Of a stretch of DNA of 64,000 nt, positions 1 through 64,000 are shown one piece after another. Both the position numbers and the translations under genes were made by a program. Source of the stretch: Somniosus microcephalus (lineage: Eukaryota); assembly GCA_052327205.1 (NCBI GenBank), contig CM126211.1, positions 234,918,001-234,982,000 of the forward strand, given 5' to 3'. How positions within the stretch are numbered: the stretch's first letter is position 1; each line of letters opens with the position of its first letter. Below the pieces are notes generated by a model. That model was given only the letters and a program-made list of their open reading frames with translations. It ran no database searches and was not told where the DNA came from.

Positions 1-550
1 GCCAGAAGGGTCCAGGTCCAGGTCCTGGCCTGTTGGCTGTCAGCTGAAGCAGTAACTGGGGCAGTTCTCCTATAGCTGACCTGCGCTCCCCTGGACGAGG
101 GAGGGGAAAGATCGGTTAGGATTGCTGTTCCTGATCGCTATTCAGTGACTCCCTGCTGGCAAACGCACATGTTTGCACAGTGAGGGCAAGGTTAGGTAGG
201 CTCAGCTGTGATGCACCCCATGCAGGAATATCCTGTGGACGCTTACTAGACTCGGACAGGAATAAAGGACAGCGGGGGGGCGGGGAGTCAAAATTGGGGA
301 CAGACTTGAAAAATGATTTGCCAAGAAAAATTACTCAGTGTGTTTAATCCCAGCAGAGAGTCGCTGGAAGTTACTGAGTCTTGTGTGGGCGAGTTGTCTC
401 CACCAGAAAGCATATTGCCTCTAGGTCGAGCCTCTGCTCTGAACTGTTAACTGATGTGTCTTTGTGGCCACTAAAAGCCTCTGCAGTAACCCTCCAGCCA
501 TCTCATTAGAGGCCGTGAGTCTTTGTATCGTCTCACAGGGCCTCAGTTAA

Positions 551-728
551 AGAAACATAGAAGATAGGAGCAGGAGTAGGCCATTCGGCCCCTCGAGCCT
601 GCGCCGCCATTTAATGCGATCATGGCTGATCATCCAAATTCAGTACCCTGTCCCTGCTTTCTCCCCATATCACTTGATCCCTTGATCCCTTTAGCCTTAA
701 GAAATATATCTAACTCCTTCTTGAATAT
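551..728 (-). mobile_element. CR1-type LINE 3' UTR fragment
   Basis: Reverse complement of the 3' terminus (...GGCCTACTCCTGCTCCTATCTTCTATGTTTCT) shared with the larger CR1 copies in the window. Confidence 0.8.
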
Positions 729-901
729 CCCAGCAATGAATAAAAAAAAAGAGCAACTGTCAGCAAGGACCAGGGACAGAGGGGAGTGGGAGCGACCATG
801 TAAATGGAGCCACTCGGTATCTGCTCTGAGTCGCAGCCTCCCTGAGGCTCCACCTCTCCGTGCAGAGCTGTGCCCCAAGGATAGGGAGGGAGTCTGATAC
901 A

Positions 902-905
<4 letters not shown>

Positions 906-946
<41 letters not shown>
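906..946. repeat. (CA)n microsatellite
   Basis: About 20 CA units seen directly. Confidence 0.97.
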
Positions 947-949
<3 letters not shown>

Positions 950-951
950 TT

Positions 952-1075
952 CTGTTAATCTCTTTAACCAGCAATGCTACCCCACCTCCGTTTCCTTTTT
1001 GCCTGTCCTTCCTGAATATTGAATACCCCCGGATGTTGAATTCCCAGCCTTGGTCACCCTGGAGCCATGTCTGCA
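952..1075 (-). mobile_element. CR1 ORF2 AP-endonuclease N-terminal fragment
   Basis: Translation TWLQGDQGWEFNIRGYSIFRKDRQKGNGGGVALLVKE matches the APE RxDR..GGGVA motif also at 47442. Confidence 0.75.
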
Positions 1076-1084
1076 TCATATCCG

Positions 1085-1957
1085 AAAGAAAGACTTGCAT
1101 TTATATAGCGTCTTTCACAACCACCGGACGTCCCAAAGTACTTTACAGCCAATGAAGTACTATTTTAAGTGTAGTCACTGTTGTAATGTGGGAAATGCAG
1201 CAGCCAATTTGCGCACAGCAAGCTCCCACGAACAGCAATGTGATAATGACCGGATAATCTGTTTGTTTATTATGTTGGTTGAGGGGATAAATATTGGCCA
1301 GGACACCGGGGATAACTTCCCTGCTCTTCCAAGAAATAGTGCCGTGGGATCTTTTACGTCCACCTGAGAGAGCAGACGGGGCCTCGGTTTAACGTCTCAT
1401 CTAAAAGACGACACCGCGGCGCTCCCTCGGCACTGCCCCTCCGACAGTGCGGCGCTGCCCCTCCGACAGTGCGGCGCTCCCTCGGCGCTGCCCCTCCGAC
1501 AGTGCGGCGCTCCCTCGGCGCTGCCCCTCCGACAGTGCGGCGCTCCCTCGGCGCTGCCCCTCCGACAGTGCGGCGCTCCCTCGGCGCTGCCCCTCCGACA
1601 GTGCGGCGCTCCCTCGGCGCTGCCCCTCCGACAGTGCGGCGCTCCCTCGGCGCTGCCCCTCCGACAGTGCGGCGCTCCCTCGGCGCTGCCCCTCCGACAG
1701 TGCGGCGCTCCCTCGGCGCTGCCCCTCCGACAGTGCGGCGCTCCCTCGGCGCTGCCCCTCCGACAGTGCGGCGCTCCCTCGGCGCTGCCCCTCCGACCGT
1801 GCGGCGCTCCCTCGGCGCTGCCCCTCCGACCGTGCGGCGCTCCCTCGGCGCTGCCCCTCCGACCGTGCGGCGCTCCCTCGGCGCTGCACTGGAGTGTCAG
1901 CCTAGCTTTATGTGCTCAAGTCCCTGGAGTGGGACTTGAACCCACAACCTTCTGACT
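1085..1957 (-). mobile_element. DeuSINE (SacSINE1-like) with internal 33-bp tandem expansion (about 14 units, 1414-1889)
   Basis: L2-like tail at left, Deu-domain motif (GATGAGACGTTAAACCGAGG...AAAAGATCCC on - strand), B-box GGTTCAAGTCC at right. Confidence 0.85.
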
Positions 1958-2557
1958 TATTACACTGACTACTACGGTTCTGATTACTTATTGAACACCT
2001 GAGAAGTACAAAACGTTTTGCAAGCAATGAGCTCCCTGGCTTTTTTATTGACTCTTGGATCTCGTGAATCTCAAAGCAGAAGTACCTTGGCACACCTCTC
2101 AAACAGTGTTACTTTGCTGTATTGTGTGGGGAATGTCCCATAAACAGCGACGAGATGAGTGACAAGTTAATCTGATTTGGTGGTTTTGGTTGAGGGAGCA
2201 ATGTTGGTTGGGAGACTGGGAGCACCCTTCCAATAGTGCCGTGGGATCCTGGAACCACTGGAGCAGGCGTGGCATTGGAAGGCCAGTGTCTTCAACGTTC
2301 TTCCAGTGCTGTACTCTCGGCTGAGTTTGTGTGCCCAGCCGCAAGCTTTCGAATCCGAGGGAAGCCCGCTCAGAGCTGAGCTGATGCCGTGGCTATCTTT
2401 GGATTTAATTTATTTTAAAAGTAATGGCAGACACAAACTCCTCCCTTATTTCACACGGTTTGAGTTCTTGTAGGTAGTTGGTTGAGGTTTCCAGGTCATC
2501 GTGTGTAGCGAGGCTGGGACTGTTTGGAGTCTAGCCTGTGGAGAAAGTGCAGATGTT

Positions 2558-2983
2558 GATTGAGTCGACTAGGCCTATATTCCCTCGTGTTTAGAAGAAT
2601 GAGCGGTGATCTCATTGAAACATAAGATTCTGTTGACAGGGTAGATGCTGAGAGGCTGTTTCCCCCTGGCTGGAGAGTCTAGAACCAGGGGTCACAGTCT
2701 CAGGATAAGGGGTCGGCCATTTAGGACTGAGATGAGGAGGAATTTCTTCACTCAGAGGGCGGTGAATCTTTGGAATTCTCTCCCCCAGAGGGCTGTGGAG
2801 GCTCAGTCGTTGAGTATATTCAAGACCGAGATCGATAGATTTTTGGACTCTAGGGGAATCGAGGGATATGGAGATCGGGCGGGAAAGTGGAGTTGAGGTC
2901 GATGATCAACCATGATCTTATTGAATGGCGGAGCAGGCTCGAGGGGCCGAATGGCCGACTCCTGCTCCTAATTCTTATGTTCT
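2558..2983 (+). mobile_element. CR1 3' fragment
   Basis: FPLAGESRTRGHSLRIRGRPFRTEMRRNFFTQR ORF2 C-terminus plus 3' UTR ending TTCTTATGTTCT. Confidence 0.88.
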
Positions 2984-3463
2984 CACATAATTGTGACTTA
3001 ATTCAGTCGAACGAAAATTAACCTTTTTCTTAGAGTTCATCTGCAGCAGAGTTGTCTTTAATGCTTTATTTCTTTCTGGTTTTATTTGTATGGCTTCCCC
3101 TTTTTGAGGGTTTGTTTGAGTGGAGAGAGCAATTGTGGCTGGGCACCACTTTCAGGTGCGCCTGAAGGAAGGGCGTGGAACCAAACCTGGCAAAACTTGG
3201 CAAAATTATGAGATTGCAGGAAATTGTGCCAGTCTGTCAGGCTTTAGATGGAAAAAGGAAGAATCTTATTGGCGAGCAGCAAAATCCAGGTCAGGTCTTG
3301 TGGCTCGGGGTGAACACCAGCAACTATGCGACCCAGCTGCAGGATCTGGTTATCCCGGCCGGTGCTTTTGGTACATAGACAGATAATTCATGGTTTTGCA
3401 GACTTTGCCAATCAGCAGGAATTCCCCTGATGTCACCTCTCCAAGCAGCATGGCTGCACCCAT

Positions 3464-3986
3464 GTTCATTCTCGGGATGTGGGCATCGCTGGCCACGCAA
3501 GCGCCAGGAAATGACTATCTCCAACAAGCGAGAGTCTAACTACCACCCCTTGACATTCAACGGGATTACCATCGCTGAATCCCCCACCATCAACATCCTG
3601 GGGGGGGTCACCATTGATCAGAAACTGAACTGGACCAGCCATATAAATACTGTGGCTACAAGAGCAGGTCAGAGGCTGGGAATTCTGCGGCGAGTGTCTC
3701 ACCTCCTGACTCCCCAAAGGCTTTCCACCATCTACAAGGCACAAGTCAGGAGTGTGATGGAATACTCTCCACTTGCCTGGATGAGTGCAGCTCCAACAAC
3801 ACTCAAGAAGCTCGACACCATCCAGGACCAAGCAGCCCGCTTGATTGACACCCCATCCACCACCTTAAACATTCACTCCCTCCACCACCGGCGCACCGTG
3901 GCTGCAGTGTGTACCATCTACAAGATGCACTGCAGCAGCTCGCCAAGGCTTCTTTGGCAGCACCTCCCAAACCCGCGACCTCTACT
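3464..3986. mobile_element. Fragment of a second CR1/L2-group LINE family with an inverted 3' tail
   Basis: + strand RT C-terminus (MTISNKRESN...VMEYSPLAW) homologous to the - strand copy at 41577-42191; 3464-3497 is that family's 3' tail in the opposite orientation. Confidence 0.75.
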
Positions 3987-4861
3987 TTGGAGGACTACCT
4001 CCAGTTCGCTCCCAGGGACCTGTCTTCAACCTCCAGGTTCAGCTTGCAACTCTGTGCGGCTCGGCCTTCGGGCTAGGTAAGTCATCATTCCCCAGTTGCC
4101 CGTGACCAAATAATTGCATTTGACTCATTTCCCCTCCTCTCCAAGTCGCCCGCACTGGTCTTGGGTGGCTGAAAGTATGTTGCAATGTTGGAAGTGACTT
4201 GACATCAGTGGTTGGATAATATGAGCCACCGTCAACCTTGTAAAATCCTATTTTAAAATTTGAGTTTGGTTTTAGTCTCGCTGCTGCCTCCGTCAGTGGT
4301 GAATATTTCTTTGGGGAGGTGTGGCTTTTAGACGAGGTTTTTATTTTGCAAAATTGTCACAAGGGCCAGGTTGTGGTAGCTTGCTTGAAGTGTCCCATTA
4401 CAGAGATCTAACCCTGCTACATACCGTACCACTGTGGGAGCGCCAGTAATGCAAAGACTGCAACCTTTAAAGAGAAGACCCACCACCACCTTCTCAAGGC
4501 AGCGCGGGATGGCAATAAATGCCAGGCTTGCCAGCAGCGCCCATATCCCCAGCACAAATATGACAAACCTGCTACACACGCACCTCTGTTACACGGGTGT
4601 GTTTCAATGTGAGGTGCCCTCAGATCGTAGCCTTCAATGGCTTCCTCCACCACCAGTGTCAGACCTGGAACCACCGGTACCTCAGTCTCATTATTCAGCT
4701 GAAAATCTCCTCTCCAGACAGTGCCCGGTTTGGAAGAACAGAACCGAGAATTGTAATGTTGGGTGTTCGTCACACTTTACCTCTCCGCCTCTCTCTCCCC
4801 CTTTCAGACACTCTTTAAAACCTCCCTCTTTCACCAAGCTTTGTGAGGAGAACACAGAGTC

Positions 4862-5250
4862 TCATAATCATAATCATAATCAACTTTTATTGTCATTGTT
4901 AGTGCACAAGTGCAGTACAACGAAATGTAGGCTTGCGGCTCCCGAGAGTGTACATTTAGATTAAGACATTTAACCATTCAACATTCATTTGGCTTGTAAT
5001 ACATTAACATAAACATAACCATAATAAAGTGCATTGGCAGATGTGCAGGCTTTAGAGTTTATTTGTGGAGTTCAGTAGGATGACAGCCGCTGGGAAAGAA
5101 GCTGTTCCTAAATCTGGTCGTTCGGGTGCGAATGCATCTGTAGCGTCTCCCAGATGGCAGGAGGGCGAACAGACTGTGGCTGGGGTGGGTAAGGGTCTTT
5201 GATGATGGACCGTGACCTCCGTAAACAGCGTTTCTGGTATATGTGCTCTA
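4862..5250 (-). mobile_element. Rex1/Babar-like LINE 3' fragment
   Basis: Frameshifted - strand translation IIKDP.HPSHSLFALLPSGRRYRCIRTRTTRFRNSFFP, then AATAAA and an (ATTATG)n tail. Confidence 0.7.
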
Positions 5251-5254
5251 TGGT

Positions 5255-6120
5255 CTGCAAAGGGATATAGATAGACTGAGTGAGTGGGCAGTAAGGTGGC
5301 AGGTGGAGTATAATGTGGGGAAATGTGAGGTTATTCGACTTTGGTAGGAAGAATCGAAAACAGAATATTTTTAAATGGTGAGAAACTTTTAAATGTTGGT
5401 GTTCAGAGAGATTTGGGTGTCCTCGTGCAAGAAACACAGATAGCGAGCATGCAGGTACAGCAAGCAATAAGGCGAAGGCAAATGGCATGTTGGCCTTTAT
5501 TGCAAGGCGGGTTGGAGTATAAGAGTGAGGAAGTCTTGCTCCTCAATTGTACAGGCCTTGGTGAGACCACACCTGGAGTACTGGGCACAGTTCTGGTCAC
5601 CTTATCTAAGGAAGGATATACTTGCCTCGGTGCAACGAAGGTTCACCTAGATTGATTCCTGGGATGAGAGGGCTGTCCTATGAGGAGAGATTGTGTAGAA
5701 TGGGCCGATACTCTGGAGTTTAGAAGAATGAGAGGTGATCTCATTGAAACATACAAGATTCTGAGGGGGATTGACAGGGTAGATGCTGAGAGGTTGTTTC
5801 CCCCTGGCTGGAGAGTCTAGAACCAGGGGTCACAGTCTCAGGATAAGGGGTCGGTCATTTAAGACTGAGATGAGGAATTTCTTCACTCAGAGGGTGGTGA
5901 ATCTTTGGAATTCTCTGCCTCAGAGGGCTGTGGAGGCTCAGTCGTTGAGTATATTCAAGGCTGAGATCGATGGATTTTTGGACTCTCGGGGAATCGAGGG
6001 ATATGGAGATCGGGCGGGAAAGTGGAGTTGAGGTCGATGATCAGCCAGGATCTTATTGAATAGCGGAGCAGGCTCGAGGGGCCGAACGGCCGACTCCTGC
6101 TCCTATTGCTTATGTTCTTA
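5255..6120 (+). mobile_element. CR1 3' portion, degenerate; with the Rex1 piece it splits an L2 3' end (4780-4845 / 6121-6250)
   Basis: VQRDLGVLV and C-terminal RTRGHSL motifs; L2 tail resumes at AGCTTTTG after the CR1 tail. Confidence 0.85.
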
Positions 6121-6914
6121 AGCTTTTGATCATCTGTCGTAATATCTCTTTATGTGGCTCTGTGTCAAATTGTGTTTGATTACGCTCCTGTGAAGCACCA
6201 TGGGACATTTTATTATGTTAAAGGCGCTGTATAAATGCATGTTGTTGTTTAATTGAACGCAGTATGAACGTTCCACATGCCCATTATTGAGCTGGTGAAA
6301 TCCTTCAGGTCTGTAAACCTAAAGGCAATGTTGCTGCACGGCTCACTGTGTGAGGCAGCACGCAGTGGGCGTTCCTGGTAGTGTTGCAGGTGACACGGGA
6401 GGCTCACGATCTGACTGCAGCCACCAGGCGAAAGTTTTGCACACCCTCCCTGCATTGTACTTTACAGAAATCCTGGAGACAACACTGTGGACAGGCCTTC
6501 ATTACAAGGCTAAGTAATGCAACCGCAGAGCTTTTGAAGCCTCTTAGCTTGGTCCCTGGCCCAACTCTTTCATTCTGTACTGCTGCGTAGCCTGCAGTGT
6601 TGTGCGTATCTGGTTCTAATACATCAAACACTGAGTAGCCAGGGATTAGGATGTGTAATGTCACCCTGCCCTTTACGTTCTTAGTTCAGAAATGTTTGGT
6701 ACAGGAGAGGAAAGAATTAGCCCAGATGCTTTTTCAAACCTGGCGGGGCTGACGTCTGTAGAGGCTCGGGTATCGAGTCCGAGGGTATCTTAATGGGTTT
6801 GGAGGTAGAGGAAATCTGTGCAGGGTGAAACGGTCTCTCCACAACCCATTGTTGCGTGCGTGCTCCCCAGTGATGGGTGTTAAATCCTGCGCGCGTGCGG
6901 CCTTTTGGGTTTAG

Positions 6915-7367
<453 letters not shown>

Positions 7368-7371
7368 TAAG

Positions 7372-8579
7372 GAAACATAGAAACATAGAAGATAGGAGCA
7401 GGAGTCGGCCATTCGGCCCTTCTAGCCTGCTCCGCCATTCAATGAGATCATGGCTGGTCATCCAAATTCAGTACCCTGTCCCTGCTTTCTCCCCATATCC
7501 CTTGATCCCTTTAGCCTTAAGAAATATATCCAACTCTTTCTTGAATATATTTAATGAATTGGCCTCCACTGCCCTCTGTGGCAGAGAATTCCACAGGTTC
7601 ACCACTCTCTGGGTGAAGTAATTCCTCCTCATCTCAGTCCTAAATGGCTTACCCCTTATCCTTAGACTGTGGCCCCTGGTTCTGGACTCGCCCGCCATCG
7701 GGAACATCCTTCCTGCATCTAGTCTGTCTAGTCCTGTTAGAATTTTATAAGTTTCAATGAGATCCCCTCTCATTCTTCTAAACTCTAGCGAATATAAGCT
7801 TATTAACCCAATCTCTCTTCATATGTCACTCCCGCCATCCCAGGTATCAGTGTGGTGAATCTTCGCTGAACTCCCTCCATGGCAAGAACATCCTTCCTCA
7901 GATAAGGCAACCAAAACTGCACACAATACTCAAGGTGCGGTCTCACCAAGGCCCTGTACAACTGCAGCAAGACATCCTTGCTCCTGTACTCGAATCCTCT
8001 CGCTATGAAGGCCAACATCCCATTTGCCTTCTTAACCGCCTGCTGCACCTGCATGCTTACCTTCAGCAACTGGTGCACAAGGACACCCAGGTCTCGTTGC
8101 ACTTCCCCTTCTCCCAATCTATTGGCGTTCAGATAATAATCTGCCTTCCTGTTTTTGCCACCAAAGTGGATAGCCTCGCATTTATCCACATTATACTGCA
8201 CCTGCCATGCATCTGCCCAATCACCCAACCTGTTCAAATCGTACTGGAGTTTCTCGGCATCCTCCTCACAGCACACACGACCACCCAGCTTTGTGTCATC
8301 TGCAGACTTGGAGATATTACATCTAGTTCCCTCGTCCAGATCATTTATATATATTGTGAATAGCTGGGGTCCTAGGACCGATCCCTGCGGTACCCCACTA
8401 GTCACTGCCTGCCACTCGGAAAAAGACCCGTTTATTCCAACTCTTTGCTTTCTGTCCGCCAACCAGTTCTCTATCCAAGTCAGTACCTTGCCCCCAATCC
8501 CATGTGCCTTAACTTTACACGCTAATCTCTTATGCGGGACCTTATCGAAAGCCTTTTGAAAGTCCAAATACACCACAAT
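7372..8579 (-). mobile_element. 5'-truncated CR1 LINE (RT domain to 3' end)
   Basis: YLDFQKAFDKVPH, GVPQGSVLGP, xADD motifs; 3' UTR and (TTCTATGT)n tail at 7372-7390. Confidence 0.93.
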
Positions 8580-8580
8580 C

Positions 8581-9920
8581 AGGGATGGTGGGGGTGTGGA
8601 CCTTGTTTTGGGGGGGGGGGGGGGATGGTGGGGGTGTGGACCTTGTTTTGGGGGGGGGGGATGGTGGGGGTGTGGACCCTGTTTCGGGGGGGGGGGGAAT
8701 GGGGGGGGTGTGGACCCTGTTTTTGGGGGGGAGATAGTGGGGGTGTGGACCCTGTTTTGGGGGGGGGGATGGTGGGGATGTGGACCCTGTTTTGGGGGGG
8801 GGGGTGGTGGGGATGTGGACCCTGTTTTGGGGGGGGGGATGGGGGGGTGTGCACCCTGTTTTGGGGGGGGGGATGGGGGGGTGTGCACCCTGTTTTTGGG
8901 GGGGGGATGGTGTGGATGTGGACCCTGTTTTTGGGGGGGGGGGGGTGGTGGGGATGTGGACCCTGTTTTGGATGGTGTGGATGTGGACCCTGTTTTTTTT
9001 TGGGGGGGGGGAGGATGGGGGGGCTGTGGACACTGTTTTGATGGGGGGGGATGTGGACCCTGTTTTTGGGTGGGGGGGTGTGGACCCTGTGATGGGATGG
9101 GGGGGGTGGACCCTGTTTTGGGGNNNNNNNNNNNNNNNNNNNNNNNNNNNNNNNNNNNNNNNNNNNNNNNNNNNNNNNNNNNNNNNNNNNNNNNNNNNNN
9201 NNNNNNNNNNNNNNNNNNNNNNNNNNNNNNNNNNNNNNNNNNNNNNNNNNNNNNNNGGGGGGGTGTGGACCCTGTTTTTGGGGGGGTGGATGGGGGGGGG
9301 TGTGGACCCTGATTTGGGGGGCGGTGGTGGGGATGTGGACCCTGTTTTGGGGGGGGGGGGGTGGTGGGGATGTGGACCCTGTTTTTGGGGGGGGGGTGGT
9401 GGGGGTGTGGACCCTGTTTTGGTGGGGGGGGGGTGTGGACACTGTTTTTGCGGGGGGGGGTGGTGGTGGGGGGTGTGGACCTTGTTTCAGGTGGTGGGGG
9501 TGTGGACCCTGTTTTGGGGGGGGAGGTGGGGGTGTGGACCCTGTTTTTGGGGGGGGGTGGACCCTGTTTTTTGGGGGGGGGTGGGGATGTGGACCCTGTT
9601 TTTGGGGGGGGGGGTGGACCCTGTTTTGGGGGGGGGTGGGGGTGTGGACCCTGTTGTGGGGGGTGGGGGTGTGGACTCTGTTTTGGGGGGGGGGGTGGGT
9701 GGGGGTGTGGACCCTGTTTTGGGGGGTGGGTGGGGGGGTGGACCCTGTTTTTTGGGGGGGGGAGGTGGGGGTGTGGACCCTGTTTTTGGGGGGGGGGTGG
9801 ACCCTGTTTTTGGGGGTGGGTGGGGGTGTGGACCCTGTTTTGGGGGGGGGTGGGTGGGGGTGTGGACCCTGTTTTGGGGGGGTGGGGGGTGGTGGACCTT
9901 GTTTGGCAGTGGGGGTGGGG
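8581..9920. repeat. G-rich degenerate minisatellite (core GTGGACCCTGTTTT between G-runs), interrupted by a gap
   Basis: About 30-37 bp period with variable G-run length, seen directly. Confidence 0.92.
9124..9256. other. Assembly gap (133 N)
   Basis: Run of n. Confidence 0.99.
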
Positions 9921-10200
9921 TCTCCGAGTAGAAGGGAAACTTTCTTGCCATCACCCCTGTGTAGACCAGAAGCGAGTGCCAGGATTGTCGGTGCCAGGAG
10001 GCCGTCGGCATTTCATTCATCACTTATTACAGGATCTCCATGTAAACTGTCTGTGCAGCAAAGACCCAAATGAAATCTTGCGTGTTCTGTCCAAAAACCT
10101 GAAAACTGGATTAAGCGTCTGGGAATGTGCCGTGAATTCTGTGTTGTCACAGCGATGGCAACACACTGAAATATTAACAAGGTGCTTGAAATAAAATTAC

Positions 10201-11990
10201 AAAGGGATTTGAGTATAAGATTAAAGATATCTTGCTGCAATTATATAGGGCCCTGGTGAGACCACACCTGGAGTATTGTGGACAGTTTTGGTCTCCTTAC
10301 CTAAGGAAGGATATACTTGCCATAGAGGGAGTGCAGCGAAGGCTCACCAGACTGGTTCCTGGGATGGGGGGATTGTCCTATGAGGAGAGATTGAGTAGAC
10401 TAGGCCTATATTCTCTGGAGTTTAGAAGAATGATTCATTAAAAGAAAGACTTGTATTTATAGTGTCTTTCGAGACCAGCGGATGTCCCAAAGTGCTTTGC
10501 AGTCAATGAAGTACTATTTGAAGTGTAGTCACTGTTGTAATGCACTGTTGTAGTGTACGCACACTCGGAGGTCGAACTCCAAACCATCGTCAACACCTTC
10601 ACCGAAGCGTACGAGAGCATAGGCCTTACACTAAACATCCGTAAGACAAAGGTCCTCCACCAACCTGCCCCTGCCACACAGTACTGCCCCCCGATTATCA
10701 AAATCCACGACAAGGCCTTCGACAATGTGGACCACTTTCCATACCTTGGGAGCCTACTGTCAACAAGGGCAGATGTCGATGACGCAGTCCAACACTGCCT
10801 TCAGTGTGCCAGTGCAGCCTTCGGTCACCTGAGGAAGAATGTTTGAAGACCAGGACCTCAAACCCGGCACCAAGCTCATGGTCTACAGAGCAGCAGTGAT
10901 ACCTGCCCTGCTGTATGCCTCAGAGACATGGACCATGCACAGCAGGCACCTCAAAGCACTGGAGAGGTACCACCAACGCTGCCTCCGCAAGATCCTGCTA
11001 ATCCATTGGTAGGATAGGTGCACCAACGTCAGTGTTCTTGCTCAGGCCAACATCCCCAGCATCGAAGCTTTGACCACACGCAATCAGCTCTGATGGACGG
11101 GCCACATTGTCCACATGCCCGATACGAGACTCCCAAAGCAAGCGCTCTACTCGGAGCTCTGGCACGGCAAGAGAGCCCCAGGTGGGCAGAGGAAACGCTT
11201 CAAGGACACCCTCAAAGCCTCCTTGAAAAAGTGTAACATCCCCACTGACACCTGGGAATCCCTGGCCCAAGACCGCACAAAGTGGAGGAGAAGCATCCGG
11301 GAAGGCGTCGAACACCTCGAGTCTCTTCGCCGGGAGCAAGCGGAAGCCAGGCGCAAACAGCGGAAGGAGCGCATGTCAACCCAAGCACCCCATCCACCCG
11401 CCCCCTTCAACCACCGTCTGCCCCACCTGTGACAGAGACTGTAGGTCCCGCATTGGACTCATCAGTCACCTGAGAACTCATTTTTAATGTGGAAGCAAGT
11501 CATCCTCGGTTCCGAGGGACTGCCTGAGAAGTAGTCACTGTTGTAATGTAGGAAACACGTCAGCCAATTTACGCACAGCAAGCTCCCACAAACAGCAATG
11601 TGATAGTGAACTGGTAATCTGTTTTTAAAAAAAACATAAAATTTTTAAGGGGCTTGACAAGTTGATGCTGGGAGGATGTTTCCCTTGGCTGGGGAGTCTA
11701 GAACCAGGGGTCACAGTCTCGGGATAAGGCGTTTCCATTTACGACTGAGATGAGGAGAAATTTCATCACTGACGGTTGTGAATCTTTGGAATTCTCTACC
11801 CCAGAGGGCTGTGGATGCTCAGTCGTTGAGTATTTTCAAGACAAAGATCGATAGATTTTGGGATACGAAGGGAACCAAGAGATATGGGGATGGTGCAGGA
11901 AAGTGGAGTTGAGGTAGAAGATCAGCCATGATCTTATTGAATGGCGGAGCAGGCTCGAATGGCCGACTTCTGCTCCTATTTCTTGTGTTC
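10201..11990 (+). mobile_element. CR1 3' fragment (10201-10432 and 11630-11990) interrupted by a - strand DeuSINE tail and an RTE
   Basis: LQLYRALVRPHLEYC...LEFRRM continues after the insert as AAACATAAAATTTTTAAGGGGCTTGAC. Confidence 0.82.
10543..11530 (+). mobile_element. RTE-clade LINE, 5'-truncated, with 18-bp TSD
   Basis: GLTLNIRKTKVLHQ, MPDTRLPKQALYSEL..GKR.PGGQRKRFKDTLK and C-terminal CPTC...HLRTH motifs; GTAGTCACTGTTGTAATG duplicated at 10525-10542 and 11531-11548. Confidence 0.88.
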
Positions 11991-12039
11991 CGAAAACCAG
12001 GTCCATCTGCATCTTCAAAGAGAAAATAGCAGAACAGCT

Positions 12040-12357
12040 GCGCTCAGTTGGTAACGCTCCCGTCTGTAGGTTGGAAGGCCGTGGGTTCAGGCCCTGTTCC
12101 AGTGACTTGAGCACAAAATCCAGGCTGACATTTGTGCAGTACTGAGGGAGCGCCGCACTGTCGGAGGGGCAGTACTGAGGGAGCGCCGCACTGTCGGAGG
12201 GGCAGTACTGAGGGAGTGCCGCACTGTCGGAGAGGCAGTACTGAGGGAGTGCCGCACTGTCGGAGAGGCAGTACTGAGGGAGCGCCGCACTGTCGGAGAG
12301 GCAGTACTGAGGGAGTGCTGCACTGTCGGAGGGGCAGTACTGAGGGAGCGCCGCACT
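12040..12357 (+). mobile_element. DeuSINE head plus 33-bp array running into the gap
   Basis: A/B-box-like head followed by at least 6 units. Confidence 0.82.
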
Positions 12358-12857
12358 NNNNNNNNNNNNNNNNNNNNNNNNNNNNNNNNNNNNNNNNNNN
12401 NNNNNNNNNNNNNNNNNNNNNNNNNNNNNNNNNNNNNNNNNNNNNNNNNNNNNNNNNNNNNNNNNNNNNNNNNNNNNNNNNNNNNNNNNNNNNNNNNNNN
12501 NNNNNNNNNNNNNNNNNNNNNNNNNNNNNNNNNNNNNNNNNNNNNNNNNNNNNNNNNNNNNNNNNNNNNNNNNNNNNNNNNNNNNNNNNNNNNNNNNNNN
12601 NNNNNNNNNNNNNNNNNNNNNNNNNNNNNNNNNNNNNNNNNNNNNNNNNNNNNNNNNNNNNNNNNNNNNNNNNNNNNNNNNNNNNNNNNNNNNNNNNNNN
12701 NNNNNNNNNNNNNNNNNNNNNNNNNNNNNNNNNNNNNNNNNNNNNNNNNNNNNNNNNNNNNNNNNNNNNNNNNNNNNNNNNNNNNNNNNNNNNNNNNNNN
12801 NNNNNNNNNNNNNNNNNNNNNNNNNNNNNNNNNNNNNNNNNNNNNNNNNNNNNNNNN
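12358..12857. other. Assembly gap (500 N)
   Basis: Run of n. Confidence 0.99.
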
Positions 12858-13055
12858 AGGGGGGGCGGGGGAGAGAAGGGAAGGGGGGGCGGGGGAGAGA
12901 AGGGAAGGGGGGGCGGGGGAGAGAAGGGAAGGGGGGCGGGGGAGAGAAGGGAAGGGGGGCGGGGGAGAGGGGAAGGGGGCGGGGGAGAAGGGAAGGGGGA
13001 CGGGGGAGAGAAGGGAGGGGGGTGCGGGGGGAGAGAAGGGAAGGGGGGGCGGGGG
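12858..13055. repeat. Purine-rich repeat of about 23-24 bp (GGGGGGCGGGGGAGAGAAGGGAA)
   Basis: Seen directly. Confidence 0.85.
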
Positions 13056-13518
13056 TGTGAGACAGGATGGGGGGAGAGAAGGGTTTTGAGCACAGTTTTG
13101 AGAATGCTCAAAGCCCATGTTTTGTAACTTTCGTTTTGCCTTATCGCATCCCTCAAAGTGCCTCACAAACATTGATTACTTTGAAGTGCGGAGACCGTCA
13201 TGTAGTGAAACGTTTCAGCAATTTTGCAAGGCTCCATAAATAGCAGTGAGTAGCCAGTTAATCCGTTGATGATTTGAGGAAGGAATGTTGGCCGAGAGAA
13301 CTCCCTGAGCCACCAGAACAAACAGATAGGACCTTGATTTAAAGTCTTGAATGAATGTAGGCACCTCTGACAATGTTGCACCCCTACAATGGGGTAGCAG
13401 CCAGATTAGTGCAGGAATGGAAGCTCGCCTCCCAGAACTTGATTCCCATTGTAGAGAGGGGAGTGGGCTTCCCCGGTGCTTTGTCCTGATTTGGGAATAG
13501 AAGCTTCACTCCCAAGTG

Positions 13519-14540
13519 TGTCAACTGTGGTTCAGTGGGCAGCACTCTCGCCCCTGAGTCAGTAGGTCGTGGGTTCAAGTCCCACTCCAGAGACTTGAGC
13601 CCATAATCCAGGCTGATGCTCCCAGTGCAGTACTGTAGGGGCGGTACTGAGGGAGCGCCGCACTGTCGGAGGGGCAGTACTGAGGGAGCGCCGCACTGTC
13701 GGAGGGGCTGTACTGAGGGAGCGCCGCACTGTCGGAGGGGCTGTACTGAGGGAGCGCCGCACTGTCGGAGGGGCAGTACTGAGGGAGCGCCGCACTGTCG
13801 GAGGGGCAGTACTGAGGGAGCGCCGCACTGTCGGAGGGGCAGTACTGAGGGAGCGCCGCACTGTCGGAGGGGCTGTACTGAGGGAGCGCCGCACTGTCGG
13901 AGGGGCTGTACTGAGGGAGCGCCGCACTGTCGGAGGGGCAGTACTGAGGGAGCGCCGCACTGTCGGAGGGGCAGTACTGAGGGAGCGCCGCACTGTCGGA
14001 GGGGCAGTACTGAGGGAGCGCCGCACTGTTGGAGGGGCAGTACTGAGGGAGCGCTGCACTGTCGGAGGGGCAGTACTGAGGGAGCGCTGCACTGTCGGAG
14101 GGGCAGTACTGAGGGAGCGCCGCACTGTCGGAGGGGCAGTACTGAGGGAGCGCTGCACTGTCGGAGGGGCAGTACTGAGGGAGCGCCGCACTGTCGGAGG
14201 GGCAGTACTGAGGGAGCGCCGCACTGTCGGAGGGGCAGTACTGAGGGAGCGCCGCACTGTCGGAGGGGCAGTACTGAGGGAGCGCCGCACTGTCGGAGGG
14301 GCAGTACTGAGGGAGCGCCGCACTGTCGGAGGGGCAGTACTGAGGGAGCGCCGCACTGTCGGGCAGTGCTGAGGGAGTGCTGCACTGTCAGAGGTGCCAT
14401 CTTCCGGATGAGATGTTAAACCGAGGCCTCGTCTGCCCCCTCGGGTAGATGCAAAAGATCCCATGGCTTTATTCTGGTGAAGAGCAAGGGGAGTTTTGGG
14501 GCCAATATTTATCCCTCAAACAACATCACTAAAAACAGAA
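13519..14540 (+). mobile_element. DeuSINE with 33-bp array (about 23 units, 13624-14392)
   Basis: TGGTTCAGTGG A-box, GGTTCAAGTCC B-box, array, then Deu domain GGTGCCATCTTCCGGATGAGATGTTAAACCGAGG. Confidence 0.88.
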
Positions 14541-15394
14541 GGAGACCATTCGGCCCATTGTGTCCATTCTGACTCTTTTTAACAGCTTCCAATTAGTCCC
14601 CCACCCCCTGCTCTTTCCCCACAGCCCTGCACATTTCTCCTTTTCAAATAGTTATTCAATTCCCTTTTGAAAGTTACTATTGAATCTATTTCCACCGCCC
14701 TTTCAGGCGGCGCGTTCCAGATTAGAAATTGAAACTATTTGGTAATTATTTTTGTAACACATGCCGTAATGCTGGTATTGATTATTGGATTGATGGTTTA
14801 GTGTATCATTGATCTGTGGGCTGCAGGTCCATGAGCAGAGACAGTGAGCAGGGGTTGCCTGGCAATTGTGCGCACCTTAACTGGGTGAGAATGTGGATCT
14901 CGCTCCCACAGGGAGTGGTCGAGGCGAATAGCAGAGATACATTTAAAGGGAAGCGGGATAAACACATGAGGGTGAACGGAATAGAAGGTTATGCTGGTGG
15001 GGTGAGATGAAGAGGGGTGGGAGGAGGCTCTGTAAAATTCGATGTCAGGCAGTGAGAGCCTCCTCTGCATTGGCTCTGCTCGTAGATGTCAATCAATGGA
15101 GTAATCTAACTTAGTAACTGATCCCAACTGTGCTCCTCAGCTGGTGAGTCACTGAGATTAAAGGCCAACCTGAGGAGTTCAAGCTGGCTTGTGCACACAG
15201 CCTGAGTTCAGCTGTCAGCTCAGCAGCAATCACAGGATCCTTTCTCCCAAGTCTGCAGAAAGCACCTAGGTCCCAGTTACACCACCCTGCCCGAGTTCCA
15301 GTAAGTCTCCCGCAGCTGTACCCTTCCCCATGCACTCTCCCCGTCGGCAGTCTCCTGATACGTGTTGTTCACACACCTTCCCCGCTCTGTTCTT

Positions 15395-16700
15395 CACTCT
15401 GCTGCCCGTGTCCTAACTCGCACCAAGTCCCGTTCGCCCATCACCCCTACATTGGCTCCCAGTCCGGCAACGCCTCAATTTCAAGGCCCTCCATGGCCTC
15501 ACCCCCTCCCTATATGGAACGGTGGCATAGTGGCTATGTTACTGGACTAGTAATCATAACATAACATAAGAAGTAGGAGCAGGAGTAGGCCATACGGCTC
15601 CTCGGGCCTGCTCCGCCATTCAATAGGATCATGGCTGATCTGAATCTAGACTCACGTCCACTTCCCTGCCCTCTCCCCGTAACCCCTAATTCCCTTATCT
15701 GCTAGGAAACTGTCTATCTCGGTTTTAAATTTATTTAATGTTGCAGCTTCCACAGCTCTCTGGGGTAGCAAATTCCATAGATTTACTACCCTCTGAGTGA
15801 AGAAGTTTCTCCTCATCTCAGTTTTGAAAGGGCAGCCCCTTATTCTTAGATTATGCCCCCTAGTTCTAGTCTCACCCATCAGTGGAAACATCCTCCCCGC
15901 ATCCACCCGATCAAGCCCCCTCACAATCTTACATGTTTCGATAAGATCGCCTCTCATTCTTCTGAACTCCAATGAGTAAAGTCCCAACCTACTCAACCTT
16001 TCCTCATACGTCAACCCCCTCATCTCCGGAATCAACCGAGTGAACCTTCTCTGAACCGCCTCGAGAGCAAGTATATCTTTTCTTAAATATGGAAACCAAA
16101 ACTGCACGCAGTATTCCTGGACTAATGATCCAGAGACGCGAGTTCAAATCCCACCACGGCAGCTGGGGAATTTAAATTCAGTTAATTAAATAAATCCGGA
16201 ATAAAAAGCTGGTAATGGTGACCATGGAAATTGTCGTAAAAACCCATCTGGTTCACTAATGTCCTTATGGGAAGGAAATCTGCCGCCCTTACCCGGTCTG
16301 GCCTACGTGTGACTCCAGACCCACAGCAATGTGTTTGACTCTTACCTGCTCCCCGAAATGGCCCAGCGAGTCACTCAGTTGTACTAAACCGCTACGACAG
16401 TCACTGTGGGAGCACCACACGGACTGCAGCGGTTCAAGAAGGTAGCTCGCCACCACCTTCTCGAGGATAATTAGGGATGGGTAATAAATGCCGGCTTCGC
16501 CAACGACGCTCACATCCCGTGAATGAATAAACATCTCTGTAACCTCCTCCAGCCCTGCAGCACTCCGAGATCTCTGCGCTCCAATTTAGGCCTCGTCAGC
16601 ATCCCCGATTTTCATCGTCCACCATTGGTGGCCGTGCCTTCGGCTGTCTGGGCCTTCAGCTCTGGAATTCCCTCCCTAAACCTCTCCGCCTCTACCTCTT
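15395..16700 (+). mobile_element. L2 3' fragment (15395-15511 and 16533-16700) interrupted by a tRNA-derived SINE (15521-16531)
   Basis: SAARVLTRTKSRSPITP; L2 resumes at ATCTCTGTAACCTCCTCCAG; SINE has GGTGGCATAGTGG and GAGTTCAAATCCC boxes and a tail ending CACATCCCGTGAATGAATAAA. Confidence 0.78.
15556..16117 (-). mobile_element. CR1 3' fragment inserted in the SINE head (same subfamily as 47442-50172)
   Basis: QFWFPYLRKDILALEAVQRRFTRLIPEMRGLTYEER; host CTGGACTA.T.ATC repeated on both sides. Confidence 0.88.
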
Positions 16701-16707
16701 AGGGCTT

Positions 16708-16890
16708 TGGTGGAGCGATTATAATCAGGGATGCTCAAGAGGCCAGAGTGTGAGGAGCGTAGAGATCACGGAGGGCTGTGGGGTTGGAGGAGGTTACAGA
16801 GATAGGGAGGGGTGAAGCCATGGAGGGATTTGAAAACAAGGATGAGAATTTTAAAATCGAGGCGTTGCAGGACCGGAAGCCAGTGTAGCT
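16708..16890 (-). mobile_element. L2 fragment leading directly into the 55/56-bp array
   Basis: Reverse complement of the L2 sequence at about 51890-52080. Confidence 0.8.
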
Positions 16891-19629
16891 CAGTGAGCAC
16901 AGGGGGTGATGGGTGAACGGGACTGGGTGTGAGTTAGGACACGGGGCAGTGAGCACGGGGGTGAGGGGTGAACGGGACTGGGTGTGAGTTAGGACACGGG
17001 GCAGTGAGTACAGGGGGTGATGGGTGAACGGGACTGGGTGCGAGTTAGGACACGGGGCAGTGAGCACGGGGGGTGATGGGTGAACGGGACTGGGTGTGAG
17101 TTAGGACATGGGGCAGTGAGCACAGGGGGTGATGGGTGAATGGGACTGGGTGCGAGTTAGGAGACGGGGCAGTGAGCACGGGGGGTGATGGGTGAATGGG
17201 ATTGGGTGTGAGTTAGGACACGGGGCAGTGAGCACAGGGGGTGATGGGTGAACGGGACTGGGTGCGAGTTAGGACACGGGGCAGTGAGCACAGCGGGTGA
17301 TGGGTGAACGGGACTGGGTGTGAGTTAGGACACAGGGTGATGGGTGAACGGGACTGGGTGTGAGTTAGGACACGGGGCAGTGAGCACGGGGTGATGGGTG
17401 ACCGGGACTGAGTGCGAGTTAGGACACGGGGCAGTGAGCACGGGGTGATGGGTGAACGGGACTGGGTGCGAGTTAGGACACGGGGCAGTGAGCACGGGGT
17501 GATGGGTGAACGGGACTGGGTGTGAGTCAGGACACGGGGCAGTGAGCACGGGGTGATGGGTGAACGGGACTGGGTGTGAGTTAGGACACGGGGCAGTGAG
17601 CACGGGGCGATGGGTGAACGGGACTGGGTGTGAGTTAGGACACGGGGCAGTGAGCACGGGGTGATGGGTGAACGGGACTGGGTGTGAGTTAGGACACGGG
17701 ACAGTGAGCACAGGGGGTGATGGGTGAACGGGACTGGGTGTGAGTTAGGACACGGGGCAGTGAGCACGGGGTGATGGGTGAACGGGACTGAGTGTGAGTT
17801 AGGACACGGGGCAGTGAGCACGGGGTGATGGGTGAACGGGACTGGGTGTGAGTTAGGACACGGGGCAGTGAGCACAGGGGGTGATGGGTGAACGGGACTG
17901 GGTGTGAGTTAGGACACGGGGCAGTGAGCACGGGGTGATGGGTGAATGGGACTGGGTGTGAGTTAGGACACGGGGCAGTGAGCACAGGGGGTGATGGGTG
18001 AACGGGACTGGGTGTGAGTTAGGACATGGCAGTGAGCACAGGGGGTGATGGGTGAACGGGACTGGGTGAGAGTTAGGACACGGGGCAGTGAGCACAGGGG
18101 GTGATGGGTGAACGGGACTGGGTGTGAGTTAGGACACGGGGCAGTGAGCACAGGGGGTGATGGGTGAACGGGACTGGGTGTGAGTTAGGACACGGGACAG
18201 TGAGCACAGGGGGTGATGGGTGAACGGGACTGGGTGAGAGTTAGGACACGGGGCAGTGAGCACGGGGTGATGGGTGAATGGGACTGGGTCTGAGTTAGGA
18301 CACGGGGCAGTGAGCACAGGGGGTGATGGGTGAACGGGACTGGGTGTGAGTTAGGACACTGGGCAGTGAGCACAGGGGGTGATGGGTGAACGGGACTGGG
18401 TGTGAGTTAGGACACGGGGCAGTGAGCACAGCGGGTGATGGGTGAATGGGATTGGGTTGTGAGGACATGGGGCAGTGAGCACGGGGTGATGGGTGAACGG
18501 GACTGGGTCTGAGTTAGGACACGGGGCAGTGAGCACAGGGGGTGATGGGTGAACGGGACTGGGTGTGAGTTAGGACACTGGGCAGTGAGCACGGGGTGAT
18601 GGGTGAACGGGACTGGGTGTGAGTTAGGACACGGGGCAGTGAGCACAGGGGGTGATGGGTGAACGGGACTGGGTGTGAGTTAGGAGACGGGGCAGTGTGT
18701 ACAGGGGGTGATGGGTGAACGGGACTGGGTGTGAGTTAGGACACGGGGCAGTGAGCACAGGGGGTGATGGGTGAACGGGACTGGGTGTGAGTTAGGACAC
18801 GGGACAGTGAGCACAGGGGGTGATGGGTGAACGGGACTGGGTGAGAGTTAGGACACGGGGCAGTGAGCACGGGGTGATGGGTGAACGGGACTGGGTCTGA
18901 GTTAGGACACGGGGCAGTGAGCACAGGGGGTGATGGGTGAACGGGACTGAGTGTGAGTTAGGACACTGGGCAGTGAGCACAGGGGGTGATGGGTGAACGG
19001 GACTGGGTGTGAGTTAGGACACGGGGCAGTGAGCACAGCGGGTGATGGGTGAATGGGATTGGGTTGTGAGGACATGGGGCAGTGAGCACGGGGTGATGGG
19101 TGAACGGGACTGGGTCTGAGTTAGGACACGGGGCAGTGAGCACAGGGGGTGATGGGTGAACGGGACTGGGTGTGAGTTAGGACACTGGGCAGTGAGCACG
19201 GGGTGATGGGTGAACGGGACTGGGTGTGAGTTAGGAGACGGGGCAGTGAGTACAGGGGGTGATGGGTGAACGGGACTGGGTGTGAGTTAGGACACGGGGC
19301 AGTGAGCACTGGGTGATGGGTGAACGGGACTGGGTGTGAGTTAGGACACGGGGCAGTGAGCACGGGGTGATGGGTGAACGGGACTGGGTGTGAGTTAGGA
19401 CACGGGGCAGTGAGCGCAGGGGGTGATGGGTGAACGGGACTGGGTGTGAGTTAGGACACGGGGCAGTGAGCACGGGGTGATGGGTGAACGGGACTGGGTG
19501 TGAGTTAGGACACGGGGCAGTGAGCACAGGGGGTGATGGGTGAACGGGACTGGGTGTGATTAAGGACACGGGGCAGTGAGCACAGGGGGTGATGGGTGAA
19601 CGGGACTGGGTGTGAGTTAGGACACGGGG
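16890..19629. repeat. 55/56-bp minisatellite, about 49 copies, derived from L2 ORF2
   Basis: Unit GGGGCAGTGAGCAC(AG)GGGGTGATGGGTGAACGGGACTGGGTGTGAGTTAGGACAC matches the reverse complement of 51836-51895. Confidence 0.95.
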
Positions 19630-19929
19630 TCGAGAGGTAACAATGTTATGGATGTTACAAAACTACTGGGAATAGAAAAGGCCACACGCAGTGTTTTGCA
19701 GCCGGAGAGAGCCTGGTTATTTCCTGAAGTAAGATTGTGAATAGCAAATAATCCCTGACTCCTCTTCTCGGGCTCTGCTGGCAAGAGGCTGGAATGCAGT
19801 TACTGTGGGAACCCAGTCAACAGAAGATGCAGCGCCGAGTCCTGCAGCAGTCAGACAGACTGCTCCTCTGCCGAGCATTCCCCCAACTGACCCAGGGCCA
19901 GAGAGCCTGACGTGCCAGCTCCAGCTCAC

Positions 19930-20150
19930 CTGTACAGAGAAAAGCACTGCAGTCTCCCAAAAACGGTTGCTCTTTTATAAAGCGTTACTCTTTGCCCTCA
20001 CCCCCTCCTTCCTCAATGCCTGGGTTTGGTTTATCTCTTCCCCTCTCACTCCTTTATCAAAACCAGTTCCTACTCCAGGACTCCACTGATACAGCTGTGT
20101 AACTCAGCACTCCCAGCGCACTCGGAGGGCCCCCCCACTTCATTGGCCCC
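19930..20150 (-). promoter_or_regulatory. Candidate antisense TATA/Inr promoter with a 19-nt first exon
   Basis: - strand TATAAAAG (19979-19972), TGCAGT Inr with A at 19948, CAG|GTGAGC donor after 19930; upstream CACCC, two WGATAA, CAGCTG and GGCCAATGA. Motif evidence only. Confidence 0.35.
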
Positions 20151-20267
20151 ATTTCTGTTACTCTTTCCGAGTGCCTTATTCTGCAGCTTCTATTAAAATT
20201 GCTTCTTCCTGAGCTGCATGATCTGTTGCCTGAATTTCAGCAGAGCAATGATGAGATGAGAATTTCA

Positions 20268-23134
20268 TGTATAACACTGGGGTACAGTACTGGTGGGTAC
20301 AGGCCTGTCGCTGTATAACACTGGGGTACAGTACTGGTGGGTACAGGTCTGTTGCTGTATAACACTGGGGTACAGTACTGGTGGGTACAGGTCTGTCGCT
20401 GTATAACACTGGGGTACAGTACTGGTGGGTACAGGTCTGTCACTGTATAACACTGGGGTACAGTACTGGTGGGCACAGGTCTGTCACTGTATAACACTGG
20501 GGTACAGTACTGGTGGGTACAGGTCTGTCGCTGTATAACACGGGTACAGTACTGGTGGGTACAGGTCTGTCACTGTATAACACGGGTACAGTGGTGGGTA
20601 CAGGTCTGTCACTATAACACTGGGGTACGGTACTGGTGGGTACAGGTCTGTCACTATAACACTGGGGTACAGTACTGGTGGGTACAGGTCTGTCACTGTA
20701 TAACACTCGGGTACAGTACTGGTGGGTACAGGTCTGTCACTGTATAACACTGGGGTACAGTACTGGTGGGTACAGGTCTGTCACTGTATAACACGGGTAC
20801 AGTACTGGTGGGTACAGGTCTGTCACTGTATAACACTGGGGTACAGTACTGGTGGGTACAGGCCTGTCGCTGTATAACACTGGGGTACAGTACTGGTGGG
20901 TACAGGCCTGTCACTATAACACTGGGGTACAGTACTGGTGGGTACAGGTCTGTCACTGTATAACACGGGTACAGTACTGGTGGGTACAGGTCTGTCACTG
21001 TATAACACGGGTACAGTACTGGTGGGTACAGGCCTGTCACTGTATAACACTGGGGTACAGTACTGGTGGGTACAGGCCTGTCACTATAACACTGGGGTAC
21101 AGTACTGGTGGGTACAGGTCTGTCACTGTATAACACGGGTACAGTACTGGTGGGTACAGGTCTGTCACTGTATAACACTGGGGTACAGTACTGGTGGGTA
21201 CAGGTCTGTGATTGTGTAACACTGGGGTACAGTACTGGTGGGTACAGGCCTGTCACTATAACACTGGGGTACAGTACTGGTGGGTACAGGCCTGTCACTA
21301 TAACACTGGGGTACAGTACTGGTGGGTACAGGTCTGTCACTGTATAACACGGGTACAGTACTGGTGGGTACAGGTCTGTCACTGTATAACACGGGTACAG
21401 TACTGGTGGGTACAGGTCTGTCACTATAACACTGGGGTACAATACTGGTGGGTACAGGTCTGTCACTGTATAACATTGGGGTACAGTACTGGTGGGTACA
21501 GGTCTGTGATTGTGTAACACTGGGGTACAGTACTGGTGGGTACAGGTCTGTCACTGTATAACACTGGGGTACAGTACTGGTGGGTACAGGTCTGTCACTG
21601 TATAACACTGGGGTACAGTACTGGTGGGTACAGGTCTGTCACTGTATAACACTGGGGTACAGTGCTGGTAGGTACAGGTCTGTCACTGTATAACACGGGT
21701 ACAGTACTGGTGGGTACAGGTCTGTCACTGTATAACACTGGGGTACAGTGCTGGTAGGTACAGGTCTGTCACTGTATAACACTGGGGTACAGTACTGGTG
21801 GGTACAGGTCTGTCACTGTATAACACTGGGGTACAGTGCTGGTAGGTACAGGTTTGTCACTGTATAACACGGGTACAGTGGTGGGTACAGGTCTGTCACT
21901 AACACTGGGGTACAGTACTGGTGGGTACAGGTCTGTCGCTGTATAACACGGGTGCAGTACTGGTGGGTACAGGTCTGTCATTATAACGGGTACAGTGGTG
22001 GGTACAGGTCTGTCACTGTATAACACGGGTACAGTACTGGTGGGTACAGGTCTGTCACTATAACACGGGTACAGTGGTGGGTACAGGTCTGTCGCTGTAT
22101 AACACTGGGTACAGTGGTGGGTACAGGTCTGTCACTGTATAACACTGGGGTACAGTACTGGTGGGTACAGGTCTGTCACTATAACACGGGTACAGTACTG
22201 GTAGGTACAGGTCTGTCACTGTATAACGGGTACAATGGTGGGTACAGGTCTGTCACTGTATAACACGGATACAGTACTGGTGGGTACAGGTCTGTCACTA
22301 ACACTGGGGTACAGTGGTGGGTACAGGTCTGTCACTAACACTGGGGTACAGTGGTGGGTACAGGTCTGTCACTATAACACGGGTACAGTACTGGTGGGTA
22401 CAGGTCTGTCACTAACACTGGGGTACAGTGGTGGGTACAGGTCTGTCACTAACACTGGGGTACAGTGGTGGGTACAGGTCTGTCACTGTATAACACGGGT
22501 ACAGTACTGGTGGGTACAGGTCTGTCACTGTATAACACGGGTACAGTGGTGGGTACAGGTCTGTCACTGTATAACACTGGGGTACAGTGGTGGGTACAGG
22601 TCTGTCACTGTATAACACGGGTACAGTACTGGTGGGTACAGGTCTGTCACTAACACTGGGGTACAGTGGTGGGTACAGGTCTGTCACTGTATAACACGGG
22701 TACAGTACTGGTGGGTACAGGTCTGTCACTGTATAACACGGGTACAGTGGTGGGTACAGGTCTGTTATTGTATAACACGGGTACAGTGGTGGGTACAGGT
22801 CTGTCACTGTGTAACACTGGGGTACAGTAGTGGGTACAGGTCTGTCACTGTATAACACTGGGGTACAGTGGTGGGTACAGGTCTGTCACTATAACACTGG
22901 GGTACAGTGGTGGGTACAGGTCTGTCACTATAACACTGGGGTACAGTGGTGGGTACAGGTCTGTCACTATAACACTGGGGTACAGTGGTGGGTACAGGTC
23001 TGTCACTGTATAACACGGGTACAGTGGTGGGTACAGGTCTGTCACTGTATAACACGGGTACAGTGGTGGGTACAGGTCTGTCACTGTATAACACGGGTAC
23101 AGTGGTGGGTACAGGTCTGTCGCTGTATAACACT
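20268..23134. repeat. 39-44-bp minisatellite, about 65-70 copies
   Basis: Unit GTATAACACTGGGGTACAGTACTGGTGGGTACAGGTCTGTCACT with deletion variants. Confidence 0.96.
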
Positions 23135-24276
23135 TGGCAGGTTAGGAAAGATCTGTGGTGACAGTGAAGTCAGTCAATTGCCAGTTCAGATCGTCTGGGT
23201 GCAAGTCTGTCAACGGCGAAGGGAAATGGTGAGAATGTTTTGAGGGAATTTTTGCAATGATACGTGACGCAAAATGGAACATTAGAACTTGCTGGCTCAA
23301 GGGAGGTTTTTCCTGTATCTTACTGGTTCCAATAACCCTGGTAACAATGCAGTTTATAAATGTGTAGGAGTATTGTGTTCCTGTAGGAAATCCAAGTCAT
23401 TCTGCCCCAGTTTGCAGTGAGTTTTGACCCTGAGCAGTGACTTTAATGTATAGCACAGGTGGCCAGACAGAAACAGCACAAATCCAGCTCATCGAATATT
23501 CCGTCGTGCTGCCCTGTGTTGTGATGGGTTCCTGGTCACATCCTGTCTTTCCCCCCTCTCTCTTTGATTGACGGGACTGTAATTATTGGCTCTCCTGAGC
23601 TTGCTCCCCTCATCCCTCTTTCACGGACGCCTCCATCAGAGAAAGCACCACTTCCTCTGGTGTCGGGAAGATGGGAGAGATGTCCTTACACAGGGTTGTC
23701 GGAGTGCTTCATCAGTTGAAGCACAGACCACTGCATCTTTTAAGGGGACAATTGAACCATGGGGGCGAGTGGGATTAGTGTTTGATTGCTCTGGCACAGA
23801 GCCAAAGGGCTGTCGGCCTCCTCCTGTGCTGTAAGCATCTGTGGTTCCTCTGAAGCGGCCAAAGTCCTGTCCCACACCCTCCTCCGTGCTCCATCCTCAC
23901 TGACTAACCCAAGGCATCTTTTCTAACTCGGTGTTTCCCTCGAGCTCCAGCCCTTGGAACTCTTTCAGGGATCCCTTCTTCCCCCGGACCATCACCCAAT
24001 CACTCATTCACCGCGGCCTCTCCCCTGCTCCCCTGGCCCTTCACTTCGCTTACTTCATTTTAAAAAAAAAGTTGCTATGATTCCTAAGAATTGTCTTCGT
24101 GTTTGGTGTTTCCACCTCGACTCCCAGGAAAGACTCGCATCTGTTCCTGTCTATGGGGCTAGTTTTGAGCACCTTTTGACTCGGGTTTCAGATACATCCG
24201 CCCTGCCGTAGGGCCTTTCCAACAAATGCCATCCAGTGCTTTTGTGGCCTTGATGAATAATGAGTGGGATTCCTGG

Positions 24277-27200
24277 CCGATTTGTCCTCCTCCCTCGCTC
24301 GCGGGGGGAGTTGTGTCTGATTTGTCCTCCTTCCTCGCTCGCGGGGAGAGTTGTGTCTGATTTGTCCTCCTCCCTCGCTCGCGGGGGGAGTTGTGGCCGA
24401 TTTGTCCTCCTCCCTCGCTCGCGGGGGGAGTTGTGTCTGATTGTCCTCCTTCCTCGCTCGCGGGGAGAGTTGTGTCTGATTTGTCCTCCTCCCTCGCTCG
24501 CGGGGGGAGTTGTGTCGGATTTGTCCTCCTTCCTCGCTCACGGGGAGAGTTGTGTCTGATTTGTCCTCCTCCCTCGCTCGCGGGGAGAGTTGTGTCTGAT
24601 TTGTCCTCCTCCCTCGCTCGTGGGGAGAGTTGTGTCTGATTTGTCCTCCTTCCTCGCTCGCGGGGAGAGTTGTGTCTGATTTGTCCTCCTCCCTCGCTCG
24701 CGGGGAGAGTTGTGTCTGATTTGTCCTCCCTCGCTCGCGGGGAGAGTTGTGTCTGATTTGTCCTCCTTCCTCGCTCGCGGGGGGAGTTGTGTCTGATTTG
24801 TCCTCCTCCCTCGCTCTCGGGGGGAGTTGTGTCTGATTGTCCTCCCTCGCTCGCGGTGAGAGTTGTGTCTGATTTGTCCTCCCTCGCTCGCGGGGAGAGT
24901 TGTGTCTGATTTGTCGTCCTCCCTCGCTCGCGGGGGGAGTTGTGTCTGATTTGTCCTCCTCCCTCGCTCGCAGGGAGAGTTGTGTCTGATTGTCCTCCTT
25001 CCTCGCTCGCGGGGAGAGTTGTGTCTGATTTGTCCTTCCTCGCTCACGGGGGGGGAGTTGTGTCTGATTTGTCCTCCTCCCTCGCTCGCGGGGAGAGTTG
25101 TGTCTGATTTGTCGTCCTTCCTCGCTCTCGGGGAGAGTTGTGTCTGATTTGTCCTTCCTCGCTCGCGGGGAGAGTTGTGTCTGATTTGTCCTTCCTCGCT
25201 CACGGGGGGAGTTGTGTCTGATTTGTCCTCCTTCCTCGCTCGCGGGGAGAGTTGTGTCTGATTTGTCCTTCCTCGCTCGCGGGGAGAGTTGTGTCTGATT
25301 TGTCCTTCCTCGCTCGCGGGGAGAGTTGTGTCTGATTTGTCCTCCCTCGCTCGCGGGGGGAGTTGTGTCTGATTTGTCCTCCTCCCTCGCTCGCGGGGGG
25401 AGTTGTGTCTGATTTGTCCTCCTTCCTCGCTCGCGGGGGGAGTTGTGTCTGATTTGTCCTCCTCCCTCGCTCGCGGGGAGAGTTGTGTCTGATTTGTCCT
25501 CCTTCCTCGCTCGCGGGGAGAGTTGTGTCTGATTTGTCCTCCTTCCTCGCTCGCGGGGAGAGTTGTGTCTGATTTGTCCTCCTTCCTCGCTCGCGGGGGG
25601 AGTTGTGTCTGATTTGTCCTCCTCCCTCGCTCGCGGGGAGAGTTGTGTCTGATTTGTCCTCCTTCCTCGCTCGCGGGGAGAGTTGTGTCTGATTTGTCCT
25701 CCTCCCTCGCTCGCGGGGAGAGTTGTGTCTGATTTGTCCTCCTTCCTCGCTCGCGGGGAGAGTTGTGTCTGATTTGTCCTCCTCCCTCGCTCGCGGGGAG
25801 AGTTGTGTCTGATTTGTCCTCCTCCCTCGCTCGCGGGGGGTGTTGTGTCTGATTTGTCCTCCTTCCTCGCTCGCGGGGAGAGTTGTGTCTGATTTGTCCT
25901 CCTTCCTCGCTCGCGGGGAGAGTTGTGTCTGATTTGTCCTCCTTCCTCGCTCGCGGGGGGAGTTGTGTCTGATTTGTCCTCCTTCCTCGCTCGCGGGGAG
26001 AGTTGTGTCTGATTTGTCCTCCTCCCTCGCTCGCGGGGGGTGTTGTGTCTGATTTGTCCTCCTCCCTCGCTCGCAGGGAGAGTTGTGTCTGATTTGTCCT
26101 CCTCCCTCGCTCGCGGGGGGTGTTGTGTCTGATTTGTCCTCCTCCCTCGCTCGCGGGGAGAGTTGTGTCTGATTTGTCCTCCTCCCTCGCTCGCGGGTAG
26201 AGTTGTGTCTGATTTGTCCTCCTCCCTCGCTCGCGGGGAGAGTTGTGTCTGATTGTCCTCCCTCGCTCGCGGGGAGAGTTGTGTCTGATTTGTCCTCCTC
26301 CCTGGCTCGCGGGGAGAGTTGTGTCTGATTTGTCCTCCTCCCTCGCTCGCGGGGGGAGTTGTGTCTGATTTGTCCTCCTCCCTCGCTCGCGGGGGGAGTT
26401 GTGTCTGATTTGTCCTCCTCCCTCGCTCGCGAGGAGAGTTGTGTCTGATTTGTCCTCCCTCGCTCGCGGGGAGAGTTGTGTCTGATTTGTCCTCCTCCCT
26501 CGCTCGCGGGGGGAGTTGTGTCTGATTTGTCCTCCTTCCTCGCTCGCGGGGAGAGTTGTGTCTGATTTGTCCTCCTTCCTCGCTCGCGGGGAGAGTTGTG
26601 TCTGATTTGTCCTCCTTCCTCGCTCGCGGGGAGAGTTGTGTCTGATTTGTCCTCCTTCCTCGCTCGCGGGGAGAGTTGTGTCTGATTTGTCCTCCTTCCT
26701 CGCTCGCGGGGAGAGTTGTGTCTGATTTGTCCTTCCTCGCTCACGGGGGGAGTTGTGTCTGATTTGTCCTCCTTCCTCGCTCGCGGGGGGAGTTGTGTCT
26801 GATTTGTCCTCCTTCCTCGCTCTCGGGGGGAGTTGTGTCTAATTTGTCCTCCTTCCTCGCTCACGGGGGGAGTTGTGTCCGATTTGTCCTCCTCCCTCGC
26901 TCGCGGGGAGAGTTGTGTCCGATTTGTCCTCCTTCCTCGCTCGCGGGGAGAGTTGTGTCTGATTTGTCCTCCCTCGCTCGCGGGGGGAGTTGTGTCTGAT
27001 TTGTCCTTCCTCGCTCGCGGGGAGAGTTGTGTCTGATTTGTCCTCCTTCCTCGCTCGCGGGGGGAGTTGTGTCTGATTTGTCCTCCTCCCTCGCTCGCGA
27101 GGAGAGTTGTGTCTGATTTGTCCTTCCTCGCTCGCGGGGGGAGTTGTGTCTGATTTGTCCTTCCTCGCTCGCGGGGGGAGTTGTGTCTGATTTGTCCTCC

Positions 27201-28217
27201 CTCGCTCGCGGGGGGAGTTGTGTCTGATTTGTCCTTCCTCGCTCGCGGGGGGAGTTGTGTCTGATTTGTCCTTCCTCGCTCGCGGGGAGAGTTGTGTCTG
27301 ATTTGTCCTTCCTCGCTCGCGGGGGGAGTTGTGTCTGATTTGTCCTCCTTCCTCGCTCGCGGGTAGAGTTGTGTCTGATTTGTCCTCCCTCGCTCGCGGG
27401 GGGAGTTGTGTCTGATTTGTCCTCCCTCGCTCGCGGGGAGAGTTGTGTCCGATTTGTCCTCCTTCCTCGCTCGCGGGGGGAGTTGTGTCTGATTTGTCCT
27501 CCTCCCTCGCTCGCGGGGGGCGTTGTCTGATTTGTCCTCCTTCCTCGCTCTCGGGGGGGAGTTGTGGGCTCTTTGTCCTCCTCCCTCGCTCGCGGGGGGA
27601 GTTGTGTCTGATTTGTCCTCCTTCCTCGCTCGCGGGGGGAGTTGTGGCCGATTTGTCCTCCTCCCTCGCTCGCGGGGGGAGTTGTGGCTGATTTGTCCTC
27701 CTCCCTCGCTCGCGGGGGGAGTTGTGTCTGATTTGTCCTCCTCCCTCGCTCGCGGGGAGAGTTGTGTCTGATTTGTCGTCCTTCCTCGCTCGCGGGGAGA
27801 GTTGTGTCTGATTTGTCCTCCTCCCTCGCTCGCGGGGAGAGTTGTGGGCTCTTTGTCCTCCTCCCTCGCTCGCAGGGAGAGTTGTGGCCGATTTGTCGTC
27901 CTCCCTCGCTCGCGGGGGGAGTTGTGTCTGATTTGTCCTCCTCCCTCGCTCGCAGGGAGAGTTGTGGCCGATTTGTCCTCCTCCCTCGCTCGCAGGGAGA
28001 GTTGTGTCTGATTTGTCCTCCTCCCTCGCTCGCGGGGGGAGTTGTGTCTGATTTGTCCTCCTCCCTCGCTCGCGGGGGGAGTTGTGGCCGCTTTGTCCTC
28101 CTCCCTCGCTCGCGGGGGGAGTTGTGGCCGATTTGTCCTCCTCCCTCGCTCGCGGGGGGAGTTGTGGCCGATTTGTCCTCCTCCCTCGCTCGCGGGGGGA
28201 GTTGTGGCCGATTTGTC
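24277..28217. repeat. 37/40-bp CpG-rich minisatellite, about 100 copies
   Basis: Unit GATTTGTCCTCCT(C/T)CCTCGCTCGCGGGG(G/A)GAGTTGTGTCT. Confidence 0.97.
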
Positions 28218-28470
28218 GTGCACTAACTGCAAACCAAGCTGAGGTCAGACTGACTCTCAGACTGGGAATCGATTTTGAGCCTGCTGGCAAGTCTGATTTA
28301 CTGTTAGGTGAGATGGGGCCTTTTGCCAGTACACCGTGGGGGGAGGAAGAATTTGGAGAAATTTCAGTTCCATTTTTGACCACGTATTCATCCCAGCTCA
28401 TTTCAAACGCGTTGCATTAACTGCTTTCACTGAGAGCCTGTTGCATGTCCTTTCTACTGGTGGCTACTCT

Positions 28471-29930
28471 GTCAGCTGTGGCTCAGTGGGCAGCACCCTC
28501 GCCTCCGAGTCACAAGGTTGTGGGTTCATAGTCCCACTCCAGGGACTTGAGCACAAAAATCCAGGCTGACACTCCAGTGCAGTACTGAGGGAGCGCCGCA
28601 CTGTCGGAGGGGCAGTACTGAGGGAGCGCCGCACTGTCGGAGGGGCGGGTACTGAGGGAGCGCCGCACTGTCGGAGGGGCAGGACTGAGGGAGCGCCGCA
28701 CTCTCCGTCGGAGGGGCAGTACTGAGGGAGCGCCGCACTGTCGGAGGGGCAGTACTGAGGGAGCGCCGCACTGTCGGTGGGGCGGTACTGAGGGAGCGCC
28801 GCACTGTCGGAGGGGCGGGTACTGAGGGAGCGCCGCACTGTCGGAGGGGCGGGTACTGAGGGAGCGCCGCACTGTCGGAGGGGCAGTACTGAGGGAGCGC
28901 CGCACTGTCGGAGGGGCAGTACTGAGGGAGCGCCGCACTGTCGGAGGGGCAGTACTGAGGGAGCGCCGCACTGTCGGCGGGGCAGTACTGAGGGAGCGCT
29001 GCACTGTCGGAGAGGCAGTACTGAGGGAGCGCCGCACTGTCGGAGGGTCAGTACTGAGGGAGCGCCGCACTGTCGGAGGGTCAGTACTGAGGGAGCGCCG
29101 CACTGTCGGAGGGGCGGTACTGAGGGAGCGCCGCACTGTCGGAGGGGCGGTACTGAGGGAGCGCCGCACTGTCGGAGGGGCAGTACTGAGGGAGCGCCGC
29201 ACTGTCGGAGGGGCAGTACTGAGGGAGCGCCGCACTGTCGGAGGGGCAGTACTGAGGGAGCGCCGCACTGTCGGAGGGGCAGTACTGAGGGAGCGCCGCA
29301 CTGTCGGAGGGGCAGTACTGAGGGAGCGCCGCACTGTCGGAGGGGCAGTACTGAGGGAGTGCCGCACTGTTGGAGGGGCAGTACTGAGAGCGCGCCGCAC
29401 TGTCGGAGGGGCAGTACTGAGGGCGCGCCGCACTGTCGGAGGGGCAGTACTGAGGGAGAGCTGCACTGTCGGAGGGGCAGTACTGAGGGAGCGCCGCACT
29501 GTCGGAGGGGCAGTACTGAGGGAGAGCTGCACTGTCGGAGGGGCAGCACTGAGGGAGCGCCGCACTGTCGGAGGGGCAGTACTGAGGGAGCGCCGCACTG
29601 TCGGAGGTGCCACCTTTCGGATGAGACGCTAAACCGAGACTCCATCTGTTCTGTCAGGTGATGTAAAAGATCCCAAGGCCGCTATTGGAAGCAGAGCAGG
29701 GGGAGTTCTCCCCGGTGTCCTGGGGCCAATATTTATCCCTCAACCAACATCACTAAAACAGATTATCTGGTCATTATCTCATTGCTATTTGTGGGATCTT
29801 GCTGTGTGCAAATTGGCTGCCGTGTTTCCCACATTATAACAGTGACTACACTCCAAAAAGTACTTCATTGGCTGTAAAGCACTTTGGGACGTCCGGTGGT
29901 CGTGAAAGGCGCTGTGGAAATTCAAGTCTT
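28471..29930 (+). mobile_element. Full-length DeuSINE (SacSINE1-like) with 33-bp array (about 31 units, 28575-29607)
   Basis: tRNA-like head (TGGCTCAGTGG; GGTTCATAGTCC), array, Deu domain and L2-type tail TGTAAAGCACTTTGGGACGTCC...AAAGGCGCT. Confidence 0.9.
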
Positions 29931-30111
29931 CCATTTACTCTGTGAGGGGGAGGTCAGCCACTCACCAGACTCGGTATAGGGGATACTTAGTATTCATAGT
30001 GAGGTGGCACGTGGGTGCTGTAGCAAGGCATTAAGCTGACGCAAATATCCCGGGCATCGATTGTCTGTCGCCCCGTTTATCGTTAACGTCCCCGGTTTTT
30101 CTTTCTCCTAG

Positions 30112-30285
<174 letters not shown>

Positions 30286-31224
30286 TGATCTCGATTATAC
30301 ATCCCTGCGGGCATCACTGTCGTGCGGGGCAGATACACGCAGAGCTCCCTTAACATCACCGCATTGTGTACTTCCTGGGATAGGGACTATATCACTGCAT
30401 CAAACATTCCCAGGTCAGGTATAGCTGCATTAGCACAGTGTACACCGGATCATCTACATTTACATTGCGCACTCCCAGGTCAGTTATATATAGAGTTCCA
30501 TTACGATATTACATTGAGCACACCCTTTGTGTGATCCAAGTATTTGCAAGGATCAGTATAGCACTTGTATTTATTATGCTGCAGCTCTCTGTTGTGGCGA
30601 GCTGTTACAGAGCTCCCTCCAGTACTGTAGCGGGGTCTCGCAGGATGTCGGGGAGATCCGTACGTGTCTGCTGTTCACATCAATCAGAAATGAATTCCTG
30701 AGCATCACTCCGTGCTGTGGAGCCGTGCCCACTGGGTTGTGACTGATCCATCCTTGACACTAGTTGGCACGTTGATGTTTCATATAATCTAAACCCAGGC
30801 CCAAAGGGCAGAGCGGCAACCAACTACACCACTGTCGGAGAGTGGAGACCGGGCTCCATTTAAACTCGGCTGGAAGTTAAGCTCGTCTTTCATTTGTTTT
30901 CCCCTCCGCTCCTCCCGATGAATGTTGCTGAGGTACAGTTCCACATTCATTTGTTTAAGAGGCCGATCTCCATGTGTGGAGCTGATGCGGAATATTCGAC
31001 CACAGTAGGCGGCACAGACTGGCCTCCTCGTGTTCTTACCTGGCATCCGTGCACACGCTTTCCAGCACAGGTCACTGCGCCGAGATTGGGAGCGGGGCGC
31101 TGGGCTCAGTTCAGATCTGCTAACTCAGACCAGGAATCGAACCCGTGACCTACAGGTGTATGTGGCTCTGTGCCACAGTGCCTGGCTCCTGTATTCGGGA
31201 GCTCTTTACAAACTCACGGAGTTA

Positions 31225-31530
31225 AGAACATAAGGAATAAGAGCAGGAGTCGGCCATACGGCCCCTCGAGCCTGCTCCGCCATTCAATAAGATCACGGCT
31301 GATCTTCGACATCAACTCCACTTTCCCGCCCGATCCCCATATCCCTCGATTCCCCTAGAGTCCAAAAATCTATCGATCTCAGCCTTGAATATACTCAACG
31401 ATTGAGCCTCCACAGCCCTCTGGGGCAGAGAATTCCAAAGATTCACCGCCCTCTGAGTGAAGACATTCCTCCTCATCTCAGTCCTAAATGGCCGACCCCT
31501 TATCCTGAGACTGTGACCCCTGGTTCTAGA
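31225..31530 (-). mobile_element. CR1 3' fragment
   Basis: Reverse complement of the same 3' end as 2558-2983. Confidence 0.87.
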
Positions 31531-31867
31531 GTTGCTTGATTTCAGTCCTGTTTCCTCCCAGTTTTATTGAAATAACCAAGTCCCCCTCATTCTCCAACTC
31601 CAGTCAAGGAAACCGCACTGTGGACTTGCTCATTACTGTGACTTAGCTCGACTCTGTGTGGGGCGAGCTGCTTTCACGAGTCTGCGCAGAGTGAGTGAGG
31701 TTTGACCCCTCTCGCTCTTTCTGCTCTGGGACCAGAGTCCACGGACTGTGGCCCAAGTTTTCGGTCTGGGCAGTCTGCGATTTTCCGACCCATCTCCTTA
31801 ATGGCGGTTGAGCGCAGAAGCAGGACACCCCGGTGAAATACAGCTTTCCACCCGGGATGGGGTTTAA

Positions 31868-32461
<594 letters not shown>

Positions 32462-32896
32462 TAATCATAGAATCACAGAAGGAGGCCATTCGGCCCACCG
32501 TGCCTTTGAAAGAGCTCTCCAATTAGTCCCACTCCCCCCTGCTCTTTTCCCACAGCCCTGCACATTTCTCCCCTTCAAGTATTTATCCGATTTGGATAAT
32601 GGTTTTGAAAAAGCTGAATATGGGGACAGGGCAGGGTAATAGGATTACAGCGGCCCGGTCCGACTGAAGAGCTGGAACCCGCACAGGCACGATGGGCCGA
32701 ATGCCCTGTCGGTGCTGAAATTTCACAATTCTAGGAAGAAACACTAAAACATTAATACAGGGGCCACGATCATCACATTAAATAAATACTGCACCTGTGT
32801 TTTATTCCTTAATCCAGTAAGTGCCTTCATGTGGTCTCATGATCGGTGTTGTAACAGAAAACCTAACCTTGCATATTATCCAATCAGTATCCTACA

Positions 32897-33910
32897 CGGT
32901 CAGCTTGGCTCCGTGGGTAACACTCTTGCATTCTTTTGCGTCAGAAGGTTGTGGGTTCACGTCCCACTCCAGAGACATAATCCGGGCCGACACTCCAGTG
33001 CAGTACTGAGGGAGCGCTGCACTGTCGGAGGGGCAGTACTGAGGGAGCGCCGCACTGTCGGAGGGGCAGTACTGAGGGAGCACCGCACTGTCGGAGGGGC
33101 AGTACTGAGGGAGCGCCGCACTGTCGGAGGGGCAGTACTGAGGGAGCGCCGCACTGTCGGAGGGGCAGTACTGAGGGAGCGCCGCACTGTCGGAGGGGCA
33201 GTACTGAGGGAGCGCCGCACTGTCGGAGGGGCAGTACTGAGGGAGCGCCGCACTGTCGGAGGGGCAGTACTGAGGGAGCGCCGCACTGTCGGAGGGGCAG
33301 TACTGAGGGAGCGCCGCACTGTCGGAGGGGCAGTACTGAGGGAGCGCCGCACTGTCGGAGGGGCAGTACTGAGGGAACGCTGCACTGTCGGAGGGGCAGT
33401 ACTGAGGGAGCGCCGCACTGTCGGAGGGGCAGTACTGAGGGAGCGCCGCACTGTCGGGCAGTGCTGAGGGAGCGCCGCACTGTCGGAGGGGCAGTACTGA
33501 GGGAGCGCCGCACTGTCGGAGGGGCAGTACTGAGGGAGCACTGCACTGTCGGAGGGGCTGTACTGAGGGAGGGCCGCACTGTCGGAGGGGCAGTACTGAG
33601 GGAGCGCTGCACTGTCGGAGAGGCAGTACTGAGGGAGTGCCGCACTGTCGAAGGGGCAGTACCGAGGGAGTGCTGCACTGTTGGAGGGGCAGTACTGAGG
33701 GAACGCTGCACTGTTGGAGGGGCAGTACTGAGGGAGCGCCGTACTGTTGGAGGGGCAGTACTGAGGGAGCGCTGCACTGTTGGATTGGCAGTACTGAGGG
33801 AGCGGCGCACTGTCGAAGGGGCAGTACTGAGGGAGTGCCGCACTGTCGGAGGGTCAGTACTGAGGGAGCGCCGCATTTAATGTCATTATTGGAAGAGCAG
33901 GGGAGTTCTG
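32897..33910 (+). mobile_element. DeuSINE with 33-bp array (about 26 units); Deu domain mostly deleted
   Basis: Head TGGCTCCGTGG / GGTTCACGTCC; the array ends close to TATTGGAAGAGCAGGGGAGTTCT. Confidence 0.85.
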
Positions 33911-33918
33911 CCTGTGCT

Positions 33919-34123
33919 AAAGCAAAATACTGAAATAAAAACAGGAAATGCTGGAAATACTCAGCAGGTCAGGGAGCATCTGTGGAGAGAGAAACAAAGT
34001 TAACGTTTCAGTTCGATGAACTTTCATCAGAGGGTTCTGACAAAAGGTCATCGAGATGAAATGTTAACTCTGTTTCTCTCTCCACAGATGCTGCCTGACC
34101 TGCTGAGTTCTCCCAGTGTCCTG
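33919..34123. mobile_element. Penelope-type inverted-repeat element with hammerhead-like cores
   Basis: Imperfect arms of about 80 bp (ACTCAGCAGGTCAGG.AGCATCTGTGGAGAGAGAAAC / GTTTCTCTCTCCACAGATGCTGCCTGACCTGCTGAGT); CTGATGA..GAAAC on the - strand. Confidence 0.6.
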
Positions 34124-35904
34124 GTTAGCAGTTAATGGACCTCACTTTAAAAAAAAAAACGAGCAACTGGTGATTTATCTCGGCACTGTTTATGCACAAG
34201 AACAGAGGTTTATTAGAATGGATAACTTTACCATGAGTGCCTATTGAGGCAGAGTTTTGAACATCATTTGAAACAAAATTGGATGGTACTTGAAAGGGAA
34301 TGATCTTGCTGCTATATTTGCTTAAACAATCATTGCACTTCAAAGTAATTCATTGTATTTGAGAGACACAATAAGGAGCTAGGCAAGTGGAAGAAAAGAA
34401 AGTCTTGCATTTATTTATACAGCATCTTTCAAGACCTCAGAACTTCCCAAAGCCCTTAACAGCCTTTTAAGTACTTTTAAAGTGTTGTAATGTAGGAAAC
34501 GTGGCAGCCAATTTGTGCACAGCAAGGTCCCACAAACAGCATTATGATGAGGGACGAGTTGGCTAAAGTAGATTGGGGAAACTACTTTAAAAGGTATGAC
34601 GGTAGAGAAGCAATGGCTAGCATTTAAAGAATAAATACATCATTTACAACAAATACACATTCCTTTAAGGCACAAAAACCCCACAGGAAAAGTGGCCCAA
34701 CCGTGGCTAACAAGAGAAGTTAAAGATAGTATTAGATCAAAGGAAGAGGCTTATAATGTTGCCAAGAAGAGCAGTAAGCCTGAGGATTGGGAGGATTTTG
34801 GAATTCAGCAAAGGAGGACCAAGAAATTGATAAAGAAAGGGGAAATAGAATATGAGGGTAAACTAGCGAGAGACATAAAAACAGACTGTAAAAGCTTCTA
34901 TAGGTGTGTAAAAAGGAAAAGATTAGCGAAAGTAAATGTGGGTCCCTTACAGGCTGAGACAGGAGAAATTATAATGGGGAATAAGGAAATGGCAGAGAAA
35001 TTAAACAAATATTTAGTGTCTGTCTTCACGGAAGAAGACACAAAAAACTTCCCGGAAATAGTGGCGAACCAAGGATTTAGCGAAAATGAGGAACTGAAAG
35101 AAATTAGTATTAGTAAAAAGAATAGTACTGGAGAAATTAATGGGACTGAAAGCCGATAAATCTCCTGGACCTGATGGCCTACATCCTAGGGTTTGGAGAG
35201 GATGCATTGGTTGTCATTTTCCAAAATTCCATGGATTCTAGAACGGTTCCCGCGGATTGGAAGGTGGCAAATGTAACCCCACTATTTAAGAAAGGAGGGA
35301 GAGAGAAAATGGCGAACTACAGACCAGTTAGCCTGATATCAGTAGTAGGGCAAATGCTAGAATCTATTATTAAGGACGTGATAACAGGACACTTAGAAAA
35401 TAATAATAGGATTGGGCAGAGTCAACACGGATTTATGAAAGGGAAATCGTGTTTGACGAATCTGTTAGAGTTTTTTGAGATTGTAACTAGCAGAATAGAT
35501 AAGGGGGAACCAGTGGATGTGGTGTATTTGGATTTTCAGAAGGCATTCGATAAGGTGCCACACGAGGTAATTAAACAAAATTAGGGCTCATGGATTGGGG
35601 GTAATATACTAGCACGGATTGAGGATTGGTTAACGGACAGAAAACAGAGAGTAGGAATAAACGGGTCATTTTCGGGTTGGCAGGCTGTAACTAGTGGGGT
35701 ACCGCAAGGATCAGTGCTTGGGCCTCAGCTATTCACAATCTACATCAATGATTTGGATGAGGGGACCAAATGTAATATATCCAAGTTTGCCGATGATACA
35801 AAGCTGGGTGGGAATGTAAGTTGTGAGGAGGATGCAAGGAGACTTCAAGGGGATATAGACAAGCTAAGTGAGTGGGCAAGAACATGGCAAATGGAATATA
35901 ATGT

Positions 35905-38900
35905 TGTTGTGTATTTTGAATGTGTATTAGAATTGTCCCACATGGGATACCGTCGTGGTGATTTGCAATGCACTATGGGAAATGTAGTGCATTGAGTGAA
36001 GAAGCACATTGTAAATAAAATGGCCGTTAACTAAACTCTCCACCCCGGAGTCCTCCGTAATTGTTATATAGGTAAGGGTATAAAACCCCTTGAGACACAA
36101 CAAAACTGGCAATGAGGACGACGGACTTGCGCATCACTTTGCACTGGAATCGGCGATGTTTAAAGTAAGAAGTTCCTGTCTTTTTTTAATGGCGCGCCCG
36201 CAATTTAGTGCTGATGCAATCACCTCGTAAAGGTGGCGGTTCGTGTGTTACACAAATAAGAAGGGGGAGAGTAATGATACAGTGAAACGAAGTGGAGGAA
36301 AAGGACTGTAAAAATAAAATAGAAAAGTGGAGGAAAAGGACTGTAAAGATTAAAAAAAAAATAACAAAATAGCTATGCTAACCGGAGCGTTTGGACCATT
36401 TGATGATACGGCGGAGCAATGGAGTGCTTATACAGAGCGTTTCGGATTTTTCGTGACTGCAAATGGCACTAAAGATGACGTGAAAGTGGCGACGTTCCTC
36501 GGTGTGATCGGAGCAAAAACATTTGGCTTGTTACGGAGTTTGATGCACCCGGATAAGCCCGGCGCTAAGACATATGATCAGATTGTGGAAGTTTTGGAAA
36601 CACATTTCGCACCCAAGCCGCTGCTGATTGCCGAGAGGTTCAGGTTTCACAAACGAAACCAAGGGGAGGGTGAGTCCATAGCCGAATATGTTGCAGCGCT
36701 AAAGAAGCTAACTGAGCATTGTGAGTTTGGTGAAACTCTAAATGACACTGTCCGCGATAGGTTTGTGTGTGGATTAAGATGTGAAGCAACACAGAAGTGC
36801 TTGCTCACGACTGACAAACTGACGCTTAAATCAGCAGTGGAGTTCGCTGTGTCTATGGAGTTAGCAGCTGAAGATGCACAGCTGTTGGGGGCTGCAACAA
36901 GAGTGCACAGGGTAGCAGCTACACCGGATAAGCATGCAAGGGACACCAGAGAGTGTTACAGATGTGGAAGGTCAGGTCATCAGCCATCTGACTGCTGGTG
37001 TAAAGACCTGACCTGTCGGAAATGTGAAAAGAAAGGACACATTGAACGTGTGTGTGTAAAGGGCAAAGCAAATAATCCTACACAGAGACACACAAAAACA
37101 AACAAGGAAACACATCCAACTGGCGTTCTAAAAAGAAAAACCTACACATGGTGAAACAAGAACAGGAAGACAGTGACACAGACTCTGATGGGGAGCTGAA
37201 TCTCCATGTGTTAACGGTGAATGGAGGCTCATCAGGCTATGGAGTCACTCCACTACTAGAGGGAATACCGGTCAAAATGGAGCTGGATACGAGGGCCGCT
37301 GTCTCCTTGATTTCAGAGAAGCTATTCAAAGAAAAACTGAACCACCTATCACTGATGCCGGCCAAGCTCACCTTAAAGACCTACACTGGGGAAACAGTCC
37401 CAATGCTGGGTAAGACGGAGGTCAAGGTGGAGCTTAATGGACAAACCGTGATGCTGCCAGTTTACGTGGTCAAGGGTGACTATCCATCCCTGATGGGCAG
37501 GCCATGGTTGGAGAAAATTCATCTGGATTGGAAAAAAGTGAATGGGGTGTCAATCGAAGAGGCGGGGCTAGCGGCAGTGTTGACAAAGCATGCGGCTGTC
37601 TTTGACGGAGAATTGGGGAGTATGAAGGGGATTACGGTCAAACTCAAGGTGAAGCCTGACAGCCAGCCATGATTCCTGAAGGCCAGGAATGTTCCCTACG
37701 CCCTCAGACCAAAGGTGGAGGCTGACCTGGAGCGTCTGGTCAAGATAGGGGTCCTGGTGCCGGTTTTGCACAGTGAGTGGGCCACGCCCGTGGTACCAGT
37801 GATGAAGAATGACGACGCGGTTCGCTTATGTGGAGATTTCAAAGTAACAGTGAATCCTGTGCTCTCAGCTGAACAGTACCCCCTCCCCATCATTGAAGAT
37901 CTTTTCGCGGGTCTAACAGGCGGTCAGAAGTTTAGCAAGATTGATCTATGCCAAGCCTACTTGCAGATGCATGTAGAAGAGGACTCACAGAAGTACCTCA
38001 CCATCACCACCCACAAGGGCCTCTACAGGTACTGCCGCCTACCCTTTGGTATAACGTCAGCACCAGCATTGTTTCAGCGGGCTATGGACCAGATCTTAAG
38101 CGGCATTCCAGGGGTACAATGTTATCTCGACGACAACGAGCATCTGCAGAACCTGGCGAAGACACTGGGAAGACTTGAAGAATATTGCTTACGCGTTCGC
38201 AAGGACAAATGCGAATTTTTCAAGCCATCAGTGGAGTACCTAGGCCATGTCATCGACGCGGATGGCCTACTCACAGCACCGTCGAAAGTGAAAGCCATTG
38301 CTGACGCTCCTGCACCTACAAATGTCGGCCAGCTGCGGTCATTCTTAGCTCTCCTGAACTATTACGGAAAGTTTATTCCACAGCTGGCATCACTGTTGAA
38401 GCCATTACATGAGTTGCTGTGTCAGGGCAAGGCCTGGGCGTGGACGAAGGAGTGCGAAGCTGCATTCAAGAAAGCCAAAGCAGCTTTGACTGACCCCAGA
38501 GTGTTGACGCACTTTGACCCGTCGTTGCAGATTCAGCTGGCCTGTGACACGTCGCCTTATGGCGTCGGCGCAGTCGCGTCCCACATCTTTCCCTCAGGCG
38601 AAGAGAAGCCGATTGCATTCCCGTCAAGGTCCCTGAGCAAGGCGGAGGTGAAATACCCGCAGATCGAAAAAGAGGCTTTGGGCATCATCTTTGGAATCAA
38701 AAAGTTCCATCACTACTTGTTCGGAAGGAAATTCACCGTGCTGACGGATCATCGTCCTCTGACATCGATCTTTGGTCCACACACAGGAATACCCTCCCTG
38801 GCAGCGTGCAGGCTGCAGCGCTGGGCGCTGATGTTAAGCGCTCACAATTACAACATCAAATACCAGAGGTCAGCAGCACATGGCAATGCGGACGGATTGT

Positions 38901-40636
38901 TAAGACTTCCGCTGCCTGTGCCCTCTGAAGGCTGTGAGCAGAAGATTTTCTACTTTGACATGGTGAGCAATGCCCCTGACACGGCCCGGCAGGTCAAGGA
39001 AGAGACCAGAGTGGACCCTACGCTATCCAAGGTGCTGGATTGGGTGATGCGAGGAGACGGATCACGGGTGTCAGACACACCACCTGAGCTCCTACCTTAC
39101 CTGTCAAGAGGGAAGGAGTTGTCTGTCACGCCAGGATGCCTCCTTTGGGGCATGCGAGTGATCATACCACCAAAGCTGCGGAAACATGTCCTCAACGAGC
39201 TGCACTCAGGACATTGTAGTATTGTCCGGATGAAGGAGCTGGCATGAAGCTACTTCTGGTGGCCCGGTCTGGATCATGAAATTGAAGCTGAAGCGAAATC
39301 ATGCCCATCATGCGAGACAACCAGGGATACGCCAAGAGCAGCGCCACTGCATCCATGGGAATGGCCGGCGACACCGTGGCAACGGATCCATCTGGACTTC
39401 GCGGGACCAGTGGAAGGAGCGATGTTCCTGGTCGCGGTGGACTCCCATTCCAAATGGCCGGAGGTTGCAGTAATGTCCACTACTACTACGGAGAAAACCA
39501 TCGAGACTCTGAGCGAGATGTTCGGGCGATTTGGTCTGCCAGAGCAGATCGTAACCGACAATGGAACACAGTTCACATCCCAGGAGATGGAGGAGTTCCT
39601 CAAGAGCAATGGAATCCAGCACACGTTCTCCGCGCCTTATCATCCATCCACGAATGGATTGGCGGAGAGATTTGTCAGAATGCTGAAACGCGTTGAAAGC
39701 GGCAAGAAGTGATGCTCCTCTAAAGCAACGCCTGAATGCTTTCTTGCTGAAATACCAAAACACGCCTCATGCTACGACTGGAGCATCTCCTGCTTACCTA
39801 CTCATGGGAAGACAGCTACGGACACGCCTTGACCTGCTGAGGCCAACGCCCACAGAAGCAGTGGTGCGCGCCAATCAGCAGGATCAAGTCAGCAGACGAG
39901 CTCAGAGGTCCAAAGAACGACACTTTGTGGTGGGGGGCAAAGTCCTCGCGCGTAACTACACCACCCCGGAGCGGTGGGTCCCGGCTACGGTCATTCAAAA
40001 GACGGGCCCCGTTTCATACTGCGTCCGCACCGGAGACGACCGAACATGGAGACGGCATGTAGACCAGTTACTGCCAAGACAGTCGCCACAGGTAACCCAA
40101 GAAACAGAGGATCAAGGACTTGCTGGGGGCTCCAGCAGGGACTGGTCGTCCGACCCTGAGACGGTGGCACCATCCACTCTTGTGCCATCGAGGGAGGAAG
40201 CCATGCCTGCAGAGTCACAGGAGAGCCAGCCAGAGCCTGCTCCTGAGACTAGGCGTTACCCCCAAAGAGAAAGGCAGCCTCCAGAGCACCTTAGTTACAG
40301 TTAGTGCTAACCTGTGTGCATGGGGCAGAATAACCCCCAGGGTTAGCGGAATGTAGAGGCAGTCTACCCTCTCTTCCAAAGTTAGTCATTTTCAGTTATT
40401 CTGTTTTGTGGACATTCTATTTTAAGGGGGAGGAAATATGTTGTGTATTTTGAATGTGTATTAGAATTGTCCCACATGGGATACCGTAGTGGTGATTTGC
40501 AATGCACTATGGGAAATGTAGTGCATTGAGTGAAGAAGCACATTGTAAATAAAATGGCCGTTAACTAAACTCTCCACCCCGGAGTCCTCCTTAATTGTTA
40601 TATAGGTAAGGGTATAAAACCCCTTGAGACACAACA
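35905..40636 (+). mobile_element. Ty3/Gypsy LTR retrotransposon (Mag-like), structurally complete, coding-disabled
   Basis: 198-bp LTRs at 35905-36102 and 40439-40636 (TGTTGTGT...ACACAACA, 2 mismatches); TSD AATGT; PBS 36107-36118; PPT 40424-40436; gag-PR-RT-RH-IN order. Confidence 0.95.
36375..40304 (+). pseudogene. gag-pol of the Gypsy element (broken)
   Basis: Two CCHC knuckles; protease LDTRAA (DTG altered); TGA stops at 37670-37672 and 39245-39247; about 8 codons missing after YLDD; frameshifts near 37140 and 39695; integrase IHLDFAGP, TDNG, NGLAERFV. Confidence 0.9.
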
Positions 40637-41299
40637 AATGTGGAGAAATGTGAAGTTATCCACTTTGGTAGGAAACACCTGGTATGTAAGTGGAGTTAGC
40701 CGGCAGGAGGGCTGTGACCATCCTTGCACTTTTTTACGTGCAGGTTGTAGCTTGTATTTAAGAGAGGTGTGTAATCTTGTAATCGGAACTGGTTTTTAGA
40801 ATGATTTAGTGCCACTTGGTCTCGAATGCCATTGTCGACAGACCCCCAGGATCCCGTGTGAACCTGTCCTGACCGGTCCTCTACTTGAGTGTTGCAGAGT
40901 ATTTTTTAAATGGTGAGAGATTGGGAAATGTTGGTGTTCAGAGGGACCTGGGTGTCCTTGTACACGAATCACTGAAAGTTAACATGCAGGTACAGCAAGC
41001 AATTAGGAAAGCAAATGGTATGTTGGCCTTTATTACAAGAGGATTTGAATATAAGAGTAAAGACGTCTTACTGCAATTATATAGGGCCCTGGTGAGACCA
41101 CACCTGGAGTATTGTGCACAGTTTTGGTCTCCTTACCTAAGGAAGGATATACTTGCCATAGAGGGAGTGCAACGAAGGTTCACCAGACTGGTTCCTGGGA
41201 TGGGGGGATTGTCCTATGAGGAGAGATTGAGTAGACTGGGCCTATATTCCCCAGAGTTTAGAAGAATAAGAGGTGATCTCATTGAAACATGCAAAAAAA

Positions 41300-43002
41300 A
41301 AAATAATTCGCTTATGGGATGTGGGCGTTGCTGTCAAGGCCAGCATTTATTGCCCATCCCTAGTTGCCCTTGAGAAGGTGGTGGTGAGCCGCCGCCTTGA
41401 ACCGCTGCAGTCCGTGTGGTGAAGGTGCTCCCACAGTGCTGTTCGGGAGGGAGTTCCAGGATTTTGACCCAGCGACGATGAAGGATTGGCGATATATTTC
41501 TAAGTCAGGATGGTGTGTGACTTGGAGGGGAACTTGGAGGTGGTGGTGTTCCCATGCGCCTGCTGCCCTTGTCCTTCTAGGTGGAAGAGGTCGCGGGTTT
41601 GGGAGGTGCTGGCGAGTTGCTGCAGTGCATCTTGTAGATGGTCCACACTGCAGCCACGGTGCGCCGGTGGTGGAGGGAGTGAATGTTTAAGGTGGTGGAT
41701 GGGGTGCCAATCAAGTGGGCTGCTTTGTCCTGGATGGTGTCGAGCTTCTTGAGTGTTGTTGGAGCTGCACTCATCCAGGCAAGTGGAGAGTATTCCATCA
41801 CACTCTTTACTTGTGCCTTGTAGATGGTGGAAAGGCTTTGGGGAGTCAGGAGGTGAGTCACTTGTCGCAGGATACCCAGCCTCTGACCTGCTCTTATTGC
41901 CACAGTATTTATGTGGCTGGCCCAGTTAAGCTTCTGGTCAATGGTGACCCCCAGGATGTTGGTGGTGGAGGATTCGGCGATGGTAATGCTGTTGAATGTC
42001 AAGGGGAGGTGGTTAGACTCTCGCTTGTTGGAGATAGTCATTGCCTGGCACTTCTGTGGCGTGAATGTTACCTGCCACTTATCAGCCTGAACGTCATCCA
42101 GGTCTTGTTGCATGCGGGCATGGAATGCTTCATTATCTGAGGAGTTGTGAATGGCGCTGAACACTGTGCAGTCATCAGCGAACATCCCCATTTCTGACCT
42201 TATGTTGGAGGGAAGGTCATTGATGAAGCAGCTGAAGATGATTGGGCCTAGGACACTGCCCTGAGGAACTCCTGCAGCGATGTCCTGGGCTGTGATGATT
42301 GACCTTCAACCACCACAACCATTTTCCTTTGTGCTAGGTATGACTCCAGCCAGTGGAGCGTTTTCCCCCTGATTCTCATTGACTTCAGTTTTACTAGGGC
42401 TCCTTGATGCCACACCCGGTCAAATGCTGCCTTGATGTCAAGGGCAGTCACTCTCACCTCACCTCTGGAATTCAGCTCTTTTGTCCATGTTTGGACCAAG
42501 GCTATAATGAGGTCAGGATCCGAGTGGTCTTGGTGGAACCCAAACTGGGCATCAGTGAGCAGGTTATTGGTGAGTAAGTGCCGCTTGATAGCACTGTCGA
42601 TGATACCTTCCATCACTTTGCTGATGATTAAGAGTAGTCTGATGGGGCGGTAATTGGCTGGGTTGGATTTGTCTTGCTTTTTGTGGACAGGACATACTTG
42701 GGCAGTTTTCCGCATTGTCGGATAGATGACAGTGTTGTAGCTGTACTGGAACAGCTTGGCTAGAAGCGCGGCTAGTTCTGGAGCACAAGTCTTCAGCACG
42801 ATAGCTGGGATGTTGTCGGGGCCCACAGCCTGTGCTGTATCCAGCGCGCTCAGCCGTTTCTTGATATCACATGGAGTGAATCGAATTGAATGAAGACTGG
42901 CTTCTGTGAAGGTGGCGACCTCGGGAATAGGCCGATATGGATCATCCACTCGGCACTTCTGGCTGAAGATGGTTGCAAACGCTTCAGCCTTGTCTTTTGC
43001 AC
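41300..43002 (-). mobile_element. 5'-truncated LINE of a second CR1/L2-group family, inserted in the CR1
   Basis: NYRPI, ALDIKAAFDRVWH and MFADD motifs; 3' tail GGGCAATAAATGCTGGCC...CCCACATCCCA; exact family not assigned. Confidence 0.85.
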
Positions 43003-43369
43003 TTCTTACAGGACTTGACAGGATAGATGAAGAGAGGATGTTTCCCCTGGCTGGGGAGTCTAGAACCAGGGGTCACAGTCTCAGAATAAGGGGTCGGCCA
43101 TTTAGGACTGAGATGAGGAATTTCTTCACTCAGAGGGTGGTGAATCTTTGGAATTCTCTACCCCAGAGGGCTGTGGAGGCTCAGTCGTTGAGTATATTCA
43201 AGGCTGAGATCGATAGATTTTTGAATATTAAGGGAATCAAGGGATATGGGGATAGTGCAGGAAAGTGGAGATGAGTTAGAAGATCAGCCATGATCTTATT
43301 GAATGGCGGAGCAGGCTCGAGGGGCCAAATGGCCGAATCCTGCTCCTATTTCTTATGTTCTTATGAGGA

Positions 43370-44272
43370 GATCATCTGTAGTTTGAGGGATAAATGTTGG
43401 CCCTGAATTCCCCTGCTCTTCGAATAGTGGCTTTGGGATCTTTTACATCCGAGAGGGCAGACGGGGCCTCAGTTCAACATGTCATCCAAAAGCTGGCACC
43501 TCCGACAGTGCAGCACTCCCTCAATACTGCTCCTCCGACAGTGCAGCACTCCCTCAGTACTGCTCCTCCGACTGTGCAGCGCTGCCTCAGTACTGCCCCT
43601 CCGACAGTGCGGCGCTCCCTCAGTACTGCCCCTCCGACAGTGCCGCGCTGCCTCAGTACTGCCCCTCCGACAGTGCGGCGCTCCCTCAGTACTGCCCCTC
43701 CGACAGTGCCGCGCTCCCTCAGTGCTGCCCCTCCGACAGTGCAGCGCTCCCTCAGTACTGCCCCTCCGACAGTGCGGCACTCCCTCAGTACTGTCCCTCC
43801 GACAGTGCAGCGCTTCCTCAGTACTGCCCCTCCGACAGTGCCGCGCTCCCTCAGTACTGCCCCTCCGACAGTGCAGCGCTCCCTCAGTACTGCCCCTCCG
43901 ACAGTGCGGCGCTGCCTCAGTACTGCCCCTCCGACAGTGCGGCGCTCCCTCAGTACTGCCCCTCCGACAGTGCGGCGCTGCCTCAGTACTGCCCCTCCGA
44001 CAGTGCGGTGCTCCCTCAGTACTGTCCCTCCGACAGTGCAGCGCTTCCTCAGTACTGCCCCTCCGACAGTGCGGCGCTCCCTCAGTACTGCCCCTCCGAC
44101 AGTGCAGCGCTGCCTCAGTACTGCCCCTCCGACAGTGCGGCGCTGCCTCAGTACTGCCCCTCCGACAGTGCGGCGCTCCCTCAGTACTGCACTGGGAGTG
44201 TCAGCCTGGATTATGGGCTACAGTCTCTGGCGTAGAACCCATGATCTTCTGACTCTCTTGAGAGAGTGCTAC
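43370..44272 (-). mobile_element. DeuSINE with 33-bp array (about 21 units, 43499-44193)
   Basis: Deu domain at left, array, tRNA-like head at right. Confidence 0.85.
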
Positions 44273-44704
44273 CTATCTTAAGTCTGCCTTGAGGGAGGGG
44301 GGATTTGCTGGGACGTTATCACTGACAGGTGCTGAGTTTTGGAGTCCGGGAGATCTAGAAGCCAGCTCTTGGGGGAGACGGGGATGGAGACTGCACGGGC
44401 GGCTCAGTGCTGCGATTCTTCGTGGGATGTCTGATACTAAGTGAGTGCCTTTCTGGGGCTGATGGTGGGGATCCTGCGGTGACGGCAGGACTTTCAAACA
44501 GTAAGTGTGAGATTCCCTCGACAGCAAATCCCAGTTATTGGTTGAAGGGGGAGGTTTTATTAGCACTGGATGGAGGTGTACACACACGTGTGTGTGTGCC
44601 TGAACCTGCGGCAGTTAAAGGCCCCGTTGCCCAGCCTCCTCACCAGCAGGATCTGTGTGAAAGAGTCCCGTGTCATTGCTGCTTCATCTCCCTGCTGCAA
44701 CCGA

Positions 44705-45270
44705 CTCACAAAGCAAGTTGCCTTTAACGTCGTAAAATGTCCCAAGGTGCTTCACAGGAGCGATATCAGACAAAATTTAACACTGAGCCACATAAGGACA
44801 GATATTAGGACAGGTGACCAAAAGTCTGGTCAAAGAGGTCGGTTTTAAATGGCGACTTAAAGGAGGAGAGAGAGGTAGAGAGGCGGAGAGGTTTAGGGAG
44901 GGAATTCCAGAGCTCGGGGCCCAGGCAGCTGAAGGCACGGCCGCCAATGGTGGAGCGATTATAATCAGGGATGCTCAAGAGGCCGGAATAGGGGGAGCAC
45001 AAACCCAATCTCAGGATTAAATAAGATGCTGAGGTTGTGAGAGTGTGGCAGGGACGGAAGACAATGGCTTCGGTCTTCCCAATATTTAGTTGGAGGAAAT
45101 TTCTGCTCATTCAGTGCTGGATGTTGGCAGTGGCGGGGTCGAGAGAGGGGGTGCTGAGATAGAGCTGGGTGTCGTCAGCGTACATGTGGAACCTGACTGT
45201 GGTTTCGATGATGTCGCCGAGGGGAAACATGTAGATGAGAAATAGGAGGGGGCCGAGGATAGATCCTTGT
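44705..45270 (-). mobile_element. Internally deleted L2 fragment
   Basis: YADDTQLY and MSRNFLQLNIGKTEAIVF...GGRAFSCLGPELWNSLP motifs; L2 tail. Confidence 0.82.
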
Positions 45271-45684
45271 GACGCACTTGCTGTTTACTTGTCCCGGAGC
45301 ACAGATCACGCAATCCGTCGGTCTTTGTTTGCATCTCCTTTGTTTTCATTTAAATGCATACCTATCTGGAACTTTCTGAAGTAATGTGGGGGAGTTGCTA
45401 TCTGATTTTTAGCACAATTTGATTTTATTACTTGCTTGGCAGTGATGTGGGTGGCGGCTAGTTGACAGAGTAAATTAATAGCAGTTCCCCGCACGCACGA
45501 ACGAGAGCACCCGCGGGGAATCACAAGCACAGAATGCAGGAGTTCCTCTCACTGCTTTTAATAAATGTGGTTCATTGTGGGCCCTCGATCTCACAATACT
45601 GTGCCAAACAGATAGAATAGGTCATGACTTACACAGGCTGGTTTAGTGAATTACTCGAGTGCTAACTCAAAAAAGACTTTAAGG

Positions 45685-46370
45685 ACTTGCATTTCTATCG
45701 CGCCTTTCACCACTACAGCCAATGAAGCGCTTTGTGAAGTGTGGTCACTGTTGTAATGTAGGAAACACGGCGGCCAAATCGCGCACAGCAAGATCCCACA
45801 AACAGCAATGTGATAATGACCAGATACTCTCTTAATTAGTGATCTCGGTTGAGGGATAAATATTGGCCAGGACACCGGGCAGAACTCCTTCAGTACTGCC
45901 CCTCCGACAGTGCGGCGCTCCCTCAGTACTGCCCCTCCGACAGTGCGGCGCTCCCTCAGTACTGCCCCTCCGACAGTGCGGCGCTCCCTCAGTACTGCCC
46001 CTCCGACAGTGCGGCGCTCCCTCAGTACTGCCCCTCCGACAGTGCGGCGCTCCCTCAGTACTGCCCCTCCGACAGTGCGGCGCTCCCTCAGTGCTGCCCC
46101 TCCGACAGTGCGGCGCTCCCTCAGTACTGCCCCTCTGACAGTGCGGCGCTCCCTCAGTACTGCCCCTCCGACAGTGCGGCGCTCCCTCAGTACTGCCCCT
46201 CTGACAGTGCGGCGCCCCCTCAGTACTGCCCCTCCGACAGTGCGGCGCTCCCTCAGTACTGCACTGGGTGTGTCGGCCTGCGTTATCTGTTCAAGTCTCT
46301 GCGAGTGGGACTTGAATCCACGACCTTCTGACTCCGAGGCGAGAGTGCTGCCCACTGAGCCACGCTTGAC
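45685..46370 (-). mobile_element. DeuSINE with 33-bp array (about 11 units); part of Deu domain deleted
   Basis: Tail, then GGCAGAACTCC fused directly to the array, then head CCCACTGAGCCAC. Confidence 0.85.
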
Positions 46371-46430
46371 CTCAACTCAACTGTAATGGAGCGCCTGCTT
46401 CATCCAACTATTGCTCGGTGTTTCTTTAGG

Positions 46431-47425
46431 TCTGGATCTCTGTCTCTCAATCGCTCTCTCTCTTTCGCTGGATCTGGATCACTCTCGCTGAGTCTCTCTC
46501 GTTCTCTCTCTCTGGATCGTTCTCTCTCTCTCTCTCTGGATCGTTCTCTCTCTCTCGCTGGGTCGTTCTCTCTCTCTGGATCGTTCTCTCTCGCTGGATC
46601 GTTCTCTCTCTCGCTGGATCGTTCTCTCTCTCTCTGGATCGTTCTCTCTCTGGACCGTTCTCTCTGGATCGTTCTCTCTCTCTCTCTCTCTCTCTGGATC
46701 GTTCTCTCTCTGGATCGTTCTCTCTCTCTCTGGATCGTTCTCTCTCTCTCTGGATCGTTCTCTCTCTCTCTGGATCGTTCTCTCTCTCTCTGGATCGTTC
46801 TCTCTCTCTCTGGATCGTTCTCTCTCTCTCTCTCTGGATCGTTCTCTCTCTCTCTCTGGATCGTTCTCTCTCTCTCTGGATCGTTCTCTCTCTGGATCGT
46901 TCTCTCTCTCTCTGGATCGTTCTCTCTCTCTGGATCGTTCTCTCTCTCTCTGGATCGTTCTCTCTCTGGATCGTTCTCTCTCTGGATCATTCTCTCTCTC
47001 TCTCTCTCTCTCTGGATCATTCTCTCTGGATCGTTCTCTCTCTGGATCATTCTCTTTCTCTCTGGATCGTTCTCTCTCTCTGGATCGTTCTCTCTCTCTC
47101 TCTGGATCGTTCTCTCTCTCTCTCTCTCGATCGTTCTCTCTCTCTCTGGATCGTTTTCTCTCTTGCTGGATTTCGTTCTCTCTCTGGATCGTTCGCTCTC
47201 TCTCTCTCTCTCTCTGGATCGTTCTCTCTCTCTGGATCGTTCTCTCTCTCTCTCTCGATCGTTTTCTCTCGCTGGATTTCGTTCTCTCTCTCCCTGGATC
47301 GTTCTCTCTGGATCTCTCTCTCTCTGGATCTCTCTCTCTCTGGATCGTTCTCTCTCTCTCTGGATCTCTCTCTCTCTGGATCGTTCTCTCTCTCTCTGGA
47401 TCGTTCTCTCTCTCTCTCGCTGGAT
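46431..47425. repeat. Compound (TC)n-GGATCGT microsatellite; resumes at 50171-50242 after the CR1
   Basis: TC runs punctuated by TGGATCGT, seen directly. Confidence 0.95.
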
Positions 47426-47441
47426 TTCCTTCTTGACAATT

Positions 47442-50172
47442 AGGACAGACAGGAAGGAAAGGGAGGTGGGGTTGCTATGTTAATCAAGGATGGAATCACT
47501 GCAATAGTGAGAAATGATATTGGGTCAAAGGATCAGGATAGTGAAACAGTTTGGGTGGAGATAAGGAATAATAAGGGGAAAAAGTCACTAGTGGGCGTAG
47601 TCTATAGGCCTCCTAACAGTTGCAACTCTGTTGGTCGGAGTATAAATCAGGAAATAGGTGGGGCTTGTAATAAGGGAACAGCTATAATCATGGGGGATTT
47701 TAACTTTCATATTGACTGGACAAATCAAATTGGGCAGGGCAGCCTTGAAGAGTTCATAGAGTGCATTAGGGGCGGGTTCCTTGAGCAGTATGTAACTGAA
47801 CCAACCAGGGGGCAGGCAATCTTAGATCTGGTCCTGTGTAATGAGACAGGATTAATAAAAAATGTCCTAGTAAAGGATCCCCTTGGAATGAGTGACCATA
47901 ACATGGCTGAATTCCAAATTCAGTTGGAGGGTGAGAGAGTTGGATCTCAAACCAGCGTACTAAGCTTAAATAAAGGAGACTATGAAGGTGTGAGAGCAGA
48001 GTTGACTAAAGTGGACTGGGAAAATAGATTAAAGTGTAAGACGGTACATGAGCAGTGGTGTACATTCAAGGAGATATTTCACAACTTTCAAGAAAAATAT
48101 ATTCCACTGAGGAAAAAGGGGCGTAAAAGAAAAGACAGCCATCCGTGGCTAAGTAAAGTAATAAAGGATAGTATCCGACTGAAAACAAGGGCATATAAAG
48201 TAGCCAAATCTAGTGGGAGAATAGAAGATTGGAAGCATTTAAAAGCCAGCAAACAATAACTAAAAGATTAATTAAGAAAGGGAAGATAGATTATGAAAGT
48301 AAACTAGCAAAAAATATAAAACCAGATAGCAAGAGTTTCTACGGTTATATAAAAAGAAAAAGGGTGGCTAAAGTGAACATTGGTCCCTTAGAGGACGAGA
48401 CTGGGAAACTAGTGGTGGGGAACATGGAGATGGCAAAAACGCTGAACAAATATTTTGTATCAGTCTTTACAGTAGAGGACACTAAAAATATCCCAACACT
48501 GGACAAACAGGGGGCAATGGGGGGAGGAGCTAAACACGATTAAAATCACAAAGGAGGTGGTACTCGGTAAAATAATGGGACTAAAGGCGGATAAATCCCC
48601 TGGACCTGATGGCTTACATCCTAGGGTCTTGAGAGAAGTGGCGGTGGGGATTGCGGATGCATTAGTGGTACTTTTCCAGAACTCCCTGGATTCAGGTAAG
48701 GTCCCAGCAGATTGGAAAACTGCTAATGTAATGCCCTTATTTAAAAAGGGAAGTAGACAAAAGGCTGGAAACCATAGACCAGTTAGCCTAACATCTGTGG
48801 TTGGTAAAATGTTGGAGTTCATTATTAAGGAAGCAGTAACAGGACATTTGGATAAGCATAATTTAATCGGACAGAGTCAGCATGGTTTTATGAAGGGGAA
48901 GTCATGTTTGACAAATTTGCTCGAATTCTTTGAGGACGTGACAAACAGGGTGGATAAAGGGGAACCAGTGGATGTGGTGTATTTGGACTTCCAAAAGGCA
49001 TTTGACAAGGTGCCACACAAAAGATTACTGCACAAGATAAAAAATCACGGGATTGGGGGTAATATACTGGCATGGGTGGAAGATTGGCTATCTAACAGAA
49101 AACAGAGAGTTGGGATAAATGGTTCATTCTTGGGTTGACAATCAGTAACTAGTGGTGTTCCGCAGGGGTCAGTGCTGGGTCCCCAACTCTTTACAATCTA
49201 TATTAACGATTTGGAGGAAGGGACCGAGTGCAACGTATCCAAGTTTGCCGACGATACAAAGATGGGAGGGAAAGCAGTGAGTGAGGAGGACATAAAAAAC
49301 CTGCAAAAGGACATAGACAGGCTAAGTGAGTGGGCAGAGATTTGGCAGATGGAATATAATGTTGGAAAGTGTGAGGTTATGCACTTTGGCAGAAAAAATC
49401 AAAGAGCAAGTTATTATCTAAATGGAGAGAAACTGCAAAGTGCTACAGTACAAAGGGATCTGGGGGTCCTGGTGTATGAAACACAGAAAGTTAGTATGCA
49501 GGTGCAGCAGGTGATCAGGAAGGCCAATGGAATCTTGGCTTTTATTGCAAAAGGGATGGAGTATAAAAACAGGGAAGTCTTGCTTCAGTTATACAGGGTA
49601 TTGGTGAGGCCACACCTGGAATACTGCGTACAGTTTTGGTTTCCATATTTAAGAAAAGATATACTTGCTCTCGAGGCAGTTCGGAGAAGGTTCACTCGGT
49701 TGATTCCGGAGATGAGGGGGTTGACTTATGAGGAAAGGTTGAGTAGGTTGGGCCTCTACTCATTGGAATTCAGAAGAATGAGAGGCGATCTTATCGAAAC
49801 ATATAAGATTGTGAGGGGGCTTGATCGGGTGGATGCGGTGAGGATGTTTCCACTGATGGGTGAGACTAGAACTAGGGGCATAATCTTAGAATAAGGGGCT
49901 GCCGTTTCAAAACTGAGATGAGGAGAAACTTCTTCACTCAGAGGGTGGTGAATCTATGGAATTTGCTACCTCGGAGAGCTGTGGAAGCTGCGACATTAAA
50001 TAAATTTAAAACGGAGATTAGACAGTTTCCTAACTGATAAGGGAATTAGGGGTTACGGGGAGAGGGCAGGGAAGTGGATGTGAGTCTAGGTTCAGATCAG
50101 CCATGATCCTATTGAATGGCGGAGCAGGCCCGAGGGGCCGTATGGCCTACTCCTGCTCCTACTACTTATGTT
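47442..50172 (+). mobile_element. CR1 LINE with most of ORF2 (APE + RT) and 3' UTR; several frameshifts and stops
   Basis: GVVYRPP, MGDFN and SDH endonuclease motifs; KSPGPDG, YLDFQKAFDKVPH, KFADD; ORF pieces 47477-48259, 48229-48543, 48557-49138, 49172-49894. Confidence 0.94.
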
Positions 50173-50459
50173 CTCTCTCTGGATAGTTCTCTCTCTCACT
50201 GGATGTCGTTCTCTCTCGCTCGATCGATCTCTCTCTCTTCTCTAAATTGTGTATAAAGCGCCTTTAATGTAGAAATAGTTCCCAAGGCTTCAGAGAGGCA
50301 TTGGACAGAAAGTGGATGCCAAACCAAAGGAGAATATATAAAGATATAAATCAAGAGTCGATAGACACATCAGACTGGGGTTTAAAGATTGCAGCTTAGT
50401 CGGTGTGGAGTCCCACAGTTGATATCTTGGAAGAGGAGCGGTTAGACCCAGTAAACCAG

Positions 50460-50975
50460 GGGGAGATGAGAATTTTTTTTACACAGTGAGGTATGATGAT
50501 CTGGAATGCATTGCTTGCAAGGGCGGTGGAAGCAGATTCATAGAATCATAGAATGGTTACAGCACAGAAGGAGGCCATTCGGCCCGTCGAGTCCGTGCCG
50601 GCTCTCTGCAAGAACACCTCAGCTAGTCCCACTCCCCCGCCCTTTCCCCGTAGCCCTGCAAATTTTTTTCCTTCAGGTACTTATCCAACTCCCTTTTGAA
50701 AGCGGTGATTGAGTCTGGCTCCACCGCCCTTTCAGGCAGCGCATTCCAGATCCTCACCACTCGCTGCGTAAAGAAGTTTTTCCTCATGTTGCTTTTGGTT
50801 CTTCTGCCAATCACCTTAACTTTCAAAAGGGAATTGGATAAATACTTGAAAAGGAGAAATTCACAGGGCTGTGGGGAAAGAGCAGGGGGAGTGGGACTAA
50901 TTGGAGAGCTCGTTCAAAGAGCCGGCACAGGCACGATGGGCCGCATGGCCTCCTCCTGTGCTGTGTGATTCTCTG
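50460..50975. mobile_element. Older CR1 3' fragment (+) with a related copy (-, about 50540-50820) inserted, forming an inverted pair
   Basis: KNFFTQRVVRIWNALP on the - strand; FKRELDKYLK.....GCGERAG on both strands. Confidence 0.72.
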
Positions 50976-51469
50976 ATTAAAACCACCTGTAACAGCAGGG
51001 ACTTTCTCAATTTCTACTCCCTGAATTGCTGAGTAAACAGCAGAATGCAAATCCTGGCTGCCTGGCCAAGCACAAGCCGCCTTATCGCCACACTTAGGTA
51101 AACACCGAGAATTTGCATTTCCTGTGACCGTGTTTGCAGCACACCCTACTTATCTCGGCACGTTGCTAGAAGCGACAGCTTCATCCATGCAAGTGGGGTG
51201 GGGCATGGGAGAGAGAATTGACAAAAGTTTTTTTGTTGGATTGAGCAGCAACAAGATCAACGCAAAGCTGAAAAGACACGAGGAAACCACCGCCCACAGC
51301 ACCCAGAGGAGAGGCTGTGGTCTATCGGGGCGGAGCTCTCCTCTTCCCCCTTCCGATGGTGGCGGGCAGCCTTTCCCATGATCCTTCTCACCTAGGCACG
51401 ACCCTACCCTGAGCCACCGAGTCGATCGACCGTATGCCCGCACCTGAGCAGATGCCAAACGGACATATA

Positions 51470-52317
51470 CGGATGTGGTTTAATATTGGGAAGACCAAAG
51501 CCATTGACTTCGGTCCCCACCACAAGCTTCACTCCCTCGCCACCAACTCCAGCCCCCTCTCTGGCATCTGTCTGAGGCTGAACCACACTGTTCGCAACCT
51601 TGGTGTCATATTTCACCCCGACATGAGCTTCCGACCACATAACCGCGCCATCACTAAGACCGTCTGTTTCCACCGCCGGAGCATCGCCCGACTCCGCCTC
51701 TGCCTCTGCCTCAGCTCATCTGCTGCTGAAACCCTCATCCATGCCTTTGTTACCTCTAGACTTGACTATTCCAACACACTCCTGGCTGGCCTCCCACATT
51801 CTGCCCTCCGTAAACTTGAGGTCATCCAAAACTCGGCTGCCCGTGTCCTAACTCACACCGAGTCCCATTCGCCCATCACCCCCTGTGGTCGCTGACCTAC
51901 ATTAGCGCCCAGTTAAGCAGCGCCTCGATTTCAAAATTCACATCCTTATTTTCAAATCCCTCCATGGCTTCGCCCCTCCCTATCTCTGCAACCTCCTCCA
52001 GCCCCACAACCCTCCAAGATCTCTGCGCTCCTCCAATTCTGGCCTTTTGCTCATCTTGGATATTAATCACTCCATCATTGGCGGCCGTGCCTTCATCTGT
52101 CTGGGCCCTAAGCTCTGGAATTCCCTCCCTAAACCTCTCCGCCTCTCTCTCCTCCTTTAAGATGCTCCTTAAAACCGACCTCTTTGACCAAGCTTTTGGT
52201 CACCTGTCCTAATATCTCCTTATGTGGCTCGGTGTCAAATTTTGTTTGATAATCGCTCCTGTGAGCACCTTGGGACGTTTTACTACGTTAAAGGCGCTAT
52301 ATAAATGCTAGTTGTTG
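51470..52317 (+). mobile_element. L2 LINE 3' portion (unexpanded parent of the 55/56-bp unit)
   Basis: VRNLGVIF, AETLIHAFVTSRLDYSN, IQNSAARVLT; tail AAAGGCGCTATATAAATGCTAGTTGTTGT. Confidence 0.9.
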
Positions 52318-53084
52318 TGGTTGGTTTATGCTACACCCTCGGTACTTTCCCCCCCCCCCCCCCCCCTGCTGCAATCATGCTTTTTGTTTCTTTTCCATTT
52401 TCGAGAAGTTGATGATTTTTTTGTTGCCAGTTTTTTTGGGAACTGTCCGTTCAGTCTGTCGGTCTGGGAATGAACTGATGAGCGGTTTTGAGTTTAACTT
52501 GCGCCCTCCCGAGATTTCCTGAGTGACGATGTGAGCACAAGATTCTTGACTGTTGAGAGCTGATCACGGCGTATGGCTGGTTGTCAGATCCTCGCAGACC
52601 CAATCCGCTCCCTGGCAACAGCCTCGGCTCTGTGCTTTTATTAGTTTGCGTGATGTGGGTGACATTTGCAAGGCCGCATTAATTGCCCACCTTCAATTGC
52701 CCCAAGGACCTTAAGAATGGTCCACATAGTGTGGGACTGGAGTCAAGTGGTCCAGACAGGTAAGGATGGCAGGTTGTCTTCCTGAAGGACATTGGTGAAC
52801 CAGTTGGGATTTTACAACAATCGTGGTCGTTCTCAAATTACCAAAATTATTGAATCCAATTTCACAACTTGCACTGGTGGGATTTGATCTCCCGACCTCT
52901 AGGCCTAGCACTGGAACCACTGCTCTACTGTATCCTGGATCCCACGGCAGAATTCGAAGAGCAGGGGCGTTCTCCCCGGTGTCCCTCCTGGCCAATGTTC
53001 ACCCCTCAACCACTAAAAAACAGATGATCTGGTCATTATCACATTGCTGTCCGTGGGATCTTGCTGTGCTCAAACTGGCTGGGA

Positions 53085-53783
53085 CGTCCTGGGATCTTTT
53101 CCTTCCACCTGAGAGAGCAGACGGGGCCTCGGTTTAACATCTCAACTGAAAGACGGCACCTCCGACAGTGCGGCACTCCCTCAGTACTGCCCCTCCGCAC
53201 AGTGCAGCACTCCCTCAGTACTTCCCCTCCAACAGTGCGACGCTCCCTCAGTACTGCCCCTCCGACAGTGCGGCGCTCCCTCAGTACTGCCCCTCCGACA
53301 GTGCGGCGCTCCCTCAGTACTGCCCCTCCGACAGTGCGGCGCTCCCTCAGTACGGCCCCTCCGACAGTGCGGCGCTCCCTCAGTACGGCCCCTCCGACAG
53401 TGCGGCGCTCCCTCAGTACGGCCCCTCCGACAGTGCGGCGCTCCCTCAGTACGGCCCCTCCGACAGTGCGGCGCTCCCTCAGTACGGCCCCTCCGACAGT
53501 GCGGCGCTCCCTCAGTACGGCCCCTCCGACAGTGCGGCGCTCCCTCAGTACGGCCCCTCCGACAGTGCGGCGCTCCCTCAGTACGGCCCCTCCGACAGTG
53601 CGGCGCTCCCTCAGTACGGCCCCTCCGACAGTGCGGCGCTCCCTCAGTACGGCCCCTCCGACAGTGCGGCGCTCCCTCAGTACGGCCCCTCCGACAGTGC
53701 GGCGCTCCCTCAGTACGGCCCCTCCGACAGTGCGGCGCTCCCTCAGTACTGCCCCTCCGACAGTGCGGCACTCCCTCAGTACT
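53085..53783 (-). mobile_element. DeuSINE fragment with 33-bp array (about 19 units, 53159-53783), head missing
   Basis: Deu domain CCTCGGTTTAACATCTCA...GACGGCACC followed by the array. Confidence 0.85.
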
Positions 53784-53929
53784 CTGTTCAGAATGAATTG
53801 GGTGTTGTATGCCAGCAAGTCCGTTATCTTTTAAATGCCCCTGTGTGAGGACACAGAGCCTATTGAGTGACTGTATATTTCTGCTCTTTGCCTGGCTTTG
53901 GAAATGTTGGCTAGGAGTACTCTGTATGG

Positions 53930-54464
53930 ATTTGGTCTCCTTACCTAAGGAAGGATATACTTGCCATAGAGGGAGTGCAACGAAGGTTCACCAGACTGGT
54001 TCCTGGGATGGGGGGATTGTCCTATGAGGAGAGATTGAGTAGACTAGGCCTATATTCTCTAGAGTTTAGAAGAATGAGAGGTGATCTCATTGAAACATAC
54101 AAAATTCTTACAGGGCTTGACAGGGTAGATGCAGGGAGGATGTTTCTCCTGGCTGGGGAGTCTAGAACCAGGGGTCTCAGAATAAGGGGTCGGCCATTTA
54201 GGACTGAGATGAGGAGAAATTTCTTCACTCAGAGGGTGGTGAATCTTTGGAATTCTCTGCCCCAGAGGGCTGTGGATGCCGAGTCGTTGAGTATATTCAA
54301 GACAGAGAGCGATAGATTTTTGGACTCTAGGGGAATCAAGGGATATGGGGATAGTGCGGGAAAGTGGAGATGAGGTAGAAGATCAGCCATGATCTTATTG
54401 AATGGCGGAGCAGGCTCGAGGGGCCGCATGGCCGACTCCTGCTCCTATTTCTTATGTTCTTATG
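53930..54464 (+). mobile_element. CR1 3' fragment
   Basis: QRRFTRLVPGMGGLSYEERL...; tail TTCTTATGTTCTTATG. Confidence 0.9.
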
Positions 54465-54530
54465 AAAATCACCAGCTGGATTTGGATTTGGCACCTTGGG
54501 TTGGTATTCACCCCCGGAGAATATCAGTCC

Positions 54531-54744
54531 TGATGTAAACAGACTACTGATCGCTTGGTTTGAGTATAAAACAAGGCTTTAAGCAACTGTTTCACAACCA
54601 GGAGATTCTAGTTACATCACTAGTTCCTGGTTACAGAAACATCCTGAGCAAGCTGGGCCCACGCCCGAGTATTTATACTCCTTGGACGGTGCCACCAGCT
54701 GGCCGCCCAGTGTTACTTCATGAGTGATGATAAGATTCATGACA
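54531..54744 (-). mobile_element. Solo LTR (214 bp) with 5-bp TSD AGTCC
   Basis: TG...CA termini; AGTCC at 54526-54530 and 54745-54749; TATAAATA on the - strand; homologous to 63798-64000. Confidence 0.8.
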
Positions 54745-55383
54745 AGTCCCATTGTTTTTCCATTAAAGCACCTGGTCCCTACCCTCAACTACCCTTCCTG
54801 GGTAGCCTGTTGCAGCAGTCAAACACACTCTGAAGAAATACTTCCTGGCGTCTCTGAAATCTGTCCAAAGCAACAGGACCGTTGAACTGTAGAGGCTTAT
54901 AAACTCTTAGGGTTCTTCCAACATGATAGCGCTGCTCGCCTGGTGTTGGCAAGCTGTGGACGTGGTTTGGCTCTTGAAGGCGGACTACCCGTCTGTTTCT
55001 GCCAGAGATTGTATCTGTGTGTCATTTATCGTGGAATCGCCGTGCTGACCGCTTTCCCCGCCCTTTGTACAGCAATTTCATTGAAAGGAAGTGTCATTTG
55101 GCTAAAGTCCGTATTATTTTTATGTAAATAGAACGACCCAGGCAGCAGTTTCAGTTGAAATCAAACGCCACGAGTAAGCTGATTGTTAAAGCAGAGCAGA
55201 AAACGAGCACTTTCCTGCAGAACTTTCCCCTTATTGCCACATTGCCACAACACTCGATCGTGGCCTGGGATGTTGACATAGTGCCATATAACATCAGCAT
55301 CTCAAACCCGCTTCGCTTAAATTGCTTTGATCGTAGGCAAACACGGCGTGATCCTGTGACACTAAGCGGCAGTGAGAATTAAA

Positions 55384-55998
55384 GTGAGGGCGGTTCCTCA
55401 ATCACTACTCGGCCTGTGAGAGTGTGTGACTCCCTGCCCGGTGTGAGGGTGTTCCTCAATCACTACTCGGTCTGTGAGAGTGTGTGACTCCCTGCTCGGA
55501 GTGAGGGCGGTTCCTCAATCACTACTCGGTCTGTGAGAGTGTGTGACTCCCTGCCCGGTGTGAGGGTGTTCCTCAATCACTACTAGGTCTGTGAGAGTGT
55601 GTGACTCCCTGCTCGGAGTGAGGGCGGTTCCTCAATCACTACTCACCCTGTGAGAGTGTGTGACTCCCTGCCCGGTGTGAGGGTGTTCCTCAATCACTAC
55701 TCGGTCTGTGAGAGTGTGAGACTCCCCGCTCAGTGTGAGGGTGTTCCTCAATCACCACTCGGTCTGTGAGAGTGTGTGACTCCCTGCCCGGTGTGAGGGC
55801 GGTTCCTCAATCACTACTCGGTCTGTGAGAGTGTGTGACTCCCTGCCCGGGGGAGGGCGGTTCCTCAATCACTACTCACCCTGTGAGAGAGTGTGACTCC
55901 CCGCTCAGTGTGAGGGAGGTTCCTCAATCACTACTCAGTGTGTGACTCCCTGCCTGGGGTGAGGGCGGTTCTTCAATCACTGCTCACCCTGTGAGAGT
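55384..55998. repeat. 58/59-bp minisatellite, about 10 copies
   Basis: Unit GTGAGGGCGGTTCCTCAATCACTACTCGGTCTGTGAGAGTGTGTGACTCCCTGCCCGGT. Confidence 0.93.
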
Positions 55999-56077
55999 GG
56001 TGCCTGGTCTATCAGCGTGCCCCTGAGCACCGCTATGTCCATGCGTGTCCTTCAGTGCGTGCTCGGTCAGTGAGAAT

Positions 56078-59000
56078 TGTAAAGTCTGTGGGTTATATGG
56101 TGAATTAATACACAGACTACAAGAGTAACTTTAACAGGACTTTACTATTCGAAGGTCAGGGCGAATCTGCCCAATCAATCCTTACACCGCACTTATATAC
56201 CGGTGTGGTCACCACCGGTATTACAGTATACAGTAGCCAAGACAAAGTAGTGCAACCCTTAAAATAGTTCTCTTAAAGGTGGAACGTTACATACACTACA
56301 ATCCTCCCTTTTTAGGTTAACAATATATACATATTCCCATTAATATAACATCTTAACATATATACAACTTTATGTGAAACAGTTCACAGATTCAGTCTCT
56401 CTGGAGGCTTCCGGACTCTGTCCGGATAACGCCTCGGTGGTGTAGTCATTTTCGGTGGTGTAGTAGGTTCTTCTGGCAAGGTCGATTCGGCTTGAAGGAC
56501 CGTTTCAGGTTCATCGGATTCCAGTATTGCCGGATCGGAGGTAGATGCTCTGGGTATCTCTGCTTCAGCATTAGACGTATAGAGTTGTGGAGTAGGTTGG
56601 GCCTTTGTGGATGATTCTATGATCTGGTCAACATGGCGCCTTATTATGCTTTCACCAATGTCCACGGTATACATCAACGGTCCTAGCCTTTTTCCAATAG
56701 TTCCAGGCTGCCATTTCTCGGTACGGTAGTCCCGGGCCAAAACTTGTTGACCTATCTGAAAGGATCTAGTTGGCCTTTCATTCATGCCTTGAAATTGCCG
56801 GTTCTCTACGTCCCTTCTGACGTTTGGCTTAATCAAATCCAGCCGGCATCTTATTCTTCTGTTGAAAAACATCATGGCGGGAGTTTGGTTTGTGACCGCA
56901 TGTGTTGCATTCCTGTACGCCAACAAGAAGTTATCTACCTTATGTTGTAGATTTATGTCTTCATTACCCATGGCCTTTATGGCCTTCTTGAAGGTCTGGA
57001 CAAACCTTTCAGCTAATCCATTGGTGGCGGGATGGTATGGGGCAGATGTATAGTGCTTAACCCCATTGCTTTTTAAGAACTTCCTGAATTCTTCGGACAC
57101 AAATTGCGGTCCATTATCAGAACAGATCTGTTCCGGCAGCCCATTCCTGGCAAATATGGTCCTTAATACTGTGATGGTTTTTTCCGTGGTGGTGGAGGAC
57201 ATTTTTATTACCTCCAGCCACTTGGAGTGTGCATCCACTGCAATTAAAAACATTGAGTCCATAAATGGACCAGCAAAGTCGATATGTACCCTTTGCCATG
57301 GAGATGAGGGCCACTCCCATGGATGCAGAGGAGCTTGTGGTGGCGCGTTTTGGACCTTCTGGCATCGTAGACAGCTCTTGGTTATTTCTTCGATGTCTCC
57401 ATCAATACCTGACCACCACACAAACGCTCTGGCTAGGTTCTTCATTTTCACTCCACCCAGATGCCCCTCGTGAAGCTCCTTTAGTACTTTCTGCTGGAGT
57501 TTGGGTGGAATCACCACTCTAGATCCACACATCAAGGTTCCTCGGCACACTGACAGCTGTTCTCTTCTGTGCGAAAATGCTGGCAGCATTGGTTCGCCAT
57601 GTACTGGCCATCCCTCCACCGTTAAATCGTAGACTCGTGAGAGAGTCGGGTCATTTCTTGTTTCCTTTTCGATCATGGAATTTGTTACTGGTAGACATTC
57701 CATTATGGTTGAGTGGAACATCTCCACTGGGTCCACTGTAGTCACCTCTTCTTCCACTGGCAACGGTAGGCGCGATAACCCATCAGCATTTCCATGCTGT
57801 TTGGACCTTTTGTATTCGATGTCATATTGGTGTGCCCCGAGTAGAACGGACCACCTCTGTAGCCTTTGTGCTGTCATAGTGGAAACGGCCTTGTTAGGGT
57901 TGAATATGGACACCAACGGCTGGTGGTCTGTCAGCAATGTAAACTTCTTGCCCTGCAGGTAATGATTGAATTTCTTTACTCCCCACACAAGGCTGAGAGC
58001 CTCCCTATCTATCTGAGCGTAATTTCGCTCAGCGGAGGTCAATGATCAGGACGCAAATGCGACTGGCCTTTCCGAGCCATTTGGTAACTTGTGTGAGAGT
58101 ACAGCTCCAATACCATAAGGGGAAGCATCACAAGCTAGACGAAGAGGTAGCGTTGGGTTGAAGTGAGCCAACACTTCCTCAGAGGTAATCAACGCCTTGC
58201 TTCTGCGAAAGGCCTTCTTACAGTCCTCGCTCCACTTCCATGGTACTTCTTTCCGCAACAGAGCATTCAGCGGATGCAGCACCGTGGATAGATTTGGCAG
58301 AAACTTATGGTAATAATTAATCAACCCCAGAAACGACCTCAACTGTGATACATTTTCCGGAGCGGGGGCCTTCACGACCGCTTCGATCTTGTCAGGTGAC
58401 TTGTGCAGCCCCTCTTGGTCAATGACATGACCGCAGTACGAGATCCGTTTCTGGAAGAACTCACATTTCTGGCGATTAACTCGAAGGCCATATTCCTTCA
58501 ACCTGGTGAGCACCAGTTTCAAATTTGTGAGGTGTTCCTCCTCGTCTTTTCCCGTAATCAGGATATCGTCCAAGTAACACTGAGTGCTTGGAATACCCTG
58601 TAAGACCTGCTCCATGGCCCTCTGCCAAATTGCTGGAGCCGAAGCTACTCCAAAAACCAGTCTATTATATCGATACAAGCCTCTGTGCGTGTTGATTGTG
58701 AGATACTGGCGTGACTCTTCCTCGACCTCCATCTGTAAATATGCTTGTGCCAGGTCTATCTTGGTGAAGTGTTTCCCGCCAGACAATGAAGCAAAGATAT
58801 CCTCAATCCGCGGAAGCGGGTATTGTACCGTGTGAAGCACCGGATTAACTGTGATCTTGAAGTCTCCGCAGATGTGGACCTTCCCCGGTCCCCCTGGCTT
58901 GTTACTTGATGAAGACTTCATGACGGGAACAATGGGCGTGGCCCACTCACTCCAGTCCACCTTCGACAGTACCCCTGCACGTTCAAGCTCCTCCAGTTCT

Positions 59001-61590
59001 GCCTCCACAGCAGGTCGTATCGTGTAAGGTACCGATCTGGCTTTGAAAAATTTTGGGTTTGCATGTTCTGCAATCTGGATTTTTGCCTTAATTCCTCTGT
59101 GTTCCCAGTCCCTGCTGGAATACCTCTTTAGCCTCGTCCAATATTCTGGACAACCGTTCAGGTTTGACATCTTTCTTTCCGAAATCTACCGTCATTGTGT
59201 TTAGTGAGTGCCAGTCTATCTTTATTTTCCTGATCCACTCCCGTCCCAGAAGTGGTGGACCTCCCTCGGGTAGTACATATAAGTCCATTCCTTGGTGATC
59301 TTTGCCCTTGTGTCTCACCTTGACTATTATCTTTCCGATGGGGTATACTTTATGCCCCGTGTATGTCTGCAATACTATCTCCGTATCCCGTAGGGGAATA
59401 TGTTTGAATAACTTTTTGTAATCTTGTTTATTCATGACCGTCAACGCCGATCCGGTGTCCACTTCCATCTTTACTTGGACTTTTGCAATCTGCAGTGTGA
59501 CCCAGATAGTTTGTCGGTCAGCTTCTTTACTCACATTGTGAATCCTCAGACTACCCAGTTCCTTGCTGTTGGGGTCTGAATCCGAATTCAGTTCATCTGG
59601 ACTCTTCACAGTCACCTTATGTACCTTTCTGTACTTCTTCTGCGGTGACTTATTGTTGCTGGTCTTCTTTCCTGACCGGCATACTTTAGCTATGTGACCA
59701 AGTTTGCCACATTTTCTACATTCCTGGTTTTTAAACCAGCATTGGTTCTGGTTGTGTGTTGTCTTCCCACAACGGTAACATTTCGTTGTACCCGAAGTCA
59801 TTTGATCCACATTGAGTACCGCTGTCTTCAGCTGCATTTCCGCCGTGCCTCTCGCTGCGGCTTTGTGCGATGCTGCAATAAGGACAGCCTTATTAAGTGT
59901 AAGATCGTTCTCTTCGAGCAGTCGCTTTTGTGTTCCTTCCTTCGACATCCCGCACACGAACTTGTCTCTCAGTGCCTCTGTCGGATTTACCCCAAACTGA
60001 CAGTATTTTGCTAGCCTACGCAGTTCAACCAGGTACTCCGCGTTGCTTTCCTCCTTTAGTTGCGTTCTCCCGTAAAATGTAGCTCGTTCCGCTAACATCA
60101 GCGGTGTGGGGTTCACATGATCCTTCAGGACAGCAACAATATTAGCGAAAGACTGATCCGCCGGTTTAGCTGGTGATAGAAGATGCTTCAATAACCCGTA
60201 TGTCTTCGCACCCATTGAGTTTAGTAAGGTTAGAGCTTTATCATAATTTGCTATCTTATTGACCTTACAATATATTTCGATGCGTTCTACATACGTGGTC
60301 CAATCTTCCACATCAGAATCGAATTCGTTGATGTTGCCACGCTTAGGCATCTTCGCAATCTTCCTGAGAAACAACAACGAAATTTTTCTTTAACTTTTTT
60401 TTTCAAAAATGGCGGTTTCCCGCGCTTGTCTTCTTCCCCGCCCACTTTCAAAATGGCGGTTTCCCGCTCCTGTCTTCTTCTCCGCCTACTGGCGGGAGGG
60501 GTAAGCTTTTCCCTCGGGCGACGACCGCTGGCTTTCGGGGTTCGCAGCCTGCGCGCCGGCTTCAGTGCGTTCTTTGTTCCCTTTTCTCGGCAGGGCAACC
60601 GGCGCTGGGGACAACCCGTTGACGGCGAACAGTTCCAGCCGCTGGCTGAATCTCCTCGGTCTCCCTCGCTCGGCTCTGTCTCTCCCGCTCGCTCGGGCTC
60701 TGTCTCTCCCTCAGCGGCTTCCAATCGCGCCTCCCAGCCCTCTCGCAGTCCGGTCCTTTCCTCCTCCGGCTGCGGCTGAGTTCTCCGCGGTTTCTTATTT
60801 TTATTTCTTCCCGCGCCTTACGATCCCGGTCGCAGCGCCTCGCGGCCTCGGTAGCTGCCCGGCCTTTCGCCGGTCGTGGTCGAGCTGTCTCACGACGCTG
60901 TTGCGTCTCCCAGCCCGCTTGTAGCCCGGTCTCTCACACCGGCTGCGTTCCCGCTGGTAGCCCGGTCTCTCACACCGGCTGCGTTCCCGCTTGCACCGCG
61001 GCTTCCGTGCCCCACGCTACCCCAGTCTCGGCGCCTCTGGGCCCGACTTCTGTCCGGCTCCTTTCCCCCCCGACCGTGGTCGAGTTCACCGCCCTTCCTC
61101 CGTTCTTTTTTTTAATTTTCCCCCTACTCACAGTCAACGTGGCCGACTTGCTTCTCGTGGCTGATCGGCTCACTCACCACCGTGGCAGAAGGGACGATCA
61201 CTGCCTGTTGCTGATGGAAGGCTTCGTGTCTGAATTCTTCCTTCTTCCTTGCTCTGCAGACTCGAGTCTTCTCTCAGCAGAATGACGAGGGCGGGTGCCT
61301 CCTCTCGACGCTCGTTAACTGCTTCGGATGTATCGCTGCCGCAGGGTAAGATCGAACTCGTCGCCACTGTAAAGTCTGTGGGTTATATGGTGAATTAATA
61401 CACAGACTACAAGAGTAACTTTAACAGGACTTTACTATTCGAAGGTCAGGGCGAATCTGCCCAATCAATCCTTACACCGCACTTATATACCGGTGTGGTC
61501 ACCACCGGTATTACAGTATACAGCAGCCAAGACAAAGTAGTGCAACCCTTAAAATAGTTCTCTTAAAGGTGGAACGTTACATACACTACA
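56078..61590 (-). mobile_element. Ty3/Gypsy LTR retrotransposon (Mag-like), complete, recent
   Basis: 223-bp LTRs at 56078-56300 and 61368-61590 (1 mismatch); TSD AGAAT; PBS TGGCGACGAG (61366-61357); PPT AAAAAGGGAGGA next to the 3' LTR. Confidence 0.96.
56384..60350 (-). pseudogene. gag-pol of the second Gypsy element (two lesions)
   Basis: ATG at 60350 (MPKRGN); two CCHC knuckles; VDTGSA protease; frameshift near 59100; YLDD RT; TGA at 58046-58048 (AFAS*SLT); HHCC and DDE integrase. Confidence 0.92.
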
Positions 61591-62403
61591 AGAATGACAT
61601 CTGATCTATGAGACCTCCCTCCCCCCCAAAAGCCTCTTGAAAAGTTAGCTCTGTGACCAGGTCTTCAGTCACCACCCCTAACTCTTCGATTGTTGCTCAG
61701 GGAAGCACTTGGCGATATTTGCTGTGTTCGAAGGGATTGTATGAATGCAGGTTGTTCCTTTGATTTGGATGGTGGGGAAAATGCCACTCTGAGTTCCCAG
61801 CTCGGAAGAGATGCCAGGGTGAATGCAGGCTGGTGATCGGGCTGACACTGGCAGCCCTGCTTGTGTGTGTTTAGGTTCATATTCCAGAGTTAGATCCATG
61901 GAGATGGCTTTTCATCTCTCGTGCTCCCCACAAGTCTACCTTTGCTCGCTGTCGAATCACGATTCTCTTTTCAGAGCCTTGATCGAGTCTGTAATCATTG
62001 CATTTAGTGACACTTTGATTAACGCGTGATTTACTGAGTTTTGTGTAGCCGTCGTGCTTTCTACACAACTGAACATTGTCTGTACACTCAGACCCTGCTT
62101 AAACCATCCTCGATTCTGCAGCAGACTCGCCAGCAATCCCTCGCTTCCGGTGGGTTAAGCCGTACAATTACCACAACCATTAATCACCATCATCTGCTTC
62201 CTAGTTCTCAGCCTATTCATTATCCAATTTTCTACCTCCTTCAAAAGCTTTCATTTCAGTCTTGAGTCTCATTAATGGAGCAGCCTGAGTTGGCCCCATG
62301 CCTTGGGAAGGGAGTAAAAAAGCTTATGAGAGAATTTTGTGCATGGGCTGAGGAGATGCTGTAAGATTTGGTGTTTAATTCTCAGCCCTGGTGGTATTAA
62401 TGT

Positions 62404-62525
62404 GCCCTGGAGCACAGTGGGTGCAGACGCTGTCTGATGGAAAGGTATTTACAGGGCCCTGGAGCACAGTGGGTGCAGACGCTGTCTGATGGAAAGGTAT
62501 TTACAGGGCCCTGGAGCACAGTGGG
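62404..62525. repeat. 52-bp direct repeat, about 2.3 copies
   Basis: GCCCTGGAGCACAGTGGGT starts at 62404, 62456 and 62508. Confidence 0.88.
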
Positions 62526-62699
62526 TTAGTGTTTACCCTTCCACCTCTGGGAGCCCGGCAATGGTGGGCGGTGCCCATTCCCTGTGCCTACCTCTGAGGG
62601 TCCTGAACAAAATGACTTTGCGAGTCTCAGTCTGGTTGATGAGCGTGTGGGCCAACAGCACAAAACTGACCTAATTTTGCCAGACAAGTGACTGGAAAT

Positions 62700-62995
62700 G
62701 AAGAGCTGGTACCAGTAAAAGTGACCATGAAGCTGTCGGATTGTTGGAAAAACCCATCTGGTTCACTGACGTCCTTCAGGGAAGGAAAGCTGCCATCCTC
62801 ACCCGGTCTGGGCCTATCGGTGACTCCAGTCCCACACCAAGGTGGTTGACTCCTAACCGCCCTCTGGAGTGGTCACTCAGTTCTATCAAACCCGCGGTTC
62901 AAGGCGGCGGCTCACCACCACCTCCTCGGGGCAACTAGCGATGGGCAATAAATGCCGGCCTTGCCAGCGACACCCACATCCCAAGAATGAATATT
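62700..62995 (+). mobile_element. 3' part of the tRNA-derived SINE family seen at 15521-16531
   Basis: AAAACCCATCTGGTTCACT...GGAAGGAAA.CTGCC; tail GGGCAATAAATGCCGGCCTTGCCAGCGACACCCACATCCCAAGAATGAAT. Confidence 0.78.
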
Positions 62996-63136
62996 TTTAT
63001 TAAAGTCTCTTGGTGATGAATGTCAAATATAACAAAAGAAACTTTTCAATTAAAGATTAAATTAAATAATAAATGAATCCCTCCTCCCCCCCCCCCCCGT
63101 TCTCCTCCTCAGCTCTGATCTTTACCTTGTGTTTGA

Positions 63137-63298
<162 letters not shown>

Positions 63299-63797
63299 TG
63301 ATGTGCCCCCTCGAGCCTTAAACCCGTCACCCACCAATTATTCCTTTCGAGGGGAGGGTGTGGGTAACCATGGGCTAACGTCGCTGCTCGTGTCTCGGGT
63401 AGCTGCAATGATGTGGGTCAGGGAGGGGGCATCTATCCCGAAATCTCCTGATTTGTTGTGAACTGTGAACATTTATTAATGATGTCCTTTGATGACGCTC
63501 TGCACCGCATGCTCGCCATCTCTCTCCTGCCCCTCGCTCCCGAGCTCTGACTCCCACACACGCTCTGAAGCACTGGCGGCTCTTTTAATTCCGATGCTTT
63601 GTTGCTTCCTCTTTGGAAGAAGAGGGGGCTGAGTGCAGACTCTGCTTTCAGCGCCTGCACACCTCTCTGCGACAGGGTGTTTGTGTCCCTGGTTGGAGCG
63701 CAGCCTGCGAGCGTGGTTATTATACGGCCTGTCCTGTCCCAACATTACTGCTCTGGAGTTCATGGAGCGCCTGCTGATGTGAAGCAGGTGACCAGGG

Positions 63798-64000
63798 TGA
63801 CGTAAGGAAACTACTAGGCACTTGGTCTAAGCATTAAACAAAGCTTTAATCAACTATTTTACAACATGGAGGTCTAGTTGTGTCCTTCACTAGTTCCTGT
63901 TAAGAATGTCCTGCGCAAGCTGGGCCCAGGCTTGAGTATTTATACTCTCCCTGAACAGCGCCACCCGCAGGCCGCTCAGTTGATTCAAGTCACAGGGCTT
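63798..64000 (-). mobile_element. LTR related to the 54531 solo LTR, truncated by the window end
   Basis: Shared blocks ACTACT...CTTGGT, TCACTAGTTCCTG, GCAAGCTGGGCCCA, GAGTATTTATACTC, GCCACC..C.GGCCGC. Confidence 0.7.

What the first reader, a model, noticed from the sequence alone, without database searches (positions are those of the whole stretch)
1414..55998. Unrelated minisatellites converge on a GGGGCAGT / GGGCAG motif that their parent sequences lack
Seen: duplicating the SINE segment through its GTGC microhomology would give the junction GGAGGTGCAGT (array ends read ..GAGGTGCC; starts read CCAGTGCAGT), yet the arrays read GGAGGGGCAG (followed by T in seven arrays, C in the 1414 array). 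The single-copy L2 reads ACACGGGCAGC (- strand of about 51836-51846 and about 15401-15411), yet the L2-derived array reads ACACGGGGCAGT with an extra G. The unrelated repeat at 32172-32428 also carries ACTGCCCC, most units of the 58/59-mer carry CCTGCCC (GGGCAGG), and the 44-mer has the looser GGGGTACAGT. Established: the human minisatellite core GGGCAGGARG and the mouse unstable repeats Ms6-hm (GGGCA)n and Hm-2 (GGCA)n share this motif and arose within retroelements. Inference: a motif-dependent process (sequence-specific recombination or binding factor such as a PRDM9-like protein, or G4/hairpin stalling) picks which TE segments amplify here. Caveat: short G-rich words recur by chance in GC-rich repeats, and the 40-mer lacks the motif.
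Basis: partly seen in the sequence, partly recalled or inferred. Interest (0 to 1): 0.78.

Follow-up and report, generated by a model that had tools for sequence, protein, structure and literature searches.

The report
Shark SINE-derived 33-bp minisatellite family
Eight tandem repeats in the introns of a probable shark STIM1 gene are copies of one 33-base repeat family that grew out of an old mobile element and stayed nearly identical while the surrounding copies decayed; the short G-rich word it shares with a few unrelated repeats is only borderline above chance.

Summary
The SINE junction change is real: 0 of 138 parsed internal junctions read GGTGCAG and 137 have G at that site. The same junction is the consensus in 4 of 4 public runs, two of them from diverged genomes. 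It is most likely one founder event, not eight. The modal unit is identical in 6 of 8 arrays, while host SINE heads are only 71-89% identical.

Cross-family convergence is not established. The L2 parents already hold GGGCAG. Five of 9 families lack it. The 53153 array expanded as GGGGCCGT (12 of 17 junctions). Corrected for choosing the word afterwards, P = 0.06-0.75; with GGGCAG fixed in advance, P = 0.003-0.017.

Best reading: a duplication at a SINE hairpin flanked by GTGC, seeded into many copies, expanded in place and homogenised by GC-biased conversion. This is a new member of a known kind (snake SINE-derived satellites, mouse B1-derived VNTRs). I found no paper on it in sharks, and no earlier scan note on this repeat.

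The parts
1087..1958 (-). SINE copy with a 33-bp array at 1414-1890 (13 units). The variant unit has CAGCGCC for CAGTACT, and a 22-bp deletion unit is present; short deletion at the tail junction
12036..12357 (+). SINE head plus 33-bp array 12136-12357, cut by a 500-N gap
13519..14538 (+). SINE with array 13622-14397 (about 23 units); holds the 29-bp double-variant unit; parent-like last unit
28470..29934 (+). Full-length SINE (about 470 bp with the array collapsed) with array 28575-29610 (31 units); its tail end was used for laying public runs
32900..33913 (+). SINE with array 32995-33876 (about 27 units); holds the same 29-bp double-variant unit; tail junction deleted
43361..44275 (-). SINE with array 43495-44195 (21 units); the last two units are parent-like (TGCTGC), with GGAGCAGT junctions
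45682..46369 (-). SINE with array 45885-46266 (11-12 units); tail junction deleted
52937..53802 (-). SINE remnant with array 53153-53785 (19 units, modal junction GGGGCCGT); head lost, tail piece 52937-53083 inverted
2132..2360 (-). Degenerate array-free SINE copy spanning the segment; hairpin partly deleted
13146..13411 (-). Degenerate array-free SINE copy spanning the segment; hairpin partly deleted
16891..19629 (+). 54/56-bp array (about 50 units) grown from the L2-like copy at 16705-16945. Two added Gs give four G3 runs per unit, a canonical G4 pattern absent from both single copies
15396..15515 (+). Single-copy L2-like piece with the parent segment (already GGGCAG on the - strand)
51522..52290 (+). 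Single-copy L2-like piece with the parent segment at 51836-51890 (already GGGCAG on the - strand)
32172..32428 (-). 32/42/74-bp composite repeat with GGGGCAGT 4 times; no parent found
55384..55999 (+). 58/59-bp repeat; CCTGCCC in 5 of 10 units; no parent found
20268..23134 (+). 44-bp array (69 copies), no GGGCAG; shares the palindrome CAGTACTG with the SINE unit
24279..28217 (+). 40-bp array (100 copies), no GGGCAG
8582..9894 (+). G-rich 35-bp array around a 133-N gap, no GGGCAG
12858..13083 (+). G-rich 24-bp array, no GGGCAG
46503..47417 (+). (TC)n-containing 20-bp array, no GGGCAG
30112..30226 (+). Host gene exon, STIM1 EF-SAM region (E = 4e-17 to PDB 2k60). Further STIM-like exons at about 6992-7121, 32051-32161 and 63146-63260 (family recalled for these three)

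Best explanation
One dispersed, SINE-derived minisatellite family with a single founder unit. (1) Birth (inferred): the 33-bp SINE segment is a 12-bp hairpin with a 5-nt loop between two GTGC direct repeats, so slippage or unequal exchange duplicates exactly this register. (2) Founder change (sequence shown, single origin inferred): the junction T became G and one or two T became C. This weakens the hairpin and lengthens a G-run. (3) Seeding (inferred): the short duplication reached many SINE copies, either carried by an active SINE master or copied in later by ectopic conversion. (4) Expansion and upkeep (inferred): in this GC-rich, repeat-prone region units multiply in place. Conversion within and between arrays, biased towards G/C, keeps them alike while single-copy flanks decay. 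The other arrays are separate products of the same unstable region. What several share is G-rich strand asymmetry; GGGGCAGT in three of them is mostly a by-product of G-run gain and chance.
For: Modal unit identical in 6 of 8 arrays; the other two differ at 1 and 3 sites. SINE heads are 71-89% identical over 21 pairs. P(6 or more of 8 unchanged) is 1e-4 to 3e-10 at 6-12% divergence from the ancestor. The same junction is the loose-end consensus in 4 of 4 runs (955, 1725, 592 and 747 contigs), including two runs whose contigs differ from the intron at 14 of 305 and 28 of 408 sites. The segment is the most stable 33-nt window sampled along the SINE, -11.1 against a median of -2.0 kcal/mol. In tandem context the three changes raise it from -8.9 to -4.1. 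Parent-like T alleles sit in the last unit of 3 of 4 arrays that keep the tail. An identical 29-bp unit (deletion plus substitution) occurs in arrays 13637 and 33000. A/T-to-G/C variants pass 50% of an array in 4 of 12 cases against 0 of 34 for G/C-to-A/T. Four of 9 units fall in the top 2.3% of GC-matched windows for G-strand asymmetry. Precedent: snake sSat3 units average 89% similarity against 64% for their SINEs (PMC10702118).
Against: The four A/T-to-G/C majorities are only two sweeps (p = 0.048 counted as 2 of 10). Single-base variants are not shared between arrays more than chance (4 of 26 non-CpG; 4.6-5.9 expected), so inter-locus exchange rests on one 29-bp unit. 40 of 99 possible substitutions weaken the hairpin by 2 kcal/mol or more, so 3 of 3 is not significant. 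The two C alleles are CpG sites, so the parent-like T could be CpG decay. Array-bearing copies match the run-wide majority letter at 45 of 54 scored site-copies, which shows no subfamily mark (the test covers only 16 sites). GGGCAG fixed in advance is still in excess (P 0.003-0.017). No recombination or conversion rate was measured. No intact array-free parent lies in the window.
Confidence: 0.6

Rival explanations
1. One reading: a factor or structure specific for GGGGCAG(T) selects which segments amplify, so unrelated repeats converge on the word.
For: GGGCAG in 4 of 9 families, P 0.003-0.017 if fixed in advance; the 8-mer in 3 of 9 gives look-elsewhere P = 0.064 on the real-sequence null. 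Both TE-derived arrays changed at this word. Mouse (GGCAGA)n came from B1 SINEs (tables in PMC9659126 and PMC6947457).
Against: Look-elsewhere P is 0.32 and 0.75 on shuffles and 0.18 for 6-mers on real sequence. The L2 parent has GGGCAG. The 53153 array swept to GGGGCCGT. Five of 9 families lack the word. GGGCAG elsewhere in the SINE is not amplified. Conservation across diverged genomes is unlike PRDM9 targets, and the elephant shark ortholog is described as putatively partial with no rapid zinc-finger evolution (PMC5519329, passages; status in this species untested).
Confidence: 0.15
2. Homing-like invasion: existing arrays convert intact single-copy SINEs into array-bearing ones through the shared flanks, so the unit spreads as a selfish sequence without retrotransposition. 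This is the strong form of step 3.
For: 8 of 10 SINE copies that span the segment carry an array, and the two without are degenerate there. Flanks look like independently decayed main-family copies. Deletions or an inversion lie at the edge of 4 of 8 arrays. The 29-bp unit is shared by two arrays.
Against: A master SINE with one altered and one parent-like unit predicts the same polarity. G/C-biased conversion alone would protect the 23 G/C sites of 33. No orthologous locus with and without an array was seen: no listed contig bridges the SINE.
Confidence: 0.2
3. Assembly artefact: polishing or gap filling copied one consensus unit into all arrays.
For: N gaps sit in or beside two G-rich arrays. 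Only contigs, no raw or long reads, could be laid.
Against: Arrays carry private, ordered variants (1414, 43499, 53153). Tandem go-back joints and the G junction occur in 4 of 4 independent runs from 3 studies. Copy numbers may still be wrong.
Confidence: 0.05

Closest known systems
Snake SINE-derived satellite sSat3 (Vassetzky et al. 2023, PMC10702118; read parts 1-4 of 5)
   Same: Tandem unit from an internal SINE segment, many dispersed loci, uniform across related species, units far more alike than host SINEs (89% vs 64%).
   Different: Unit 33 bp vs 67 bp. Most copies here keep both SINE ends, which is uncommon in squamates. A diagnostic junction substitution and a parent hairpin were not described in what I read. 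Here the arrays are intronic; chromosome position is unknown.
Mouse (GGCAGA)n VNTR family from B1 SINEs (Bois et al. 1998); Ms6-hm and Hm-2 from MaLR LTRs (Kelly 1994). Seen only as table rows and references in PMC9659126 and PMC6947457; other details recalled
   Same: Expansion from within a retroelement at many loci; GGCAG-containing G-rich strand.
   Different: Units of 4-6 bp already present in the parent; here a 33-bp unit with a base change at the junction.
Alu-derived minisatellites; Haber-Louis origin through short flanking repeats (passages in PMC6947457)
   Same: First duplication through a short direct repeat flanking the unit.
   Different: The microhomology here is 4 bp around a hairpin, and the junction does not match the simple product.
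Avian dot-chromosome 'sequence stuttering' (Hron et al. 2026, PMC12954441; passages)
   Same: Introns filled with several unrelated, locally expanded GC-rich repeats (29% of this window); G4 and GC-biased conversion are discussed as causes.
   Different: Bird stutters are strictly local and those regions lack interspersed repeats. Here TEs are abundant and one unit recurs at eight loci. Length polymorphism is untested.
SacSINE1 / DeuSINE (463 bp, tRNA-derived, L2-related; passage in PMC2746220)
   Same: Length about 470 bp with the array collapsed; resemblance recalled.
   Different: No sequence comparison with the published consensus was possible.

Membership tests
SINE-derived dispersed satellite (sSat type) | Unit is a sub-segment of a SINE and is flanked by SINE sequence | tested here: met
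   8 of 8 arrays
SINE-derived dispersed satellite (sSat type) | Many loci, at least four units each | tested here: met
   8 loci of 6-31 units in 64 kb. Summed contig depth on the unit is 3.5-8.9 times that on three SINE-tail bins in 4 of 4 runs (not a copy number)
SINE-derived dispersed satellite (sSat type) | Units more alike between loci than their host SINEs | tested here: met
   Between-array unit distance 7% vs 11-29% for heads
SINE-derived dispersed satellite (sSat type) | Subtelomeric preference | not testable with these tools
   No genome held for this window
SacSINE1 / DeuSINE | Deu central domain and tRNA-derived head matching the published consensus | not testable with these tools
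   No TE library. Rfam found no tRNA match in the head (two chance hits). Only the length agrees
Human/mouse GGGCAG-core minisatellites | Unit carries the core GGGCAGG (core recalled, as in the finding) | tested here: not met
   GGGCAGG in 1 of 9 family consensuses (58-mer, 5 of 10 units), P = 0.14
Human/mouse GGGCAG-core minisatellites | GGGCAG enriched over background across independent families | tested here: inconclusive
   P 0.003-0.017 fixed in advance; 0.06-0.75 with look-elsewhere correction
PRDM9-target repeat | Motif erodes and differs between related species | tested here: not met
   Junction gained and shared by 4 of 4 runs, two from diverged genomes
PRDM9-target repeat | Match to the species' zinc-finger motif; H3K4me3/DMC1 peaks | not testable with these tools
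   No genome, no ChIP data
Sequence stuttering | High tandem-repeat cover of introns | tested here: met
   18350 of 63367 non-N bases
Sequence stuttering | Strictly local origin of each repeat | tested here: not met
   The 33-mer recurs at eight loci; the other eight families occur at one locus each in this window
Sequence stuttering | Large length variation between individuals | not testable with these tools
   Only contigs were available

The most novel reading that the evidence does not exclude
The 33-mer is a selfish, homing-like minisatellite. Its gained G-run junction is a cis signal for breakage and GC-biased repair, so arrays overwrite intact SINE copies across shark genomes. The same GGGCAG-type signal favours unrelated repeats, which would make the human and mouse minisatellite core an ancient, PRDM9-independent vertebrate instability signal. 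Millions of SINE copies with and without the junction would then test it directly.
Probability: 0.13. Interest if true: 0.8.

Novelty: new member of a known kind. Interest (0 to 1): 0.42.

Why it matters
The family is a large natural experiment on how minisatellites are born and kept uniform. It has a known parent, a base-level founder change, very many loci and several species. It can separate retrotransposon seeding, ectopic conversion and GC-biased conversion, and it can test whether a GGGCAG core does anything. It also suggests that shark introns show repeat loads like the avian 'stuttering' that PMC12954441 did not find in other vertebrates apart from gerbils. In practice such arrays give long open frames that can mislead gene prediction.

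Tried and rejected
- The whole-window motif count was rejected as a test, because it counts copies.
- No genome is held, so there was no genome-wide family count.
- A metagenome scan for the junction pattern gave 0 matches.
- Translated-array searches for other species' junctions gave nothing usable. One search found none. Searches gave 10 and 5 weak, unnamed hits. One search listed 150, and only 3 of the 166 stored proteins passed the repeat filter. These were not used. My recollection that other sharks carry a GGGTCAGT junction is therefore untested.
- Excess sharing of single-base variants between arrays was not found.
- A SINE subfamily mark on array-bearing copies was not found.
- Hairpin weakening as selection was not significant.
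- Rfam on the SINE head gave chance hits only.
- The first PDB search used the wrong frame and was repeated.
- The tables are truncated (129, 1149 and 2470 rows hidden), so rare T-junction arrays are not excluded.
- Literature: 10 searches and term look-ups in PMC10620051, PMC10468316, PMC2746220, PMC13100897 and PMC11979771 showed no description of this shark repeat. Subscription papers, Dfam/Repbase and supplements were not seen.
- PMC8892340 (one passage) did not settle shark PRDM9 status.
- Scan look-ups (by sequence; by place; by words) gave nothing relevant.
Full report
Setting. The window is vertebrate intronic DNA. The exon at 30112-30226 matches STIM1, and three more STIM-like exons translate openly. 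That the animal is a shark is my inference from recalled SINE, CR1 and L2 sequences and from the SINE's length (about 470 bp collapsed; SacSINE1 is 463 bp, PMC2746220 passage). No call names the organism. Tandem repeats cover 18350 of 63367 non-N bases and fall into nine larger families.

The SINE observation. Eight arrays of a 33-bp unit sit at the same place in one SINE family. The four surviving tails read GGAGGTGCC and the seven surviving heads end in GTGCAG, so both parent copies of the GTGC microhomology have T, and a plain duplication would keep it. Of 138 parsed internal junctions none reads GGTGCAG and 137 have G there. This is not local or an assembly quirk. I laid 4 of the 20 runs listed on 29545-30300. 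Contigs leaving the last unit continue GGCAGTACT as their consensus in all four (955, 1725, 592 and 747 contigs; agreement 0.68-0.77). Two runs match the unique intron without a difference over 409 bases. The other two differ at 14 of 305 and 28 of 408 sites plus gaps, so they come from diverged genomes. Summed depth on the unit is 3.5-8.9 times the mean of three tail bins, which the tool warns is not a copy number. The tables are truncated, so rare T-junction arrays are not excluded.

One family, not eight origins. The modal unit is identical in 6 of 8 arrays and differs at 1 and 3 sites in the other two. Host heads are 71-89% identical over 21 pairs. Independent neutral history would give this with P of 1e-4 to 3e-10. 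The eight arrays therefore count once in any test of convergence, and their uniformity is the feature that needs explaining.

The convergence claim. Both single-copy L2 pieces already read GGGCAG, and the T after it comes from the head of the duplicated segment, so the array adds one G there (40 of 48 scored units). It also adds a G at a second site (50 of 50 units), which completes four G3 runs. The 58/59-mer has CCTGCCC in 5 of 10 units. Five of nine families lack GGGCAG. The 53153 array swept to GGGGCCGT (12 of 17) and the 1414 array to GGGGCAGC. GGGCAG words in the SINE head and tail lie outside every array. No parent was found for seven families. With look-elsewhere correction, the best shared 8-mer has P = 0.32 (shuffles, which used the 74-bp unit for the 32172 repeat) or 0.064 (real GC-matched segments, which used the 32-bp unit). 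The best 6-mer has P = 0.75 or 0.18. Fixed in advance as the known core, GGGCAG has P = 0.003, or 0.017 without the L2; GGGCA has 0.035, GGCAG 0.06 and GGGCAGG 0.14. So a small excess is possible and unproven. A broader trait is clearer: 4 of 9 units lie in the top 2.3% of GC-matched windows for G-strand asymmetry, although one of those had only 30 background windows and the SINE unit itself is unremarkable.

Anatomy and mechanism. The parent segment, rebuilt from real array ends, folds into a 12-bp stem with a GAGGG loop (-11.1 kcal/mol, the best 33-nt window sampled along the SINE; median -2.0) between two GTGC repeats. That explains why this register duplicated (inferred; short-repeat model as summarised in PMC6947457). 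The array unit differs from it by T>G, T>C and T>C. Each change weakens the stem, but so do 40 of 99 possible substitutions, and the two C sites are CpGs whose direction is uncertain. The run-wide loose-end consensus has only the first of the two C alleles. Later sweeps also run from A/T to G/C: 4 of 12 such variants exceed half an array against 0 of 34 in the reverse direction, but these are two events (p = 0.048). Parent-like units sit at the tail end in 3 of 4 arrays that keep it. One 29-bp double-variant unit occurs in two arrays 19 kb apart, while single-base variants are shared no more than chance. Four of eight arrays have a deletion or inversion at an edge. Eight of ten SINE copies spanning the segment carry an array, and the two that do not are degenerate there. 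I read this as a founder duplication, seeded into many copies, expanded in place and held uniform by G/C-biased conversion (0.6). Whether seeding was by retrotransposition or by ectopic conversion is open; one search found no subfamily mark at 16 sites. Higher GC and more simple repeats on small shark chromosomes, with biased conversion as a suggested cause, are reported in PMC10620051 (passages). The chromosome of this window is unknown.

Rivals. A GGGCAG-specific factor gets 0.15. It is kept alive by the a-priori excess and the mouse B1 precedent, and weakened by arrays that expand without the word. PRDM9 fits badly, since its targets erode and turn over between close species (PMC5519329, passages) while this junction is gained and conserved. 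Homing-like invasion gets 0.2 and an assembly artefact 0.05.

Comparison and novelty. It works like snake sSat3 and meets three of its four features, with subtelomeric position untestable (PMC10702118, parts 1-4 of 5 read). It also recalls mouse B1-derived VNTRs (seen only in review tables). The window resembles avian sequence stuttering in repeat load but not in strict locality (PMC12954441, passages; bioRxiv 10.1101/2025.10.17.683159, passages). Ten searches found no account of this repeat in sharks, within a library that lacks most subscription papers and all TE databases; supplements were not read. Two earlier scan notes describe other intronic minisatellites in shark genes (unchecked), and none describes this unit.

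Verdict. The convergence headline is not established. The real feature is a conserved, homogenised SINE-derived 33-bp minisatellite family, a new member of a known kind. Interest 0.42.

Noticed in passing
window 35904-40636 (+) and about 56078-61589 (-): Two Gypsy-like LTR elements (class recalled), each with a near-identical LTR pair; the second sits just after the 58/59-bp array. Described only.
   Followed up: no
window 1-64000: Tandem repeats cover 29% of non-N bases, with nine unrelated families in the introns of one gene, resembling avian 'sequence stuttering'.
   Followed up: partly
window 16531-16945: The L2 copy hosting the 56-mer abuts an oppositely oriented L2 piece over the same element region, forming an imperfect inverted repeat. 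The array's far end jumps to another part of the L2.
   Followed up: partly
window 52937-53802: The SINE has lost its head and has part of its tail inverted next to the array.
   Followed up: partly
window 32161-32430: The 32/42/74-bp repeat starts about 11 bases after a STIM1 splice donor, and its units carry donor-like CAG|GTAC words.
   Followed up: no
window 1414-1478: A 22-bp deletion unit shows how the CAGCGCC variant could arise by one out-of-register template switch within the unit.
   Followed up: partly
window 20268-23134: The 44-mer shares the palindrome CAGTACTG with the SINE unit; short variants that lack part of it accumulate towards the right end.
   Followed up: no
window 45886-46262: The SINE array gives stop-free 11-residue-repeat frames, a likely source of false predicted proteins.
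   Followed up: partly
window 46503-50238: A long CR1-like copy (class recalled) lies between two pieces of the same (TC)n-type 20-bp repeat.
   Followed up: no
window 9124-9256 and 12358-12857: Both assembly gaps lie in or beside G-rich arrays, so array lengths there are uncertain.
   Followed up: no

Follow-up and report, generated by a model that had tools for sequence, protein, structure and literature searches.

A 33-bp tandem unit shared by eight old SINE copies in the stim1 region of a shark genome

Tandem repeats derived from SINEs are already known as squamate satellites, mouse B1 VNTRs and Alu minisatellites. In the squamate satellites sSat1-3, arrays of variable unit number derive from one fixed part of a tRNA-SINE at many loci; their units are about 70–290 nt long and 89% alike within and between loci, against 64% for SINE copies, and the account of them describes a subtelomeric bias, proposes concerted evolution and raises the question whether SINE-to-tandem-repeat conversion occurs outside squamates (PMC10702118). 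The mouse B1-derived VNTR family and the MaLR-derived Ms6-hm repeats are dispersed repeat families with units of at most 6 nt, which have grown at one equivalent position of numerous copies of a retroelement (PMC6947457). Human Alu and LTR12 minisatellites are transposon-derived as well, with a direct-repeat trigger, hot regions, growth in place and multilocus families; LTR12 arrays have spread by transposition, and Alu minisatellites hold 2.3–2.4 units on average in a small share of copies (PMC3389668). Small dispersed arrays are also formed by the Drosophila Rsp-like and 1.688 clusters, for which seeding by a repeat that many loci already had, and spread and continued likeness through interlocus conversion or circular DNA, have been proposed (PMC7403614). 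SacSINE1 and LmeSINE1 are DeuSINEs of sharks and skates with a tRNA head, a Deu body, an L2-type tail and a length of about 460–470 nt; the words 'tandem' and 'minisatellite' do not occur in the main text on them (PMC5499810). A literature search with short unit words included, covering sources other than subscription journals, Repbase and Dfam, did not find the repeat family reported here described in sharks. It adds a cartilaginous-fish case with an ancient DeuSINE, and thus another SINE superfamily and another vertebrate class, to the squamate satellites (PMC10702118).

We analysed one window of 64,000 nt from one haplotype. Tandem Repeats Finder detected eight arrays of period 33 with 6.7–31.0 copies and 93–99% matches, four on each strand, which hold 151 near-complete units and 5,045 of the 64,000 bases. 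This confirms the eight arrays of one unit, about 7–31 units long and in both orientations, that a preliminary description had called a dispersed minisatellite family. The SINE context given there for the unit also held: all eight arrays lie at one equivalent site of a single SINE family, each is built from a part of that SINE with at least four middle units, and when the window was scanned with every 20-mer of the unit, allowing at most 4 mismatches, nothing but two loose 16/20 sites, at 4429 and 16403, turned up outside the eight elements. The 33-nt unit is shorter than the squamate units (PMC10702118) and longer than those of the mouse families (PMC6947457); in Drosophila the units are longer and a satellite entered a satellite without a SINE (PMC7403614). 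In comparison with Alu minisatellites the arrays are long, with 7–31 units, and all eight young copies that cover the parent segment in the window carry one (PMC3389668).

On the plus strand, copy A2 (12037..12357) has a decayed head and an array (12136-12357) of at least 6.7 units that ends at a gap of 500 N (12358-12857), so that its roughly 7 units are a minimum. Copy A3 (13520..14540) has a head with both promoter boxes, an array of 23 units (13637-14394) and a body without tail; A4 (28470..29934) is full length, with 31 units (28579-29607), a B box with a 1-nt insertion and a candidate 8-nt target-site duplication; and A5 (32902..33914) has a head, 26.7 units (33000-33875) and a body that is mostly deleted. 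On the minus strand, A1 (1085..1962) is 5'-truncated, without an A box, and has an intact tail and about 14 units (1414-1887), which Tandem Repeats Finder places at 1428/1450-1887, and A6 (43359..44275) has a decayed head, 21 units (43499-44190) and a body without tail. A7 (45681..46370) has a head, a tail, a candidate 7-nt target-site duplication and 11.5 units (45885-46262) joined by a deletion to the middle of the body. A8 (53091..53784) is headless and begins inside its array of 19 units (53153-53782), which is followed by about 70 nt of body and by an inverted body continuation on the plus strand (52938..53086). Target-site duplications were sought where both ends survive; A1 had none of 6 nt or more, and the five copies other than A1, A4 and A7 lack an end. 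Both sides of the array are visible in A1, A3, A4 and A6, where it lies between head and presumed Deu domain; the earlier 'always' is not directly borne out by A2, A5, A7 and A8, with A5 like A7 joined by deletion to a later body part. Squamate arrays usually keep one SINE end, whereas both ends are kept in four of the eight arrays here, plus two with a deletion (PMC10702118). The remaining relatives in the window are on the minus strand and have no array: an old, strongly diverged copy (13146..13405; E 5.5e-19) in which a single degenerate unit spans the parent segment, an old diverged body fragment with no adjoining array (2133..2273), and body/tail fragments whose coverage leaves out the parent segment, at 34396..34555 and within 10441..11627 (10441-10542 and 11515-11627, probably a single copy split by a 1-kb insertion).

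The carrier SINE has a tRNA-derived head, an L2-type tail and a single-unit length of about 470 nt (A4 minus 30 units). When the heads were scored with the usual A and B box patterns, the A box was at consensus in 3/7 and the B box in 2/7, with at most one mismatch in 4/7 and 6/7, respectively, and a spacing of about 45 nt. ARAGORN and Rfam gave no tRNA gene or family match in the window, as is usual for decayed SINE heads. Four SINE tails were compared with three LINE tails from the window, and 11 of the 12 pairs beat all 500 shuffles while the other was reached by 8; one LINE piece encodes a reverse transcriptase motif. We take this LINE to be L2. The label agrees with that used for the shark DeuSINEs, whose head, tail and size, and presumably also Deu body, are likewise those seen here (PMC5499810). 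By eye, and without a statistic or a vertebrate Deu consensus, the body just 3' of the array shares a 12-nt and an 8-nt word, in the same order, with the bivalve Meta+Deu element BivaMD-SINE1 (PMC4824008). An exon in the window is 100% identical to STIM1 of sharks and rays, 95% to that of chimaera and at most 87% to others, which together with the length of about 470 nt matches the cartilaginous-fish host range and the size (about 460 nt) of SacSINE1. The carrier fits SacSINE1, and the DeuSINE-like identity proposed earlier is supported indirectly.

The carriers are old SINE insertions, none of them intact. Their flanks differ by 14–33% between copies, the closest pair among the eight by 13.6%, and both promoter boxes are at consensus in only 1/7 heads, in a copy without tail. 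The flank phylogeny called for in the preliminary description was built for the window copies, with the body fragments left out for lack of overlap, and is star-like (internal branches make up 8% of the tree length; terminal branches are 0.07–0.34). Because its bootstrap values are low (14–72), it does not separate subfamilies or discriminate a single from a repeated origin. The divergence, the star-like tree and the decay of every copy leave the word 'mobile' unsupported.

The arrays are far more uniform than the elements that carry them. In six of the eight loci the array consensus equals the family modal unit; the A1 unit is fixed at 3 differing positions and the A8 unit at 1, in 13 of 19 units. 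Mean divergence was 3.7% for units and 14.3% for flanks, a value that may contain subfamily differences and alignment error, and units were lower at all eight loci (Wilcoxon p 0.008), so that units from different loci resemble one another more closely than the SINE copies do, as in SINE-derived satellites. From the branch lengths of the tree 36 differences were expected and 9.9 were observed (p 3e-7); with rates halved or at their lowest the excess likeness gave p 0.03–0.04. Old, independently decaying flanks provide each locus with a clock of its own, and exchange between dispersed minisatellites is therefore measurable as unit versus flank divergence across thousands of loci and several shark genomes. 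That the arrays are much more alike than the surrounding elements suggests that units have been swapped between arrays. A toy simulation was run 60 times for each setting. Under neutral local turnover the joint pattern arose in 0/60 runs at each of four rates; it arose in 88–98% of replicates when the family unit was imported and in 10–57% under purity-biased local turnover; the latter alone gave low mean divergence in 83–100% at the two higher rates, with within-array variety below that observed. Furthermore, A3 (~14357-14370) and A5 (~33452-33465), which lie 19 kb apart, have in common a 4-bp deletion and, after it, an identical substitution. Leaving A1 aside, this substitution is confined to two units, each beside one of only two such deletions (p ~1e-4). 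The heads of A3 and A5 are 21% different and the flank tree does not pair these copies. The squamate account is not known to report a complex variant common to two loci (PMC10702118).

Local processes have also left their mark. Locus-specific variants form ordered interior runs (13 units in A1, 13 in A8, also in A6 and A4), which bears out the earlier proposal of growth in place, and since a private unit has gone to fixation in A1 and in A8 exchange has not been strong everywhere. Purity is the same in array interiors and at 5' ends and lower at 3' ends. Flank sites close to the arrays showed no greater likeness than those farther away (about 20% within 20–30 nt), and hence no trace of co-conversion was seen, a point against exchange.

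We consider it somewhat better than an even chance that the unit behind these features arose once, that its arrays grew where they stood within a repeat-rich region and that loci exchanged units. The carriers, old by their divergence and of SacSINE1 type to judge by head and tail, would have been inserted long ago by an L2 LINE. The 33-bp stretch that links the head to the Deu domain, with a 12-bp hairpin bounded by GTGC, would have been duplicated to give one derived unit, whose junction G and two hairpin-breaking changes are shared by the arrays and presumably arose once. Each copy would then have grown and turned over locally, leaving the local variant runs, possibly by recombinational repair as is known for GC-rich minisatellites. 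Units may also pass between loci by ectopic gene conversion or template switching that does not extend beyond the array, which would account for the excess similarity and hold the arrays close to a family-wide unit despite the decay of the SINE flanks. The intronic family would be selfish and at present not mobile.

A possible but clearly less probable account is that a short array was present in the master SINE from the start, that all copies inherited it, and that evolution was then local only, with pure runs preferentially amplified and no exchange. It explains the common junction base and the arrays in all eight young copies, the start of A8 inside its array is as expected of 5' truncation, the last units are where most parent-like bases lie, and part of the purity-biased simulations (10–57%) reproduced the joint pattern. 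The A3/A5 variant could also have been inherited from an array-bearing master, which would count against exchange; however, a rare variant would have had to survive at two loci despite turnover that purged other variants. Whale shark SacSINE1-like copies of up to 463 bp, close to the single-unit length of about 470, suggest a single-unit consensus, though a consensus search cannot report longer copies (PMC5499810). The master with a short array that the preliminary description offered as one option is compatible with the data, but alone it leaves unit divergence far below flank divergence unexplained.

The near-palindrome and the GTGC microhomology at 33-bp spacing reported earlier are real when the unit is single, a state that forms a 12-bp stem (z -4.5) and was rebuilt from the ends of A6, the window holding no young unexpanded copy across the parent segment. 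Folding is lost in the amplified unit (z +1.09 as DNA, +0.65 as RNA), and all arrays carry two further bases that break the stem. Parent-like bases are concentrated in the last array units; T at position 16 was found in 3/5 intact or near-intact last units and in 0/6 first units. Because a breakable hairpin is present in the single-unit SINE and lost in the array unit, single-unit copies might be broken there, repaired from array-bearing copies elsewhere and so converted, a homing minisatellite that we regard as rather unlikely. The parent-like bases mainly in last units, the presence of arrays in all eight young copies and the unit variants implied by two proteins described below (P0126, P0131) fit such homing; the flanks are without a co-conversion signal. 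If it were true, the array would spread without retrotransposition through hundreds of thousands of pre-existing SINE 'landing sites' where the chromosomal setting allows, and every shark lineage would drift to its own family-wide unit.

Unit peptides were also found in predicted proteins. A search with a 67-aa mixed-frame query gave 1 of 2038 candidates, the Pristiophorus japonicus protein P0122, at E 5.6; we accepted it despite this value because it matches 10/11 unit residues in several frames, and it ends in array peptide. STIM1 of this species differs from that of the window by 2 residues. A 250-aa array-frame query had no match at E 0.001 among 8000 candidates. A representative protein search yielded 9 matches, three of them with the unit (P0126, P0129 and P0131; 27–36 windows at ≥7/11), and P0126 and P0131 imply further unit variants; the other six were rejected as unrelated repeats. 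Five of the six unit reading frames are open, and arrays therefore leak into gene models such as P0122. Array peptides in another species' annotation speak against the doubtful notion that the arrays are real but owe part of their uniformity to assembly, with reads that map to several places drawing interiors to the commonest unit in polishing. The window does hold two N gaps, both beside repeats and one cutting A2, and interiors are purer than 3' ends; yet 5' ends are no less pure than interiors, and A1, A8, A6 and A4 keep ordered interior runs of their own variants.

Separate birth of each array, with the hairpin stalling replication or repair and the GTGC microhomology duplicating the segment, is largely refuted and very improbable. 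The 12-bp stem and the microhomology favour it, short direct repeats are an accepted trigger of Alu minisatellites (PMC3389668, PMC6947457), and stem-restoring transitions recur (9/25 array-presences on 3/27 non-CpG sites; p 0.001, post hoc), from which the pairing may still be acting. Plain duplication, however, predicts T at the junction, and the 148 internal junctions had G in 146, A in 2 and T in none, with T at 4/4 intact 3' ends. Independent hairpin-triggered expansions, the other option of the preliminary description, are therefore unlikely, since the arrays share this derived base and the amplified unit, with two stem-breaking bases common to all arrays, has lost the hairpin; nor can separate births yield the variant common to A3 and A5. 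An SVA-like composite retroposon, still active and moving with its VNTR, is just as improbable: the unit is without a T-run, as noted earlier, and A4 is full length, without T4 and with a candidate target-site duplication, but the window has no young near-identical copies moving with their array, no pair closer than the 13.6% above, long terminal branches on a star tree and no copy with both boxes and tail.

T4 is present in the whole elements A1, A3, A5 and A6 and absent in A2, A4, A7 and A8. CpG was retained in 82–92% of units (three sites) versus 38/65 in flanks, which speaks for the favoured account with exchange. Amplified variants were weak-to-strong in 6 cases and opposite in 2, with the reverse lean in rare variants (11 versus 25); in these small numbers the lean does no more than suggest GC-biased conversion. 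A drive by G-quadruplexes was not adopted, the G4Hunter-type score being borderline (0.79 on average and 1.2 in the best 25-nt window).

The arrays showed no sign of a host function in the window, and they may serve as multi-allelic markers. Instability of the mouse B1-derived VNTR (credited to Bois et al. 1998) and of Ms6-hm has reportedly been measured in pedigrees. Four stim1 exons (6987-7121, 30112-30228, 32048-32160 and 63143-63259, plus strand) define a host gene span of 6987..63259; A2–A8 are positioned between them, and A1 lies upstream of the first, presumably in the preceding stim1 intron. Tandem repeats make up 28.7% of the window and its GC content is about 52%, a high repeat share and GC that resemble shark chromosome ends (bioRxiv 2022.10.17.512540). 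In relatives, stim1 is mostly found on contigs of 78–217 Mb.

Eight tandem arrays of one 33-bp unit lie in eight SINE copies (A1–A8, in window order), four on each strand, at the places the preliminary description had given. They hold 6.7–31 copies with 93–99% matches, and decomposing them gave 151 near-complete units, of which 53 match the modal unit (the commonest across the family) exactly. A profile built from the copies detected about 12 family members in the window: the eight array-bearing ones, an old diverged copy (13146–13405) in which the parent segment is present as one degenerate unit, and three others, either fragments or split, without coverage of this segment. A SINE copy at 10441–11627 is apparently split by a 1-kb insertion, its halves overlapping by ~16 nt, like a target-site duplication. 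The only occurrences of the unit in the window beyond the eight elements were two loose 16/20 matches. The proposed location at the head/Deu junction held for A1, A3, A4 and A6, in which both SINE flanks are directly visible; it is incompletely displayed in A2, which terminates in an N gap, in A5 and A7, where a deletion has brought the array up against the later body, and in A8, which is without a head and carries an inverted body piece. N gaps of 133 bases (9124–9256) and 500 bases (12358–12857) lie inside or beside tandem arrays. The array borders look break-prone, given the local inversion of ~150 nt of A8 body (52938–53160) and the deletions that A1, A3, A5 and A7 show at short repeats on their array edges.

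The carrier consists of a tRNA-type head containing A and B boxes, a body of ~330 nt and a tail of ~50 nt. It matches SacSINE1, described in the accessible text of PMC5499810 as an L2-tailed DeuSINE of sharks, by host, size and layout; for the Deu domain the sequence evidence consists of a by-eye match of the body to part of a bivalve Deu-bearing SINE. Similarity of SacSINE1 to zebrafish SINE3 begins at position 124 (PMC5499810, same text), so, provided that its numbering applies to these copies, the unit (~107–139 here) would fall on the border between head and Deu domain. The last 50 nt of LINE 3′ ends at 44720–45290 (−), 51413–52318 (+) and 6123–6248 (+), a candidate partner family, match the SINE tail, and 11 of 12 tail–LINE pairs beat all 500 shuffles. 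Candidate target-site duplications were seen in A4 (8 nt) and A7 (7 nt). Flanks diverge by 9–25% from a leave-one-out consensus and by 14–33% pairwise, which dates the insertions to between tens and a few hundred million years ago if the approximate rate used in PMC5499810 (same text), 0.001 per site per million years, is applied. The family had been called mobile; nothing in the window pointed to present mobility, since besides this divergence the flank tree is star-like (terminal branches 0.07–0.34; internal branches 8% of length) and A3, alone in having both promoter boxes at consensus, is without a tail.

Taken jointly, the data lead us to favour, by a small margin, a single origin of the unit followed by recombinational growth and exchange between loci. 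Under neutral change the distance of units from their ancestor should equal that of the flanks, regardless of local turnover. Mean divergence was 3.7% for units (from the modal unit) and 14.3% for flanks, with units lower at all eight loci; the array consensus equalled the modal unit at 6/8 loci, and consensus differences summed over arrays were 4 against 38 expected. Tested with tree branch lengths (36 differences expected, 9.9 observed), the excess similarity had p = 3e-7, and with halved or lowest rates p = 0.03–0.04. In a toy model, crude and with settings of our own choice, the joint pattern appeared in 0/60 replicates at each of four rates under neutral turnover, in 10–57% under purity-biased turnover and in 88–98% with import of the family unit. 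A3 and A5 lie on one strand at a distance of 19 kb; in both, a 4-bp deletion precedes the same single substitution (chance of this pairing ~1e-4), although their heads differ by 21%, which hints directly at exchange. Against exchange count the private units fixed in A1 and A8 and the lack of any rise in similarity in flanks adjoining the arrays. Deviations from an array's own consensus were more numerous in the 3′ half (SINE orientation) of 6/8 arrays, headless A8 included (86 versus 40), partly because the last units are parent-like. It is rather improbable that breaks at hairpin-bearing single-unit SINEs were repaired from array copies elsewhere, which would convert them without retrotransposition.

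Reconstructed from the ends of A6, the single-unit state forms a hairpin of 12 bp (z −4.5). In the modal unit the stem is broken by C at positions 16 and 19, and as DNA this unit does not fold (z +1.1). Had the segment simply been duplicated between the bounding GTGC repeats, unit position 33 would be T; the internal junction base was G in 146 cases, A in 2 and T in none, and all four intact 3′ ends have T there. The suggestion that the hairpin triggered independent expansions is therefore made unlikely by both the junction base and the unfolded unit. The hairpin may have begun the first duplication; it does not describe the sequence now amplified. Position 19 is T in 24 units, and no unit shows the mirror change at 20, so this T resembles a parental base that was retained or has returned, rather than the outcome of plain CpG decay. 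Stem-restoring transitions recurred at positions 3, 5 and 6 (9 of 25 array-presences on 3 of 27 sites; p = 0.001, post hoc) and could reflect template switching or variants shared between loci.

Squamate SINE-derived satellites work in the same mode: in the accessible text of PMC10702118, many loci carry arrays derived from one constant portion of a SINE, the units resemble one another more closely than the SINEs do, and the arrays show a subtelomeric bias. Further precedents are Alu-derived minisatellites (PMC3389668) and the mouse B1 VNTR family (PMC6947457), and for Drosophila a resident repeat was proposed to seed interlocus spread (PMC7403614). New relative to these are the clade, the SINE superfamily and the 8/8 penetrance, and also the short unit, the usual retention of both SINE ends and the hint of exchange from A3 and A5. 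The literature searched held no shark description of this array family; Repbase, Dfam, subscription journals and the PMC5499810 supplement, outside that search, may hold one. In the accessible text of the spiny dogfish genome paper SacSINE1 serves for masking only.

Three of nine protein library matches contained the unit. A predicted Pristiophorus japonicus protein (P0122) ends in the array peptide with the same junction, and two of the three unit-bearing matches look like arrays that differ in junction base, a pattern that would be compatible with units specific to lineages. Five of the six unit frames are open, so the arrays yield long spurious ORFs that enter gene models such as P0122.

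Four stim1 exons map to the + strand (6987, 30112, 32048 and 63143), which makes the arrays intronic; A1 lies ahead of the first of these exons. For the exon at 30112, identity is 100% with STIM1 of sharks and rays and 95% with that of chimaera; the translated exons differ by at least one residue from each of 19 cartilaginous-fish proteins and by two from Pristiophorus. The fourth exon (63143–63259) has Ala where 19/19 of these have Leu, a real change or a sequence error.

Tandem repeats occupy 28.7% of the window and the eight arrays 7.9%. A 56-bp minisatellite of ~49 units (16891–19629) grew from a LINE-like segment with unexpanded copies at 15405–15447 and 51840–51897; it is a second TE-seeded array, with one of three segment copies expanded. 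The region thus makes minisatellites from several kinds of sequence, and comparable formation is reported for shark chromosome ends and small chromosomes (bioRxiv 2022.10.17.512540, accessible text). Further large minisatellites, for most of which the window yielded no parent copy, are 44-bp x69 (20268–23134), 40-bp x100 (24279–28217), 58-bp x11 (55383–55999), 20-bp x45 (46503–47417), G-rich 32–35-bp (8582–9894) and 32–42-bp, beginning directly after an exon (32172–32428). Two LTR-retrotransposon-like elements with interrupted frames carry gag, protease, RT and RNase H in Gypsy order (36354–40304, +), and the same domains plus integrase, also in Gypsy order (56384–60389, −).
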